Below are positions 1 through 64,000 of a stretch of DNA of 64,000 nucleotides, one piece after another. Under the pieces are notes generated by a model, which did no database searches, was not told where the DNA came from, and was given only the letters and a program-made list of their open reading frames with translations. Numbering within the stretch: the first letter of the stretch is position 1; each line of letters begins with the position of its first letter. The translations under genes were made by a program, and so were the position numbers. The stretch is from an uncultured delta proteobacterium (lineage in GTDB: Bacteria > Desulfobacterota > Binatia > Binatales > Binataceae), in NCBI GenBank assembly GCA_963724765.1, contig CAVRVY010000002.1, forward strand, positions 192,001 to 256,000, read 5' to 3'.

Positions 1-375
1 CAGGTCCATCGCCGTTTTCATCCCGATGTAGTCGGTGAGAAAGCTGGCCAGGAAATCGGTGAGCGCACGTATGATGAACACGGCCAGAATCGCGAGACTC
101 AGCAGATGCAGCCGGTGTATGGTGAGCGGGTTGGTGGCCTTGAGCGCCGAGAGGGAGTTGATGGTCTCCTTGATCAGGTAAGGAATGGCGCCGTTGGCCG
201 CGCTGAGCACCAGCATCGCCAACACCGCCAGGGTTAGATCCGGAAAAATATAGGGTCGCGCGTAACCGAGCAGGCGCTTGTAAATCGCCATGTAGCGGCT
301 TTTTTCTTCCTGTTCCTCGGCCGGGCGCCACCAGAGCAGGGTTTCGCTGATCCCGCGCCAGAATTTGTTACTCAT
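1..375 (-). CDS. ABC transporter permease/ATP-binding protein, MsbA-like (5' part, runs off the window)
   Basis: Manual translation MSNKFW...MAIYKRLLGYARPY...VLSAANGAIPYLIK...FIIRALTDFLASFLTDYIGMK matches an ABC-TM1 N-terminus; AAGGAG RBS before ATG at 375. Confidence 0.7.
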   Translation of the reverse strand, partial: MSNKFWRGISETLLWWRPAEEQEEKSRYMAIYKRLLGYARPYIFPDLTLAVLAMLVLSAANGAIPYLIKETINSLSALKATNPLTIHRLHLLSLAILAVFIIRALTDFLASFLTDYIGMKTAMDL

Positions 376-502
376 CGGCTCCTTGCGCGCCGCTGTTGGC
401 GCGACTACGCGGCTTGCCCAGCACCCCCAAATCAGGGGCGCACGGCCGCGCTCGTTTAATATATTGTATATGTTGTGCCCGGTTGAAACCGGGGATATCA
501 GT

Positions 503-1465
503 CTAGCGGAAATAGTTCTCAAGCTCAGGCTTCGTACGGTCGCCGCGGACGATCCGTCCGCTGAGCGCCCGCACCACCGACATCGGCAGGAACGTACGCA
601 GCCAGCGCGACGCGGCGCGGACCTGGAACGGCCCATAGCGCATCGCACAGGCAAACGCGCGGCGCGCGCGCAGTTTGTCGCCGTCGCGCAGGGCAACTAG
701 TCCCGCGTAGCCCCAGGCCGAGACGAAGGCGTTGCTCGACTCGCGGATCAGCCGCTGTCCGGCCTCGCCATAACGCTCCGACACCAGCCGCCCGAAGACG
801 CGGTAGCCCTTGGCGTACTTCATCATCCGCTCGCTCGGCGGAGTGGTGCGATACCTCACCAGGCGCTGCGGCACATAAGCGAAATCGCCCTGCTCGCGCA
901 TCACCAGCCACATGTACGGGTCCTCGAAGCCGGGCCTGGTGAAGCTCTCGTCGAAACCGCGCGCGTGCTCAAAGGCGCTGCGGCGCATTACCGCCGCGCT
1001 GGTCAGGATCGGCCACCAGCGCGTCAGCAACTCCTCCATCGAGGGGGCGTGCGCGGTGTACTCGTCGATGAAGTTGACGTCGAGTTCGTGGTCGTAGTCG
1101 TCCACCGGCACCACGTCGCAAAACGCCAGCGCTACCGACGGGGCCGCATCCAGCTCAGCCGTCAGGGTTTTGAGCATCACAGGCAGCAACACATCGTCGG
1201 CGTCGAGGAAGGTGAAGTACTCGGAGTCGGGGCTGGCGGCCGCGGCGCCGGCGTTGCGGGCGGCGGAAGGTCCTCGGTTACGCTGGCGCAGAACCTTTAT
1301 CTGCTCGCCATAAGAACCCAGGATACGCGGGGTCGCGTCGGTCGAGCCGTCGTCGACGACGATAACCTCGGGGCGTTCGCAATCCTGCCCGAGCGCGCTG
1401 TCGACGGTTCGCCGAATAGTGGCGACGCCGTTTCGCACCGGGATGATGACCGAGACTCGGCTCAT
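503..1465 (-). CDS. Glycosyltransferase family 2
   Basis: VSVIIPVRN, VVDDGSTD, GPSAARNAG, FLDADD motifs; start placed at MSRVSV. Confidence 0.9.
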   Translation of the reverse strand: MSRVSVIIPVRNGVATIRRTVDSALGQDCERPEVIVVDDGSTDATPRILGSYGEQIKVLRQRNRGPSAARNAGAAAASPDSEYFTFLDADDVLLPVMLKTLTAELDAAPSVALAFCDVVPVDDYDHELDVNFIDEYTAHAPSMEELLTRWWPILTSAAVMRRSAFEHARGFDESFTRPGFEDPYMWLVMREQGDFAYVPQRLVRYRTTPPSERMMKYAKGYRVFGRLVSERYGEAGQRLIRESSNAFVSAWGYAGLVALRDGDKLRARRAFACAMRYGPFQVRAASRWLRTFLPMSVVRALSGRIVRGDRTKPELENYFR

Positions 1466-1538
1466 GGCCACATAACTACCATTTCCGCGCGCATACAACC
1501 AATAATGCGCGCCGACGTTTGTTGGAAACCAATCTCCC

Positions 1539-2447
1539 TCAAAGTCTCGCTGCAATTCGCTCCGCGCGCGCCACAGACGGCTCTTTCCAGGCCGACAGGT
1601 CGCGGCCCAACAGTTCCTCCAGCGCTTCGACCTCGGGCGTGAAAAAGCTTCTGAGCCGCGCTTCGGTTTGCGCAGCCAGCGCTGCGAACGGTCCGCCTCC
1701 GCCAAAGCAAAATCGCCACAACCCCAGGCGCTCGAGCCGTTGCACGGCGCCGTCGGCGCGCATCGACTTGAGCCGGATCCGCAAGCGCCACGCCCGATAG
1801 GCTACGGAGGGAATTCGGCAATCAAAATTGGCCTCGTTGCGCATCAGATGGGCGGCCACCTCGGGCGTGATGACGACCGATGGCAGGCCAAGGAAGCCGA
1901 GCAACGAGTCGGCAAAGCGTTGCGGGTCCTCCACCAGGTCGTCGTAGAGAAACACGCCCACGTTGGCGGCGCCGAAGCGCTCGCGCCACGCGCGCAGATG
2001 AAACGCGTAGCTGTTGGCCTCGCGCAGTTGGGGTTCGACGCCGTTGACGATCTCGTCCTCGAAATCCGCGCGAATCCGCCCCTCGCGATGCAACACACGG
2101 TACCACGACCAGGCGCGCGTCACCGGATCGCGCAGCGTGCAGACGATTTTACATCCCGGCAAATCGCGTGCGATTCGCTCGCGCACCTGGGGCAGGCTGA
2201 AATAGGTCGGGGTTACCTCGCCGGCCATCGCTTCGCCGGAGCAGCGCCGGAAGTAAGCGCGATACCAGTCGAGCCCCTGGTGATAGAACATGTCGAAGAA
2301 ATGCGTTTCCTTGGTGCGCTCCGGCAGGCAAGCGCGATGGTACAACACGCCATGCAGCCAGGTGGTGCCAGTGCGCGGCGGTCCCACCAACAGAAACTCG
2401 GGCAGTCGGCCGACGCTGCGGCTGCGCGACTTATCGCTTGCGAACAA
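1539..2447 (-). CDS. Sulfotransferase (PAPS-dependent)
   Basis: PEFLLVGPPRTGTTWL 5'-PSB loop, KETHFF, GEVTPTY, LRDPVTRAWS 3'-PB motif. Confidence 0.88.
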   Translation of the reverse strand: MFASDKSRSRSVGRLPEFLLVGPPRTGTTWLHGVLYHRACLPERTKETHFFDMFYHQGLDWYRAYFRRCSGEAMAGEVTPTYFSLPQVRERIARDLPGCKIVCTLRDPVTRAWSWYRVLHREGRIRADFEDEIVNGVEPQLREANSYAFHLRAWRERFGAANVGVFLYDDLVEDPQRFADSLLGFLGLPSVVITPEVAAHLMRNEANFDCRIPSVAYRAWRLRIRLKSMRADGAVQRLERLGLWRFCFGGGGPFAALAAQTEARLRSFFTPEVEALEELLGRDLSAWKEPSVARAERIAARL

Positions 2448-2615
2448 CTACGGTTCCCCCGCCTTGGTCGGATCCTGTGCGCGCTCTGCCAATCCTTTCT
2501 GTGGCTCGGCTTAACCTTGCTCGATCGTCACCGACCGGCGGCGATTTTAGCGTCTTTGCCTGTCGCCTGAAACCGCCCGACGCTAATGGCGTGCGCGCGA
2601 GAATTTCCACGGCGC

Positions 2616-3521
2616 CTACATTTCGGAAGCGCCGGAACCTGGGGCTCCGCCTGGTTTTTTCCACGCCGACAGATCGCGCCCCAGCATCGTTTCGAGCGCT
2701 TCCACCTCGGGCCGAAAGCGCTCGCGCAGGCGCCGATCGAGTGCGGGGTCGAGCGGACCGAATTCGCCGCCGCCGCGAAAGCTGAAGCGCCATACGCCGG
2801 CCTTGCGCAGCATCGTGATCGCGGCACCGGCCCTGTGCTCCTGGAGCCATCGTCGCAGCCGCCAGGCCTGCTCGGCGAGCAGCGCGATACGCGGGCCGCG
2901 CGTCACGCTGTTGACCCGTTTGCCCAGCAGCGGCGAATTCGCAAGCGCGATCGGCGCTATCCCGATGAAGCCGCAGATCGTGTCCAGGAAGTGCTGCGGC
3001 GCGCTCTCCAGATCGTCGTAAAACGCCACCAACACGCGTTCGGCGCCGAACCGTTCGCGCCAACGGCCAAGATAGTGTGCGTAACGGCTGCCCTCGGTCG
3101 CAGGTGTGGCGCTCTCCACCAGCTCCTCCATCGTCGCCCGCGTCCATCCGTTGTGCCGCATCAGCCGGTAAAAAGAGTACAGCCGATCGACCGGATCGCG
3201 CAGCGTGCAGATGATTCGGCATTCTGGAATATGGCGCGCGATCCGCTCGGGCGCTTCGGGTGCGGCGAAGTAGTTAGGGGAAATTTCGCCCATCGGGAGA
3301 TCGGCCGTGTAATCGCGGAAGAACTCCAGGTACCACTCCATCCCCTTGGCGTAGTGGGCCGAGAAGAAGTCAGTTTCCTTGGTGTCGCGCGGCAGCCCAA
3401 CGTGTCCGCCCAGCGCTCGATAGAGCCAGGTGGTGCCGGTGCGCGGCGGCCCGACGGCGATAAAGTCGGGCAGGCGCACGCCTGCCGCCTGTTTCGGAGT
3501 CGCAGCCAAGCCGGGTTTCAT
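2616..3521 (-). CDS. Sulfotransferase (paralog of 1539..2447)
   Basis: PDFIAVGPPRTGTTWL, KETDFF, GEISPNY, LRDPVDRLYS. Confidence 0.88.
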   Translation of the reverse strand: MKPGLAATPKQAAGVRLPDFIAVGPPRTGTTWLYRALGGHVGLPRDTKETDFFSAHYAKGMEWYLEFFRDYTADLPMGEISPNYFAAPEAPERIARHIPECRIICTLRDPVDRLYSFYRLMRHNGWTRATMEELVESATPATEGSRYAHYLGRWRERFGAERVLVAFYDDLESAPQHFLDTICGFIGIAPIALANSPLLGKRVNSVTRGPRIALLAEQAWRLRRWLQEHRAGAAITMLRKAGVWRFSFRGGGEFGPLDPALDRRLRERFRPEVEALETMLGRDLSAWKKPGGAPGSGASEM

Positions 3522-3562
3522 CTCAATGTTTCGACGTGTCCGCGCGGTAAGGCTTCGGCCAA

Positions 3563-3868
3563 TCAAGCCTCGATCAGAATGTCGTCGCCGTCCACCCGCA
3601 CGGCGAAGCAGGCGACCTTGACGCTGGGATCGTCGACGCTTTGTCCGTTGGTGACGTTGTATTCCCACCCGTGCCACGGACATACCACCGTCGTCCCCAT
3701 CAGGTCGCCTTCGCCCAGCGGGCCGCCGCGATGGCGGCAGGCATTATCGATCGCGTAGAACTGACCGCCCGCGTTGAACAGCGCGATCTTACGCCCGCCG
3801 GCCTCGACCGTCTTGCCGCTGCCATCAGGAATTTCGCCACGCTGTGCGACTTTCACGAAGTTTGCCAC
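3563..3868 (-). CDS. Rieske [2Fe-2S] ferredoxin (NirD-like)
   Basis: CRHRGGPL...CPWHGWEY Rieske motifs; start uncertain (GTG 3868 or 3898). Confidence 0.88.
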   Translation of the reverse strand: MANFVKVAQRGEIPDGSGKTVEAGGRKIALFNAGGQFYAIDNACRHRGGPLGEGDLMGTTVVCPWHGWEYNVTNGQSVDDPSVKVACFAVRVDGDDILIEA

Positions 3869-3961
3869 GCGCCCGCTTGCCTCCGTCTCTGCGCGCAAAT
3901 TCTATTGGCCAGGCACCCGGCGATGCAACTTAGGGCGGTCCCCCGCTCCGGCCCGCGCTCC

Positions 3962-5161
3962 TTACGTCGTATACTCGGCGTTGATCTTCACGTAGTCGTA
4001 GCTGAAGTCGCAGGTCACGATGCTCGCGCGGGCCTTGCCGAGTTTCAGATCGATCGTCAGGCCGAATTCGGGGTCTTTCATCCGGGCCGCCGCGGCCGCC
4101 AGCGCATCGGTGTGCAGTGCGCCATGGCTGGCGATACGGATTCCGGCCATCCGCACTTCGAGCCGCTCGAGGTCGAGCGCGACGCCCGCCTTGCCGGCCG
4201 CCATCACGATTCGTCCGAAATTCGGATCGCATCCGAAGAACGCGGTTTTGACCAACGGCGAGTTGGCGATCTGCCGCGCGATCCGATCCGCGTCGGCAGC
4301 GTTGCGCGCTCCCCGCACCTCGATCGTGACCAGCTTGGTCGCGCCCTCGCCGTCGCGCACCAGCTCGCGCGCGAGCGCGCCCGCAACCGCCGTGACCGCT
4401 TCGCCGAAAGCGACCAGCTCGCGCCCATCTAGCGCGCGCTTCGCGGCGGCGGCGCCGCTTGCCATCAGGAGCAGCGTGTCGTTGGTCGACATGTCGCCGT
4501 CCACGGTAATCGCGTTGAAGCTTTCGGGCAGTGCGCGCTTGAGCGTGCGCTTGAGCTCGGACGTGCCCACCGCGGCGTCCGTCATGACGAAGGCGAGCAT
4601 CGTCGCCATTTTCGGCTCGACCATTCCCGCACCCTTCGCGCATCCCGCCACCGTCACTTCTGCGCCGCCGAGCTTAAGCCGCGCCGAGGCTACCTTGGGA
4701 TGCGTGTCGGTGGTCATGATCGCGCGCGCGAAATCCTCCAACGCGGCGGGCGAGAGCGCGGCGACCGCGTCGCGAATCCCGCCGCGGTATTTCTCGAGAT
4801 CGTAGAGATGTCCGATGACGCCGGTCGAGCATGGCGCCACCAGCTCTGGCGCGCATCCGATTCCCGCCGCCAGCGCCGCGCATGAGTCCCGCGCGAGCTT
4901 AATTCCGGCCTTGCCGGTGAAGCAGTTGGCCGATCCCGAGTTGGCGGCGACCGCCTGCAGGCGGCCGCGCCGGATGCGTTCCTGGGTGACGAGGACCGGG
5001 GCGGCCTTGACCCGGTTGGTGGTGAAGACGCCCGCCGCGGCGACCGGACGGTCGGCCACGATCACGCCGAGATCCTTGCGTGCCGGCTCCTTGCGCAGTC
5101 CGGCGGCGACGCCGGCGAAGCGAAAGCCTTTTACCACTCGCGGTTCCAAGGTCAGGTCCAT
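3962..5161 (-). CDS. argJ: Bifunctional ornithine acetyltransferase / N-acetylglutamate synthase
   Basis: NSGSANCFTG, KGAGMVEPKMATML, DGDMSTNDT, DGEGATK, C-terminal YVKINAEYTT. Confidence 0.96.
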   Translation of the reverse strand: MDLTLEPRVVKGFRFAGVAAGLRKEPARKDLGVIVADRPVAAAGVFTTNRVKAAPVLVTQERIRRGRLQAVAANSGSANCFTGKAGIKLARDSCAALAAGIGCAPELVAPCSTGVIGHLYDLEKYRGGIRDAVAALSPAALEDFARAIMTTDTHPKVASARLKLGGAEVTVAGCAKGAGMVEPKMATMLAFVMTDAAVGTSELKRTLKRALPESFNAITVDGDMSTNDTLLLMASGAAAAKRALDGRELVAFGEAVTAVAGALARELVRDGEGATKLVTIEVRGARNAADADRIARQIANSPLVKTAFFGCDPNFGRIVMAAGKAGVALDLERLEVRMAGIRIASHGALHTDALAAAAARMKDPEFGLTIDLKLGKARASIVTCDFSYDYVKINAEYTT

Positions 5162-5335
5162 CAGGGATACGCCTCCGACGGCGATTTATACGCGGCGCCT
5201 TAGCAGCGGCGCAAGCGACGCGCACTTGAGGCGGCCAACGCGCGCGGTCGGCGCGAGCTCGAATTGTATGACCGGGGTTTCTCCGCCCCCCTCCACCAAA
5301 ACTGCGAGTGCTGTTAAACGCGGGAAAAAAGATCC

Positions 5336-5443
5336 ATCGCTTCGCGGAGATCCTTCGCCGACGCTCAGGATGACAGAAAGAGGAGCCTTTTTGCTGTCAT
5401 CCTGAACGAAGGTTGCCGAAGTGAAGGATCGACGCGAAGCGAT
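5336..5443. repeat. Extended intergenic palindrome (REP-like element)
   Basis: Nested inverted arms ATCGCTTCGC/GCGAAGCGAT, GATCCTTC/GAAGGATC, TCAGGATGACAG/CTGTCATCCTGA. Confidence 0.7.
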
Positions 5444-5511
5444 TTTTGTTTATCGACATCCTCAGACTGCGGGTAGGGGACCAAGAGAACGGTGCGCAAA
5501 AGAGGATCAGA

Positions 5512-8202
<2,691 letters not shown>

Positions 8203-8278
8203 TTCGTACGAACCAATATAGCGGGAGCTGCGGGCGCCGGTCGATGCGCACTCTGATGCCTAGATTCTACCTCAGCGC

Positions 8279-8330
8279 CGGACAATTTTCAGCGCGGAAC
8301 AATTTTTCAACGCGGAACAATTTTTCAACG
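8279..8330. repeat. Tandem repeat of about 18 bp (2 exact copies + 1 degenerate) at the murI stop / secA upstream region
   Basis: CGGACAATTTTCAGCG CGGAACAATTTTTCAACG CGGAACAATTTTTCAACG. Confidence 0.8.
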
Positions 8331-9347
8331 TTCGATCCGCACGGCCGAATCGACCTGCGGTCCGAGGAAGCGCCGCCCCACCCGGATGAAGCGGTCGGGC
8401 GTTTCAGTCACGAAGAAGCTCTGCGCGCCGCGCCCTTCGCGCCGCGCCAGCTCAAGTGTGCCGAGGCGCTTGTGCACGGCTGCGGCGGTGGCGGTCGCCG
8501 AGTCGACCAGCCGGACTCCCCCGCCGAGCACTCGCGCGAACATCGCGCTCAGCAGCGGATAGTGCGTGCAGCCCAGCAGCAGCGTGTCGATGCCGCTCTG
8601 CTTGAGGCTTTCCAGGTAATAGGCGACCGTGCGCTCCGCCACCTCGCCCTCGGTCCATCCCTCCTCGACCAGCGTCACCAGCAGCGGGCAGGGGCGGGTG
8701 TAAATCTCCACCCCGGGGCGCATCCGCTGCAGAGCGCGGGTGTAAGCACCCGAGGCGATCGTCGCCTCGGTGCCGATCACTCCGATCTTGCCCGAGCGCG
8801 TCGCGCGGAGCGCCGCTTGCGCGCCGGGCTCGATCACTCCGGCCACCGGCACCACTGTCTCGCGCGCGATATCGTCGAGCGCCACGGCGCTCGCCGTGTT
8901 GCACGCGACCACCAGCATCTTGATGCCCTTGGCAAGGAGGAAGCCGGTGTTCTCGCGCGAGTACTGCACGATCACCTCGCGCGACTTAGTGCCGTAGGGC
9001 AACCGCGCAGTGTCGCCGAGGTAGATGAAGTCCTCGTGCGGCAGCAATTCGACCAGCGCCTTGAGCACGGTGAGGCCGCCGATGCCCGAGTCGAAGACGC
9101 CGATCGGCCGTGCGCGGTTGTCGGCCGCGGCGCGGCCGACCGGCCGCGCTCGCTCCGCGCTGCTCACCTTCCCGTTGCCCGCGGCGAGCGCCGCCGCCGC
9201 TTCGGCGGCGGCGCTCGCCGCGGGCACGCGCCGCCGTGCCGTGCGCGGCAATCGGGGAGAGGCCGGCGGCGCTTCGCCGCCGGCCTCTCCCCGATTACCA
9301 CGGCCGCGGCGGTGCCCGCCGTGTCCATTCGTGCCGCGCGTGGCCAT
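8325..9347 (-). CDS. murI: Glutamate racemase, possibly with a low-complexity N-terminal extension
   Basis: IGVFDSGIGGLTV, PYGTK, VACNTAS, LGCTHYP; ATG at 9347 overlaps the upstream stop (TGATG). Confidence 0.93.
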   Translation of the reverse strand: MATRGTNGHGGHRRGRGNRGEAGGEAPPASPRLPRTARRRVPAASAAAEAAAALAAGNGKVSSAERARPVGRAAADNRARPIGVFDSGIGGLTVLKALVELLPHEDFIYLGDTARLPYGTKSREVIVQYSRENTGFLLAKGIKMLVVACNTASAVALDDIARETVVPVAGVIEPGAQAALRATRSGKIGVIGTEATIASGAYTRALQRMRPGVEIYTRPCPLLVTLVEEGWTEGEVAERTVAYYLESLKQSGIDTLLLGCTHYPLLSAMFARVLGGGVRLVDSATATAAAVHKRLGTLELARREGRGAQSFFVTETPDRFIRVGRRFLGPQVDSAVRIER

Positions 9348-10441
9348 CAGCGTCCCGCCAGCGCCGCGCCCAGCGCCGCCGCTGGCGGGGGCGCCTGGCC
9401 CAGCACGCGCCGATGGATACTCGGCGGCTCCATGCACAGGTAGCGCATGATTGCGGGACTGGCGGCGGCTATACGCTGCTGAAGCGCCCGCAACAGGCCC
9501 GCGCGGAGCGGCGTGAAGGTGCGATAGCGCCCGTCGGGGGCCAGCACCTCTTCGCCGCATAACAGGGGGTCGTGCGGATGACGCCGGCGCGCGGCGGTGC
9601 GCAGCGCCGGCGTCATCCGCAGGCCGCCCAGGCTGATGAACGCGATACGCGCGGGCGAAATCGTGTCGAACAGGTCGGCGAGCAGCGTCAGGTAGTCGCG
9701 CTCGGCGTCGGGGTAGGCGATTACCGGGTCGAGATGAAAGCCAACCTTGTAACCGGCCTCCAGGACGCGGCGGGCTGCCGCGAGGCGGGCCGTCGGCGAG
9801 GCCGTGCGCTTCTCGGAGCTTGAAAAAACGTGCGGCGGCGATAGCGTCCACGACACCAGCGTCCGTCCGCGGGGATCGACCGTCAGCAGGTTGTCGATTT
9901 CATCGGTCTTGGTCTTGAGCTCGAGCAGAAGACCATCGCGCGAGGCGCAAAACTCGACCAGGTCGCGGCTGATCCCGGTCATCCGGTCGAAAGCGAGCGA
10001 ATCGGCAAGTTCGCCGGTACCCACGCGCAGCGCGCGTCCGGGCGCGCGGCGCCGCGCGCGCTCCAGCTCGTCGAAAGCGTCGGCATAATTGGCGTAGACC
10101 TGAAACCCGGGATTGTCGGCCAGATACTCCTGCAGGAAGCAGTAGCTGCAATCCATCGGACAGTTCGACGCCAGGACCAGCACCAGGTATCCGCAGCAGG
10201 CAAACTCGGAGGAGCCCGCCGGACAGGCCATCAGGAACGGCGCACGCCGATCCATCACGACCATCCGCCGCTTGCCCGCGCCGAAAGGGTCTGCGGCGCC
10301 GGAAGCGGGACGGATAGCGTCGCGGGCGTCGGCGATGAAATTCACCGGCACCGTAGCCGGAACGCGGCTGATGACGCGCGCGGCCAGGGCGCTTTGCTGG
10401 CATCGCTCTTCGATTACGATCTGGTCCAGCTCAAAATTCAT
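9347..10441 (-). CDS. Radical SAM protein, spore photoproduct lyase (SplB)-like
   Basis: NCPMDCSYCFLQ CxxxCxxC, GTGELADSL, LELKTK, GFHLDPVI. Confidence 0.8.
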   Translation of the reverse strand: MNFELDQIVIEERCQQSALAARVISRVPATVPVNFIADARDAIRPASGAADPFGAGKRRMVVMDRRAPFLMACPAGSSEFACCGYLVLVLASNCPMDCSYCFLQEYLADNPGFQVYANYADAFDELERARRRAPGRALRVGTGELADSLAFDRMTGISRDLVEFCASRDGLLLELKTKTDEIDNLLTVDPRGRTLVSWTLSPPHVFSSSEKRTASPTARLAAARRVLEAGYKVGFHLDPVIAYPDAERDYLTLLADLFDTISPARIAFISLGGLRMTPALRTAARRRHPHDPLLCGEEVLAPDGRYRTFTPLRAGLLRALQQRIAAASPAIMRYLCMEPPSIHRRVLGQAPPPAAALGAALAGR

Positions 10442-10472
10442 CGATCGAAAATTCCTGCGGGAAATTCCTGCT

Positions 10473-11009
10473 TCAATTCCGGCCGCCAAGCAGCTCCAGT
10501 ATCCTTTCCACGTCGTCCGCCTTTTCCTTGAGCACCCGCAGCGAGTCTCTAAACTCGGTGCCGCTGTGTACCCGAATCTCGATCCGCAGTTCATCGCTGC
10601 CGAGGTCCTTCGGCAACGCCACGGCAACTGTGCGCGGCAGCTTGAGCGCGGCAACCTCGGCCTTCATCTGTTCAAGCGCACGGCCCAGGCGCGGAAACCG
10701 CATCGCGCGCAACTCGTCGACGAAGGCGCGCGCCCGCGCCGGCACGGGCCCAGCCCCTTCAAGTATCCGTTTGAGCGGCGCGCGGGCAAGCACGGCCGAA
10801 ACCTGTATTCCATCGACCAGCGCGATCTCTTCCAGCATCTCGAGCGCGCCCTGCAATTGCCCGATCCGCAGGCGCAGACGAGCGGCCGCGTCGAGCATCG
10901 CGGCCGCGCTGTATCCATCCAGCGCCAGCCATCGCTCGAGATGGGCGCGGTCGAGCTGGCGCGGTTCGGCCCACGCTCGCACCGTCTTACCGATATCGTC
11001 CTCGCTCAT
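10473..11009 (-). CDS. Hypothetical helical protein
   Basis: 178-aa ORF co-oriented with the SPL-like gene. Confidence 0.65.
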   Translation of the reverse strand: MSEDDIGKTVRAWAEPRQLDRAHLERWLALDGYSAAAMLDAAARLRLRIGQLQGALEMLEEIALVDGIQVSAVLARAPLKRILEGAGPVPARARAFVDELRAMRFPRLGRALEQMKAEVAALKLPRTVAVALPKDLGSDELRIEIRVHSGTEFRDSLRVLKEKADDVERILELLGGRN

Positions 11010-11128
11010 TGATACCCCGCTTTATACGCCCCCGCGATCTCGATACAGAGATGAGGACGACACGGAACTAAAGACATCCCGGAGACCAGGAACCGGTTGC
11101 CGTCGCCGACACCAGCGCTGGAGGAAAC

Positions 11129-11569
11129 ATGGGGAAACGATTGATTATGCCGGGGGCAGTGCTCGTTCTGCTCCTCAATGTCGTCAATATCGTGGCCGCT
11201 CACGCGGGAGATTCGAATAGGTCCGCAGTCAGCCAGGCAACCAAGGCGGCTGACGCATGGCTGAAACTCGTCGACGATGGTGATTACAAGCAAAGCTGGG
11301 AACAGGCCAGCAGCCTTTTGAAAAATGCTATCACAGATGATCAATGGGAGCAGCGGGTGACCGCTGTACGCGAGCCGATAGGTAAGGTTGTCTCGAGAAA
11401 GCTCGAGGCCGCTCACTACTCGACCAGTCTGCCCGGAGCCCCGGACGGAAAATACGTAGTCCTGAAGTACGCCAGCTCCTTCGAGCACAAGAAGTCCGCA
11501 ATGGAAACAGTGACCCCGATGCTGGACCAGGACGGCGAGTGGCACGTGTCCGGATATTACATCAAGTAA
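11129..11569 (+). CDS. Secreted DUF4019-like protein
   Basis: Signal peptide; AWLKLVDDGDY..SW, LPGAPDGKY, ETVTPMLDQDGEWHVSGYYIK; GGAGG RBS. Confidence 0.8.
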   Translation: MGKRLIMPGAVLVLLLNVVNIVAAHAGDSNRSAVSQATKAADAWLKLVDDGDYKQSWEQASSLLKNAITDDQWEQRVTAVREPIGKVVSRKLEAAHYSTSLPGAPDGKYVVLKYASSFEHKKSAMETVTPMLDQDGEWHVSGYYIK

Positions 11570-12536
11570 GCGCATGCGGGTCCGCAGCCGGCTGCGTCCC
11601 CGAAGCGACCGAAGCCGCTGATGTTTCCCAACGCTTGAGTATCGCGCGCATTCGCGCGCACGCGGCCTCAAGCGCCGCGTCAGGCGCGCCGGACCATCGT
11701 TGCAGCGCCGATCGCGCTGTCTCGGCGAAAAAGGCGGCGGCGTCGTGACGACCACGGCGCGCCAGCCCCTTGCCATAGACGAGACATTTCCCGGCCATCG
11801 TTTCCGCCACCGCAACGCGACGGGCGGCGCCGAGCGAGGCGTCTGTGAGCAGCTTCGCCAATGCGAGGATGCGGAAGCGATCGAGCGCCGGGACAGTCGC
11901 CGAGAGCTGTCCGGGATGGCCCGCGCGACGAACCGTCAGCGGTTCGTCGAGCAGGCCGGCCTCGTGGCGGGCCAGGACGCGAAGCCACAGGTCGTAGTCC
12001 TCGCACGCCGCCATATCCTCGTCGAAACCGCCGACCTCGTCGAGCAATTCGCGTCTCAGGATTGCCGCCGACGGACTGATGAGGCAGGTGCGGAGCGAGT
12101 CGATGAAGATATCGCCGGAGCGTTTGCGATGGCGCCGGCCCGGATTGACGCGCCTGCCGTCGCGCATCCATGTCTCGCTGGTCTGCGAGATCGGGCAATC
12201 GGGATTGTTGCGCATGAAGAGGCTCTGGCGCGCGAGCTTTTCGGGCATCCACAGATCATCGGAATCGAGGAATGCGATCAAAGCGCCGCGCGCCACCGCG
12301 ATACCGCGATTGCGGGCCGCCGCTGGCCCATGCCGCTCGGTTCTCAGGGCGCGTAGATCGTTGCGCCCGGCAGACAGTTCGTCCCAGGTGCCGTCGGTCG
12401 AACCGTCGTCGACGACAATTACCTCGAAAGTCGTGTCAAAGTCTTCGCCGCGCTGCGCCGCGACCGAGGACAGCGCCTCGCGTAGCATCGCGCGCCGGTT
12501 GTAGGTTGGAATGATTACACTTATCCCGGGCGTCAT
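11562..12536 (-). CDS. Glycosyltransferase family 2
   Basis: ISVIIPTYNR, VVDDGSTDGT, AFLDSDDLW, EDYDLWLR. Confidence 0.9.
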   Translation of the reverse strand: MTPGISVIIPTYNRRAMLREALSSVAAQRGEDFDTTFEVIVVDDGSTDGTWDELSAGRNDLRALRTERHGPAAARNRGIAVARGALIAFLDSDDLWMPEKLARQSLFMRNNPDCPISQTSETWMRDGRRVNPGRRHRKRSGDIFIDSLRTCLISPSAAILRRELLDEVGGFDEDMAACEDYDLWLRVLARHEAGLLDEPLTVRRAGHPGQLSATVPALDRFRILALAKLLTDASLGAARRVAVAETMAGKCLVYGKGLARRGRHDAAAFFAETARSALQRWSGAPDAALEAACARMRAILKRWETSAASVASGTQPAADPHALT

Positions 12537-13147
12537 CGCGAGAGGAGGTCCGCCGCGCGATCGTCATCGGGAAGCTTGGCCGCGCGCGCGCAGCCGACTA
12601 TCCGCCGGCGCAGGTCGTCGATTCCCTCGCCGTCAAGCGTTGAGCACAGGATCGGTTCGACGCCGAGCGGCGTGAAACGCGCGAGCGCTGCGGCGCGTTC
12701 GGAGCGGCGAAGCTTATCGCATTTGGTCGCCACGGCGATGAGTTTTACTCCACGGCTGGCAGCGAGAGTTGCCAGGTCGCATTCCTCGCGCTCGGGCCCG
12801 CGCCGCGCGTCGACCAGCAACACGAGCCCAACCAGGTGTTCGCTCTGGCCGAGATAGTTGTTCATCATCGCTGCGATGCGTGCGGCCTCGGTCCGCGCCA
12901 TTTTGGCGAAGCCATAGCCTGGCAGATCGACGATCGCGAGATCGTCACCGACCGCGAAAAAATTGAGCGAGCGCGTGCGGCCAGGCGTACGCGAGGTGCG
13001 CGCGAGGTTCTTCGACGCCGCCAGTGCGTTAAGCATCGAACTCTTGCCGACGTTGGAGCGCCCGGCGAGCGCGACCTCGACGCGGTCCCATCGCGGATAG
13101 CCCTCCGGCGCAAAAGCCGAGGTCACGAATTTCGCATCGAGCCGCAT
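12533..13147 (-). CDS. engB: Ribosome biogenesis GTPase YihA/YsxC
   Basis: GRSNVGKSS, TPGRT, DLPGYG, TKCDK. Confidence 0.93.
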   Translation of the reverse strand: MRLDAKFVTSAFAPEGYPRWDRVEVALAGRSNVGKSSMLNALAASKNLARTSRTPGRTRSLNFFAVGDDLAIVDLPGYGFAKMARTEAARIAAMMNNYLGQSEHLVGLVLLVDARRGPEREECDLATLAASRGVKLIAVATKCDKLRRSERAAALARFTPLGVEPILCSTLDGEGIDDLRRRIVGCARAAKLPDDDRAADLLSR

Positions 13148-13207
13148 CGTGAGAGCTTAGCCGCAGTTGCGCGCCATCGCCACGCAGCAATGTGGCCCGC
13201 GGCGCGC

Positions 13208-13759
13208 CTAGCGAGCGAAGGTGCCGACGAGCTCGCCGGTGGCCTTGACGTGTCCCCGGACGGCCTCCTCGACCTGCGCCGCAGTGGCGCCCGGCTTGAG
13301 GTCGAGCGCCGTATCCAGCGCGGTCAGCTCGAAGTGATAGTGATGCGGCGCGCTGCCCGGCGGCGGGCAGGGACCCTTATAACCTATCTTGCCCAAGCCA
13401 TTGGCGCCCTGGAGACCTCCGTTGGCGAGCTTCTCGGTGGCAGGCACTTTGGCGTCCAACCCGCCCAGGCTGGCCGGCAGGTTATAGACGACCCAGTGGA
13501 TGAATGTCCCGTGTGGGGCGTCAGGATCCTTGACGATCAGTACGAGCGTCGTGGCATCGCTGGGAACGCCCTTCCAGGCGAGCGGCGGTGACTCTACATT
13601 GGGGCTTTTGCAGCTGTAGCCGACCGGTATCGCCGATCCCGCCGTAAAAGCTGAACTCGTGACGCTCAATTTTGGGGTATTTTGCGCGGCGGCAGGACAG
13701 GTAAGGGCCATCAAGACGAGCACCATAAATATCATGAATGGCTTGACATGAACCACCAT
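13208..13759 (-). CDS. YbhB/YbcL Raf kinase inhibitor-like (PEBP) protein
   Basis: DPDAPHGTFIHWVVYN, GYKGPCPP, HHYHF; signal peptide; GGAGG RBS. Confidence 0.9.
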   Translation of the reverse strand: MVVHVKPFMIFMVLVLMALTCPAAAQNTPKLSVTSSAFTAGSAIPVGYSCKSPNVESPPLAWKGVPSDATTLVLIVKDPDAPHGTFIHWVVYNLPASLGGLDAKVPATEKLANGGLQGANGLGKIGYKGPCPPPGSAPHHYHFELTALDTALDLKPGATAAQVEEAVRGHVKATGELVGTFAR

Positions 13760-14043
13760 ATAGTGGCCTCCTAATGAAGAGTCATGCCTCGTAAGGCGCT
13801 CTATACGCGCGATGCATCTGTTTGCGGATAATAATCCGTCAGGAAGTGACGTGTACAGCGGCAACTGTGGACAATGTGGTCGATAGCCCTTGTGTGGCCT
13901 CTTGACCCGCGCAAACGGTTTTGCGAATGTTGCTTGCAGTCAAGACGGGTTTAAGGTAACATCCGACACAGCAGGATATTAAAAGCCTAGTGGTTCTCGA
14001 CCGTAAGGGGGCGGTGTCGGGAATGCGCAGGCGTGGAGAGAAA

Positions 14044-14271
14044 ATGGCGACAGAAGCAAAATACAATCTGCCCCGCGTGATGACCGTGAAGGAGCTTTCC
14101 GCCTATCTTCGCGTGCATCCATCAACCATCTACAAGCTGCTGCGACGCGGCGAGCTTCCGGGCTTCCGCATCGGCACCGACTGGCGCTTCAACGCCGAGG
14201 TTATCGACCGCTGGTGCCTCGAGCGCAACATGAAGCCCAGCGAAATCGCCGAGAGCCTTCGCGGCAATTAG
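14044..14271 (+). CDS. Excisionase-family (HTH_17) DNA-binding protein
   Basis: MTVKELSAYLRVHPSTIYKLLRRGELPGFRIGTDWRF. Confidence 0.85.
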   Translation: MATEAKYNLPRVMTVKELSAYLRVHPSTIYKLLRRGELPGFRIGTDWRFNAEVIDRWCLERNMKPSEIAESLRGN

Positions 14272-14437
14272 CCTTCAGTCCGCATGGCCAGCCGGCGCGA
14301 GCAGCGTCGGCTGGCTGTGAAGGACACTCAGGTCGGGGAAAGAGCCCTTTAGGCGAAGGGGTTGTACCCTCTTCGCTTCAATTCCATAGGCTCTTTCAGC
14401 TCTCTATACGTATCCCCTACAAGGCGGAACGGCGCAG

Positions 14438-15211
14438 TCAGCGCTGCGTTCGTGGCAAGCCTGGTACCTCCACAAGACGCACCTCCGAAGGCCTGACTTC
14501 GAGCGCGCGCCCGAAAAGCGCGTCATCGCGAATCAGGCGCACAACTCCGTCTGCTATTTGCTCGGGTTTGAGAATCCGCCTGGGTAGGCTCACTTCGCGC
14601 CCGCCACCCTGCTGGATTTCGACCGCTTTCCTCACCAACGGCGTATCCACCACGCCGGGGCAGATACAATTGACGCGGACCTTGAAACGCTGAGCCCACG
14701 GAGCCAGCGAATAGGTCAGGTTCACGACTCCCGCCTTGGCGGCGGCATAGACGGGATCGTCCACGTACGGGTAGAGCCCCGCCATCGAGGCCGTGTTGAC
14801 GATCGCGCCGCCACCGCCGCGCTGCATCATCGGCCCCGCCAGAAAGCATCCGAGGATGACCGCCTGCAAATCGACATCGAGCACGCTCCGCCACCTATCG
14901 AGGTCGCATTGCGGAAAGGCCGGAGTTCCGACCGCGATGCCCGCGTTGTTGTGCAGGATGTCGAAGCGGCCGAAGGCCGATAGCGCGGTCTCCATCATGT
15001 GCCGTGCCTGTTCGGTGTCGGTAACATCGACGCGTAGCGCGGCGGCGCGTCCGCCGGCGCCTTCGATCAGCCGAACCGTCTCGCGCGCTCCGGCTTCATC
15101 AAGGTCTGCCGCCAGTACGGCTGCGCCCTCGGCCGCCAGACGCACTGCGGTCGCGCGGCCGATTCCCGATCCGCCGCCGGTAACAACGGCAGCTTTACCT
15201 TTGATTTCCAT
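14438..15211 (-). CDS. Short-chain dehydrogenase/reductase
   Basis: TGGGSGIG, NNAG, YAAAK. Confidence 0.92.
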   Translation of the reverse strand: MEIKGKAAVVTGGGSGIGRATAVRLAAEGAAVLAADLDEAGARETVRLIEGAGGRAAALRVDVTDTEQARHMMETALSAFGRFDILHNNAGIAVGTPAFPQCDLDRWRSVLDVDLQAVILGCFLAGPMMQRGGGGAIVNTASMAGLYPYVDDPVYAAAKAGVVNLTYSLAPWAQRFKVRVNCICPGVVDTPLVRKAVEIQQGGGREVSLPRRILKPEQIADGVVRLIRDDALFGRALEVRPSEVRLVEVPGLPRTQR

Positions 15212-15267
15212 ATCTATGCAGTTCTCCACATTTTGCGCATCGAGGCCAGCCGTTTCTTGCTCAGGAT

Positions 15268-16113
15268 TCAGATGGTCGGAAGCCCGCGATGACGGCGGGG
15301 CGGAAAAGCTTCATCGATAAGATCGAGCTCGTGCCTGGTCAGCTTTAGGTCTCCTGCTCCGGCATTCTCGGCGGCATGCGCAGGACTTGAGGCTTTGGGG
15401 ATCGTAAAGAGCGAGGGACGCCGCACCAGGAAGCGAAGTGCAACCTGGCGGGGAGTTGCGTCGTGCGCTGCGGCGATTTTTTTCAGCACGCTGCCTGCGA
15501 TGGTTCCCGGGCCGAAGAAAGAGGCCGAATTACCGAACGGGGTATAGCCAACGACGGCGACGCGGTGCTGCTCGCACCAGGGGATCACGGCGTGCTCGAT
15601 CGCCCGCTCTTTCAGATGGTAGAGGACCTGATTGCACGCGAGGCCGCCTTCGCCGGCGATGCGGACGGTCTCCTCGAGGTCGGTCACGTCGAAATTGCTT
15701 ACGCCCCAGGAGCGGATTTTTCCGTCGCGCTGGAGCCGCTCGAAGCCCGCGATCGTCTCCTCCAGCGGATGTGAACCGCGCCAATGCAGCAGGTAGCAGT
15801 CCAGCCAGCCAGTCTTCAGCCGCGCGAGCGATTTCTCGCAAGCCGCGACCGTGCCGCTTCGCGAGGCGTGCTGGGGCAATATCTTGGAAACCAGGAAGAC
15901 TTCATCGCGTCTGCCGACAATGGCTTCAGCGACCACTTCCTCGGCTTTGCCTGAGCCATACGTTTCGGCGGTGTCGATATGGGTCATGCCGAGGTCGAGG
16001 CCCCGGCGCAAAGCAGCAATCGCGGAGCGGCGATCGGCGGTTTCGATATGCCAGGTTCCCTGGCCGATCGCAGCTACCTGGCGCTTGATGGAACCGAACG
16101 GATGGCGCTCCAT
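15268..16113 (-). CDS. Aldo/keto reductase
   Basis: GQGTW, IDTAETYG, YLLHW, GVSNF, IPKAS. Confidence 0.92.
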   Translation of the reverse strand: MERHPFGSIKRQVAAIGQGTWHIETADRRSAIAALRRGLDLGMTHIDTAETYGSGKAEEVVAEAIVGRRDEVFLVSKILPQHASRSGTVAACEKSLARLKTGWLDCYLLHWRGSHPLEETIAGFERLQRDGKIRSWGVSNFDVTDLEETVRIAGEGGLACNQVLYHLKERAIEHAVIPWCEQHRVAVVGYTPFGNSASFFGPGTIAGSVLKKIAAAHDATPRQVALRFLVRRPSLFTIPKASSPAHAAENAGAGDLKLTRHELDLIDEAFPPRRHRGLPTI

Positions 16114-16160
16114 AACTGTCTTCCGCGATTCGTACGGGCCGTGCGGATTCAGCGATTCCT

Positions 16161-16688
16161 TTACATTGCTTCTTCGATCGCGGCCAGCAACGTGGCCAGA
16201 TCGTAACTGCCGTCGTGGCGCATACCGTTGATGAAGAAGGTGGGCGTGCCGTTGACTCCACTGCGTACTCCGCTGGTGAAATCCTCGCGGATGCGTGCCG
16301 CGTGTCGATGATCGGCCATATCATCGCCGAAGCGCGCCACATCAAGACCGAGTTCGGCGGCATATCCGACCAAATCCTCGTCGTCGAGAGCGTCCTGGTG
16401 TTCGTATAGCGTATCGTGCATCTGCCAGAACATCTCCTGCGTGCCGGCCGCCTCCGCTGCTTCCGCCGCGGGCGCGGCGTGCGGATGCGCATTAGTCATT
16501 GGGAAATGACGAAAGACGTATCGCAAGCGCTTTCCCAGTCGTTTCTGAATTGCCTTTACGATAGGGAATGCCTGTCCACAATACGGACATTCGTAGTCGC
16601 CATATTCGACCAGCGTGACGCTGGCAGTGTCCGGTCCCTGGATGTGATCATGATGGCTGACCTGGGGGGGGGTGAGTTTGCCTGCCAT
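16161..16688 (-). CDS. DsbA / thioredoxin-fold protein
   Basis: EYGDYECPYC, RHFP, GVNGTPTFFING. Confidence 0.9.
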   Translation of the reverse strand: MAGKLTPPQVSHHDHIQGPDTASVTLVEYGDYECPYCGQAFPIVKAIQKRLGKRLRYVFRHFPMTNAHPHAAPAAEAAEAAGTQEMFWQMHDTLYEHQDALDDEDLVGYAAELGLDVARFGDDMADHRHAARIREDFTSGVRSGVNGTPTFFINGMRHDGSYDLATLLAAIEEAM

Positions 16689-16691
16689 CTG

Positions 16692-17192
16692 TCACCCGCC
16701 TGCTTTTGCAGCGAGGTCTTCCAGGGCCGCCAGGATTCCGTCGGCGCCCGGATTGACGCCGATCGGAGAGAGATAGCTCCATCGAATCGTGCCCTCGGAA
16801 TCGATCACGAACAGTGCTCGCTCGCAGACGCCGTCTTGTGGCCGATAGGCGCCGTAGGTGTGGGCGACGGCTCCTTTGGGCTCGAAATCAGCGAGCAGCG
16901 GAAAGTGCAGCTTGCGGTCCCTGGCGAAGGCGCTGTGGCACCACGCGCCATCGACCGAAATACCCAGTAAGTTGGCGTTGAAGCGGCGAAACTCGGGCAG
17001 AATCTCATTGTACAGCGCCATCTGATCTCCGCACACCGGACTCCAGTCGGCCGGGTAGAACGCGAGGATGAGCGGAGCGCCGCGCAAATCAGCCAATGTG
17101 ACGAATTGGTCGGGTGTGCTGCGCAGCTTGAAGTCGGGTGCCGGTGTGCCTGCCTCGAGCACGGTTTTTTGCCTGGTCGTTCCTGCGCTCAT
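16692..17192 (-). CDS. Peroxiredoxin-like redoxin (AhpC/TSA)
   Basis: APDF, FYPADWSPVC, GISVD, ERALFVID. Confidence 0.88.
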   Translation of the reverse strand: MSAGTTRQKTVLEAGTPAPDFKLRSTPDQFVTLADLRGAPLILAFYPADWSPVCGDQMALYNEILPEFRRFNANLLGISVDGAWCHSAFARDRKLHFPLLADFEPKGAVAHTYGAYRPQDGVCERALFVIDSEGTIRWSYLSPIGVNPGADGILAALEDLAAKAGG

Positions 17193-17307
17193 AGTAGAAC
17201 CCTCCTCGTTTGTACGCTTGCGCTGGATGGCCCGTACTTGCCGGAACAAAGAACTTTCCGCCGCGCTAACGAAGCGACCGATTACGCCGTGCAATAAAAA
17301 GGTCAGG

Positions 17308-17565
17308 TCAGGCGCCGGGCTTTTCAGCGTCGTGCGCGTGACCGATAGCCTGACGCAGCCGGCGGTCCAGCTTGGCGCAGTTCAGGATGATCTTTTCGAA
17401 ATGCACCGATTCGACGGCGTCGATCGGGACGGCAAATTCGCCCGCATTCTCGACGTAGATCACCAGCTCCGGCCGGCCGTTGGGCGCCACCGCGCGGACT
17501 GCCCCGAACTCCTCGCCGCCGTCGGAGATAAACGTCTGGAATCCGACTTTGATCTTTTCGTTCAT
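17308..17565 (-). CDS. Hypothetical protein
   Basis: 85-aa ORF with typical codon usage, co-oriented with the redoxin genes. Confidence 0.65.
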   Translation of the reverse strand: MNEKIKVGFQTFISDGGEEFGAVRAVAPNGRPELVIYVENAGEFAVPIDAVESVHFEKIILNCAKLDRRLRQAIGHAHDAEKPGA

Positions 17566-17715
17566 GGCGCGATTTCCATTATTGGAGGGTCATGTTTTTG
17601 ATTGATAATTCAGACTGACTCCAACCGCAAGCGTATTGCAAACCGAAGCTCCCGCGCCGAGTATATCCGCCGCCGTTCACGGTAAAGGGTAGAGCGGCCC
17701 CAGGCGCACCGGCGT

Positions 17716-18552
17716 TCAGTGCGGAGTCCACAGGGGTACGGCGTCGAATAACCGATCGACAATACCTATCTGGTAAGCGAGGAACAGTCCGAAGCAGAAA
17801 CTGAGCAGTCCTGAGCCGATAACCAGTCGCTGATGCAGTGAAGACGTCCGTTTGGACGCTACGATCAGCGGCGTGGCGATCGCGGTCGTGATCAACCCCA
17901 TACCGATGATCGTCCCGACGCAGAAAATCGCCAGGTAAAGCGTCGCCCATAGCGGCTCGGGGATCGCGCTCAGGACCAGCAACGCGATCGCCGCGCTGCC
18001 CGCGAGTCCGTGGACCAGCCCGACGCCAAAGGATTTCAGCAACCGCTTGCGCGCGGCGAACAACGGCAATGTGCCGGGCGCCAGGCTGTGTTCGCGATGC
18101 TCGATGACGCCAGATGGCTCGTGCGGATGCCGATGAACGTGCGGATGGCGATGCGGCGCGCCTTCGTGAGTGTGAACGTGCGAGTGGACGAGGAGGTTCT
18201 CCTTCTCCGATGGCGGATTTCCGAAAAGACGCGACGCGATTCGGCGCAGGAGGGCCCCGACCGAGCCGAGGCCAAGCAGGATCAGCACAATCGCGACCGC
18301 GAATTCCATCGCGAGCCCCAGCCGGGCCGAGACGGCAAGTTTGAAAATGATGATCGCGGCGCCGACCGCGAGCACGGTCACCGTATGCCCGAGACCCCAT
18401 ACCACGCCGATACGCATGGCAGCGGCGAGACGGCGCTCGCGACTCAGGATCGCGGTCACCGCGATTACGTGATCGGGGTCGGTCGCGTGGCGCATCCCGA
18501 GCAGCAGTCCGAGGACTGCGATTCCAAGTGGTGCGGAACTTCCAGGATCCAT
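17716..18552 (-). CDS. NiCoT/UreH-type high-affinity nickel/cobalt transporter
   Basis: GMRHATDPDH, WGLGH, His-rich loop HSHVHTH..HRHPHVHRHPH, GLVHGLAGSA. Confidence 0.88.
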   Translation of the reverse strand: MDPGSSAPLGIAVLGLLLGMRHATDPDHVIAVTAILSRERRLAAAMRIGVVWGLGHTVTVLAVGAAIIIFKLAVSARLGLAMEFAVAIVLILLGLGSVGALLRRIASRLFGNPPSEKENLLVHSHVHTHEGAPHRHPHVHRHPHEPSGVIEHREHSLAPGTLPLFAARKRLLKSFGVGLVHGLAGSAAIALLVLSAIPEPLWATLYLAIFCVGTIIGMGLITTAIATPLIVASKRTSSLHQRLVIGSGLLSFCFGLFLAYQIGIVDRLFDAVPLWTPH

Positions 18553-18616
18553 CGCGTAATCAAGTATCACAGAGGAGGAGGCAAACGGCAGGCCGGCTGC
18601 GCCAGCATAATCTAGA

Positions 18617-18652
18617 CGGCGGCGCCGGCATAGTGAAGCCGGCGCCGCCGGC
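18617..18652. terminator. GC-rich hairpin downstream of the LLM gene
   Basis: CGGCGGCGCCGGC-atagtgaa-GCCGGCGCCGCCG. Confidence 0.5.
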
Positions 18653-18671
18653 GTGCTTACGGATCTGAGAA

Positions 18672-19754
18672 TTAGCGAAAGGCGGGGAAGACCTTCTGCG
18701 CGAAATCGGTCCAGACCGCCCTTTGCTCATCGGCGGCTGGCAGCAAGTTCAATTCCTTGATGCCGTCTTTCTCCAGTTGCCGGAGCTGCGTGACCAGCTC
18801 GTCAGGCGTGCCCACCAGGCAGGTCTGGCGAATCGCCTCGGGCGTGACGAAGTCGCGCTCCTCGGGTTGCATGAAGGTGCAATGGCCGTTGTGAATCTGG
18901 CGGAAGCGCGACTGCTCGGGCAGGCTGTAGCCGGCGACCCGCTTGAGGTATCGCTCCCAGACATTGGCGAAGTGGGGCGGAATCAGTTCGTCCCGCTCGC
19001 CTTCCTTCTTCCAGATTTCGTAAAAGAAATGCAACTCGCAGGTCACCCACGATCCAGTCTGATTAATGACCCGTTCGTCGGTCAATTTTTCTCCCGGCCG
19101 CAGCACGCAGCCCGCCGTCAATATCGAGGTGTGGAAGTCGGGACCGACCTGACGGCCGACCGCCTTGGCCCCGGCCTTTATATGCTGCATGCGCCCTTCA
19201 ATTTCATGGGCGGTGCGGCCGATCGTGATCCAGCCGTCGCCGTAGGCGCCCGTCGCTTCGCAGGCTTTGGGTCCGTTGGCGGCCACGTAGATGGGGATGG
19301 GCTTGTCGAGATTGATGTAGTGGCGGTCGCGATGGAGAAACTCAATCTCGCGAGTGATTCCCTGATACGTGTAGTTTACTGCCTTGCCCTGGAGCAGTTC
19401 GCGCACGACCCGCAGGTACTCGCGGAACTGCTTGACCGGCATCGGATCCTGCCCCATCACGCGCATCGCGGTGTGGCCCGTGCCGATGCCGAGAAACACC
19501 CTGCCGGGCGCAATCTCGTTGATACTGGCGATCGAATGGGCGGTGACCGGCGCGATCCGGGTGCCGGGAATGGCCACCCCGGTGCCGATTTTGATCCGCT
19601 TCGTATTGGCCGCGGCCAGGGCCAGCGTGGCGTAACAGTCCGACCAGATCATTTGCGAATCAGGAACCCACGCCCGATCGTAGCCGAGTTCCTCGGCCAG
19701 ACGAATGACGTCCCATTTGCCGACGTGCGTATCTACTGTAATTCCGAACTCCAT
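18672..19754 (-). CDS. LLM-class flavin-dependent oxidoreductase
   Basis: AEELGYD.AW.PDS, IKIGTGV, GRVFLGIGTG, PIYVAANGPK; AGGAGG RBS. Confidence 0.9.
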   Translation of the reverse strand: MEFGITVDTHVGKWDVIRLAEELGYDRAWVPDSQMIWSDCYATLALAAANTKRIKIGTGVAIPGTRIAPVTAHSIASINEIAPGRVFLGIGTGHTAMRVMGQDPMPVKQFREYLRVVRELLQGKAVNYTYQGITREIEFLHRDRHYINLDKPIPIYVAANGPKACEATGAYGDGWITIGRTAHEIEGRMQHIKAGAKAVGRQVGPDFHTSILTAGCVLRPGEKLTDERVINQTGSWVTCELHFFYEIWKKEGERDELIPPHFANVWERYLKRVAGYSLPEQSRFRQIHNGHCTFMQPEERDFVTPEAIRQTCLVGTPDELVTQLRQLEKDGIKELNLLPAADEQRAVWTDFAQKVFPAFR

Positions 19755-19909
19755 GGCTCCTCCTTGTCGCTTCCCCCTGGTTTGAATCTGTCTAACTCTA
19801 AGTGTTGGGCGCGGTTCGGCAGTGGCGGATGAGCCGAGCGAGACGCCGTCCCGGCAATCGGCCTCCACTTGTTTCAAAAAATTATCGTGGCTGCAAATCG
19901 AGGACCGAG

Positions 19910-20308
19910 CTAACCGACCCGGCCCAGGATGACGCCGGCCACGAGCCCGATCAGAACATAGGCGGTCAAGGCGACGTAAATTCCATCGCGTTCCTTGACG
20001 AAGAGCAGGAAGCAGAACGCCACGCGCGCGAGCGGCACCAGCGTCAGCACCATCAGGCCGAGCGTCATTGTCTGGCGCGGTTCTCCCCTCAGCGAGGCCG
20101 ACACGAGTGCAGCCACGCTCTCGCGATTTTGCAAGTGTCCGATTTTCTGCAAACTATGGAAGCGCGCGACGTAGTAGCCGGGGTTCTGCCACGCCATGCT
20201 GAGCAGGCCGGCGACCAGCAGTGCGATCGCACCCACCAGGATGGTGCGCAGGATGACCGGGGTCCAGACTCGCAGAATTCGTTCTTCGTCGGCGGTCGAA
20301 TCGTTCAT
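19910..20308 (-). CDS. DUF1634-like membrane protein
   Basis: Three TM segments, GLMVLTLVPLARV, ERD; usual partner of TauE. Confidence 0.75.
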   Translation of the reverse strand: MNDSTADEERILRVWTPVILRTILVGAIALLVAGLLSMAWQNPGYYVARFHSLQKIGHLQNRESVAALVSASLRGEPRQTMTLGLMVLTLVPLARVAFCFLLFVKERDGIYVALTAYVLIGLVAGVILGRVG

Positions 20309-21136
20309 CTAGAATCCACTCAGCGCGCGCCATCCCATCTCGGCGGCGATCAGCAGCAGTATTACCACGAACAGATTACGCAGCGCCTGCACGTTGACGT
20401 GCGGCAGCACGCGGCTGCCAACGAGCGCTCCGGCCGTGACTCCCAGCGCGACCGGCGCCGCGATCACCGTGGCCACGTCGCCGCGGGCCAGGAAAACCAG
20501 CGCGCCCGCGCCTGCGGTTACGCCGATCATGAAATTGCTGGTCGCGCTCGAGACCTTCAGCGGCAGATGCATCACGTAGTCCATCGCCATCACCTTGAGC
20601 GCTCCCGAGCCGATTCCGAGCAGTCCCGACATCAGACCTGCCACCACCATCAGGGCCGCACCGCCCGGCACGTTGACGACGCCGTATTCGATTTCCTGGT
20701 CGCCGCTCTCGGCCGGTACCCGGCCTCCTAACTTCAAGCGCGCTGCGAGCGCGTCGCTCTGCGGCACGATCGAATCGCCGCTCTTGGTCACCGTGAAGTA
20801 GGCTGACTGGAGCATCATCAGCGCGAACAGCAGTTCCAGCACCCACGTTGGGACGACCCCGGCCAGATAGGCACCGGTCACCGCGCCGGTTACGGTGGCG
20901 CACTCCAAGGCCATCGCCACGCGCAGATTGGTCCAGCCGTCGCGCACGAAGGCGACGCTGGCGCCGGCGCTGGTCGCGACGACCGAAATCATGCTCGCGC
21001 CGACTGCGGTCCCCATCGGAACGTGCGCGAAGATCAGCAATCCGGGCACGATGAAGACTCCGCCGCCCAAGCCCGAGAGCGCGCCGATAAAGCCCGCGCC
21101 CGCGGCGAGCGCCAGAAGCCCTAGCATGATGAACAT
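20309..21136 (-). CDS. Sulfite exporter TauE/SafE family
   Basis: GALSGLGGG, SGLLGIGSG, KVSSATSNFMIGVT. Confidence 0.9.
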   Translation of the reverse strand: MFIMLGLLALAAGAGFIGALSGLGGGVFIVPGLLIFAHVPMGTAVGASMISVVATSAGASVAFVRDGWTNLRVAMALECATVTGAVTGAYLAGVVPTWVLELLFALMMLQSAYFTVTKSGDSIVPQSDALAARLKLGGRVPAESGDQEIEYGVVNVPGGAALMVVAGLMSGLLGIGSGALKVMAMDYVMHLPLKVSSATSNFMIGVTAGAGALVFLARGDVATVIAAPVALGVTAGALVGSRVLPHVNVQALRNLFVVILLLIAAEMGWRALSGF

Positions 21137-21336
21137 CAGCCGCTCCCCCCTCTCAACTCCGCGCCCTCAGAATACGCGTAAGTCGAGGCGCGGCGAATCG
21201 GCGCGAAGCGGCAGCCGGCCGAGTTCCATCGTGGCGATGATTCGCGCCCCGGCGAGGCCCAAGCGCGCCGAGCGCGAAACTGTATTGGGATCGCGGAGCG
21301 CGAAACTGAATCCGGATCGCGCAGCAGGACACCGTG

Positions 21337-22143
21337 TCAGAACTGGCGCGAGGGGTGAAGTTCGAGGGCGAGACGCGGATTGGCACGCAACCCGCGTTCC
21401 ATTTCGTCGGTTATCTCACGCACCGCCTGCAGCGGCTCGCTGGAGCGCCAGATGGGGTTGCTGACGATCAGGTAGTCGGCGCCGGCGCGCACCGCTTCGG
21501 CCGCGCCGAAGGGATATTCGCTTGCCTCCCATCCGCGGCTGCGGCCCATCCCCGAGCTGATTACCGTAAAGCGCCGGCCGCAGGCCGCGCGCACTCGCGC
21601 GGTTTCATGCGGCGAGGTCAGCACGCCGTCGAGCGCGGCGTCGGCTGCCAGCTTGGCCATCTGCAAGACCCGCCGCGGGGCCCATCCGGCCTCCGCGACC
21701 GATGGCGCGGGATGCTTGCGGCTGAGCGCCGCGAGCATCGCGACCGCGATGATCTGCGGGCGGCGCAGTCCCTCGGCACGGCATATCCGGGTCACTTCGC
21801 CGCGCACCCGGTCCATCATCTCGAAGCTGCCATGGGGATAGAGGTCGAACATGCGCACACCGAGGCGGGTTGCCTCGATGGCCGCCTTGCAAACGGCGGG
21901 TGCGCTGTCATGAAACTTCAGGTCGAGGAAGACTTCACCGCCGCGGCGGCGAATCTCGCGCACGAAGTCGGGACCGCAGTTGAGGTAGAGCGGCTTGCCG
22001 ACCTTGAACATGCCGACCACGCGGGCCAACTCGTCGACCAGCCGCAGCGCCTCGACCGGCGTTCCCAGGTCGAGCGACACAATCAGCCGCTCGCGCAGCG
22101 CGCCATGCCGGATCAGGCTTGAAAATGGCCAGTACTGGGTCAT
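21337..22143 (-). CDS. Divergent orotidine-5'-phosphate decarboxylase-like protein
   Basis: LIVSLD, FKVG, FLDLKFHD, GADYLIV; phosphate-binding motifs altered. Confidence 0.7.
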   Translation of the reverse strand: MTQYWPFSSLIRHGALRERLIVSLDLGTPVEALRLVDELARVVGMFKVGKPLYLNCGPDFVREIRRRGGEVFLDLKFHDSAPAVCKAAIEATRLGVRMFDLYPHGSFEMMDRVRGEVTRICRAEGLRRPQIIAVAMLAALSRKHPAPSVAEAGWAPRRVLQMAKLAADAALDGVLTSPHETARVRAACGRRFTVISSGMGRSRGWEASEYPFGAAEAVRAGADYLIVSNPIWRSSEPLQAVREITDEMERGLRANPRLALELHPSRQF

Positions 22144-22361
22144 CGCCCCGTCCCGCTCAAGGAACCGTGATCGTGCAGGCGGCATATCGAGCCACCCGGC
22201 ATCCATTCCCGATATTCAACCCGATATCCATCCAATGATGCCAACGCGAGACGATGTCAAGGCGCGCATCGCAGATCGATCGGGGCGCCGATGCGCATCG
22301 ATACCGTGGCGCGTGCCTCCAGCACGCGACTGCTTGACCAGGGCCGCGCCCACCCCCGCGT

Positions 22362-23525
22362 TCAGCCGAGCCATCGTGTCAAGATCAGGCCGACCATCCC
22401 GGCCGCGAAAATCAGCCACGCTGAGTTCACCCGCGAGTAAATCAACAGTGCAACGCTGGTTGCCGCTATTGCTACGGTCGCAACGTCTATCAGCGCGGCC
22501 CCGCTGAGCTGTAGTGTCACGACGGCCAGCAGCGCGAGCGCGCCAACATTGACGCCATCGAGAAAGGCTCCGGCGATCATCGAGCGCCGGATGCGCGGAA
22601 TCAGCGGACGGCTGCCGGCGACGAAAATAAAGCCGGGGACGAAAATCGCTATCGTCGCGACCACTGCGCCGGTCGTGCCGCCCAGCAGGTAGCCAATAAA
22701 AGTCGCGGTGGTGAATACTGGCCCGGGCGTGACCTGGCCGACCGCGACCGCGTCGAGCAATTGCGACTGCGTAATCCAGTGCAGGCGATCCACGAGGTCC
22801 GTCTGAAGGAACGCGAGCAGCACGTAACCGCTCCCGTAAAGCACCGCGCCGACCTTGAGGAAGAAGAGAAAAAGCCCGAGCAGGCTGAAAGGTATGATCG
22901 CCACTGCCGCGCCTGCGTTCTTGAGCATCGCCACGATGCCCGGCCATCCGGGCATCGCGATCGCGGCAAGCGTCCCAGAGCGGCGCCGTCGTTCGATCCA
23001 TTCTGTCGCGGCTGTAATGACGCCCGCGCCGAAAAGTGTTGTCAGCGGGCCGGCACCAAGCATCGTTGCCAGGACAGCAATCGAACCGACAAGCGCGAGA
23101 AATCCGCTCTTGACCGCGACGGGAACGAGCCGCCAAAGCGCCTGCAGTATGATGGCGACGATGACCGGCTTGATCCCGTGCATGATTCCCTGGAACTGAG
23201 GCAGCGATCCAAAACGCACGTAGGCCCACGCCGCGGCCATCACGATAAGCATCGCCGGAATGATGAAGCATACGCCGCCCACCACCAGTCCCTTCCAGCC
23301 GGCACGCTGATGGCCGATATGAATCGCCATCTCGGTGGAGTTCGGTCCCGGGATCAGATTGGTCGCGCCGAGCATGTCGAGAAACTCTTCGTGCGAGAGC
23401 CATCCGCGCCGGCGCACGAATTCCTCTTCCATCATCGCGATGTGAGCCGCGGGCCCGCCGAACGCGGTGGTGCCGAGGCGCAAAAACGAAACCGCAATCT
23501 CCCGTAACGTCTGTGACTTGGCCAT
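22362..23525 (-). CDS. chrA: Chromate efflux transporter
   Basis: AFGGPAAH, IPGPNSTE, GSGYVL, GQVTPGP duplicated CHR motifs. Confidence 0.92.
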   Translation of the reverse strand: MAKSQTLREIAVSFLRLGTTAFGGPAAHIAMMEEEFVRRRGWLSHEEFLDMLGATNLIPGPNSTEMAIHIGHQRAGWKGLVVGGVCFIIPAMLIVMAAAWAYVRFGSLPQFQGIMHGIKPVIVAIILQALWRLVPVAVKSGFLALVGSIAVLATMLGAGPLTTLFGAGVITAATEWIERRRRSGTLAAIAMPGWPGIVAMLKNAGAAVAIIPFSLLGLFLFFLKVGAVLYGSGYVLLAFLQTDLVDRLHWITQSQLLDAVAVGQVTPGPVFTTATFIGYLLGGTTGAVVATIAIFVPGFIFVAGSRPLIPRIRRSMIAGAFLDGVNVGALALLAVVTLQLSGAALIDVATVAIAATSVALLIYSRVNSAWLIFAAGMVGLILTRWLG

Positions 23526-23851
23526 CACGCGCGGCCACAGCGATGGATCCTGCTGCGGGGCAATCCGACGGCGCCGGGGCCGGCAAAGGCGGCGGCAAAA
23601 AGCGGGACAGCAGCGGTAGCAAAAACGGCGGCAAAAGCGATCGCAATCGCTGCAACAAAAGCGGCAAAAGCGGTGGAAGTAGCGGCAGATATAGCGGCGG
23701 CAAAAGCGGGGGCAATAGCGATAGAAAAAGCGGCCGCAATAGCGGCGGCAAAGGCGAAGAAGAGAAGCGGATCTCGCAGCCATTCAATGCCGCCTCTGGA
23801 GCGCTCCCCGGCTTGCTCGCGGCCTTCTCCCGCGAAACGAGAGCGGGACAC
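23525..23851 (-). CDS. Ala/Phe-rich hydrophobic low-complexity protein encoded by a degenerate 12-bp repeat
   Basis: Fills the cinA-chrA gap; its stop overlaps the chrA ATG (TGATG). Confidence 0.4.
   Translation of the reverse strand: MSRSRFAGEGREQAGERSRGGIEWLRDPLLFFAFAAAIAAAFSIAIAPAFAAAISAATSTAFAAFVAAIAIAFAAVFATAAVPLFAAAFAGPGAVGLPRSRIHRCGRA
23580..23760. repeat. Degenerate ~12-bp tandem repeat (AGCGGCGGCAAA-like)
   Basis: GGCGGCGGCAAA AAGCGG.. AGCGGTAGCAAA AACGGCGGCAAA ... AGCGGCGGCAAA AGCGGGGGCAAT ... AGCGGCCGCAAT AGCGGCGGCAAA. Confidence 0.75.
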
Positions 23852-23858
23852 TCGACTG

Positions 23859-25145
23859 TTAGCGGCGGAACAGTGTCGATTCGCCGATCGGCAGTCCCAG
23901 CGCGTAGCGTCGCAGCCAGTCCAGTGCGACCTGCGCGGTGAGAATCTTTATCCAGTCGCGGTTGCCGCGTAATTGATAGCGGCGCGCAGCCCGGGTTCCG
24001 TTGCCCACCAGTGCGATGCACACCGTGCCTACCGGATGCTCGGGGGTGCCGCCGTCGGGTCCGGCGACGCCCGAGGTCGCAATTGCGACGTCGGCGCCGG
24101 CGCGCTCGCGCGCCCCGGCCGCCATCTCGAGCACGCATTGCTCGCTCACTGCGCCGTGCTGCTTGAGCGTCTCTTCGCGCACGCCGAGGATGCCGGTCTT
24201 GAGATCGTTGGAGTAGGTCACGAAGTCGCCGATGAAGAACTTCGAGCTGCCTGCAACGTTGGTCAGGCGATGGCCGATGAGGCCGCCGGTGCACGACTCG
24301 GCGACCGCCAGTTTGAAACTACGCCCGGTCAGCAGTCGCGCGACCACCTCTTCCATCGAGGCGTCACCCTCGGCATAGATGAAGTCCGCGACCCGCCCGC
24401 GCACGCGCTCGCTTAGTTCGTCTAGCTTGCGTTCGGCCTCGCCCGGCCTGCCCTCCACCGTCACGCGCAGCGAAATCTGTGGAAAGGCCGCGCGAAACGC
24501 GACGCGCGCCTCCTCGGGCTTGATCAGTCCGGCGACCGCCTCGTCGAGTCCCGACTCACTGATGCCGAAGGTCTGGAAGACGCGGACTGCGTAGATCGTG
24601 TCGCTGCCGCGGTTGCTTCTGAGCCACGGGATAACGCTGTCCTCCATCATCGGTTTCATCTCGCGCGGCACGCCCGGCAGCACGACCAGATGGCAGGTGT
24701 GGCCGTCGGCCTGCGGCACCGCCAGGCGGAAGCCCGGTGCGGTGCCGAGCGGGTTGCGGATGACCTCCGAGGTTTCGGGCAGGTCGGCCTGCTTGAGGTT
24801 GTTCTCGGGCATGATGCGGTTGATCGACGCGAAGATGCGTTTCATGTGGTCGACGCTTTCCTGGTCGCGCACGAGTTTGCGGCCCGTGATGCGCCCCACG
24901 GTCTCGTTGGTCAGGTCGTCGGCGGTCGGCCCGATTCCGCCGGTCGAAACGACCACATCGGCCATCGCCATCGCGGTCTTCCACGCCCACTCCAGGCGCT
25001 CGGGGACGTCGCCCACGGTCAGCACTGCGACGACCTCGATGCCAACTTCGGCGAGCTTGTCGGCGAGGTAGTTGGAATTGGTATCCACTATCCGGCCGGT
25101 GGTGATTTCGTCGCCGGTGGAGAGAATGACCGCCTTTTGAATCAT
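23859..25145 (-). CDS. cinA: Competence/damage-inducible protein CinA (MCF + PncC)
   Basis: TGDEI..G..VDTNS, GGIGPTADD, LPGVPREM, AESCTGG, SGVAGPDGG. Confidence 0.93.
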   Translation of the reverse strand: MIQKAVILSTGDEITTGRIVDTNSNYLADKLAEVGIEVVAVLTVGDVPERLEWAWKTAMAMADVVVSTGGIGPTADDLTNETVGRITGRKLVRDQESVDHMKRIFASINRIMPENNLKQADLPETSEVIRNPLGTAPGFRLAVPQADGHTCHLVVLPGVPREMKPMMEDSVIPWLRSNRGSDTIYAVRVFQTFGISESGLDEAVAGLIKPEEARVAFRAAFPQISLRVTVEGRPGEAERKLDELSERVRGRVADFIYAEGDASMEEVVARLLTGRSFKLAVAESCTGGLIGHRLTNVAGSSKFFIGDFVTYSNDLKTGILGVREETLKQHGAVSEQCVLEMAAGARERAGADVAIATSGVAGPDGGTPEHPVGTVCIALVGNGTRAARRYQLRGNRDWIKILTAQVALDWLRRYALGLPIGESTLFRR

Positions 25146-25199
25146 CGATGGCTCCCTTGCCCGCGCGTGCCGGGCTGCTGAAAATGCGCCGCGCGCGCG

Positions 25200-25688
25200 C
25201 TAAAGCGAAACTGCCAGCGCGAGCACGTGCAGCACGAGGTTCGCATATATGGCCGCTACCACATCGTCAAGCATTACCGCGAAGCCACCCTTCATCCGGC
25301 GGTCGACAAGCCCCGCGGGCTCGGGCTTGAGGACGTCGAACAGGCGAAACAGCGCGAAGCCCGCAGCGAACGCCATCCAGCCCGCCGCCGGACAGAGATA
25401 CATCGTTAGCGCCATTCCGACTATTTCATCAATCACGATATGCGAGCTGTCGTGCTGATCGAGCAGCTTCTCGGCGCGCTCCGAAAGCCAGCATCCTACG
25501 GCGAACAGCGCCGCGATAAGCGCGAGTGCGGCGAGTCGCGACCGATGCTCCAGCGGCACCGTGACGGCCCACGCCAACACCAGTCCCACCACCGAGCCGG
25601 CAGTGCCCGGAGCGACCGGCGCGTAGCCGCTATAAAATCCGGTCGCCAGGAAAAGTATCAGCTTGCGCACAATCTGGGACGGTCTCAA
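25200..25688 (-). CDS. pgpA: Phosphatidylglycerophosphatase A
   Basis: APGTAGS, D..HIVIDEIVG, FRLFDVLKP, VMLDDVVA. Confidence 0.93.
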   Translation of the reverse strand: MRPSQIVRKLILFLATGFYSGYAPVAPGTAGSVVGLVLAWAVTVPLEHRSRLAALALIAALFAVGCWLSERAEKLLDQHDSSHIVIDEIVGMALTMYLCPAAGWMAFAAGFALFRLFDVLKPEPAGLVDRRMKGGFAVMLDDVVAAIYANLVLHVLALAVSL

Positions 25689-25699
25689 TCAGGCCGGTC

Positions 25700-26521
25700 T
25701 TAGTCGGGACGGACGGGGATCGGCGTCTCGTCCGCTTCCACAGCCACCGAGCGCACACCCTCGATTTTGCTGGCGACCTGGTTGGCGAGCTCATCCCACG
25801 GCGGCACCAGCCCCGGCCCGCGCACTTGAACAGCGCCCTGGGTGCACAGGACCTCGATCGGCGCGTGCCCAAGCTTGGGGTGCGCATGGCAGGCGGCGCG
25901 CACCTGGGCGGCCGTCGCCGCGTCGCGCATCTGCTGCCATTGCTCGGCGCCGATGCGCGCGTCGATCTGCTCGGCGCATGCAGCAAGCCCCGCGGCGCTG
26001 ATTTCCAGCGGCAACCCATAGCCATTGATCACGATGTCGTAGGATGAGGGGTCATCGATATCGACGCCCATCAGGGTCTGGATGCGCGCGCGCACCTCGC
26101 GGTCGTGGTCGCGCACACGCCGCTGGGCGGCCACCAGGGCGAGATTTTCCATTTCGCCAACCACTTTGGCGCGCTCATCGAAAGGTCCGACGGTGCGGAC
26201 CTTGACGCCGCATCGGTACGGCGGCAAGAAGACCGGCGCTGAGGGGCTGACTGTCACCAGCCGATCTTGCGCCATCTCGCGCAGCAGCGTGGCGCGAAAA
26301 AACGACGCGAAGCGCGCGCCCTCGGTCTTCAGACGCGACCAGAAGTGTGGCTGGCGCTCGTCGAGCACCACCAGTTGATCGGCGGTGACGTTGTAGATGC
26401 GCGAGACCTGCGCGATCAGATCCTCACGGCTCATGAACCTGTAGCCGAGCCGCTTGGCCACAGCCTGGCCGAGGTCGTTGCCACGCGAACCGAGCTGCTG
26501 ACTGATCGCAATTATCGCCAT
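25700..26521 (-). CDS. Cytidylate kinase-like protein with C-terminal BON-like domain
   Basis: IAISQQLGSRG..LGQAVAKRLGY, D.DDPSSYDIVIN; C-terminal IEV...G.V...IEGVRSV. Confidence 0.75.
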   Translation of the reverse strand: MAIIAISQQLGSRGNDLGQAVAKRLGYRFMSREDLIAQVSRIYNVTADQLVVLDERQPHFWSRLKTEGARFASFFRATLLREMAQDRLVTVSPSAPVFLPPYRCGVKVRTVGPFDERAKVVGEMENLALVAAQRRVRDHDREVRARIQTLMGVDIDDPSSYDIVINGYGLPLEISAAGLAACAEQIDARIGAEQWQQMRDAATAAQVRAACHAHPKLGHAPIEVLCTQGAVQVRGPGLVPPWDELANQVASKIEGVRSVAVEADETPIPVRPD

Positions 26522-26763
26522 CGGCGGTCTCCCGGGCAGGCGCAAGATTATCGGCGCGTGAAATCAGGTCCCCGGCGCAATCTTAAATGCTCGCCCATGA
26601 CGTGGCAAACCGCGGTGCGATGGCTTTGCGAGGCGTGGGCGGATAGGATTTCTGCGCCCGCACGCGGCGTGCGTCGTCCGTGGCGCGGACTGCAGCGGCG
26701 CTGGCGTGGCGGGCGCGGTGTTCGCTGCCGCTGGCTCACCGCAAGATCGGCACAGGGTTAGCG

Positions 26764-27882
26764 ATGGCTCGACGTAAATTACGAATTGGCGGCGCATCGA
26801 TCGATCCCGCGCCGGTACGCGGCGACATGACCGCCGCCGAACTGATCGATACCGCGTTCCTCGCCTACAATGGGCGGCGCCTGCGCGAGGCCTGCCGGCT
26901 GTTCGCCGAAAAGATGCTCGAGCCCGACGTGTTGGTCGGGATGAGCATCACCGGCGCGCTCACGCCCGCAGGGCTCGGAATGTCTTGTCTCATCCCGCTC
27001 ATCGAAAACGGCTTCGTCGACTGGGCGGTGTCGACCGGCGCCAACCTCTATCACGACACGCACTTCGCTCTGGGCTTGAAGATGTTCCAGGGATCGGCCG
27101 AGGCCGACGACGTGGCGCTGCACCAGGCCGGCGTGGTCAGAATCTACGACATCTTTTTTGACTACCGCGTGCTGCTTTCGACCGATGCCTTCTTTCGCCA
27201 AATCGCGCGGCAGGAGGAGTTCCAGCATCCGATGAGCAGCGCCGAGTTCCATCATCGCGCCGGCCGCTATGTGGCCGAGCGCGAGCGCGTGCTCAAGTTG
27301 CACAGCCGCTCGATGCTGGCGGCGGCGCACAAATGCGCGGTGCCCATTTACACTTCATCGCCCGGCGACTCGTCGATCGGGATGAACCTGGCGCTGCTCG
27401 AGGTCGAGGGCTACGGCCTGCGCCTGGACCCGCTCGCCGACGTCAACGAGACTGCGGCGATTGTTTACGCGGCCAAGGCCGCCGGAATGAAGAGCGCAGT
27501 GTTCATCCTGGGCGGCGGCTCGCCCAAGAATTTTGTTTTGCAGACCGAGCCGCAGATCCAGGAGGTGATGGGCGTGGCGGAGAAAGGCCACGACTATTTT
27601 CTCCAGGTTACCGACGCCCGGCCCGACACCGGCGGCCTGAGCGGCGCGACACCCTCGGAGGCGGTGAGCTGGGGCAAGATCGATCCCAACCGCTTGCCCG
27701 ACTCGGTGGTATGTTACGTCGATTCCACGGTGGCGCTGCCGCTGATCACGGCCTACGCGCTGGCGCGCCGCAAGCCGCGCCGGCTGCGCCGGCTATACGA
27801 CGAACGCGAGGCGATGATGACGCGGCTGCGCACCGCCTACGAGCGCGTGCGCCGCAAGCGCCTGCGCCGCGGCGAGTCCTAG
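26764..27882 (+). CDS. Deoxyhypusine synthase-like (homospermidine synthase SpeY-type)
   Basis: [49 protein letters not shown]. Confidence 0.9.
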
Positions 27883-27923
27883 CAAGATGCCGCGGCGGGT
27901 CCTGGCAAGAGGTTGAGAGCGCG

Positions 27924-28778
27924 ATGAAGAAAACGCCGCGCGGCGGCGCGCGCCGCGACCGCTCTGCGGCGCCGCCGCGCACCGCAGGGGCGGGCGGCGA
28001 GCTTGCGCGCGAACTCGAGCACGCGCGCGCAGCCGCTCTGGAAGCCGGCAAAATCCTGCGCCGCCATTTCCGTGACGGTGGTTACGAGGTCGCCTCCAAG
28101 GGTTTCGACAACCCGGTGACCTCGGCCGACCTGGAGGCCGACGCCGCGCTGCGCGAGCATCTCGGCCGCGCCTTTCCCGACTACGGATGGCTTTCCGAGG
28201 AGACCGCCGACAATGCCGCGCGGCTTTCCCGCCGGCGCGTGTGGATCGTCGACCCGCTCGACGGCACCAAGGAATTCATCAAGGGCATCCCCGAGTTCGT
28301 CGTCGCGATCGCGCTCGCCGAAGACGGCGTGCCGGTGCTTGGCGTGACTTACAATCCGATCAAGCGTGAACTGTTCTGGGCCGCGCGCGGCGCCGGATGC
28401 TTTCTTGACGACAGTCCCGTGCACGTGACCGCCGCCGCCGCAATGACCGGCGCCGTGGTACTGGCCAGCCGCAGCGAGACGGCGCGCGGCGAGTGGATCG
28501 CTTATAAGGATACGATCGTCGCCAAGCCGATCGGCAGCGTCGCCTACAAGCTCGCGCTGGTGGCGGCGGGCCGGGCCGACGCGACCTTCACCGCCACCCC
28601 CAAGAGCGAATGGGACATCGCCTCGGGCGCCGCGCTGCTGGCCGAGGCGGGCGGCGTGATGACCGACATCCACGGCCATCCGATCCGCTTCAATCGCAAG
28701 CAGGTCAAGCTCGACGGGTTCGTTGCCGCAGGCCCGGCGCTGCACGCGGCGCTCAGCAAGTTGCTAGTCAGGAAATAG
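27924..28778 (+). CDS. 3'(2'),5'-bisphosphate nucleotidase CysQ / inositol monophosphatase family
   Basis: PVTSAD, LSEE, WIVDPLDGTKEF, SRSE, GSVAYK, EWDIA. Confidence 0.88.
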   Translation: MKKTPRGGARRDRSAAPPRTAGAGGELARELEHARAAALEAGKILRRHFRDGGYEVASKGFDNPVTSADLEADAALREHLGRAFPDYGWLSEETADNAARLSRRRVWIVDPLDGTKEFIKGIPEFVVAIALAEDGVPVLGVTYNPIKRELFWAARGAGCFLDDSPVHVTAAAAMTGAVVLASRSETARGEWIAYKDTIVAKPIGSVAYKLALVAAGRADATFTATPKSEWDIASGAALLAEAGGVMTDIHGHPIRFNRKQVKLDGFVAAGPALHAALSKLLVRK

Positions 28779-29465
28779 CTACAGGGCGGCCGCGTTGGTT
28801 CCTCTGAATCGGCGCACCAGCCGGGGCAGCAGCACGACCGCGGCGAGCAGGCATATCGCGAGTGCGATATTGCGTATCGCGCCGGCGCCGTGTGCGGCCG
28901 CCTCGCGTCCGGCGTAGCCGAGGTAGGTGTAGGCAAACGTCCCCGGCAGCATGCAAATGGCGGAGGCGATCACGTACGCGGCGAGCCTGATGCGCGTGAG
29001 CCCGAGTGCGTAGTTAAGGAGGTTGAACGGGAACAGCGGCACCAGCCGCACGAACGCGACGAAGCGCCATTCTTCGGCCTCGACCCCCTCGACCAGCGCC
29101 TTGAGCCGAGGCCCGGCGCGGCGTGCGACGAAGCCGGCCGCCACGTAGCGCGCGGCCACAAATGCGAGCGTCGCGCCGAGGACTGCGCCGATGAGGTTCC
29201 ACAGCGTGCCCCACAGCGGTCCGAACAGCGCGCCGCCCGCAAGCGTCATCACCGACCCGGGCGCGAACAGCACCGTCGCCGCGGCGTAAAGCGCGATGAA
29301 GGCCGGCGGCGCCCATCGCCCGAGCCCTCGCAGTTCGGCTTCGAGATGGCCGGCGACCAACCAGGAGCGATGAGTCGCGAACCAGGCGATAGCTGCGACG
29401 AGCGCGAGCGCCAGGACCGCGCGCGGCAGTGCTGCGCGCGCCGCGCCGCTAGAGCTTGCGCTCAC
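28779..29465 (-). CDS. TVP38/TMEM64 (VTT) membrane protein
   Basis: GGALFGP, RLVPLFPFNLLNY, PGT. Confidence 0.9.
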   Translation of the reverse strand: MSASSSGAARAALPRAVLALALVAAIAWFATHRSWLVAGHLEAELRGLGRWAPPAFIALYAAATVLFAPGSVMTLAGGALFGPLWGTLWNLIGAVLGATLAFVAARYVAAGFVARRAGPRLKALVEGVEAEEWRFVAFVRLVPLFPFNLLNYALGLTRIRLAAYVIASAICMLPGTFAYTYLGYAGREAAAHGAGAIRNIALAICLLAAVVLLPRLVRRFRGTNAAAL

Positions 29466-30738
29466 CGCTGCCCCAGAGGTCGAACGCGATCAGTCCCACC
29501 AGGTAGACGGCAGCGGCCAGGTAGAACGCGCCTGAGTACGAGCCGGTCGCCTGCACGATAAAGCCGGTGGCGGCGACGCCGATGATTCCCGGCAGCGTGG
29601 CGAAGGTGTTCGAGATGCCCATCAGGATTCCTGCGTAGCGCGGCGCGACGTCCAGATGGTTGACGCCCCAGCCGCCGAGCCCGATCGACGTACTGCCGAT
29701 CGATATCGTCGCGAGTATCACCGCCTGCACGGCCGTATGTGCAAAAGGCATCGCGCACACCGCCGCCGCGCCGAGCCCAAAAGCGATCGTTACCAGCGTC
29801 TTGCGCACCGCCGTCATCCGCATCCCGCGCCGCTGCAGGCTGTCGGCGAGCCATCCACTGCAATTCGCGACCACGAAGGCCGCCACATACGGCATCACCG
29901 CCATCACGCCCAGGTCCTTAAGCGGCACGTGAAAGGTTTGATCGAGATAGCTCGGCAGCCAGAGCAGCAGGATGTAGAAGCCGAAGTTGTTGCACAGATG
30001 CGCCATCACGATCGCCCATACCGCCGGCTCGCGGCAGATTTTGCCCCACGGGATGGCCTCGGCGGCGTCAACCTCGATCCGCCCCGCGCGAATCTCCGCC
30101 ATCTCAGCCGCGCTCACGCCGGGCGAGTTCTCGGGCCGGTCCGCCGCCTTCCACCACCACAGCGCGAGCCACAAAAGGCCGATAAGTCCCGAGACGTAAA
30201 ACACCGCTTCCCATCCGAAGGCGATTATTATCGGCGGGCTCGCGAGCAGGGCGATGATCGTGCCGAGCGCGGTGCCGCTTAGGTGCAGCGAGATCGCGCG
30301 GGCGCGTTCGGAGGCCGGCGTCCAGCGCGCGGCGATCGAATGGATCGCGGGAAAGTTGACCGCCTCGCCCGCACCGAGCGCGGCGCGCATGAACAGCAGC
30401 AGCCCAAAGGATGCGGTCGCGATCGGCGTGAGAAAAGTTGCAATCGACCACAGCGCCACGCCCGCGCCCAGCACCCGTTTGCCGCCGAAGCGGTCGGCGA
30501 GCAATCCTCCCGGCAACTGGAACCACAGGTAGCCCCAAAAGAAGGACGACAGGATAAGGCCGCGTTCCGCATCGCTGTAACCCTTGGCGCGGGCGAGCGG
30601 GATGATCGCGATCGAGATGTTGACGCGGTCGACGTAGCAGAGCACCGTCGAGAGCGCGAACAGTATGATGACGGTGTAACGCCGCGGCCATCGCATGGCC
30701 ATCGCAACCGTGGCCTCGGCTGGGAATGAATCGGGCAT
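29449..30738 (-). CDS. MFS transporter, anion:cation symporter family
   Basis: YVDRVNISIA, SSFFWGY, DRFGGK, NHLDVAPRYAG. Confidence 0.92.
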   Translation of the reverse strand: MPDSFPAEATVAMAMRWPRRYTVIILFALSTVLCYVDRVNISIAIIPLARAKGYSDAERGLILSSFFWGYLWFQLPGGLLADRFGGKRVLGAGVALWSIATFLTPIATASFGLLLFMRAALGAGEAVNFPAIHSIAARWTPASERARAISLHLSGTALGTIIALLASPPIIIAFGWEAVFYVSGLIGLLWLALWWWKAADRPENSPGVSAAEMAEIRAGRIEVDAAEAIPWGKICREPAVWAIVMAHLCNNFGFYILLLWLPSYLDQTFHVPLKDLGVMAVMPYVAAFVVANCSGWLADSLQRRGMRMTAVRKTLVTIAFGLGAAAVCAMPFAHTAVQAVILATISIGSTSIGLGGWGVNHLDVAPRYAGILMGISNTFATLPGIIGVAATGFIVQATGSYSGAFYLAAAVYLVGLIAFDLWGSGERKL

Positions 30739-30793
30739 CGCAAGTCCGCGCCGAGCTTAGTTGGGCGGCGCGCACTTTGCCACCTGCGACGCC

Positions 30794-31222
30794 CTAGTGG
30801 CTCAGCGCCAGGCGGATGGCGTTGAGGATATAGATGAAGTCGCGCGGCGCGCGCGCCTCGCCCATCGCTGCCACCCGCGCCAGCACCTCCATCTCCTCGG
30901 CGCTGATGTTGTGTGCGCGCCGGATGCGTTCATCATGCCGGAACTCCTCCCAGGCCGAGCGGCGGCCGCCGCTGTTGGCGCTGTTCAGCAGATCGCGCGC
31001 GCGCGGGTTGGCGAGGAAAAACAGCTCGCGGCTTTGCAGGCCCAGCACCTCGCTAAGGCGCGCGATCACTTTCTCCGAGGGATGCCGCTTGCCGGACTCC
31101 AGGTGGCCGATATACGGAGTCGAGGTCTTAATCCGCCGGGCGACGTCTTCCTGGGTGAGATCGAGTTGGCGGCGGCGTTCGCGGATGACGGCGCCGAAAT
31201 TTCGCTGAATCGCTTTTCGCAT
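30794..31222 (-). CDS. XRE-family HTH transcriptional regulator
   Basis: IRERRRQLDLTQEDVA...YIGHLESGKRHPS. Confidence 0.88.
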   Translation of the reverse strand: MRKAIQRNFGAVIRERRRQLDLTQEDVARRIKTSTPYIGHLESGKRHPSEKVIARLSEVLGLQSRELFFLANPRARDLLNSANSGGRRSAWEEFRHDERIRRAHNISAEEMEVLARVAAMGEARAPRDFIYILNAIRLALSH

Positions 31223-31291
31223 CGGATGTCCTTTGTCGCGGCCAGGCCCGGCGGGAGCGCGCCGGTCAAAATTTGATCACCTACGGATTGC

Positions 31292-31645
31292 TCAATTGCC
31301 GTACGGATTGCGCCCCTGGTTGAGATAGAGCGAGAAATCCTCGACCGAGCCCGCCGGGTGAACGGGGCCGCGAAAATGCTCCTCGGCGCCTGCGCCGAGC
31401 GGGCCGACCTTGAGCCGGTCTTCGCCGAGCGGGCGGCCCGCGCTGTCGTAGTAGTGAATTTCCAGGTCGAGCGCGGCGGGACGCGCGCCCGTGTTGCGCA
31501 AATCGCCCGCCACGAAAACGTTATCGCCTTCGTGCTCGAGTCGGCTGTCGATCACTTTTATCGGTTGCACGTGCGCCAGCAGCACGAACACCACGGCGAC
31601 GAAAGCTATCGCTCCCAGCAGGATGAAAAGCGTACCCTTGCGCAT
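31292..31645 (-). CDS. FxLYD-like domain membrane-anchored protein
   Basis: N-terminal TM; V.G.LRNTG...IHYYDSAGRPLG. Confidence 0.65.
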   Translation of the reverse strand: MRKGTLFILLGAIAFVAVVFVLLAHVQPIKVIDSRLEHEGDNVFVAGDLRNTGARPAALDLEIHYYDSAGRPLGEDRLKVGPLGAGAEEHFRGPVHPAGSVEDFSLYLNQGRNPYGN

Positions 31646-31672
31646 GGCCGCCGCCGTCCGCTCGCGGGGCGA

Positions 31673-32836
31673 TCAGTATGAACGCGGCAGATGGAGCACG
31701 TGCTCGCTTATCGTGTTGAGCACCATCTCCTGCGACACCGGCGCGATCTTCAGCATCCGGCACTCGCGAAAATAGCGCTCGACGTCGTACTCGCGCATGT
31801 AGCCGTAGCCGCCGAGCGTCTGCACCGCGCGGTCGCAGGCCTCAAAGGAGGCTTCCGCGGCGCGCAGCTTGGCGATATTGGCTTCGGGTCCGCAGGGCTT
31901 GCGATGGTCGAACAGCCAGGCCGCCTTCATCGTCATCAGTTCGGCCACCTCGAGCTTGGAGTAGGCGTCGGCGAGCGGATGCGCGATTGCCTGGTTCTGG
32001 CCGATCGGGCGCCCGAACACGATTCGTTCCTTCGCGTAGCGCACGGCCTTGTCGACCGCGGCGCGCCCGATTCCCACTGCCTCCGAGGCGATAAGGATTC
32101 GCTCCGGGTTGAGTCCATCGAGAAGGTAGCGGAAGCCCTTGCCTTCCTCGCCGATCAGGTCGGCGGCCGAGACCTTGAGGTTGTCGATGAAGAGCATGTT
32201 GGTGTCTACCGCGTGGCGGCCGAGCTTGAGCAGTTCGCGCACCTCGATCGCGTTGCGGTCGACGTCGGCGAAGAACAGGCTCATCCCCTCGGTTTTCTTC
32301 GCCACCTGCTCGAACGGCGTAGTGCGCGTCAGCAGCAGCATCTTGTGCGCTTCCTGCGCCTTGGTGGTGAAAACCTTGCGCCCGTTGATCACGTAATTGT
32401 CGCCTTCGCGCCGGGCGAAAGTCTTGATGTGCGTGATGTCGTTGCCGGCGTCGGGCTCGGTCACGGCGAAGGCGGCGTGCAGCTCGCCGCTGACCACGCG
32501 CGGCAGATGGCGGCGCTTCATTTCCTCCGTGCCATGCATAACGATCGGCGTTAGACCGAAGATCGACAGATGGATCGCGCTGGCGGCGTTCATCGCGCCG
32601 GCGTACGCGACCTCGCGCATCACCAGCGCGGCCTCCGTGATGCCCAGGCCGCTGCCGCCGAATTCCTCGGGGATGGCCACGCCCAGGTAACCGGCCTTGG
32701 CGACCGCCTGGTAGAAGTCGTGCGGGAATTCATGCGCGGCATCCTTTGCGCGCCAGTACTCGTCGTTGAAGCGCGCACACATCGCGCGCACGCCCAGCAC
32801 GATTTCCTGCTGCGCCTCGGTCAGATCGAAATCCAT
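31673..32836 (-). CDS. Acyl-CoA dehydrogenase
   Basis: IPEEFGGSG, FAVTEPDAG, INGRK, FGRPIGQNQ, LGGYGY. Confidence 0.95.
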   Translation of the reverse strand: MDFDLTEAQQEIVLGVRAMCARFNDEYWRAKDAAHEFPHDFYQAVAKAGYLGVAIPEEFGGSGLGITEAALVMREVAYAGAMNAASAIHLSIFGLTPIVMHGTEEMKRRHLPRVVSGELHAAFAVTEPDAGNDITHIKTFARREGDNYVINGRKVFTTKAQEAHKMLLLTRTTPFEQVAKKTEGMSLFFADVDRNAIEVRELLKLGRHAVDTNMLFIDNLKVSAADLIGEEGKGFRYLLDGLNPERILIASEAVGIGRAAVDKAVRYAKERIVFGRPIGQNQAIAHPLADAYSKLEVAELMTMKAAWLFDHRKPCGPEANIAKLRAAEASFEACDRAVQTLGGYGYMREYDVERYFRECRMLKIAPVSQEMVLNTISEHVLHLPRSY

Positions 32837-33119
32837 GTCACCATCCCATTCAAACAAAATATTATGAAATGAAATTCTGCTTGATAAAAAATGCAGCTCG
32901 CCCGCTGGTCACCGGCGGCAAGCTGGTCGCCCCGGCAAGCCGGTCGCCGCCGGTTTGACTACCGGCATCTTAACCGCTCACTCCATTATTACAACCCGAC
33001 TGCGGCCAAGCTAAAGCGTGCACGGCGGCTGCGGTGTTCGACTGCCCCGGCGCGCTCATTTATAAGAATCGGATGCGTTCGCGGACACGCGCAATCCCGA
33101 GACCGGCCATTTCATCCCG

Positions 33120-34159
33120 ATGAAATCCGCTGTCGCTGTGGCGCTGATCGGCTTGTTGCTCGTCGGGCCGGTTGTCTCGCGCACGATCGAAGAAGAGATC
33201 GAGATATTTTTCCTCGCGATCGGGCTGCTCACGATGACCCTGGCAGGGGCGTGGCGATGGGAGGTCGCGGGCGCCGCCGCCGAGGTGCCGTTGGCGATCA
33301 CGCTGGCCGTGATCGTCGCCGACGTCGTCTTCGGCCGCGTGCGAGGCTTGATGGATCGCGCGCTTGGATGGATACAGGCGCGGGTCGCGCGCCCGTGGCT
33401 TTGCGCCGGGGCCGTCCTCGTGATCGCTTTGCTGTCCGCGATGCTCAGCGCGATCGTCGCGGCCCTGATGCTGGCCGAGTTGGTCGAACTGATGCGCCTG
33501 GGGCCGCGCGCGCGAGCGCGGGTCACGGTCGCCGGATGTTTTGCGATAGGGCTGGGCTCCTCGCTGACGCCGCTGGGCGGACCGCTTTCGACGCTAGCCG
33601 CAAGCGGTCTGGGGATGGGCTTCGGCGGGCTGTTCGCGATGCTCGCGCCATACGTGCTGCCGGGGATGCTGGCCTGTGCGATCGTTGCCGGGTTTTTTGC
33701 AACCAGCGACGACGGTGCAGGCGCGAGCGCCGCCGCGGCAGCGCTGACGCTGGTGCTCATCCGCGAGTCAGTCGTCCGCGCCCTCATCCGCGGGCTTAAA
33801 ATCTATGTTTTCATCGCTGGCCTGGTGCTGGTCGGCGATGCCTTTGCTCCACTGGCGACGCGCTATGTGCCGATGCTTGGTCATTCGGCGCTCTACTGGG
33901 CCAACACGATTTCGGCCGCGATGGACAACGCGACGCTGGCCGCGCTGGAGGTCCATGCGATGGACCCGGCGCGGGCGCGCGAAGCGATAATTGCGCTGCT
34001 GGTGGCGGGCGGGATGCTCATCCCGGGCAACATCCCGAACATTGTCGCTGCCGGCGCGGCGCGCTGTGGATCGGCGCCGGCGAGTGGGCGAAAGTCGGCA
34101 TCCCGATGGGCCTCGCCCTGCTTGGCATCTACTTTGCGTTGCTGGGAGCCGCAAGATGA
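33120..34159 (+). pseudogene. DUF1646-family membrane protein with a frameshift near the C-terminus
   Basis: GSSLTPLGGPLST, DNATLAA, GGMLIPGNIPNI; the expected last TM helix (EWAKVGIPMGLALLGIYFALL, stop 34157-34159) lies in another frame after a GGCGC duplication at 34053-34062. Confidence 0.72.
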
Positions 34160-34496
34160 AACGTGCGGCGCCGCGGTTCGTGAACGGCTGACTTTCCTTG
34201 CGAAACGCAGGCAGCTTGCAATGCCGTGCAACATCGCGGACCGCGGCGGAGCCCTCGCGGTCGGCATGGTGCTGCCTAAAAAGGCGTCAAAGCGAATGGA
34301 CCATGGGCGTTTGCGTTAGGCGAATTTTCGTGACACAAAGCGTGGGATGCCGCTCTGCCGGGATTGCAGGGCACCGCTCGCCCGGCGGATTTGGAAATGG
34401 TGCTCGATCCCACGAAAATGAAACGCGGGCGGTTTTTATCTTAAGCGGAAATATGGGATTGCCGCCCCTAAAGCGGCCAGGAGGGTTACGCGTTCG

Positions 34497-35909
34497 ATGA
34501 CTCCCAAACAAATTCTCCAGATGATCAAGGACAAGGGCGCCACGTCCGTGGACCTGAAGTTCATGGACCTGCTGGGGCAGTGGCAGCACTTCAGCGTGCC
34601 GATCAGTGAATTCCAGGACGAATCGCCGTTCGATGAGGGACTGGGATTCGACGGGTCGTCGATTCGCGGATGGCAGTCGATCGACAACAGCGACATGCTA
34701 GTCATCCCCGACCCCAAAAGCGCGGTGATGGAGCCCTTCACCAAAGAGCCCACGCTCACCATGATCTGTGACATCTCCGACCCGATTACCCGCGCCGACT
34801 ACTCGCGCGACCCGCGCAACGTCGCGCGCAAGGCCGAGGCCTACCTGAAGTCGACCGGTATCGGGGACACCGCCTATTTCGGTCCCGAGCCCGAGTTCTT
34901 CATCTTCAACGGCATCCGCTACGACAGCAACCAGCAATCGAGCTACTACTACATCGAGTCCGACGAAGGTATCTGGAACAGCGGGCGCGAGGGCACCAAC
35001 CTCGGCTACAAGCCGCGCTACAAAGAAGGCTACTTTCCGGTTCCGCCCAACGACAGCCTGCAGGACATCCGCGCCGAGATGGTGCGCGAGATGGAGCGCG
35101 TCGGCATCCGGGTCGAAAAGCAGCATCACGAAGTCGCCACCGCCGGCCAGGCCGAAATCGACATGCGCTTTCAGTCGCTGGTGAAAATGGCCGACTGGCT
35201 CACCTGGTACAAGTACATCTGCAAGAATGTCGCGATCCGTCACGGTATGACGGTAACTTTCATGCCCAAGCCGATCTTCGGCGACAATGGCTCTGGCATG
35301 CATACCCATCAGAGCATCTGGAAGGGCGAGACCCCGCTGTTCGCGGGCTCCGGTTATGCCGGAATTTCGGAGCTGGCGCTGCACTACATCGCCGGCATCC
35401 TGCATCATGCGCCGGCGCTGGCGGCCTTCACCAATCCGGGTACCAATTCGTATCGCCGCCTGGTGCCCGGTTTCGAGGCACCAATCAATCTGGCTTACTC
35501 CAGCCGCAACCGCTCGGCCGCCGTGCGCATCCCGATGTATTCGCCGTCGCCCAAGGCCAAGCGGATCGAGGTGCGTTTCCCCGACCCGACCTGTAATCCG
35601 TACCTCGCGTTCTCGGCGATGCTGATGGCGGGGCTCGACGGCATCCAGCGCCGGCTCGATCCGGGCCAGCCGCTGGACAAGGACATCTACGCGCTGACTC
35701 CGGCCGAACTGGCCGAGGTGCCCAACATGCCGCCGTCGTTGGAGGCCGCGCTTGACAATCTCAAGCGTAGCCATGAATTCCTGCTCAAGGGTGACGTCTT
35801 CACCGAAGACCTGATCGAGACCTGGATCGACTACAAGATGTCGAAAGAGGTCAGCCAGACGCGTCTGCGGCCTCATCCGTACGAGTTTGCGCTGTACTAC
35901 GACGCCTGA
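34497..35909 (+). CDS. glnA: Glutamine synthetase type I
   Basis: [47 protein letters not shown]. Confidence 0.98.
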
Positions 35910-35973
35910 GCGCACGGTAACCGCGTAGCGCACGCGGCCACGCGGCGCTCGCGGCGAATCGATTGTGAAAGGA

Positions 35974-36007
35974 GCGGCGGACTATCGGTCCGCCGCCCCT
36001 TTTTTTC
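35974..36007 (+). terminator. Rho-independent terminator of glnA
   Basis: GCGGCGGAC-tatcg-GTCCGCCGC followed by CCC and a T-run. Confidence 0.75.
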
Positions 36008-36136
36008 GTTTCCTGCGCGAGGCGCGCCGGACACAATCGAACTGGCGTGTTGCGCGCTCGTCGCTGATGATGGTTTGATCTGCAAGACGGCCTGCGCCCC
36101 GCGTAGAAGGGCGCGGGCCGTGCGGTAGAACCCTCG

Positions 36137-38512
36137 ATGCGTTCAACGAAGCAACCAGCCAGCGCTTCCCCGAGCGCCGCCGCGCCCGCCCGCCGGGCGG
36201 GCGCGGCGGCGCTCGGGCTCGCGCTGATGGTTTGCATCAGCGCAGGTGCGCCGCGGCGTGGGTGGGCGGCGGCGGAGAATCCGCCGCCGCCCACCCACGC
36301 CGCGAGCGCGGCGGCGGCGCCGAGCATCGCCGCGCACCCGGGCGCGGCGGCGTCGGTCGCGGTCGACGCGCACGCCGGGGCGCCGAGCGCCGCGGCGGCG
36401 GCGGAGCCGAGCCGGGCCGCGCAACCGCAGCCTACCGCATCGGCGCAACCCGATGAGCGCGCCGGCGTGATCAACTTTCTCGGGGAGGCAATCGCATGGT
36501 ACCAGCAGCTTTCCGCCGAGGAGCGCTTCGGGGCGGAGCCGGCCGAGATGCTGTTTGTCAACGACGACCGCCAGACCGCGCTCGAGGTGCTGAAGCTCGC
36601 CTTTCAGTACGCGCGCGCGACGGCCGCGCTGCTGAAATCGGAGAAGGCTCCTGTAGCGCAGCCACCGCGCAAGGGAAGCGCGGCCGGCGCGCCGGCGAAG
36701 AGCGAGACGGCCGCGTTGTCCGGTCTTGCCGGCCTGGTGGCTAGAGCCCAGCAGCAAGAGCAGAGCCTCGACCAGCTCAAGCAGCAGGCCGAGCAGCTCA
36801 AGGCCGCGAGCGCCGCCGCCAAAGCCGCACAGAGCACCCAGCTCGCGCGCCAGCTTGCAATCGTCCAGAGTCAGATCGAACTCGCCCAGGCAACCCTGGA
36901 TTCCTACAACGCGCTCATCCAGTTCGAGAACACGACGGCGATAGCCGGCACTCAGGGCACCGGGCTCTTGAGCCAGATCGACGCGCTCGAGCGTAGCGTG
37001 CCGCAGTTGAACGCGCCGGCCAAAGGATCTGCGCCGGGGCCGCCGCAGGGAGGGTTGCCCGCGGGGGCGGCGGCGGCGACGACGGTCAAGGCCGACGAGT
37101 CCGCGCCCGCGCCGGATAACGGCTTGCTGGGCACGATCGAGGCGTTGATCGGGCTGGGAAAGGAACGGAGCGCATTGGCTGACCGGCTCGGCGACACCCG
37201 CCGTCTGTCGGGGTTGAGCGTTGCCGCGCGCGCGCCGCTAATTGCGCGCCTGCACGAGCTCAGCGCGCGCGCCGACACGCTGGCGGCCGAGCCCGTCGGT
37301 GACTCGCTGGCCGCCAACCTCGCGCGCAAGCAGCAGTTCGGCGATCTGATCAAGCGCCACAAAATGATCACCGACGCGCTGGTGCCGCTTGCCAAGCAGA
37401 GCGTGCTCCTGCAGGTATACACCGCGAGTCTCCAGCAATGGCGAAGCACGCTCGATCAACGCTCAGACAGCCAGTTCCGCCGCCTCATCCTTCGGCTCGC
37501 CGCGCTTGGCGTAGTCCTGCTGGCGATTTTCATCGGCGCCTTCATCTGGCGCAGGCTCACTTTCCGCTACGTGCAGGACCTGCGCCGCCGCCGCCAGCTG
37601 CTCCAGTTGCGCAAGCTGACGGTGGCGCTGGTCGTGATCCTGGTGCTGTTATTCGACTTCGCCAGCCAATTGGGGACGCTGGCGACCGTGATGGGGTTGG
37701 CGGCGGCCGGTGTCGCCCTCGCGCTGCAGAACGTGATCCTTTCGTTTGCCGGCTACTTCTTCGTCACCGGCCGCTACGGCATCCGGGTCGGCGACCGCAT
37801 TCAGATTGCCGGCATCAGCGGCGACGTGATCGACATCGGGCTGTTCAAGCTGGCGCTGATGGAGCTGGCGGGCGACGGCAACTCGCGCCAGCCCACCGGG
37901 CGGGTGGTGGTTTTTCCCAACTCGATCGTTTTCCAGACCAACGGCAACTTCTTCAAGCAGGCGCCGGGCACCAGCTTCGTGTGGAACGAGTTCCGCCTCA
38001 CTCTGGCGCCAGACTGCGATTACCGCCTGGCCGAGAAGCGCTTGCTCGAGGTGGTCGAGGATGTCTACGCGCGCTACCGCGACACCGTTCAGCGTCAGTA
38101 CGGCGATCTCGAGCGCGACCTCAGCATGAAGTTAGAGTCCCCGCACCCGCAGAGCCGGTTGCGCCTGGGCTCCAGCGGTATCGAGCTGGCGATTCGTTAT
38201 CCGGTCGACGCGCGCTACGCGGTGCAGGTGGCCGACGAGATTTCGCGCCGCGCGCTCGACGCGATCGCACAGGAACCCGCGCTCTCGCTGGCGATGCCCG
38301 GTACGCCAAACCTGACGCCTCTGGCGCCGCCGCCGGCGACCGAGGTTGCGCATCCCTCCTCGGCCGGCGCCGGGGCCGATGGACGCAACGCGACGAGCGA
38401 GTCCGAAAGCGGGTCCGCAGACACGATGGTGCCTGCGGCCGCCGAAGTGGTAGTCGAGCCGCCGGCGAAGGATCCTCCAGTGCCCGAGCCACGCCCGCCG
38501 GCCAAGAGCTGA
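36137..38512 (+). CDS. MscS-family mechanosensitive channel with long N-terminal coiled-coil region
   Basis: GLAAAGVALALQ, IRVGDRIQI.G..GDVIDIGLF, V.FPNS; Ala/Gln-rich N-terminus. Confidence 0.85.
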   Translation: MRSTKQPASASPSAAAPARRAGAAALGLALMVCISAGAPRRGWAAAENPPPPTHAASAAAAPSIAAHPGAAASVAVDAHAGAPSAAAAAEPSRAAQPQPTASAQPDERAGVINFLGEAIAWYQQLSAEERFGAEPAEMLFVNDDRQTALEVLKLAFQYARATAALLKSEKAPVAQPPRKGSAAGAPAKSETAALSGLAGLVARAQQQEQSLDQLKQQAEQLKAASAAAKAAQSTQLARQLAIVQSQIELAQATLDSYNALIQFENTTAIAGTQGTGLLSQIDALERSVPQLNAPAKGSAPGPPQGGLPAGAAAATTVKADESAPAPDNGLLGTIEALIGLGKERSALADRLGDTRRLSGLSVAARAPLIARLHELSARADTLAAEPVGDSLAANLARKQQFGDLIKRHKMITDALVPLAKQSVLLQVYTASLQQWRSTLDQRSDSQFRRLILRLAALGVVLLAIFIGAFIWRRLTFRYVQDLRRRRQLLQLRKLTVALVVILVLLFDFASQLGTLATVMGLAAAGVALALQNVILSFAGYFFVTGRYGIRVGDRIQIAGISGDVIDIGLFKLALMELAGDGNSRQPTGRVVVFPNSIVFQTNGNFFKQAPGTSFVWNEFRLTLAPDCDYRLAEKRLLEVVEDVYARYRDTVQRQYGDLERDLSMKLESPHPQSRLRLGSSGIELAIRYPVDARYAVQVADEISRRALDAIAQEPALSLAMPGTPNLTPLAPPPATEVAHPSSAGAGADGRNATSESESGSADTMVPAAAEVVVEPPAKDPPVPEPRPPAKS

Positions 38513-38872
38513 CCAAACGGCCGTGCGCCGTTGAATCGAATCGAAGTCAACGCCGAAGTTACGGCGAGGATGACGGCCGCGGGGGCTCGGCGGCCAAAGC
38601 GGCGCCGTCGTCTTCACAGCTTAACTATTATGATCGAAGAAAAAGATCAGAGTAGGTGAATTTATTATGAAACCACCGATAGTCAGTGTAGTCAGCAATC
38701 AGCAACCATCGCCGCCGCCGCTCTAGCAGCGCCATAAAAGCCATCACTCCCAGCCTGTTCGAGTCGGCTTTTACAGCTTCTCTTTATTATTTGTTTGCGT
38801 ACAGATAAATTCCACTCGTCCGTCGGCGCGAAAATTATACATACTTGCTTCCGTGCGTGGGATATTCAGAAA

Positions 38873-40405
38873 ATGAAGCGGTGTTCGGCGCGAGCCTCCC
38901 TGTTATGTCTTTGGTTCGGATTGGAAGTGGTATTGATCGAGGTTTTCGGTATTCCGTTCGGCTTGAACTTTGACATGTGGGCCTTCATGGATGCGGGCGG
39001 GAACCTCACGGCACAGTACCTTGTTCAGCAAGGCTATCGGCCGGTGATCGATTTCGGTTATCACTACGGTCTGTTGCCATTGCTGGTTTGTCATTTGTGG
39101 TTCAGCGTCGCGGGAGCAACTCCGGTCGCCTGCATTATTCTGGTTTCCATGCTTAATCTTTCGATCGGCTGGGCGTTTGCCCGGCTTGCGTTGAACCTCA
39201 GGCTTACGGCATGCGGTTTTTTCCTTCTGTCGGTCTCGATGCCATACGCCGTGCAGGCAAATTACCCGAATATCGCGCATGCACTCGAAGCCGCACTGCT
39301 CGCCAACGCTCTGGCTGAACAGGCTGCCGGCAGACGCGCGGCTTCGCTTGCCTTGGCTGCGGCAGCATGTTTCACGAAACCCAGCATGGGATATTTTTAT
39401 GGAGCCTTGCTGCTGGGGTTTGTCGTTCTGGATTTTGCCTCGCGCTCCCGGCTGAACTTGAATGCTTTGCGGCGTCTGCTTGCTCCGGCGCTGATAACGG
39501 CTTTGGCCTTGGGCGCGATCCTGGGCTTGGTGTATGGCCGTGTGCCGCTTTCGCGGACCCTTTTGCCGACCGTCGGAATGAAAGCCTACAAGGTGCAGCA
39601 CTATGGCTTTTTCGCGGCCGGTAGCCATTTCTGGCACTTCCCGGGAGTCCATATCGGCTACTACGCCGGCACTGTGGCCGGATTCTGGGTTTTAGGTACC
39701 GTCTGGCTCATAGCCAACGGAGCTACGGCACTCTGGCGCATATTTAGCGAGCCGTGGGGCGACACCGGGATCCGTAAAGATAGTGAAATAGTACTGTCGT
39801 GCGCTGCGATGCATCTCGCATTCGTGCTGTTCTTTTTCGGCAATCCTTTTTCCTGGTTTTACTACTCCTATGTGCTGGTTTTTGGTATCGCAGCGACCAG
39901 CGCAGGGCAGACTACGACGCGACACGTCGTCGTCTGGGGCTTGGCCCTGATAGCATTGGTTGGAGAGAAGACCTACCTGTATGATTCAACAACGCGCTGG
40001 CTTGCTAGCGCGCCCGAACCGGCCACGGCCGAACTTTGGGCGCCCGCGGATGAGCGTGCGGAGTGGCAAAAGGTCGTGGCGCTGATCAAGGGTGTCAATT
40101 CCCATGATCATAGTGCGGCGCTGCTCGCCAGGACGGGTTGTGCGGAGCTTTTATTCCCGGAATTTCGGTCACCGGTCTCACTGTTTCTCGACCCGGGGCT
40201 CGCGACCGAAGCGGAAATAATGCGTAAGCGCGCGCAAGTACAGCACGCGTCGACGATTGTGATACGTGCAGGATTTCTGAATTACACCTTCGAATCCGAT
40301 CTTGCCTCGCGCACGCTGATCTTTCATGGAAAGTTCTTTGACGTTTATCGTAAAGACCGGCCGGGCTGTTGTCAGCCGCAGCCGTCCTTCACCACCCGTC
40401 GGTAA
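38873..40405 (+). CDS. Polytopic membrane protein, possibly a GT-C-type glycosyltransferase (lower GC)
   Basis: About 10 hydrophobic segments; early D.G..L...G..P..DF.Y.YG loop; KP after a TM; convergent with the phage operon. Confidence 0.55.
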   Translation: MKRCSARASLLCLWFGLEVVLIEVFGIPFGLNFDMWAFMDAGGNLTAQYLVQQGYRPVIDFGYHYGLLPLLVCHLWFSVAGATPVACIILVSMLNLSIGWAFARLALNLRLTACGFFLLSVSMPYAVQANYPNIAHALEAALLANALAEQAAGRRAASLALAAAACFTKPSMGYFYGALLLGFVVLDFASRSRLNLNALRRLLAPALITALALGAILGLVYGRVPLSRTLLPTVGMKAYKVQHYGFFAAGSHFWHFPGVHIGYYAGTVAGFWVLGTVWLIANGATALWRIFSEPWGDTGIRKDSEIVLSCAAMHLAFVLFFFGNPFSWFYYSYVLVFGIAATSAGQTTTRHVVVWGLALIALVGEKTYLYDSTTRWLASAPEPATAELWAPADERAEWQKVVALIKGVNSHDHSAALLARTGCAELLFPEFRSPVSLFLDPGLATEAEIMRKRAQVQHASTIVIRAGFLNYTFESDLASRTLIFHGKFFDVYRKDRPGCCQPQPSFTTRR

Positions 40406-40466
40406 CTTCGCAAGCCTCACCAGTCTACCTCGCGCACGTGCAAGACTTTGCGCCGCGCGGCGGCTG

Positions 40467-43169
40467 CTATGGAACACAGACCCAGATGTTGTTCAGCCCG
40501 TTAACCCACGCTCCGGTCTTGGCGCCCGCGCTCGTACAAGCCACCGGCGGATTCGCTGGCGGGTCGCAATCGACGCAGTAGCGACGCGCGCCGTTCGTCA
40601 CGCTGCCCGGCAGGTCGGCAAACTTCACGCCCAAGTCCTGGCCGCCCAGGCTTTCGTTCAGCCACCATGACTTTCCCGCGTTAGTGGGAGCGAGACCGCT
40701 GGCCTGGATCACGTCGCGCACCTCGACCGGCGACGATGGAGCGGCGATCACGTCGAGCAGCTCGGCCGGACTTCCGCCGCTGAACAGAGTACCTTTGACT
40801 AAGAATGGCGCGCCGCCGCTGATTGCGAGATAGGCGTTGCCGGTCGCGCCGCTGGTCAGTTGGCCGCCGTTGATGACGATCGGCGCATAGGCGCCGCCGG
40901 AATAGACGGCCGCAATCTCGTTGGGCGCGTTATCCTCAATGTCCAATTCAGGGCTGTCTAGCAGCGCCTGAGCATCGGAAAAGTATAGGGGCGCGACTGC
41001 GTATCCCCGGTCAGTGAAGTCGGGCATTATATAGTGTCCTGAGCCCGTGACCTGGCCGACGCAGGAGTATTGCCCGTCACACTGCAGATGGTCGTAGAGG
41101 TTGTTGTTCGACTGATTGCCGAAGAAAAACCCGACGCTGGTTAAGGTTTTGGGGACGACTACGCACCAGACGCGCCGCACCGTGTCCTGAAAGTCGTTAT
41201 TCGCGAGGTTGATGCAGGTGCGCCCGGCCGTGCCGTTTTCCGCAATGTTCTCGATCGTCGAGTTCAGCATCCAGGTCGCCCAGATGCCGTTGTCGTTCAG
41301 CGAAAGATTACTGATCGTAACCGGGTTGAGGTCGGCCGCGCCGTTGCTGGTTTCGATCGGGATGAAAGTATTAGCCGAATTGTCTACTACGCCTTCGATC
41401 GTCCCCGTGGGCGTGCCGGTTGGGAAGTTCTCCAGAAAGACCGTGTTCCCGTCGCCAACGAACTTTGCCGTTGGCGCGGTAAAGTGTGACGTATAGCGCG
41501 CAACACTGGAGATGCGGATCGAGTCATAAAAAGCTGGCATCAGTGGGGTGTTATATCCAGAGCCCAGGTAAACGCTCGACCCCTGACTAGCGAGCATGAA
41601 GCTCGAATAGGGCGGAATCGTGAGAGTACCCGAAGCCGACGCCGACCCTACCTGTGTGCCGTCAACAAAAAGCCGCACCGTCGTCCCGTCGTAGCTCAGC
41701 GCGACGTGATGAATCTTATTGATGGTTAGACTGTCGGCGGAACCCGACCCGTTCACCGTGACTATTGAACCACCGATATCTACAGAGGCGTGCAGGCAGT
41801 TGGATGAGCAACCGGAAGGAGCGCCGTTGGTCCCGAACCCGAGAGCGTTAACGCCGGAAGCCTCGGGCTGGTCCTGCGTAATAGTCAGAAAGCTGAAGTT
41901 GTCGTAACCACCACCATCGCTGAAGAACGGCTCAATATAGAACTCGAAGGTGAAGGCGGCGAGGCCATTCAAGCTGGTTTCGAAGTTGGCCGCATTCATG
42001 ATCTCGACAGTCGCGTTGTTCGAGCCATATCCCGCGCCGTTGAAGAACTCGCCATCGGCTACGTCGAGGCTGCCGCCAGTGCCGGTCGCGATTGCCTTAT
42101 TGCCACCAGTCGTCGCCAGCGCCCACACGCACGTTCCGTCGTTGACCGTGTTGGGTTGCGAGGTCGGCCAAACGGGCGTCGAACTCCCCGAAGTGCAGCC
42201 GTTGCCGCTGTTGGAGTAGGTCTGGACTTCGATATTGCCGTTGGAATCAACGATGTCAGAAGTGCCGCCGGTGCCAGATGGATACGAGCCGAAATGATGG
42301 TTCGCCTGCCAGGTGACCGTCACACTGGTGCTGAGTGGTGGCTTCCATCCCGTCTCGGCTTCCTGCGCAATAATCGCCGGGCCATTATAGTTCTGTTTGA
42401 TCTGAGTCTGTTGCCAGCCCGCGCCCTCAAACCTAATCGAACAGTTGATCAGGATCGGCGAGGTCGTCTTGTAGTACAGCCCGCCCGGCGTCGCCGGCAG
42501 ATAGACTTCCGGCTTGTTCGAACCGGATGCGCCGCATGCCGCATTGATCGCCGCCTGGATCGCCGCGGTGTCGTCGGTCGAGCCGTCGCCCTTGGCCAGG
42601 TAGGGCGGAGCCTTGACGTTGATCACGCCGTTGACGTTGCCGTTGATGTTCGCGCTCTCGTCGATCGCGACATATGGCGCCGCCGTTCCATTACTCACTT
42701 GCACGCCGGTGCCGGGCCTGAGCAGCTCGCGCCAGTTCGTGTCACCGGTGTTCTCGGTTTCGACCGGGCCGTTGGCCGCCTGCAGGCTCAGCACACCGAG
42801 GACGTTATGGCCGTTGGCGTTGAGGTCCTGCTCGAGCGCGCCGGCCGCGCAGGCCCAGGCCCCGCGCGAGCCCATCGCCCACGCGCCGGCCCCGCCGGCG
42901 CTGCACGGCGACGTGGCCTGGCAATCCTTGCACCACAACAGCAGTCCGTCCTGCTCCGCGGGCAGGCTCGCGAACGACAGGCCGGCGAACTGCGGCGAGA
43001 TCGGCTCGGCGCCGGATAAGCGCTGATTGATCGCCTGGCGGAAGTTGTAGCCTGCGCCGATGCCGGTGAAGTTCGGAATCGGCTGGTATTGCGCCGCCGC
43101 CGCTCCGGCGATCGCGGCCAGTATCAGGAGTGAGCCGAGGAGCGTTTTCGATAACGATTTATACATCAT
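40467..43169 (-). CDS. Tailspike-like protein: signal peptide + pectate-lyase-3-like start + LamG-like domain + beta-helix
   Basis: INVKAPPYLAKGDGSTDDTAAIQAAINAA; HHVALSYDGTTVRLFVDG...DSIRISSVARY; hydrophobic N-terminus ending AAA-Q. Confidence 0.7.
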   Translation of the reverse strand: MMYKSLSKTLLGSLLILAAIAGAAAAQYQPIPNFTGIGAGYNFRQAINQRLSGAEPISPQFAGLSFASLPAEQDGLLLWCKDCQATSPCSAGGAGAWAMGSRGAWACAAGALEQDLNANGHNVLGVLSLQAANGPVETENTGDTNWRELLRPGTGVQVSNGTAAPYVAIDESANINGNVNGVINVKAPPYLAKGDGSTDDTAAIQAAINAACGASGSNKPEVYLPATPGGLYYKTTSPILINCSIRFEGAGWQQTQIKQNYNGPAIIAQEAETGWKPPLSTSVTVTWQANHHFGSYPSGTGGTSDIVDSNGNIEVQTYSNSGNGCTSGSSTPVWPTSQPNTVNDGTCVWALATTGGNKAIATGTGGSLDVADGEFFNGAGYGSNNATVEIMNAANFETSLNGLAAFTFEFYIEPFFSDGGGYDNFSFLTITQDQPEASGVNALGFGTNGAPSGCSSNCLHASVDIGGSIVTVNGSGSADSLTINKIHHVALSYDGTTVRLFVDGTQVGSASASGTLTIPPYSSFMLASQGSSVYLGSGYNTPLMPAFYDSIRISSVARYTSHFTAPTAKFVGDGNTVFLENFPTGTPTGTIEGVVDNSANTFIPIETSNGAADLNPVTISNLSLNDNGIWATWMLNSTIENIAENGTAGRTCINLANNDFQDTVRRVWCVVVPKTLTSVGFFFGNQSNNNLYDHLQCDGQYSCVGQVTGSGHYIMPDFTDRGYAVAPLYFSDAQALLDSPELDIEDNAPNEIAAVYSGGAYAPIVINGGQLTSGATGNAYLAISGGAPFLVKGTLFSGGSPAELLDVIAAPSSPVEVRDVIQASGLAPTNAGKSWWLNESLGGQDLGVKFADLPGSVTNGARRYCVDCDPPANPPVACTSAGAKTGAWVNGLNNIWVCVP

Positions 43170-43178
43170 GTGAATCCG

Positions 43179-43757
43179 TCAAAATCCGATTGCCAGCCAG
43201 GAGAACCCGTTACTCTGCTCGCTTACCAGACCAGCGCGCTGCATCAGGACTCCCGGAACGTCGAGCACGAAGGTCGCGCCGGACGCGCTGTAGCTGATAA
43301 CTGACGCCGCGGTATTGCCGCCTCCGGTGCTATAATAGACATTAGTCGCCAGCGGCGGCAGCAGGATTGCGTTGGGAAACGGGATCGGCCAGGTTACCGT
43401 GAATTGCGTGTCGTTGGGAATGCTCTCTTGAGCCAGTGCGTAGTAGCCCCACTGGATAATCGCGATCGATGAACCGCGGCTCACGTCGGTCAGCGGAATT
43501 TTCAGATAGCCCGCGGTCTTGAGCGACCCGGTGAAGCCGGCGACGAAGCTTTGCAGGGCCCCGATGTTCGCGATGTTGGTGTTCTGCCGCCCGTAAAGAA
43601 ACGCTGTGCGGTTGGCGAGTTGTTGATGGGGTTCGTTACTCACTCCGATACCGCTGAAGCTCGCGCCGGTGCCCGCACCCTCGACCGGGTCGGTTTGCTG
43701 AATCTCGTAAATCTCGTTGGCGGTAAATTCCGGACTATCGATAAGCGTGGCCATCAT
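43179..43757 (-). CDS. Short tail fibre protein (gp53-like C-terminal domain)
   Basis: G.SN...QLANRTAFL fibre N-terminus; GYLKIP...IIQWG...VTWPIPFPN...WLAIGF. Confidence 0.75.
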   Translation of the reverse strand: MMATLIDSPEFTANEIYEIQQTDPVEGAGTGASFSGIGVSNEPHQQLANRTAFLYGRQNTNIANIGALQSFVAGFTGSLKTAGYLKIPLTDVSRGSSIAIIQWGYYALAQESIPNDTQFTVTWPIPFPNAILLPPLATNVYYSTGGGNTAASVISYSASGATFVLDVPGVLMQRAGLVSEQSNGFSWLAIGF

Positions 43758-43762
43758 TCACC

Positions 43763-44416
43763 TCAGAACGTGAAGGTCCAGGTGCCCTGGTAATTCGCCG
43801 TGCCATTGAAGACGAAGCCCGGCACCACCGCGTGCGCCAGCATCGGAGCCGGCGCCGTATGCAGCGCGACCAGCGTCCAGACCAGGGTGCCGTCGCTGGT
43901 GGTGGCGCCGAGCGCCGTCGCCCAGGTCGGCGCCGTCGAGCCGCTGGTGCCCGCCGTCGTGCAGCGCTGAATATTGCCGTTGGCGTCGACGATCAAATTG
44001 CCGGCGGTCCAGGCCGTCGACCCCGCCCAGGCCGGATTCGCCGTGCCGATCGCGGATGGCATCGCGGCGCCCGCGCCGTTGGCGAACAGGCCCACCTCCT
44101 GCACGGTCATCCCGAGCGCTCCGTAGTCGGCGGTCGCCGAGAGCGCGTAGTTGAACTGCACGCTGCCGGAGCTGGGAAAAGTATGCGCGCCCACTGCGTT
44201 GTAGTATTTCGGCGCGGCGCCCAGATCGGTGTCATTCACGGTGGGCGCGGTGCTGCTGGAGCCGAAGCCGACCGCCAGTGCGTATTGGCCGGTTGTAACC
44301 CCCGCCATCAGGCTGGCCAGCGCCGGCAGCCCCGCGTTGACGAACAGATTGCGGCACTCCCACATCAGCGCGCCGCGCCTGAAGATTCTGACTATTCCCT
44401 GTGGCCGTTTCATCAT
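43763..44416 (-). CDS. Tail collar / fibre-attachment-like protein with inserted CBM-like module
   Basis: NLFVNAG, AVGFG...AP...DTDL, EVGLF, terminal WTFTF. Confidence 0.65.
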   Translation of the reverse strand: MMKRPQGIVRIFRRGALMWECRNLFVNAGLPALASLMAGVTTGQYALAVGFGSSSTAPTVNDTDLGAAPKYYNAVGAHTFPSSGSVQFNYALSATADYGALGMTVQEVGLFANGAGAAMPSAIGTANPAWAGSTAWTAGNLIVDANGNIQRCTTAGTSGSTAPTWATALGATTSDGTLVWTLVALHTAPAPMLAHAVVPGFVFNGTANYQGTWTFTF

Positions 44417-44421
44417 TTGCT

Positions 44422-45249
44422 TTACCCATCTGCCGAAATAGGCACTCCGTTGGCGACCACCCCCGAGTCGGCTACTGCCGGTTCGTTGGCGCCGTATGTT
44501 ATCCCGATATGGTAGTAATGCCGATTGTATACCGGTGCGATCACTCGCTGGTCCGCCAGCGGCGCCAGTGGCGCAGTCAGCAGGTCACTCGGTGCGGGTG
44601 CGTTGTCGACCGCGCCGGTGAAGTCCCCCGGCGCCGGCGCCACGTCGCCCAGTGGCGCCGCCTCGAACACCAACGCGTCGAGCCAGCTTCGCGCCGGCTT
44701 GAAAAAATTTACCGCGGCGACGATCCGTGTCGCATCGTTCGCGCCCACCGTCTGTCCGGCTTCTAGACTCACCATCACGCGAAATACCGCCCAACCCTCT
44801 GAAGACGGCCATGCGCTGCCGCCCCAGCTCGCCTGTCCTTCCAGGAAGCTGACGCTGGTCCAGCCCAGCGAGCCCAGCGCCTGGCTTATCGAAGAGGGTG
44901 TGCCATGCACGCGATGCAGTGGAATGGCGGTTTGCAGCAGCGCTCGCCACGTATCGAAGTCGGTCGGCCCCGCGCTGCTCGACGACGACAACAACGTATC
45001 GACATCGGTCAGCGTGTCGATGTCGGTCAGCGCGTCGATGCTCTCGCCCGAGGTGCTCGCCGCTAGCTGCCACTGCGGATCGAGCATGTCGAATTGCCAG
45101 GCCAGGAAGGTCAGCGCTGAGTCGGGTGCCGAGTCGAGGCGGTAGACCAGCAATGGCGTGAGATCGAGCGCGTCGAGCCGTTCGATGGTTGCCAACAGCG
45201 ATTGCGAACGCAGGTCGTCTATCGACGGCGGTATTTGGAGTTGCGCCAT
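44422..45249 (-). CDS. Baseplate/tail protein I (P2 gpI-like)
   Basis: L.FLAWQF, AIPLHRVHGT, KPARSWL. Confidence 0.8.
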   Translation of the reverse strand: MAQLQIPPSIDDLRSQSLLATIERLDALDLTPLLVYRLDSAPDSALTFLAWQFDMLDPQWQLAASTSGESIDALTDIDTLTDVDTLLSSSSSAGPTDFDTWRALLQTAIPLHRVHGTPSSISQALGSLGWTSVSFLEGQASWGGSAWPSSEGWAVFRVMVSLEAGQTVGANDATRIVAAVNFFKPARSWLDALVFEAAPLGDVAPAPGDFTGAVDNAPAPSDLLTAPLAPLADQRVIAPVYNRHYYHIGITYGANEPAVADSGVVANGVPISADG

Positions 45250-45500
45250 TAATCCACCAGCAATCCCGGCGCCGCCGCCCGGTCATGCCCCCCGCGTTCG
45301 CCGTTGCCGCGCTTCTCCGGCGCGCAATACATGTGCGGTTCCGGCGCAGGTATCGGCTTGGCCGTGTCGAACCGCGCGATTAGCTCGTCGGCCTCCGCCG
45401 CGCTGCGCTTGTGGTCAGCGATGAGATGCGCGCGCACCGCGTCCGCGATGCACAACGCGCCCCGGCAAAGCGGGCAGAACTGCGTGGCCGGCGCGCCCAT
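45249..45500 (-). CDS. Small putative C2H2 zinc-finger protein
   Basis: CPLC-x12-HLIADH; start overlaps the gpJ stop (TGATG) and stop overlaps the gpI start (TAATG). Confidence 0.55.
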   Translation of the reverse strand: MGAPATQFCPLCRGALCIADAVRAHLIADHKRSAAEADELIARFDTAKPIPAPEPHMYCAPEKRGNGERGGHDRAAAPGLLVD

Positions 45501-46669
45501 CACGAATGCTCCGAGGCGATCGCCTGCGCCAGTGTGATCGCGGTGCAGTTGGCCCATTGCCCGGCGGTGAGTTGCGTATAGGACGGCTGCGTCAGCACCA
45601 CCTGGTAGACGCCGGGGACCGATAGCGCCGCCACGATTTCGCTCGGCACGATGTCGCGCTGGATGCGTGCGGCCAGGTTGAGCGCGATGTCCTGTGCGGC
45701 GGTGTTGACCGCGGCCATGGTCGAGATCGGTTCGGCGTCGGCGAACAGTGTGACCGTGCCTGTGATCTGGTAGTCGATTTCGCTCACTGCCAGTGCGCTC
45801 ACCGTGTCGGTCAACGGCCGCACGTTATCGGCCCCAAGCGCCTGCTGCACCTGCGCGAGCAGCGCGGAATTTGCCACCCCCGCGCTGTTGGGCGAAGCGG
45901 CCGGCTGCGCCGCGATTGGCCCGGTCAGGATGTAAACCTGGACCGTGCCGGGCGCGGGTGAGACCACGGCGACGTCGATAATCGAGGGATCTACGCCGAG
46001 TGCGAAGAAGCGGTACGCGCCCGTCGGACCGGCCACGCTGAACTGATTGGGCGCGGCCTGGATGCGGGTGCGCAGATGGTCGTCGGTCTCGGGCGCCGAG
46101 CCGCCGCCGGTCGTGACGGTGTTGGTCACAGAAGCGATCAGCACGTTGGGATTGAGCAGCACGCTGACCTGGCCGGGAAGATAGCCGTTGGCATTCGGGC
46201 CCGCCGTGATGCAGGTCGCCGTGGTGCTCGCGACCGTCGTCGCGGCCGGCACGATGAGATCGGCGCCAGTCGCGAAAACGAACTCGCCATCGGCGGTGCC
46301 GGCCTGCGTGCCGGCCGGGATCGTATATGCCAGCGTGAGCGCGTTTTGCAGCGTGAACTGCAGCGTCGTCACTGCACCCTGCGCGCCGAGCCGGCTCACT
46401 CCGAGCAACTGCCCCAGGTAATCGATCATCGGAAAGACCGCGAAGGCGAGCAGGTTCTGCTGTCCGGCGTATTGGATCGCGTTGCGGACCAGAGACTCAC
46501 GGTAAGCGTACAGGTTGATCAGCAGGCGCTCCACCTGCGCTGGTTGCAAAGTGCGGCCGGCGGCGGTCTGGAAGGCCGTTATCATGTCGGCCAAAATCAG
46601 GTTGGGATTAAGCCCGTCGGCGTCATTGACGAATGTCGGTGGCGGCAGATTTGATATTCCGGCTCCCAT
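45500..46669 (-). CDS. Baseplate J / gp47 family
   Basis: NLLAFA, GG...ETDD.LR.RI, SVAGP.GAY, VRPLTD.V. Confidence 0.9.
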   Translation of the reverse strand: MGAGISNLPPPTFVNDADGLNPNLILADMITAFQTAAGRTLQPAQVERLLINLYAYRESLVRNAIQYAGQQNLLAFAVFPMIDYLGQLLGVSRLGAQGAVTTLQFTLQNALTLAYTIPAGTQAGTADGEFVFATGADLIVPAATTVASTTATCITAGPNANGYLPGQVSVLLNPNVLIASVTNTVTTGGGSAPETDDHLRTRIQAAPNQFSVAGPTGAYRFFALGVDPSIIDVAVVSPAPGTVQVYILTGPIAAQPAASPNSAGVANSALLAQVQQALGADNVRPLTDTVSALAVSEIDYQITGTVTLFADAEPISTMAAVNTAAQDIALNLAARIQRDIVPSEIVAALSVPGVYQVVLTQPSYTQLTAGQWANCTAITLAQAIASEHS

Positions 46670-46746
46670 CTGGCTTCCCTTCGCGATTTGCGCGCACGAT
46701 TCGCGCGTGTCCCCAACTTACTATCCTTATTTGCTAGCTCGACCTG

Positions 46747-47190
46747 CTATGCTGGCTGGCCCGCGCTCGCCGTTGTGACCGTCGTGTTCTGCGCCGGGCT
46801 CGGCGCGGTGCCGAGGTTGAGCTGCCACGACACCGTTATCTCGACGTGCGCTCCCGGTTGCGCCGCGACATCCAACAGCGGCGTGGTCGTGACCGAGAGC
46901 AGCTTCACACGGGGCTCCCACTGAGTAATCGCTTGAGTAACTTCGCGGACCACGGCCGGCCCCGCTTCGCTAATCGGTGCATCGATATATTTCCAGAAGT
47001 CGACGCCGAAAGTTGGACGCAGCACGTCAGTGCCTTTGGGCGTGGTCAAAATGATCGCGATACACTGGTCGACATCGGCGACCCCGGTGACCACGTTGCC
47101 GATTCCCGACCCCGGCTGTCCCGGCGTATCGAGCATCAGCGACCAATCCGCCGACGTGATATCCGCAAGTGTGATTGCTCCGGCCGGCAT
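46747..47190 (-). CDS. Baseplate wedge gpW / gp25 family
   Basis: QCI.IILTTPKG....RPTFG, AI..WEPRV. Confidence 0.88.
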   Translation of the reverse strand: MPAGAITLADITSADWSLMLDTPGQPGSGIGNVVTGVADVDQCIAIILTTPKGTDVLRPTFGVDFWKYIDAPISEAGPAVVREVTQAITQWEPRVKLLSVTTTPLLDVAAQPGAHVEITVSWQLNLGTAPSPAQNTTVTTASAGQPA

Positions 47191-47264
47191 CTATGCGGCG
47201 CTCCTTCCGAAGCCCCTCCCCAAGACATAGGGACGGGGCTGCAGAATTGTCGAATCAAATGCGC

Positions 47265-47804
47265 TCATGACATCTGCTGGGTCGGCGGCGCCGAGTTTCC
47301 ACCTTGCGGGTCTGAATGGGTATGCCCGTTATAGGTGTTGATAATTCCGTCCACCGAGTCGTTATGCGCCGAGGTGATCAGGTTGATTCCGCTTGCGGCG
47401 TGGACGGTGACATTGCCGCTGTTATCGATCGCAATCGACGCGCCGTTGGCGCTGAGGTTCATTGTCGCTCCGTTGGGCAGGCTCACGGCAAGCGCATGCG
47501 CGGCGCGGTCGTACTCGACGCTCGCGCCGTCTTTGAACGAGATGTGGTATTTGTCAGCGCTCTGTACCGGCGGCGTGTCGGCGCTCGAATATATCGCTCC
47601 CATCACCGCGCCCGCCTCGTCGTGTTCATCCATCACGCATACTACCTGCTCTCCAATATCCGGTACCCAGTAACCTTTGTCGTTCTGCGTTTTTGGAAAA
47701 AGGATCGGTAGCCAGTACGAGAGCATCTGGTCGCGATCCGGAAATACGACTCGCACCCGGGCGCCCTGAAGGTCTTGCTGTTTCACCAGGCCTACGCGAA
47801 ACAT
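47265..47804 (-). CDS. Baseplate spike gpV
   Basis: ARVRV, P.IGEQV, G.V.GAIYS, F.DGA.VEYD, C-terminal HTH metal-binding motif. Confidence 0.88.
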   Translation of the reverse strand: MFRVGLVKQQDLQGARVRVVFPDRDQMLSYWLPILFPKTQNDKGYWVPDIGEQVVCVMDEHDEAGAVMGAIYSSADTPPVQSADKYHISFKDGASVEYDRAAHALAVSLPNGATMNLSANGASIAIDNSGNVTVHAASGINLITSAHNDSVDGIINTYNGHTHSDPQGGNSAPPTQQMS

Positions 47805-47869
47805 GGATGCCGCCTCCTTCACCCCAGGGTTCGAAATCTCGCGTCACGCGTTTATGGTTCGGCGCCGCG

Positions 47870-48877
47870 TTACGACACCATTCTCAGGTCGGCCTCGGTG
47901 ATGTAGCCGGTGGCGCGCGAAAGACGATGCTGCGCGCGTTCGATCAGGTAGCTTCCGTCCATCACGTCCCATCCCGACAGCGTAACCACGTTACCCGCCA
48001 CCAGCAGCGTGGTGCCGGGCGCGACGAGATGGCAGGTCACCAGGAGCCGGTTGGCCTCGTGCAGCGCGGCGCTCGCGCGTTCCATGGCCTGCTGTCCGTT
48101 CTCGCAGCGTGCAATGACCTTGCGCACGTCTCCGGTTGCCACTGCGGGATTCGCTTGCGCGGTCTGCGTGTATAGCTGCTTGCTCTGCGGATCGAAGTAA
48201 GCGGCCTGCGCCTGTTTGTAAATCCGATGGGTCTTGGCCACGAAGCTGAAACGCTCGACCGTATTGCGCTGGAGCGTCAGCACCGCCGGCTGCGCTTCCA
48301 GCAGCGGGCGCGCGTAAAACACCAGCTGAGTGCCACGGACGGTGAAGTTGTAGTCATGCTCAGTCGCGATGCGATGAAGAAATTCGAGGTCGGTCTCCTG
48401 CTTTTGCGTGATCCGCAGATAGCTTACGTCGAGCTCGTTCGGCGCCCCGATCACGGTCATCCCATGCCGCGCCGCGACCGTCGCCGCAATCTGCAGCATC
48501 GTCTGGTTCTCGTATCCAAGACTGTTACGGGTTCGAAGCGACGGCGTGATCCAGGCCGGCAGACAGCGCAGATGGAAAACGTCGGGCGGCCCTTCGAGTT
48601 CGAGGTCGTCAACCTGGAAATCGCCGCATGGTAGCAGCAGTTCGCCAGCGTAGCCAATCAGCAGGCTGACCGCGTCCCCCTGCTGAGGGAACCATGCCCC
48701 CTGCCAGCGCTTGTCGCGATCCTCCAGCTCGATTTCAAGGTCGCCGGAGCGCCCGCCAAGTTCATCGGCATAGCGGATCGAGAGCACCATATGCGATATA
48801 TCCGCGGTGATATTCACGCCACTGTATAGAAGTATCCAGTTGGGCGAGCGGACCGGGTATGCAATCGCGGCAGTCAT
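47870..48877 (-). CDS. Late control gene D / baseplate hub (gpD)
   Basis: G.FQVD, Q..ETDL.FL.R.A..., G.YLIE...H. Confidence 0.88.
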   Translation of the reverse strand: MTAAIAYPVRSPNWILLYSGVNITADISHMVLSIRYADELGGRSGDLEIELEDRDKRWQGAWFPQQGDAVSLLIGYAGELLLPCGDFQVDDLELEGPPDVFHLRCLPAWITPSLRTRNSLGYENQTMLQIAATVAARHGMTVIGAPNELDVSYLRITQKQETDLEFLHRIATEHDYNFTVRGTQLVFYARPLLEAQPAVLTLQRNTVERFSFVAKTHRIYKQAQAAYFDPQSKQLYTQTAQANPAVATGDVRKVIARCENGQQAMERASAALHEANRLLVTCHLVAPGTTLLVAGNVVTLSGWDVMDGSYLIERAQHRLSRATGYITEADLRMVS

Positions 48878-48926
48878 TATTGTGAAGCTTCCGGCGTCAT
48901 TGGGTACAGGGTCGGCATCCGCGGCC

Positions 48927-49184
48927 TCAAGACGGTGTTCCCGCCGCGGCGGCCGTCGTAGCGGCGGTCTTCCAGGGCGGCAGATCGGCAGTCAGCACGC
49001 TTTGCTGCTGGATGATCGGAATCGCCAGCGCGATCCCGGCCTCGAATACAGGCTCGATTGGCACCCCCGGGTTGGCCATGACAATGATGCTGTAGTTGGT
49101 AGGGTCGCCGTAGTATTGCCACGCCAGCAAATCCCATCGCTCGCCGGCGTACGTGAGATGCTGGATGAACTGCGGAGCGCTCAT
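48927..49184 (-). CDS. Tail protein X (LysM-like)
   Basis: GERWDLLAWQYYG......I..ANP, LPPWK. Confidence 0.85.
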   Translation of the reverse strand: MSAPQFIQHLTYAGERWDLLAWQYYGDPTNYSIIVMANPGVPIEPVFEAGIALAIPIIQQQSVLTADLPPWKTAATTAAAAGTPS

Positions 49185-49810
49185 TGCGGGGACCTAACGA
49201 TGGCGGCCGCTGGCACGTCGGTATAGGAAAGATCCGGTCCGCCGGCGCCTGCGGGCAGCGGGTTGTCGACCAGCGGCGAGACGCCAGGCTGATTGAAGGT
49301 CGGCGCGCTGTAGCTCGCGGCGGCAGCGCCGGTCCCGAGCACCGCCGCAGGGGAACTATAGCTGATAGCTACCGCCGCGATGCCCAGCGGTATGGTGACC
49401 GGGCGCGGCGGTGCGGACGGATCGAACTCGGAACCGGGCACCCATTCGCGCAGGCTGGTTCGCACCCGAATCGCGATCGGTGTGGCGTCTGCGCCGAGTT
49501 GGATATCGCTGGTGGCGACCGATTCCACCACGAAAAACCCGCGGAAGAGCCCGTTGCCAAGCACGAGTGCGCGGGCCTGATGGTCGTTGGCGGCGGCCAG
49601 CAGGGCGGTGAGTTGCGCCGCGGGGTCGGTGAACGAAATGTGGAAAAGCATCGCGAGCGTGATGTTTTCCAGTTCGGCGGCGAGCCATTGCAGGCGCGGC
49701 CGGTCCTCGACCACCCGATGCTCTGCGTAGTCGAAGCGCCGGCTGGATTCGAAGACCTCGGGCGAGCCGATCACTTGAAAGGAAATTTCACCAAGTAGTG
49801 CGAACATCAA
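49181..49810 (-). CDS. Tail protein U (P2 gpU)
   Basis: MFALLG.I.F, YAEH......PRLQ, G.G...G.FV.E, L.E. Confidence 0.85.
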   Translation of the reverse strand: MMFALLGEISFQVIGSPEVFESSRRFDYAEHRVVEDRPRLQWLAAELENITLAMLFHISFTDPAAQLTALLAAANDHQARALVLGNGLFRGFFVVESVATSDIQLGADATPIAIRVRTSLREWVPGSEFDPSAPPRPVTIPLGIAAVAISYSSPAAVLGTGAAAASYSAPTFNQPGVSPLVDNPLPAGAGGPDLSYTDVPAAAIVRSPQ

Positions 49811-49829
49811 TGCTTCCTGGAGCCAATGG

Positions 49830-51293
49830 CTATTCGTCCAAAGCCGGATTTACAAAGTCTCTGCGTTGCTGCCGGACGACCTCGCGTGCCAGCACCTGGT
49901 GTAGCTCGCGGCCGTGGCGCTCGAGGATTTCCATTACACGCCGCTTGAGCGCGGCGGCGTCGGCCGCGTTCTCGGAATGAATAACCACGTTGGGCGCATA
50001 GTTAATAACGATCGGAGTTTGCGCCACGCCCACCGCTGACAGTGGAGCAGCGATACGCGCCGTATCGTTGGTCGAAATGAGCGGCGCGGTGAATGCACCG
50101 GCGCTGGCGCCCGCGAGCATCAGCGGCGCAACGAATGCGGCTGCTGCTGCGGCTCGCCTCATCGCGCGGATCATGGGTGTCGGCCGCGTGCCGGCGGCGG
50201 CGCGCTCGGCCGCTCGCGCGCGGTTCATGCCGCGCGTGGTTGCCGCTGCCTGCGCCGTTGCCGCCGCGGCGGTAGGTAAGCGCAGCGCGTTGGTCGTACC
50301 CGCTGCGACACTAGCGATCGAATTGCCCGCGTAGCCAGCCGCGTTCCTGATTTTATCGGCCGTCCACTTCATCAAGCGGACGACGGCTTTATGCGCCGAC
50401 TCGGTCCAACGCGAGAGCAGCCGTTTGGTGACGTCCCAGTACCCGCATAGTTCATATGCGGCAACGGCGAGCGCGACGATAGCGGCCAGTATGCCTCCGA
50501 GGACGAAGTATAAAGTGCGCCTGACCGCGGCGAGCATCACACCAAAGTCGGCTGCGGTGGCGAGCCAGCGGAGTGCAAAAACGGGGCTCAGTACCAGTCT
50601 CAAGCCCTCTTGGAGAGGCTCGATGATTGCGCTCTTTATGAATTTAACCGCAGAACCAAGGACCCACAGGGCACCCAAAGCATACACGGCCCACTTCGTT
50701 GGAGTGGACACCGTTGTATTATTCTTCACGAACTCTGCCATCTCGTTGATTATCTGGGCCCCGCGTACAAGCGCTCGCTTGAGAACTGGTGCCAATGGCG
50801 CGGCGAGTTGTCGTAACAGGCGAGGCACGCTCTGTTTCACATCTGCTAGCGGGTCAATTTCTGCTTTGTCGCGGTAAATTGGGTTGCCCTGGTGCGTTTG
50901 CTGATTGCGCGGGAGAGAAATGGCAAGAGAGTGATACACGCTCGAGAAAATGCCCAAGAGTGCTTTGACATTTAAAGAGGAAGAGTCGCTCCTGGAAGAT
51001 TTGGAAGAGTTATGATGGCGACGGGTCTTTTTGGGTTTCGTTGCCTCGTTTTCGATTGAGGAATTAGGTCTGTTTGAATTGGGAATGGCTGGAGCCGTTT
51101 GCTCGCCGTTAGCAACCGTGTCCGACGCTATGCAGAGGCGAGGACCCAGTGACAAGGCACCGTGCAGGCGTGCGTTTAAGACGAGTATCTTCGTCGCGCG
51201 CGTGATATGGCCGAAGTTACTGGCTGCCTGTCCAATGGCACCAGCCCCAGCAAGCGCGCGCTGCACCCCGAAGATATTGTCGCTCAGAATCAT
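49830..51293 (-). CDS. Putative short or divergent tape measure protein
   Basis: Position between gpE and gpU; hydrophobic helices, YW; C-terminal IVINYAPNV.I typical of TMP ends; 5' half is low-GC. Confidence 0.6.
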   Translation of the reverse strand: MILSDNIFGVQRALAGAGAIGQAASNFGHITRATKILVLNARLHGALSLGPRLCIASDTVANGEQTAPAIPNSNRPNSSIENEATKPKKTRRHHNSSKSSRSDSSSLNVKALLGIFSSVYHSLAISLPRNQQTHQGNPIYRDKAEIDPLADVKQSVPRLLRQLAAPLAPVLKRALVRGAQIINEMAEFVKNNTTVSTPTKWAVYALGALWVLGSAVKFIKSAIIEPLQEGLRLVLSPVFALRWLATAADFGVMLAAVRRTLYFVLGGILAAIVALAVAAYELCGYWDVTKRLLSRWTESAHKAVVRLMKWTADKIRNAAGYAGNSIASVAAGTTNALRLPTAAAATAQAAATTRGMNRARAAERAAAGTRPTPMIRAMRRAAAAAAFVAPLMLAGASAGAFTAPLISTNDTARIAAPLSAVGVAQTPIVINYAPNVVIHSENAADAAALKRRVMEILERHGRELHQVLAREVVRQQRRDFVNPALDE

Positions 51294-51311
51294 AGGAGAT
51301 AAATGGTCAAA

Positions 51312-51491
51312 TTATGCATGGCGCTCGCTCATCGCTTTGTCGGCCGCGCGGTTGTAATCGGCGACCGCCGCCATCCAGAAGTCAATCTCATCGAACTCCA
51401 TCGCCGCTAGTTCTCCGACACCGAAGCCGAAGCGGACGAGTCCTGCGAAGCCGCCGGCGCTGGGGAGTCCGGCGCCGGCTCGGGAAAATTT
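51312..51491 (-). CDS. gpE' extension of the tail chaperone via -1 frameshift
   Basis: -1 frame after A-AAT-TTT reads SRAGAGLPSAGGFAGLVRFGFGVGELAAMEFDEIDFWMAAV...HA*. Confidence 0.7.
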   Translation of the reverse strand, partial: KFSRAGAGLPSAGGFAGLVRFGFGVGELAAMEFDEIDFWMAAVADYNRAADKAMSERHA

Positions 51492-51766
51492 GCTCCCGTC
51501 ACCTCCGCCTGCAGCACCAGCACGTCGCCCAGGTCCATGTCGACCACGTCCTCATATACGATCGACGCGCCGTCGATCTGCGCCAGCTCGGCGATCAGAG
51601 CGAAGACTACTGCGGTCGGGTCGGGATTGCCGGCGACCGCGCGCTGCGCGCGCATCAGGTCGCGGCCCTTGCCCCGGCGGATCGCGGCGATCTTGCCGGA
51701 TGGCAGCGTGATGCTGCGCAAATGCGACGCTGCTGCGGGTTGCTCGAACGATGGTGTTTCGCCCAT
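51407..51766 (-). CDS. Tail assembly chaperone (gpE-like)
   Basis: ITLPSG....RR.KG.DL..A, EDV.DMDL.D; follows the tail tube gene. Confidence 0.78.
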   Translation of the reverse strand: MGETPSFEQPAAASHLRSITLPSGKIAAIRRGKGRDLMRAQRAVAGNPDPTAVVFALIAELAQIDGASIVYEDVVDMDLGDVLVLQAEVTGANFPEPAPDSPAPAASQDSSASASVSEN

Positions 51767-51848
51767 GAGGATCGTCTCCGGTGAGCCATGGTTGATTGCT
51801 TAAGAGGCCGCTCGTGAGAAGCGATTCAAGAAGGAGCCGGCGGACGGG

Positions 51849-52370
51849 CTAGCCGCCCAGGTTGGTGCGGAAGTTTGCGAGCTGGTCGACGCCGTTGACC
51901 ACGTATATGTTTGCCATCACGTCGAACAGGAATATCTGCGTGCCGGCAATATACAGTTCGGAGTGATAGACCGAGATCAGCGACGTGGTATCCACTCCTT
52001 CGTGCAGCTTGAAGTTCATCGAGCCGGCATCTTTGAATATCCCGGTCATCAGGTAGACCAGCGGCTGTTCCTGCGTGCGTCCCTGGCTGGTGTAGGTTTC
52101 GAGGCTGCCGCGAACCTGGAAGTAGTGCGCCGTGAAGGGGCTGTTCAGCGCCGTTTCGGCCTCGGGATAAATCGACGCCCACTTGATTTTGGCCTCGAGC
52201 TTGTCGACGCCGGCCCAGAACTCCGCCGAGCCCGCCATCCCGAGCCCCTTGTGGTCGACCATCTTGTGCTTGGGTTTGGCGACCTCGATTTCCTCGGCGC
52301 GGCCGAGGAGCCCGGTGCCGTCGAGGTAAACGTTGGCGTTGGTGATTCGATTTACGGCCAGATTTGACAT
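51849..52370 (-). CDS. Major tail tube protein (P2 FII-like)
   Basis: NANVYLDG..LLG..EE, GM.G, D.LE, N...VNGVD.L...R.NLG. Confidence 0.88.
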   Translation of the reverse strand: MSNLAVNRITNANVYLDGTGLLGRAEEIEVAKPKHKMVDHKGLGMAGSAEFWAGVDKLEAKIKWASIYPEAETALNSPFTAHYFQVRGSLETYTSQGRTQEQPLVYLMTGIFKDAGSMNFKLHEGVDTTSLISVYHSELYIAGTQIFLFDVMANIYVVNGVDQLANFRTNLGG

Positions 52371-52430
52371 TGCGATGAACCTCGTCAGGCCCGGGCACGC
52401 GCGGTGCCCGGGGCCCCGATTAGTGTGACC

Positions 52431-54161
52431 TTAGGCGTTGAGCGTGGTCGCGGTCTGCGCGTTAGTATCGCCGAGCCCGCTTAGCAGCGTGGAGTCGATG
52501 TAGACGTTGAAGGTCAGACGTTCGGCCGGCGGCGGCGGCATCACGTCGATGTCGAAAACCAGTTGTCCGGCCGCCACCTGGTTGGACGGGTTCTCGGCGG
52601 GATTGTAGCTGGCGGAGCCGGCGACCAGCGCGCCGCGGCCGATGAGGCTGCGGATGAAGGCATTGACGCTGGCCAGGATCGCCGAGATGAGCGCGTTGCT
52701 AATCGGCTGATCGATGAACTGGAGCATCGCGAGTTCCACCGATTCCTCGATCACGTCCATCGTGCGGCGTATGCTGATGAAATTGTTGGGCGTGGTCACC
52801 GTGGGGTAGGCGGCCGAACGGTTGCCCCACACTCGCAGGCCGGTGCCGAAGGCGTTGAAGACGGTCACGATGCCCTGCGCGTTGAGGTTGTTTACGTCGC
52901 TCGCCGGATCCAGCACCGAGGCGTAAAGCGTCACGTCGGGACCGAGCGGGCCGGTCATCTGAGTATTTGAGGGCGACCACCAGTAACCCTGCGACAGGTC
53001 CTTGGCCGCGATCGTTCCAGCTACCCACTGCGAATACGGTCCAACCGCGGTGACGTTGGCTGCGTTCTGCACGGGCGTGCCCGCCGAATTGAGCGTAACA
53101 CCGGTCGGGACCAGACCCAGGTCGGAGAATTGCTCTTGCGGATAGCAGAGCAGGGCACGGTCCGAGCTGGTGTCGAACACGTTGCCTGCGACGCCGCGAT
53201 TGGCGATGGCGGTGGCCGGAGAGATCGACGGTGGAGAGTCGATCAGCGCCACCGCGCGAATTGTCAGCGCCGTCGAGAGCAATGCGCTGGCGGTCGCGGG
53301 ATCCTGCGAGTAGCCAGGCGCGATCAGAATCTTCGGGAAAAACCCCATCGTGCCGTAAGTCGTGCGCAGCGCCTGGATTCCCGTGTACATGGTGCCGGTG
53401 ACCGAACCGACGATGTCGCTGTCCTGCACCTTGCTCGGGTCGGCGTAGCTGAAGGAGACGCTGAGCGCTTCGCCGGTAGTGATTGCGCCGCCCGCTTTCT
53501 GCGTGACGATTCCGTTTATGGGGTCGAGCGTATAGTCAGTTCCGTTTATATAGGTAGTCGAACCGCCGCCGCTGTTCTTGACTAGCACATTCCAGACGCC
53601 CATATGTCCCAGGTTGAGTACCTGAGGTCCCGACGCCGGCATCGCCATCGCCTGTGCCGTGATGGCGGTGTAGTGGAGATAGGGGTTGAAGACGTTAACC
53701 ACGATCGCCTGGCCGGCGCCCTGGGCCTGGATGGCCGCGAGCGCGTAGGGAATCGTGTACCCCTGGATTAGCGGGCCGTACGCGGCGGTCGAGCCGGCGA
53801 TATTCGGATTGGCGGTAAAATTGACCAGCGTGGGCGCTTGCAACAGAGTCCCGGCGATGGTGACCAGCTTCCAGATTGCGGTGCCGTCGGCGGTGGTGGC
53901 GTTGAGCGTGGTCGACCAGGCCGGTGCGGCGGTGCCGGTAGTGCCGGCGGTGGAGCACTGCTGGATGTTGCCGTTGGGATCGACCAGTTGCAGGCCGGCC
54001 GCGACCACGCAACTGGGCTGCCACATCGCCGCCGCGCCGACGGCCGCCCACAGCGGCGCGGAGCCGACCAGGCCGATCACCGACGACTTGACGACTGTGA
54101 TTGGGACCGGTCCGGTGGAAGTTTCGATTGTTTCAATTCCATGTAGAAAGCTGGCTGCCAT
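52431..54161 (-). CDS. Contractile tail sheath (P2 FI-like) with two inserted accessory modules
   Basis: FLHGIET, VIGLVGSAP, PKILIAPGY, GYWWSPSN, GLRVWGNRS, PPPAERL. Confidence 0.93.
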   Translation of the reverse strand: MAASFLHGIETIETSTGPVPITVVKSSVIGLVGSAPLWAAVGAAAMWQPSCVVAAGLQLVDPNGNIQQCSTAGTTGTAAPAWSTTLNATTADGTAIWKLVTIAGTLLQAPTLVNFTANPNIAGSTAAYGPLIQGYTIPYALAAIQAQGAGQAIVVNVFNPYLHYTAITAQAMAMPASGPQVLNLGHMGVWNVLVKNSGGGSTTYINGTDYTLDPINGIVTQKAGGAITTGEALSVSFSYADPSKVQDSDIVGSVTGTMYTGIQALRTTYGTMGFFPKILIAPGYSQDPATASALLSTALTIRAVALIDSPPSISPATAIANRGVAGNVFDTSSDRALLCYPQEQFSDLGLVPTGVTLNSAGTPVQNAANVTAVGPYSQWVAGTIAAKDLSQGYWWSPSNTQMTGPLGPDVTLYASVLDPASDVNNLNAQGIVTVFNAFGTGLRVWGNRSAAYPTVTTPNNFISIRRTMDVIEESVELAMLQFIDQPISNALISAILASVNAFIRSLIGRGALVAGSASYNPAENPSNQVAAGQLVFDIDVMPPPPAERLTFNVYIDSTLLSGLGDTNAQTATTLNA

Positions 54162-54211
54162 CTTCTTTCACCTTCTTCTAATGCCTGCGGGAGTTGGCCG
54201 CTCCGTTGCGC

Positions 54212-55048
54212 CTAGTTGGTCGGGGCCGTCGGCGATGAAGAGCCGTTGGCGACCGCGGTGACCGTGTCGGAATAGGTATAGGTAACGTTGACCGTCGCAT
54301 TCGGAGCGATCGCGCCGCCCGCGGCCTGTGTGATGATTCCATTGACCGCGTCCAGCGTGTAATCAGTGCCGGCGAGATAGGCATTGCCGCCGCCAGCCGG
54401 GCTAATTACAAGGTTGGCGACATTACCCACCGGCAACTGGATCACACCCTGCGAGTTGAATGTGTATGCGGCCTGCGTGGCTGCCGTGGCGGTCTGCCCG
54501 CCCTCTTTCAACGCAGTGCCTTTGATGAAGAGCGGGAAATTGTCCAGCGTCGAGGTTTCCAGCGCCATTGTCTCGAGCGCGTAGAGTGCCGACCAGGTCC
54601 ATACGCCGCCTTGCGGGTCGCGGCCCAGGAACTGTTCCCTAAGCGGGAACATCTTGCGGCATCCGGGAACGCGAAAACCGGTCAGTGCGGCGCGGATCGC
54701 TTCGAGCAGCGCGTAGGCGCCGGGGTTGGGCCCCGACGGGTCGGCGCCGAAACTCCATCCGAGGTCGCGCACCAGCAGGAGGATTTCGAATTCGAGCCGG
54801 CGCGCCTGCGCGATCGCTGCCGTATCGATCAACGCTCCGTATGTCGCGCCGCGCCAGGCCACCAGGGCTGCTCCGATACGATGGGTGAGGCGGTAGGCGG
54901 CCGGCTTGTCGGGAAATTGCGCGATCTCGATCGCGCTTATCTGCGCACGAAGCTGCGCCGCGACCGCCGACTCGATGGTTGCGATATCGAGCGGCGTGGG
55001 CGGCGTGAAAATCTGCCCGGCCCAGGCGCTGTCCAGCGTCACGCCCAT
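54212..55048 (-). CDS. Mu gp37-like tail terminator with C-terminal accessory domain
   Basis: FPD.P..Y...H..GA.LV, Y.LLE..R.ALTG; position after gp36. Confidence 0.75.
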   Translation of the reverse strand: MGVTLDSAWAGQIFTPPTPLDIATIESAVAAQLRAQISAIEIAQFPDKPAAYRLTHRIGAALVAWRGATYGALIDTAAIAQARRLEFEILLLVRDLGWSFGADPSGPNPGAYALLEAIRAALTGFRVPGCRKMFPLREQFLGRDPQGGVWTWSALYALETMALETSTLDNFPLFIKGTALKEGGQTATAATQAAYTFNSQGVIQLPVGNVANLVISPAGGGNAYLAGTDYTLDAVNGIITQAAGGAIAPNATVNVTYTYSDTVTAVANGSSSPTAPTN

Positions 55049-55050
55049 CG

Positions 55051-55500
55051 TCAGAACCCCTTCAAACTGCCGCGGCTGAAAACGCGCTGCGGTAGCGCGC
55101 CTGCCTCGGTGACGACCGCGCCCGCGGCCTCGGGCGGTTCCTGGTTATCCGGCGCAAGGCCCAGCGTGAGGGTGCCGTCGGCGACGCGCACCAGGACCGC
55201 CACCGCGTCTTCGTAGCGCTTGCGCGCCTCGGCCAGATCGTGGAGCGGGCGCAACGCCTGCAAGCGGTACATCGCGACGTCGCAAGTCAGGCGCGCAAGT
55301 ACGGCGGGCGGATCGTTGAGCGGCAGGGTGAAGCGGCTTTCCAGGTAGCCGTCGATCTCGGCCGAGGCGTCGGCGAGCGCCTGCTGCAGGACGCCATCGT
55401 TGACGACGGTCTGAGTCGGATCCTCGTTGGTCAGCTGCACGAGATCGCGGTTGGGGTAGCGTGCGATCATGTCCGAGGGTTGCGCGTAAACCATGGCCAA
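55051..55500 (-). CDS. Mu gp36 / DUF1320 head-tail adaptor
   Basis: AL.DASAEIDGYL..R..LPL...P..L....CD.A.YRL, RYEDA, FSR. Confidence 0.9.
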   Translation of the reverse strand: MAMVYAQPSDMIARYPNRDLVQLTNEDPTQTVVNDGVLQQALADASAEIDGYLESRFTLPLNDPPAVLARLTCDVAMYRLQALRPLHDLAEARKRYEDAVAVLVRVADGTLTLGLAPDNQEPPEAAGAVVTEAGALPQRVFSRGSLKGF

Positions 55501-55598
55501 TACTTCCTTATCGTTTGCCTAGCTCGCGTGCGGGGCGGGCGGCCCGGAACGGAGCCTGGCGGCTTCCGTCCCGGGCTCGCATCGGGAGGAGGGAGGGA

Positions 55599-56543
55599 CT
55601 AGGCGAGGTACTCGCTGACAATCAGGTCGGCGCTGTTGCGCCAGATGTTGGTGGTGGGCACGGAGGAGCTGGCGCCGGCGCCGACCATGAACTCCGAGTT
55701 GAGCAGCTGGCGGGCGACTTCCTCGAGCGAGGGCGGTACCAGCAGGTAGACGCCTTTGCGGCTGGAGAGCGCGCCGAACGGCAGTCCGCCGTCGGTTTTA
55801 ATCGAGCGCATCGCCGCGCGCGCCGCGCCATAGTTGGTCGGATTGCTGAGATCCGTGTTGCTCGCGTAACAGAGCTGCCACAGCCCGACCCCGGTGTTGG
55901 CGCGGCCGTCGACGCCGTAGCGGAATTCGCGCCGATTGAAGACCGCCTCGTCGGTGAGCGTGTTCATCCGCGTGACCGCGTACTCGCGGCGCAGCTGGAA
56001 GATGAACGGCCGGATCGGGCGCGAGGCGTCGATCAGGAACCAGTAGGCGCCGCTGCCGGTGGAGTTGACGTTGGCGACCTCCGTCGGCGTGTTGCCCATC
56101 GGCCCTACCGGATGGGTTGCGGAGAAAAAGGCCTGGCCGTCGTAGCCGAGAACGGAGGAGGGCGTGTTCACGGCCGCCTTGATGGTCGAGAAGAGCAGCA
56201 TGTCGGGATGTACCTTGGTGTCCCAGCCGAGCTGCTCGATGACCGGCTCGTAGACGCCGTAGGTGTCGTCCTCGACGTCGTTGCGGTCGATGCCGACGGT
56301 GTCCTCGAAGTTCTTGTTGACGATCGTGTAGGCGTGAGCCTCGAGCGCCTGGGCCACGCGGCTGCCGAGCCACTCGCGGAACTTGGTGGTGCGGCCGAGC
56401 CACGGGTAGGTCGTCTGCCGCGAGCCCGAGCGCACGATCGAGGCGATCTGCTCGTAGTAGCTCGGCGGCGTTTCGAACCCGCGCTGGAAGATAACGTCGA
56501 AGCCGGTGAACAGTGCGGTGAGATTTGCTGCGCTGATTTCCAT
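55599..56543 (-). CDS. Mu-like major capsid protein gpT
   Basis: YPWLG....REWLG.R, Y.I.NK.FE.TV...R..EDD, YDGQ.FF...HP, FRYGVD.R.N.G.G.WQ, LLVPP.LE. Confidence 0.93.
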   Translation of the reverse strand: MEISAANLTALFTGFDVIFQRGFETPPSYYEQIASIVRSGSRQTTYPWLGRTTKFREWLGSRVAQALEAHAYTIVNKNFEDTVGIDRNDVEDDTYGVYEPVIEQLGWDTKVHPDMLLFSTIKAAVNTPSSVLGYDGQAFFSATHPVGPMGNTPTEVANVNSTGSGAYWFLIDASRPIRPFIFQLRREYAVTRMNTLTDEAVFNRREFRYGVDGRANTGVGLWQLCYASNTDLSNPTNYGAARAAMRSIKTDGGLPFGALSSRKGVYLLVPPSLEEVARQLLNSEFMVGAGASSSVPTTNIWRNSADLIVSEYLA

Positions 56544-56602
56544 CGTTGCTACCGTGTGGGCCCGCGGCGCGGCCGCGAGCGGCTGGAGGTTGAGCGGTTG
56601 GC

Positions 56603-57334
56603 CTAGACCGCGAGTGCCGCCTGATGCCAGAAGTCGACCCAGACCTGGCCACTGGGGTCGAGGTTGACGATCGCGCCGGCGACGCTGCGCGCGGGGCCGC
56701 CCCAGTTGTACGAGACCAGGACCGTGGCGGCGGCCGCGATCGCGCCGCCGCTTGGCGCCAGCATGATCAGCCCCGCCTGGTAATCGACCACGTAGTCGGT
56801 GCCCTCGACGTAGGTGGTACCGGCGGGCGAAGAGGTCACCACGACCTTCGAGATGTTCTCGTGGCCGAGGCTGATGATCTGCGCGCTGGTCGAGACGGGA
56901 AACGTATGCGACTGCGCACTGACCGCGGTCGCGCCTGAGCCGTCGCTGAGCGACACCGAGTTGTCGTCGACCGCGAAACAGGGCATCCCGACCTGGGGCT
57001 GCGCGATCGATCCGTCGTTGATCGCGTAAAGAAAGACCCCGCGCGCGCAAATCACCGAGATCGCGCCGGCCGCGCCGGCCGGCAGGTTGGTTCCGGGAAT
57101 CGTCACCGACGACGTGTTGACCGCGTCCTGCCCCGGCATCCCGAGATAGGTGCCCTCGGCGCGGCCGACGATCCGCAGTCCCGCGGTGGAAGCGGCGGGC
57201 ACCGCGTTGCCGTTGGCGTTGAGCGCCACCATCGAACCCAGGTAAACCGTGGTGCTGGCCTCGACCGGGTAGATCTGCATCCGCCCGAAGTCGGACATCT
57301 CAGGCGTGTTGCGTGAGCTGGTTAGAGCCGCCAT
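56603..57334 (-). CDS. Head decoration / cement-like protein with inserted accessory domain
   Basis: AL...RNTP, PV.A....Y.G..V.....G.A.PA, G..C.AVDD; position between protease and capsid. Confidence 0.72.
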   Translation of the reverse strand: MAALTSSRNTPEMSDFGRMQIYPVEASTTVYLGSMVALNANGNAVPAASTAGLRIVGRAEGTYLGMPGQDAVNTSSVTIPGTNLPAGAAGAISVICARGVFLYAINDGSIAQPQVGMPCFAVDDNSVSLSDGSGATAVSAQSHTFPVSTSAQIISLGHENISKVVVTSSPAGTTYVEGTDYVVDYQAGLIMLAPSGGAIAAAATVLVSYNWGGPARSVAGAIVNLDPSGQVWVDFWHQAALAV

Positions 57335-57391
57335 TTCGTCACCTCTTTGAATCCTGCCTTTGCCTGTCCGGCCACGCTGTGCGCGTCCGGT

Positions 57392-58546
57392 CTAGTCGTT
57401 GCCGCGGTTGAGCCGCAGAAAATCGCTGCGCCCGGAACGCTTGCGCCCGAGGTAGTCCTCGGGGCTCAAGCCGAGTTGCGTACAGATCGCGGTCTCGGCG
57501 GCCGTCAGTGCGGACCTCGCGGCGCGGGAGGGCGGCGCACTGAAAGTCGCGGCCGCGTTCTCGAAGCCCGCGCCGAAAGCCATCGGCTGGCGCGAGGCGA
57601 AGGCGGCGAAGCCCTTGAAGTCCGCCTGGCAATAGGAGATTGCCCATTGACGCTGGGCCGGAATCAGCTTGCCCGCTTTGATCGCGTCGTCGACCGCGCG
57701 CTCGGCGCGCTCGCTGGCGCGCTCGGCGCGCATTTGATTCAGCTCGGCCAGTACGCGCTGAAACTGCGCGACCGCCACGTAGCGCGCCGGGTCGGCGCCG
57801 GCTCCGGCCTGCATTGCACCGGCGCCATCGTCGTCGTCGTCGTCCGCGCAGTCATCGTCTTGCGCGCCGTCGCGCCCGCCGTCTTCATCGTCATCGCCGT
57901 GGGCGCTTTCGTTCAGCGCGCGCACCGCCGCGAGGACCTCCTCGGGCGAGCAGTCGTCGTCGAGTCCGAGCATTTCGCACAACTGTTGCAGCAGCGTGTC
58001 CATCGCTTTGTCCCCTTCGGGGTGCGGCTCAACCACTTCGGCCGCACGCGCCGAGATCGCGGTCAGATAGAGATTCGGATTGTTGGTCAGTCCCGCGCGC
58101 AAAAGCCGCGTGACCGCGCCGTCAGGCGAGTACTGGAAGACCGGCGAGATGTAGCGGTACTCGCGCGAAGTGATGGCTTTGGCACCATGCGGAGTCCATT
58201 CCACGCGGCCCCACAGCGCGCCGTCGCGCTCCGCGAGTTCCCGGATCCATCCGGCGGCGGGAGCCGGACGGCCCTTGGGTGCGGCGAAGTCGGTCGCATG
58301 ATCGTAATCGATCGGCACGCCTGCGGTGAGGCCGAGCGCCTCGGTCGCCGCGATTACGCGCGTCGGGCTGGCAAGCCGGAATGGGCCGCGGCCGTCGCGT
58401 CCGCTGAACTCGCCCCCCGGGATCAGCATCACCCACTCGGGCGGCGCGCTGGAGGAAAGATCGGCGTCCTCGATCGCGGTGCCATGCACCGCCAGCGGGC
58501 CGCCCCGTTCAATCTGCTCTATGGTTTTGAAGTGCGTCACGTCCAT
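57392..58546 (-). CDS. Mu gpI-like capsid maturation protease / scaffold
   Basis: GRDGR, IDYDH, APAAGWI, VEWT..G...I...EYRYISPVF, AGLTNNPNL; C-terminal A..GK..PA...WA. Confidence 0.92.
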   Translation of the reverse strand: MDVTHFKTIEQIERGGPLAVHGTAIEDADLSSSAPPEWVMLIPGGEFSGRDGRGPFRLASPTRVIAATEALGLTAGVPIDYDHATDFAAPKGRPAPAAGWIRELAERDGALWGRVEWTPHGAKAITSREYRYISPVFQYSPDGAVTRLLRAGLTNNPNLYLTAISARAAEVVEPHPEGDKAMDTLLQQLCEMLGLDDDCSPEEVLAAVRALNESAHGDDDEDGGRDGAQDDDCADDDDDDGAGAMQAGAGADPARYVAVAQFQRVLAELNQMRAERASERAERAVDDAIKAGKLIPAQRQWAISYCQADFKGFAAFASRQPMAFGAGFENAAATFSAPPSRAARSALTAAETAICTQLGLSPEDYLGRKRSGRSDFLRLNRGND

Positions 58547-58583
58547 CGCGCGGAAGTGTGCCCGAATCCCCGAATCTGCATAA

Positions 58584-58602
58584 GGGTGAAATATTTTCAC
58601 CC
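58584..58602. promoter_or_regulatory. Perfect inverted repeat (candidate operator) upstream of gpI
   Basis: GGGTGAAA-TAT-TTTCACCC about 38 bp before the operon's first ATG. Confidence 0.5.
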
Positions 58603-58831
58603 CCAGACGTGGGCGGACCTGCTGACGTTTGGATTCCCGCGCTGCAAGAATGACGAGAGCGGAGAGGCGACGTGAGGGCAGATGAAAATGGAGACGCGGC
58701 CGGTGCCTTCTCAAAACTTTTTAAGCCCTTTCCCGCATCCGATGCGGGCGAGGGCTCAGAAAGGCGTCCGACCTCGTTTGCTCGTTGAGTCGCGTGATCT
58801 CTATGGTGAAAAAAGGGGGACTATCCGGCAC

Positions 58832-58860
58832 TTGACGGATAACGTCCCATGCTGTATATT
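58832..58860 (+). promoter_or_regulatory. Sigma70-like promoter with -35 in the left TIR, driving the transposase (probably leaderless)
   Basis: TTGACG-17 bp-TATATT, ATG 7 nt downstream. Confidence 0.65.
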
Positions 58861-58867
58861 TCTATCC

Positions 58868-59755
58868 ATGATGACGCTCAAAGAATTGCTGACGACTTTC
58901 CCGAACGAAGATGCGTGCCGCGAGTTCCTGATGGAGCGCCGCTGGCCTAACGGTGTGCGCTGTCCTCGCTGTGGCAAGACCGAAACGGTTTACAAGTTGG
59001 CGAAGCCTTGGAAGTGGGAGTGCTCCAATAAGGATTGCCGCAGGGGCAACGCTTACCGCTTCTCTATCATCAGTGGAACGGTTTTCGAGAATACGAAATA
59101 CCCGCTTCGCACGTGGTTTGAAGTTGTCTGGCAAATGCTCAACAGCAAAAAGGGCGTGAGCGCGCTTCAGATTCAGCGCCAGATCGGTTGCTCGTCGTAC
59201 CAGACGGCTTGGTACATGTGCCATCGCTTGCGCGCCGCAATGCACGATCCCGATTTCAAGCAACTGATGGGCATTGTTGAGGTGGACGAAACCTACATCG
59301 GCGGCAAAAACGCCAACCGTCCGCTGAGCAAGCGTTTCAATCTGAAGGGGCGTGGCGCGGTCGGTAAGGTTGCGCTCATCGGCGCGATCTCTCGCAAGGG
59401 CAACATCACTTGCCAAATCATCGAAGATACTTCGACGGCTACCATGTCGCGCTTTGTGCGTCAGATGGTTTCGGAGAAGGTCGATCTGGTCGCGACCGAT
59501 GAGGGCGCGGGCTACAAAAAGCTGTATCAGGCTTTCCCGCACAAGACGGTCGATCACAAGGCGTTTGAGTACGTGCGTGGCGAGGTCCACACGAACAATA
59601 TCGAAAGCTTCTGGTCGCTCCTGAAGCGCGGAGTCATTGGCACCTACCACAACGTAAGCAAGAAATATCTGCCGCTCTATCTCGCGGAGTTTCAGTTCCG
59701 TCATAACAATCGCAAGAACCCCGACATTTTCGGCGAGGCGATAGCGGGGGCCTGA
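58868..59755 (+). CDS. IS1595-family transposase
   Basis: RWPNG..CPRC zinc ribbon, KKGVSA.Q..R, VEVDETY.GG, TD...GY, VHTN.IESFWS.LKR, YL.EF.FR.N.R. Confidence 0.95.
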   Translation: MMTLKELLTTFPNEDACREFLMERRWPNGVRCPRCGKTETVYKLAKPWKWECSNKDCRRGNAYRFSIISGTVFENTKYPLRTWFEVVWQMLNSKKGVSALQIQRQIGCSSYQTAWYMCHRLRAAMHDPDFKQLMGIVEVDETYIGGKNANRPLSKRFNLKGRGAVGKVALIGAISRKGNITCQIIEDTSTATMSRFVRQMVSEKVDLVATDEGAGYKKLYQAFPHKTVDHKAFEYVRGEVHTNNIESFWSLLKRGVIGTYHNVSKKYLPLYLAEFQFRHNNRKNPDIFGEAIAGA

Positions 59756-59842
59756 AGCTGAAGCGTACTGACTGGCGGTCGCTTCAGTGGACTGGAAGCG
59801 ACGCCAGCGAGTCGAGTCAATTGAAATTGCCATTCCCATCGC

Positions 59843-59998
59843 CTAAGCCTTGGATTCGGTTTGAGCCTCAGCTTGTGCTTGTTTTCGACGCTTCGCCGCG
59901 CGCCGCTTCTGCGCTCGATAGTGCGGGTGCGTCTTCTCGTGATACTCTTTGCAAGTCCAGCAATAGAAGTGAGTGATCTTTTGTGCGTACTTAGCCAT
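59843..59998 (-). CDS. Small IS passenger protein with CxxC-H-H motif and basic tail
   Basis: MAKYAQKITHFYCWTCKEYHEKTHPHY...KRRAAKRRK; ATG overlaps the upstream stop (TAATG). Confidence 0.55.
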   Translation of the reverse strand: MAKYAQKITHFYCWTCKEYHEKTHPHYRAQKRRAAKRRKQAQAEAQTESKA

Positions 59999-60762
59999 TA
60001 GCTCCAGGGGGATGGTGGCCCGGACCAAGAGTCATCACCAATGATGATCATCATTTGATGCTCGGCCTCTGGCGTGGTAATGACGCCCGGGGTCCATCGA
60101 GCATCCAATCCTATTTTGGTGAGGGCCATTGCTATTTGCCTTCCGCTCCAATTGGACGGTCGCGTAAAGACATCTACGCTGTATCGCAGGGAACCGGGAT
60201 TGACGGTTTGTCCGTTTACGGTACACGGCTCAATTGTCTGCATTTGTTTGCTGGCCATTTCCACAAGCAAAGCGCGGAGTCGGCTGTGCTTTTGCGGACC
60301 GGCGATAGTTAAGAAACATGGCCGCGGGAGTGTGAGGAAAGCGCCCTGTACGTCTAAAAGACCGTCGAATGAAATGTGCGATTTCATTTCTGCGGTCTCT
60401 GCCACCCACGACGGAGAGGGAACAACATCGTGGTGTCGGTGGGTCGATTGTGAAACCGGCGTGCTCGTGGGCACAGCGGTAGAAACGCTGGACGCAACCA
60501 CCGGTAGCTTAACGGGAACCGATGTTGCAGGCGTATTATTGCCGTTCCACAGCACAAACGCCATCGAAGCCATCGTGACGACACCCAACGCTATGGCCGC
60601 ACCACGCATCTCCCGTTGAAGGGGCGAACTGCGGTACCACGCGACGGCCCAAGCAAGCGTCGTCAAAACTGTTGCTCCAAGGGACCATTCCCATAAAAAA
60701 TCGAAGGCTTTCCATAGCCCCCACCAAAAACCGATTGTCTGAACGTCGTGCCACATAAGCAC
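59998..60762 (-). CDS. IS passenger membrane protein of unknown function
   Basis: Trp-rich N-terminal TMs, Pro/Thr/Ser linker, C-terminal globular part; lower GC. Confidence 0.6.
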   Translation of the reverse strand: MLMWHDVQTIGFWWGLWKAFDFLWEWSLGATVLTTLAWAVAWYRSSPLQREMRGAAIALGVVTMASMAFVLWNGNNTPATSVPVKLPVVASSVSTAVPTSTPVSQSTHRHHDVVPSPSWVAETAEMKSHISFDGLLDVQGAFLTLPRPCFLTIAGPQKHSRLRALLVEMASKQMQTIEPCTVNGQTVNPGSLRYSVDVFTRPSNWSGRQIAMALTKIGLDARWTPGVITTPEAEHQMMIIIGDDSWSGPPSPWS

Positions 60763-60809
60763 GAGAAATACCGCAACAACCGCTATCCGTCAACACGCGG
60801 ATACTCCCC

Positions 60810-60846
60810 AAAAAAAGGCGGAGCGCGCGAGGTGCGCGCTCCGCCT
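60810..60846 (-). terminator. Rho-independent terminator of gltA
   Basis: Minus strand AGGCGGAGCGCGC-acctc-GCGCGCTCCGCCT followed by a T-run. Confidence 0.85.
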
Positions 60847-60891
60847 GCGATCGTGAATCACCCTGCGGCCGTGGACCGCCGTAACGAAAAA

Positions 60892-62223
60892 TCAGATCTG
60901 ATCGCTCACCGCGTCCTCGCGCGTGGTCGGTGCGGGCCGCTTCTCGATCGGCGTCCACTGCCGCAGAATCTCGCCAATATAAATCTGCCGCGGCCGCGCG
61001 ATCTTCTGCTCCGGATCGCGCACCATCTCGGCCCACTGCGCCATCCATCCCGAGGTCCGCGGAATCGCGAACAGCACCGGGAACATGGTCATCGGAAAAC
61101 CCATCGCCTGGTAGATGATCCCGGTGTAGAAGTCGACGTTGGGATAGAGGCGATGCGAGACGAAGTATTCGTCTTCTAGGCCGATTTTTTCCAGCTCCAG
61201 TGCGATATCGATCAGCGGGTTGCGGCCGGTGACCTCGAAGACCTCGTAGGCGAGCCGCTTCACGATCTTGGCGCGCGGGTCGTAGCTCTTGTAGACGCGA
61301 TGGCCGAAGCCCATCATCTTGCGCTCGCCTGCTTTGACGGTCTTGATGAATTCCGGCACGGCCTTGACCGAACCGATCTGGGTCAGCATCCGGATCACCG
61401 CCTCGTTGGCGCCCCCGTGCAGCGGCCCATAGAGCGCCGCGGTGGCCGCGGCGACGGCCGAGTAAGGATCGACCTGCGAGCTTCCCACCGAGCGCATCGC
61501 GTTGGCCGAGCAGTTCTGCTCGTGGTCGGCATGCAGGATGAACAGGATGTCGAGCGCGCGCTCGAGCGTCGGATTGGGCTTGTAGCGCAGCTCGGTCATC
61601 TTGAACAGCATCGAGAGGAAATTGCCGGCGTAGCTCAAATCGTTGTCGGGGTAAACGTAGGGCAGGCCGCGCGTGTGACGATAGGCCCACGCGGCCAGCG
61701 TCGGCAGCTTGCCGATCAGGCGGCGCGTCTGCAGCCGGCGCGATTCGAGGTTCATGATTTCCTTGGCGTCGGGGTAGAACGTCGACATCGCGCCGATCGT
61801 TCCCACCAGCATCCCCATCGGATGCGCGTCGTAGCGGAAGCCCTGCATGAAGGTCTTGAGATTCTCATGCACCATCGTGTGAGTCTTGATGTTCTCTTCC
61901 CAGGCGCGGAAATGGTGCTCGTTTGGCAGCTCGCCCTTGACCACCAGGTAGGCGACCTCGAGGTAGTTGCTGTGCTCGGCCAGTTCCTCGATCGGGTAGC
62001 CGCGGTAGCGCAGGATGCCTTTTTCGCCGTCGATATAGGTCACCTTGCTCCTGCACGAGGCGGTGTTGGTGAAGGCCGGGTCGTAGGCCATCAGGCCGAA
62101 ATCTTCGGGGCCGTTCTTGATCTCGCGGAGTGTGGCGGAGCGGATCGCGCCACCCTCCTCGATCGGAATCTCGTATTGTTTTCCGGTGCGGTTGTCGGTC
62201 ACGGTGAGCGTGTTTTTTGCCAT
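60892..62223 (-). CDS. gltA: Citrate synthase
   Basis: GILRYRGY, HADHEQN, GPLHGGAN, GFGHRVYK..DPR, YPNVDFY, ARPRQIY. Confidence 0.97.
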   Translation of the reverse strand: MAKNTLTVTDNRTGKQYEIPIEEGGAIRSATLREIKNGPEDFGLMAYDPAFTNTASCRSKVTYIDGEKGILRYRGYPIEELAEHSNYLEVAYLVVKGELPNEHHFRAWEENIKTHTMVHENLKTFMQGFRYDAHPMGMLVGTIGAMSTFYPDAKEIMNLESRRLQTRRLIGKLPTLAAWAYRHTRGLPYVYPDNDLSYAGNFLSMLFKMTELRYKPNPTLERALDILFILHADHEQNCSANAMRSVGSSQVDPYSAVAAATAALYGPLHGGANEAVIRMLTQIGSVKAVPEFIKTVKAGERKMMGFGHRVYKSYDPRAKIVKRLAYEVFEVTGRNPLIDIALELEKIGLEDEYFVSHRLYPNVDFYTGIIYQAMGFPMTMFPVLFAIPRTSGWMAQWAEMVRDPEQKIARPRQIYIGEILRQWTPIEKRPAPTTREDAVSDQI

Positions 62224-62464
62224 GAGCGTTTTCCTTGTGTCGCGCGAGACTTCTTTGATCGGCAGTCTTGCCCGATCGGCCGCCCAAGACAAGTCTGCCA
62301 ATCAACATATATACAGTTAAACAAAGCCTCCGCTTAGGGCGCGCCACCTCGAACGGCGGCGCATCCGGCGCCCATCAGGCTGGCGTCGCCCGCCCTTGCG
62401 TGGCACCCTGTTCGATCATGAATCGCGCGTCCGTTTGCCCTTTGCAGGCCGGGGTTGCAGCACG

Positions 62465-63097
62465 ATGATCGATCGGCTGATGACCTCGGTCTCTCTGTTC
62501 ATTGTCGCGACCATCTCCGCGCTCGGCTATGGCGGAGTCATGCTGCTGATGGCGATTGAGAGCGCCTGCGTGCCGCTGCCCTCGGAAGTCACGATGCCGT
62601 TTTCGGGCTACTTGGTGTCGACCGGGCGCTTCGATCTCAACCTGGTGGCGATCGCCGGGGCGGTTGGATGCCTGCTTGGATCGTACGTCGCCTATTTCAT
62701 CGGCGCGAGCGGCGGACGCCGCGTGCTCTTGAAATATGGGCGCTATATTTTGATCGCGCCGCACGAAATTGAACTCGCCGATCGTTTTTTCGACCGCTGG
62801 GGCGCCCACGCGGTCTTCTTCAGCCGTCTGCTGCCGGTGGTCCGCACCTTTATCGCGCTGCCCGCGGGAGTGGCGCGGATGCGTCTGGTGCCCTTTACGA
62901 TCTATACGCTGCTCGGCTCATACATCTGGTGTTTGGGGCTCGCGTGGGCCGGGATGAAGCTCGGACAGCAGTGGAGCCATCTCGGCCCGTACTTTCATCG
63001 CTTCGACGGCGCGATCGCCGTGCTGCTGGTCGTGGGCGCCGCCGCGATACTGTACAATCGAGTCAAAGAAATCGCTTCCGCGCCCGCACCCGACTGA
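62465..63097 (+). CDS. DedA family membrane protein
   Basis: ESACVPLPSEV..PF.G, F.R.G, RLLPVVRTFI..PAG. Confidence 0.92.
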   Translation: MIDRLMTSVSLFIVATISALGYGGVMLLMAIESACVPLPSEVTMPFSGYLVSTGRFDLNLVAIAGAVGCLLGSYVAYFIGASGGRRVLLKYGRYILIAPHEIELADRFFDRWGAHAVFFSRLLPVVRTFIALPAGVARMRLVPFTIYTLLGSYIWCLGLAWAGMKLGQQWSHLGPYFHRFDGAIAVLLVVGAAAILYNRVKEIASAPAPD

Positions 63098-63156
63098 CGA
63101 TTTGGTCCAGCCGGCGTGGGCCGGCGCAATTGCGGATCTTAAAGGACGCCCTCACG

Positions 63157-63393
63157 ATGGCAGACCAGCTTAATCCCGACGACCTGACCGAAGTTTTTGC
63201 CAGCATCGATTCGACGCAGGTTCAGATGGCGCACGACCTGCTCGACGGCAGCGGAATCGAAACCTTCATCTTCGACGACGACTCCTCGCGGATGCTCGGC
63301 AGCACCGGAGCGGTCCCGGCGCGCCTGATGGTGCATTCGGCCGACGCCGACGAAGCCCGCTCGCGGCTCAAGGAACTCGGCTTCGGGGAATAG
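63157..63393 (+). CDS. DUF2007-like putative signal-transducing protein
   Basis: A..LL..SGI..F.FD, RLMV...D.DEAR. Confidence 0.7.
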   Translation: MADQLNPDDLTEVFASIDSTQVQMAHDLLDGSGIETFIFDDDSSRMLGSTGAVPARLMVHSADADEARSRLKELGFGE

Positions 63394-63479
63394 CTGTCGA
63401 AGAGAGAAATCATTAGTGGTGCGGTACCTGCCAGAGTTGACCCGCTGCTTGTCGGGATCCTAACGGCCGGCGGAGAATT

Positions 63480-64000
63480 TTAGCTCGCGATCACATCCGC
63501 GAAACCGCGTAGCGCGGCTGCGATGAACGCGCGCACGCGCGCCGGATCCTTCTTCCCGCGATTTCCCGGCACGTCCGTATGGGTGAATGAATCGACGCCC
63601 CACGGGCGCACGGCGGCAATCGCCTGCGCCACGTTGTCCGCCGAGAGCCCGCCGGCGAGAATCACCGGGATGCGCGAGCGCTCGACGACTGCGCGGCTGA
63701 CCGACCAGTCGTGCGTTTCGCCGGCTGCGCCCTTCGCGCCCGAGTCGAGCATCAGGTAGTCGGCGGCCTCCTGATGGGCCTCGGCCTCGGCAATCGTTTC
63801 GCCGGCGCGCACCGCGATCGCGCGAAGCAGCCTGACCGGGGCGACTCGCTTGCGAATCCATGCGCAGTCCTCGGGTTCGATCTCGCGCGCGGCGATATGC
63901 ACGATATCCGGCCGCACCGCGTCGACCATCGCGCAAATTTCGTCGCGATCGTCCGCGAGCGAGAGCGCCACGCCACGGGCGCGCGGCCGCACCGCAGCCA
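63480..64000 (-). CDS. trpF: Phosphoribosylanthranilate isomerase (5' truncated by the window)
   Basis: LMLDS..G..GETHDW, VILAGGL..NV..AI..VRPWGVDS, KDPARV. Confidence 0.82.
   Translation of the reverse strand, partial: AAVRPRARGVALSLADDRDEICAMVDAVRPDIVHIAAREIEPEDCAWIRKRVAPVRLLRAIAVRAGETIAEAEAHQEAADYLMLDSGAKGAAGETHDWSVSRAVVERSRIPVILAGGLSADNVAQAIAAVRPWGVDSFTHTDVPGNRGKKDPARVRAFIAAALRGFADVIAS

What the first reader, a model, noticed from the sequence alone, without database searches (positions are those of the whole stretch)
40467..58602. Head-plus-contractile-tail operon with no packaging, integration or lysis genes: candidate domesticated phage-derived particle system (GTA-like or novel injection particle)
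Seen: about 20 co-oriented, tightly packed ORFs run from a Mu gpI protease and gpT capsid through a P2-like sheath, tube, baseplate and fibres, with host-like GC except in the TMP. I found no stops or frameshifts other than the programmed one. Established: in Mu-like phages the terminase, portal and gpF/gpG genes lie directly upstream of gene I, and transposase, repressor and lysis genes are further upstream. Here the region upstream of gpI holds about 270 bp of non-coding DNA, an IS and host gltA. R-type tailocins and eCIS lack capsid genes, and RcGTA-type agents keep terminase and portal. A capsid and tail with no local portal fits neither class. Inference: this is a host-maintained particle factory whose packaging genes are elsewhere in the genome, or which assembles DNA-free particles. 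Fine functional signals (slippery site, internal scaffold RBS, coupled starts) are retained, which argues against simple decay.
Basis: partly seen in the sequence, partly recalled or inferred. Interest (0 to 1): 0.9.

Follow-up and report, generated by a model that had tools for sequence, protein, structure and literature searches.

The report
Domesticated Mu-like phage particle genes
This is the head-and-tail half of an old phage that soil bacteria of the family Binataceae have kept, immobile and intact, probably to make DNA-filled particles of their own; its packaging and lysis genes are not missing but sit 21 kb away.

Summary
Window 40467-58546 (minus strand) carries about 20 intact genes, from a Mu gpI protease and gpT capsid through a P2-type sheath, tube, baseplate and fibres. 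Upstream lie 270 bp of non-coding DNA, an IS1595 transposon and gltA.

The packaging and lysis genes are not missing. The TerS-like gp27, TerL, Mu portal, a GH108 endolysin with spanin, Mor and an S24 repressor lie on the same strand, 15.8-31.7 kb beyond the window's end.

The element is collinear with phage BcepMu. It lacks the whole transposition and early region and the F and G genes.

It is old and inherited with the host:
- gpT occurs in 121 of 165 Binataceae species genomes and TerL in 118 of 165.
- The gltA split is collinear in the four genus relatives compared.
- A second genus shares the flanking host genes.
- Median dN/dS is 0.11-0.25, like the neighbouring host genes.
- A -1 frameshift site is kept in 62 of 66 loci.

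The two modules are contiguous in 13 genomes and split in 52, by 6.7 kb to 1.25 Mb.

Best reading: a domesticated, GTA- or PBSX-like particle system of independent origin. Function is untested.

The parts
57392..58546 (-). Mu gpI-type head protease/scaffold, first gene of the head-tail operon
   Evidence: PF10123 3.8e-74. Start taken at the ATG at 58546; the longer TTG ORF reaching 58714 is not conserved.
58547..58815 (-). 270-bp non-coding leader of the head-tail operon, with palindrome GGGTGAAA-TAT-TTTCACCC at 58583-58601; candidate late (P_I-like) promoter or operator
   Evidence: Sequence. The proximal 57-79 bp align with genus relatives. The core palindrome is present in 8 of 10 genus loci and 15 of 80 loci overall. 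Its function is inferred.
56603..57334 (-). p243: virion structural or decoration-like protein with a C-terminal Ig-like domain
   Evidence: PHROG 1731 9.5e-26 and PHROG 807 (Ig-like) 4.9e-12. Atlas lead to viral clusters.
55599..56522 (-). Mu gpT-type major capsid protein (307 aa)
   Evidence: PF10124 5.2e-93. 89-96% identical in 11 of 16 genus species.
55051..55500 (-). Mu gp36-type head-tail adaptor
   Evidence: PF07030 1.1e-35
54212..55048 (-). Gp37-type neck or terminator protein with an added Ig-like C-terminal domain
   Evidence: PF09646 8.7e-28. Its C-terminus matches p243 and the sheath.
52431..54161 (-). Contractile tail sheath with about 100 extra N-terminal residues
   Evidence: PF04984 and PF17482. 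43-45% identical to the BcepMu sheath over 76-82% of its length.
51849..52370 (-). Tail tube
   Evidence: PF04985 4e-39
51312..51766 (-). Tail assembly chaperone (51407-51766) with -1 slippery site A_AAT_TTT at 51491-51485 and a frameshift extension to 51312
   Evidence: An in-frame A_AAT_TTY heptamer with a 44-60 codon -1 extension is kept in 62 of 66 loci (3 rows are duplicates).
49830..51293 (-). Tape measure protein (487 aa), assigned by position
   Evidence: Lies between the chaperone and gpU as in BcepMu. No family match. It is the least conserved gene, 46-59% identical in relatives.
49181..49810 (-). P2 gpU-type tail protein
   Evidence: PF06995 2.2e-22
48927..49184 (-). P2 gpX-type tail protein X
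   Evidence: PF05489 7.6e-12. dN/dS 0.02-0.12.
47870..48877 (-). P2 gpD-type baseplate hub
   Evidence: PF05954 2.6e-11
47265..47822 (-). gpV-type baseplate spike
   Evidence: PF04717 1e-6
46747..47190 (-). gpW/gp25-type baseplate wedge
   Evidence: PF04965 1.3e-14
45500..46669 (-). gpJ-type baseplate protein
   Evidence: PF04865 3.3e-49
44422..45249 (-). P2 gpI-type baseplate protein
   Evidence: PF09684 7.9e-14
43763..44416 (-). f217, fibre-associated protein; shares a 56-residue motif with the sheath N-terminus
   Evidence: 55% identity over 56 aa; PHROG 5417
43179..43757 (-). f192, tail fibre protein
   Evidence: PF21882 Gp53-like_C 4.7e-8
40467..43169 (-). f900, large distal fibre or spike with a pectate-lyase-like and a ConA-like lectin domain; the fastest-diverging structural gene
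   Evidence: PF12708 and PF13385. 45-70% identical in genus relatives with dS 1.2-1.4. Replaced by a 1249-aa protein in G042.
58816..60809 (+). Strain-specific IS1595-family transposon (transposase 58868-59755 plus two passenger ORFs), inserted just after the gltA terminator; not part of the system
   Evidence: Absent from the 4 relatives and from all 80 loci.
60892..62301 (-). Host citrate synthase gltA; in most relatives it is the gene directly upstream of gpI

Best explanation
The cluster is the head-and-tail half of a chromosomally fixed, vertically inherited derivative of a BcepMu-like transposable myophage (Mu-type head, P2-type contractile tail). The derivative is spread through the family Binataceae.

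The other half lies on the same strand at G000:C2:271.8-287.7 kb. It holds a cI-like S24 repressor, a Mor activator, a GH108 endolysin with an Rz-like spanin, the TerS-like gp27, TerL and a Mu portal. About 21 kb of host genes ending in gltA separate the two halves.

The element has no transposase, no integrase, no replication genes and no Mu F or G.

The break falls exactly where Mu starts a separate late transcript at gene I (recalled knowledge of Mu's P_I promoter). Host DNA could therefore accumulate there without uncoupling expression.

Inferred mechanism:
1. A signal, possibly DNA damage, removes the repressor.
2. Mor switches on the lysis-packaging unit and the head-tail unit.
3. Capsids are filled with headfuls of chromosomal DNA and joined to contractile tails.
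4. Particles are released by lysis of a subpopulation.

This is a gene-transfer-agent-like or PBSX-like particle.

Shown: anatomy, genome-wide distribution, immobility, synteny and purifying selection. Inferred: induction, particle formation, what is packaged and what the particles do.
For: **Both modules are present and intact in G000**
-.

**Gene order**
- Collinear with BcepMu gp25-gp52, minus gp30 (F) and gp31 (G). TerL is 57% and the sheath 43-45% identical.

**No mobility genes**
- Only 862 bp separate the repressor from Mor.
- Mu-transpos_C gives 0 hits in G000.
- No rve hit on the element's contig in 4 of 4 genomes whose element contig was located.
- No tyrosine integrase within 85 kb in G000, and none on the element contig in 3 of 4 other genomes. 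In the fourth the nearest is about 420 kb away.
- gpF occurs in 13 of 165 family genomes, against gpT in 121 and TerL in 118 of 165.

**Copy number and synteny**
- Single copy in G000.
- The whole 65 kb (repressor to portal, the host block through lig, dedA and gltA, then gpI to fibres) is collinear in 4 of 4 genus relatives compared.
- In G042 (=G121), of another genus, the element is a contiguous 30 kb. Its tail-side flank holds the same host genes (MscS-like, glnA-like, acyl-CoA dehydrogenase), and one gene on the repressor side is shared.
- gpT lies 21-25 kb from the glnA-like gene in 9 of 11 genus genomes and 4 of 9 g35 genomes that have gpT.

**Selection**
- Median dN/dS against 4 relatives: head-tail 0.11-0.20, regulation-lysis-packaging 0.13-0.25, neighbouring host genes 0.14-0.24, at dS 0.3-0.9.

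**Fine signals**
- The -1 frameshift heptamer is kept in 62 of 66 loci.

**Phylogeny**
- A capsid tree of 32 rows needs 10 changes for 11 host genera, which is the minimum. 0 of 200 shuffles were as low.

**Module spacing** (hand tally)
- Of 66 genomes with TerL and gpT on one contig, 13 are contiguous, 1 has a deletion and 52 are split by 6.7 kb to 1.25 Mb.
- In the single-contig genome G068 both modules still show full-length ORFs, apart from a possibly split repressor.
Against: - No expression, particle or transfer data exist. No RNA run was listed.
- The hosts are uncultured and all genomes are metagenome bins.
- gpT was not found in 44 of 165 genomes, 19 of them among the 96 high-quality ones, and in 8 of 30 genera.
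- Some copies are broken. gpT is in pieces in G001, G075, G076, G089, G109, G111 and G164. The portal carries a stop in G001 and is split in G004. TerL carries stops in 5 genomes, and 7 more match only in pieces or in part.
- In G000 itself, IS1595 copies sit between Mor and the endolysin and between gltA and the gpI leader. They may have cut the operons off from their control.
- Mu F and G, morphogenesis genes of the ancestor, are absent.
- The tape measure is short and poorly conserved.
- The tail-side flank is not shared outside two genera. gpT and the glnA-like gene lie 0.46-2.9 Mb apart in 9 genomes of 5 other genera.
- The genus-level host and element trees are mostly unresolved, so they show no conflict rather than proven congruence.
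- dS of the head-tail genes is higher than that of the neighbours. This could reflect some exchange between lineages.
- Nothing here separates DNA transfer from killing.
Confidence: 0.65

Rival explanations
1. PBSX-type killer particle. The same domesticated element is kept as a phage-tail-like bacteriocin. The contractile tail kills related cells, and the DNA in the head is a by-product that is not productively delivered.
For: - It has a contractile tail with a complete baseplate.
- The distal fibre diverges fastest (45-70% identity, dS 1.2-1.4) and is replaced in another genus, as expected for a targeting arms race.
- An S24 repressor paired with an activator resembles pyocin and PBSX control (the comparison is recalled).
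- Loss of F fits a lost need for genome delivery. The BcepMu record annotates its F as 'minor head protein and DNA pilot'.
Against: - TerS-like gp27, TerL, portal, capsid and decoration genes are all held under purifying selection across the family. A pure tail weapon does not need them; R-type tailocins have shed them.
- No immunity or effector gene was recognised.
Confidence: 0.2
2. An ordinary defective prophage in slow decay. It was split by IS-mediated rearrangement and has no present function.
For: - IS1595 elements abut both modules in G000.
- The transposase, F and G are gone.
- Some species carry broken capsid, portal or TerL genes.
- A true decaying remnant of a related phage exists at C1:459950-469346.
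Against: - At dS 0.3-0.9 some 30 genes stay open with dN/dS of about 0.1-0.25.
- The split is collinear in 4 of 4 genus relatives and is not caused by the IS, which is strain-specific.
- The element is found in 121 of 165 species.
- The frameshift site is kept in 62 of 66 loci.
- The C1 remnant, by contrast, had no counterpart in the other 24 genomes of that search, 15 of them genus members.
Confidence: 0.05
3. A family of still-active temperate phages that co-speciate with their hosts. They would replicate or integrate through genes that were not recognised, or with a helper.
For: - Contiguous 30-kb forms with repressor, lysis, packaging, head and tail genes exist.
- IMG/VR lists 72 related contigs as viral.
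- Real Mu-like prophages with transposase or F occur in some of the same genomes.
Against: - Even the contiguous forms have under 2 kb between the repressor and Mor, and host genes on both sides.
- Of 15 IMG/VR contigs that carry both portal and gpI, none has F between them.
- The locus is the same in two genera.
- Mostly one copy per genome.
- Split forms spanning 55 kb to 1.25 Mb cannot be packaged as one genome.
Confidence: 0.05
4. Only part of the element is used, for example the tail as an injection device or the lysis cassette for programmed lysis. The rest persists by linkage.
For: The modules can be far apart. In a few genomes one module was found without the other: G129 has TerL but no gpT, and G007 has gpT but no TerL or portal.
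Against: - Head, tail and packaging genes show similar constraint.
- The genus-level distributions of gpT and TerL nearly coincide, 22 and 21 of 30 genera.
- Linkage cannot protect genes that lie 1.25 Mb apart.
Confidence: 0.05

Closest known systems
Burkholderia phage BcepMu (Bcepmuvirus), a Mu-like transposable myophage
   Same: - Gene order from gp25/gp26 through TerS-like gp27, TerL, portal, I protease, T capsid, gp36, gp37, sheath, tube, frameshifted chaperone, tape measure, U, X, D, V, W, J and I to the fibres.
- TerL is 57%, the sheath 43-45% and gpJ 40% identical.
   Different: - No transposase A or B, GemA or other early genes.
- No F (gp30) or G (gp31).
- Tape measure of 487 aa against 846 aa.
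- An extra decoration-like p243 lies before the capsid gene.
- Ig-like domains are added to gp37 and p243.
- The head proteins belong to another Mu-like branch: 40-43% identity to Ralstonia RS138 and Pseudomonas B3-type phages, with no BLAST match to BcepMu.
- The element is fixed in the chromosome and split by host genes.
RcGTA-type, BaGTA and BhGTA gene transfer agents (viriforms)
   Same: - Phage-derived head, tail, packaging and lysis genes fully endogenised.
- Often spread over several loci, vertically inherited and slow-evolving, with no replication or integration module.
- Criteria are listed in the Introduction of PMC9662315 (passages read). Met here on the genomic criteria.
   Different: - Not homologous in ancestry. 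The RcGTA type is a siphovirus-like element; this one is Mu/P2-like.
- All three recognised GTA families are described with non-contractile tails (passages of PMC9662315). This one encodes a contractile tail.
- Random packaging, small head capacity and transfer are untested here.
PBSX-type defective prophages of Bacillus (recalled knowledge; only a reference-list entry was seen)
   Same: - A defective prophage conserved in the genus with head, contractile tail, terminase and lysis genes under a repressor.
- Particles carry host DNA and kill sensitive strains.
   Different: - Unrelated phage ancestry and host phylum.
- PBSX is a single contiguous locus.
- Its behaviour was shown at the bench; here there is none.
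R-type tailocins (pyocin R2 type) and extracellular contractile injection systems
   Same: A P2-like sheath, tube and baseplate (gpU, X, D, V, W, J, I and fibres), and a repressor-activator-lysis logic.
   Different: Those systems have no capsid, portal or terminase. This element keeps all three under selection.

Membership tests
Gene transfer agent / viriform (criteria as listed in PMC9662315, Introduction) | Encodes caudovirion-like particles (head, tail, packaging, lysis genes) | tested here: met
   This shows the genes only; particles have not been seen.
Gene transfer agent / viriform | Genome fully endogenised in the host genome, often across several loci | tested here: met
   No transposase or integrase. 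52 of 66 same-contig genomes have the two modules split by 6.7 kb to 1.25 Mb (hand tally).
Gene transfer agent / viriform | Mostly vertical inheritance and co-diversification with hosts | tested here: met
   Collinear in 4 of 4 genus relatives. Flanks shared between two genera. The capsid tree needs the minimum 10 changes for 11 genera, with 0 of 200 shuffles as low. The genus-level host and element trees show no supported conflict but are poorly resolved. The flank is not shared in 5 other genera.
Gene transfer agent / viriform | Own genome cannot be fully packaged (head capacity smaller than the gene set) | tested here: inconclusive
   Head capacity is unknown. In G000 the gene set spans 55 kb, against 36.7 kb for the BcepMu genome. 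In G068 it spans 1.25 Mb. A contiguous 30-kb form could fit a Mu-sized head.
Gene transfer agent / viriform | Particles hold mostly random host DNA | not testable with these tools
   Needs sequencing of particle DNA.
Gene transfer agent / viriform | Packaged DNA is delivered to other cells | not testable with these tools
   Needs a transfer assay. The hosts are uncultured.
Mu-like transposable phage (Mu, BcepMu) | DDE transposase A with Mu-type C-terminal domain, plus the B ATPase | tested here: not met
   PF09299 gives 0 hits in G000, G042 and G043; the hits in G041 and G045 lie on other contigs than the element. Only 862 bp lie between the repressor and Mor. BcepMu A and B proteins found no match on 72 IMG/VR contigs (a low-sensitivity search).
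Mu-like transposable phage | Mu-type late genes: gp27, TerL, DUF935 portal, F, I, T, gp36, gp37 | tested here: inconclusive
   All are present except F. PF04233 hits only the unrelated remnant on C1 in G000, and 13 of 165 family genomes. G is also absent between portal and I.
R-type tailocin / eCIS | Contractile tail module without capsid, portal or terminase | tested here: not met
   Capsid, protease, portal and TerL are present and constrained.
Intact temperate prophage | Integration or transposition and replication functions; variable insertion sites; able to package its whole genome | tested here: not met

The most novel reading that the evidence does not exclude
This would be a further independent origin of a gene transfer agent. 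It would be the first in the uncultured phylum Binatota, the first derived from a transposable (Mu-type) phage, and the first among recognised GTA families with a contractile tail.

Mu-type terminases start at a pac site inside the integrated element and fill the head in one direction. The immobile descendant would then package in situ. It would preferentially export the chromosomal block that has grown between its packaging and head modules (here gltA, dedA, an ATP-dependent ligase and others) together with the downstream flank. That would make it a built-in lateral-transduction engine whose cargo bay is the split itself.
Probability: 0.12. Interest if true: 0.9.

Novelty: new member of a known kind. 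Interest (0 to 1): 0.72.

Why it matters
Only a handful of independent domestications of whole tailed-phage particles are known: the RcGTA type, BaGTA, the Brachyspira GTA, Dd1, VTA and the PBSX-like elements.

This element adds a well-delimited candidate in an abundant but uncultured soil and peat lineage. It has a clear phage ancestor (BcepMu-like). It also offers a graded natural series, from a contiguous 30-kb form to modules 1.25 Mb apart, that records how a prophage is taken apart and absorbed into a chromosome. The split falls at a transcription-unit boundary of the ancestor.

It gives concrete, testable predictions for particle-fraction metagenomes of soils rich in Binataceae. It also warns that virus-calling pipelines already list these chromosomal genes as viral contigs (72 related IMG/VR contigs).

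Tried and rejected
**Readings tested and set aside**
- Misassembly or an assembly break hiding the packaging genes. Rejected: the IS copies are only 36-62% identical at protein level, and the same arrangement recurs in four independently assembled relatives.
- The IS caused the split. Rejected: the 2-kb IS1595 transposon is strain-specific and sits inside an intergenic region that is about 160 bp in relatives.
- The gpF next to a partial portal on C1 is a trans-acting part of the system. Rejected: the portal search found no counterpart of that C1 locus in the other 24 genomes searched, 15 of them genus members. PF04233 occurs in only 13 of 165 genomes.
- A shared operator at other promoters. 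The gpI-leader palindrome has no second copy in the genome within 4 mismatches beyond chance-like hits.
- The head-tail module's place beside tig-clpP-clpX-lon in G068 is a shared derived state. It was found in only 1 of 80 loci, G068's own.

**Tests that proved too crude**
- My first intactness count by BLAST coverage scores domain differences in p243, the chaperone and the sheath as 'broken'. I use it only for single-domain genes. Of the loci that had a match: gpI 77 of 80, gpT 67 of 73, tube 62 of 63.
- Genus-level host versus element trees were too poorly resolved to prove congruence.

**Searches that found nothing**
- Literature: 'Binatota' + 'prophage' gave 1 unrelated paper. 'Binatia' + 'gene transfer agent' gave 0. 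'gene transfer agent' + 'Mu-like' + 'domesticated' gave 6 papers, none describing this by title or abstract. These searches cover only the held library.
- Expression: no RNA holder was listed for window 51849-58546.
- Atlas look-ups gave only leads: p243 near viral clusters, p206 unknown.

**Tools and files not used**
- Structure prediction, fold search, complex prediction, the search for homologous proteins, the search of protein representatives, the listing of cluster members and the RNA tools. The look-up of encoding contigs is marked closed and was not called.
- Supplementary files were not requested. The supplementary tables of PMC9662315 might refine the comparison with known GTA gene sets.

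**Unpublished genomes**
These may not be published without their depositors' permission.
- The family-wide counts include up to seven of them: G062, G063, G142, G179, G183, G184 and G185.
- The capsid tree includes G183 and G185.
- The contiguous tally includes G184 and G185, and the split tally includes G179.
- The integrase check includes G185.
- G044 was touched only by the rve search and supports no claim.

Full report
**1. What is in the window**

The window is G000:C2:192001-256000, from a 5.4-Mb genome in 4 contigs. Titles of related records place it in Candidatus Binataceae.

On the minus strand, from 58546 down to 40467, lie about 20 tightly packed ORFs. Pfam and PHROGs name nearly all of them. 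In order they are:
- the Mu gpI protease/scaffold;
- a decoration-like protein with an Ig-like domain (p243);
- the Mu gpT capsid, gp36 and Gp37;
- sheath, tube and a tail chaperone;
- a tape measure, assigned by position only;
- P2 gpU, X, D, V, W, J and I;
- three fibre proteins, the last with pectate-lyase-like and lectin-like domains.

All frames are open.

The chaperone gene carries an in-frame A_AAT_TTT heptamer at 51491-51485, and the -1 frame then runs on to 51312.

Upstream of gpI lie 270 bp of non-coding DNA. Next comes a 2-kb IS1595-family transposon at 58816-60809, with 47-nt terminal inverted repeats and a target duplication of about 8 bp. Then come the gltA terminator and gltA.

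**2. The 'missing' genes**

A search of the whole genome for the Mu portal family found an intact portal at C2:271814-273229. It is on the same strand, 15.8 kb beyond the window's end. Gene calling and family scans of C2:256-296 kb show, reading upstream from the portal:
- TerL (273307-274839; no Pfam match, but 57% identical to BcepMu TerL);
- the TerS-like Mu gp27;
- homologues of BcepMu gp26 and gp25;
- membrane proteins and an Rz-like spanin;
- a GH108 endolysin with a peptidoglycan-binding domain;
- two IS1595 copies enclosing foreign low-GC ORFs, and a duplicated 5' fragment of the endolysin gene;
- a Mor-family activator;
- 862 bp further on and divergently oriented, an HTH plus S24-peptidase repressor.

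Beyond the repressor come host genes.

Between the portal and gpI lie about 21 kb of host-type genes: an unknown membrane protein (p206), DUF3443 paralogues, a glycogen-phosphorylase-like gene, a glycosyltransferase, a hydrolase, an ATP-dependent DNA ligase, dedA and gltA. gltA is the genome's only close copy.

**3. Ancestry**

The nearest cultured relatives are Mu-like transposable phages. The sheath is 43-45% identical to those of BcepMu and phiE255. The capsid is 40-43% identical to those of Ralstonia RS138 and Pseudomonas B3-type phages.

Laid against the annotated BcepMu genome, the element is collinear from gp25 to the fibres. It lacks gp30 (Mu F) and gp31 (Mu G), which in BcepMu sit exactly between portal and protease. 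It also lacks the entire early region with transposase A and B.

No Mu-type transposase domain was found in G000. No tyrosine integrase lies within 85 kb of the element. Its only F-family match belongs to a separate, rearranged remnant of a related phage at C1:459950-469346.

**4. It is old and moves with the host**

*Distribution.* The capsid gene is present in 11 of 16 other species of the genus at 89-96% identity. It is present in 121 of 165 species genomes of the family, which is 77 of 96 high-quality genomes and 22 of 30 genera, and almost always once per genome. TerL shows nearly the same distribution: 118 of 165 genomes and 21 of 30 genera. F is sporadic, in 13 of 165.

*Synteny within the genus.* In four genus relatives the whole 65 kb is collinear with G000, including the host block between the modules. 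gltA ends about 160 bp before gpI in relatives, so the IS in G000 is a late, private insertion.

*Synteny across genera.* In G042 (=G121), of another genus, the element is a contiguous 30 kb with the portal abutting gpI. It is flanked on the tail side by the same host genes as in G000 (MscS-like, glnA-like, acyl-CoA dehydrogenase). One gene on the repressor side is also shared. gpT lies 21-25 kb from the glnA-like gene in 9 of 11 genus genomes and 4 of 9 genomes of that second genus. In 9 genomes of 5 other genera the two genes lie far apart. The locus is therefore not fixed family-wide, and I report that as a limit.

*Phylogeny.* A capsid tree was built from the 30 best family hits plus G042 and G068. 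It needs only the minimum 10 changes to explain 11 host genera, and 0 of 200 shuffles were as low. Genus-level host and element trees agree on the one well-supported clade and otherwise lack resolution.

**5. It is maintained**

Pairwise Nei-Gojobori estimates were made against four relatives at dS 0.3-0.9.

| Gene set | Median dN/dS |
|---|---|
| Head-tail genes | 0.11-0.20 |
| Repressor-to-portal genes | 0.13-0.25 |
| Surrounding host genes | 0.14-0.24 |

TerL scores 0.10-0.27 and portal 0.12-0.20. The -1 slippery heptamer with its extension is conserved in 62 of 66 loci that have the chaperone gene, three rows being duplicates of the same contigs.

Decay does occur in some lineages. G001 has a broken capsid gene and a stop in the portal. 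Six other genomes have fragmented gpT. TerL carries stops in 5 genomes, and 7 more match only in pieces or in part.

**6. The split is a recurrent, graded feature**

This is a hand tally, covering 66 genomes with TerL and gpT on one contig.
- 13 are contiguous, with a gap of 2.9-3.9 kb that is filled by portal, gpI and p243. They fall in five genera.
- 1 has a deletion.
- 52 hold extra DNA of 3 kb to tens of kb at this one junction.
- In G102 the modules are 41 kb apart and inverted.
- In the single-contig genome G068 they are 1.25 Mb apart on opposite strands. Both still show full-length ORFs, apart from a possibly split repressor.

The earliest insert appears to be p206. It is present alone between portal and gpI in L029 and is retained in most split forms. 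The content beyond it differs between genera.

From recalled knowledge of phage Mu, gene I starts its own late transcript (P_I). That would explain why this junction tolerates insertions. The leader of gpI keeps a conserved 8-3-8 palindrome in the genus and in some contiguous forms. Its role is inferred.

**7. Interpretation**

The element is immobile, vertically inherited, selected as a whole and partly dispersed. This matches the genomic criteria listed for gene transfer agents in passages of PMC9662315. It does not fit an active prophage, a decaying remnant or a tailocin.

The element keeps a repressor with a self-cleaving-type peptidase domain, an activator and a lysis cassette. Release by lysis of induced cells is therefore the likely mode.

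Retention of TerS-like, TerL and portal genes argues that heads are filled with DNA.

What the particles do, whether they transfer DNA, kill like PBSX, or both, cannot be told from sequence. The fast-changing distal fibre fits either. I put 0.65 on the domesticated particle system as stated, and 0.2 on the variant in which killing is the selected function.

In this particular genome, IS insertions between Mor and the endolysin and upstream of the gpI leader may have impaired control, although every structural ORF is intact.

**8. Novelty**

My searches of the held library found nothing on such an element in Binatia or Binatota. The three formally classified GTA families are described with non-contractile tails (passages of PMC9662315). 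PBSX-type elements, known to me from memory, share the myovirus-like form.

I therefore file this as a new, independently derived member of the known kind 'domesticated tailed-phage particle system'. Function is still to be shown.

Noticed in passing
G000:C1:459950-469346 (outside the window): Rearranged remnant of a second, related Mu-like prophage. It holds an F-like gene and the 3' half of a portal on one strand. On the other strand are a short repressor-like ORF, a GH108 fragment, gp25/gp26/gp27 homologues and an intact TerL (68% identical). The portal search found no counterpart of this locus in the other 24 genomes searched, 15 of them genus members.
   Followed up: partly
window 56603-57334, 54212-55048, 52431-54161: One Ig-like domain of about 60-80 residues (33-51% identical between copies) occurs in three virion proteins: the C-terminus of p243, the C-terminus of Gp37, and an insert in the sheath. 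The BcepMu sheath carries it too.
   Followed up: partly
window 53856-54023 and 43862-44029: A 56-residue Gly/Thr/Trp-rich motif is shared at 55% identity by the sheath N-terminal insert and fibre protein f217. By eye a similar stretch occurs in the 900-aa fibre.
   Followed up: no
window 58583-58601: Perfect 8-3-8 palindrome GGGTGAAA-TAT-TTTCACCC, centred 46 nt before the gpI start. It is conserved in genus relatives and in some contiguous-form genomes of other genera (15 of 80 loci by a loose pattern), and has no second copy in the genome.
   Followed up: partly
window 58816-60809: IS1595-family transposon carrying two passenger ORFs: a 52-aa zinc-ribbon-like peptide and a 254-aa membrane protein of low GC. 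It is inserted into the T-run of the gltA terminator. The genome holds at least 16 further IS1595-type transposase matches.
   Followed up: partly
G000:C2:279379-283916 (outside the window): Two IS1595 copies enclose low-GC ORFs between Mor and the endolysin. The first 39 or so codons of the endolysin are duplicated as a fragment at 282464-282739. G014 also has an IS in this spacer and G001 has about 3 kb of extra DNA there, so this is a second insertion hot spot.
   Followed up: partly
L115 (G042:C34:39755-40075) and L125 (G068:C1:3959493-3959777): In other genera a small gene sits between the tail chaperone and the (short) tape measure gene. By eye it looks like an RRM-type RNA-binding protein. 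It is absent in G000.
   Followed up: no
L064:1646-2452, L034:3613-4425, L123 (G068:C1:2716074-2716880): A conserved 268-270-aa gene on the opposite strand follows the portal in 15 of 80 loci, next to the p206 homologue. By eye it resembles a SAM-dependent methyltransferase; this was not tested.
   Followed up: no
L036 / G016:C14: In G016 about 10 kb separates gpI from gpT, so host or foreign DNA has also entered inside the head module there. The L022 locus likewise shows nothing of the element after gpI.
   Followed up: no
window 40467-58546 versus flanks: Synonymous divergence of the head-tail genes (length-weighted dS 0.48-0.94) is consistently higher than that of the packaging module (0.31-0.60) and the neighbouring host genes (0.42-0.69) for the same genome pairs. 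The cause is unexplained; weaker codon bias or some allele exchange are possible.
   Followed up: no
window 45249-45557: A 102-aa ORF with a CxxC motif fills the 250-bp gap between gpJ and the P2 gpI-type gene. It is conserved in 3 of 4 genus relatives at 61-75% identity, with dN/dS 0.32-0.73 and no family match.
   Followed up: partly
L147-L218 (IMG/VR): 72 public contigs labelled viral carry this element or relatives. One (L150) includes gltA directly upstream of gpI, so chromosomal copies are being catalogued as viruses.
   Followed up: partly
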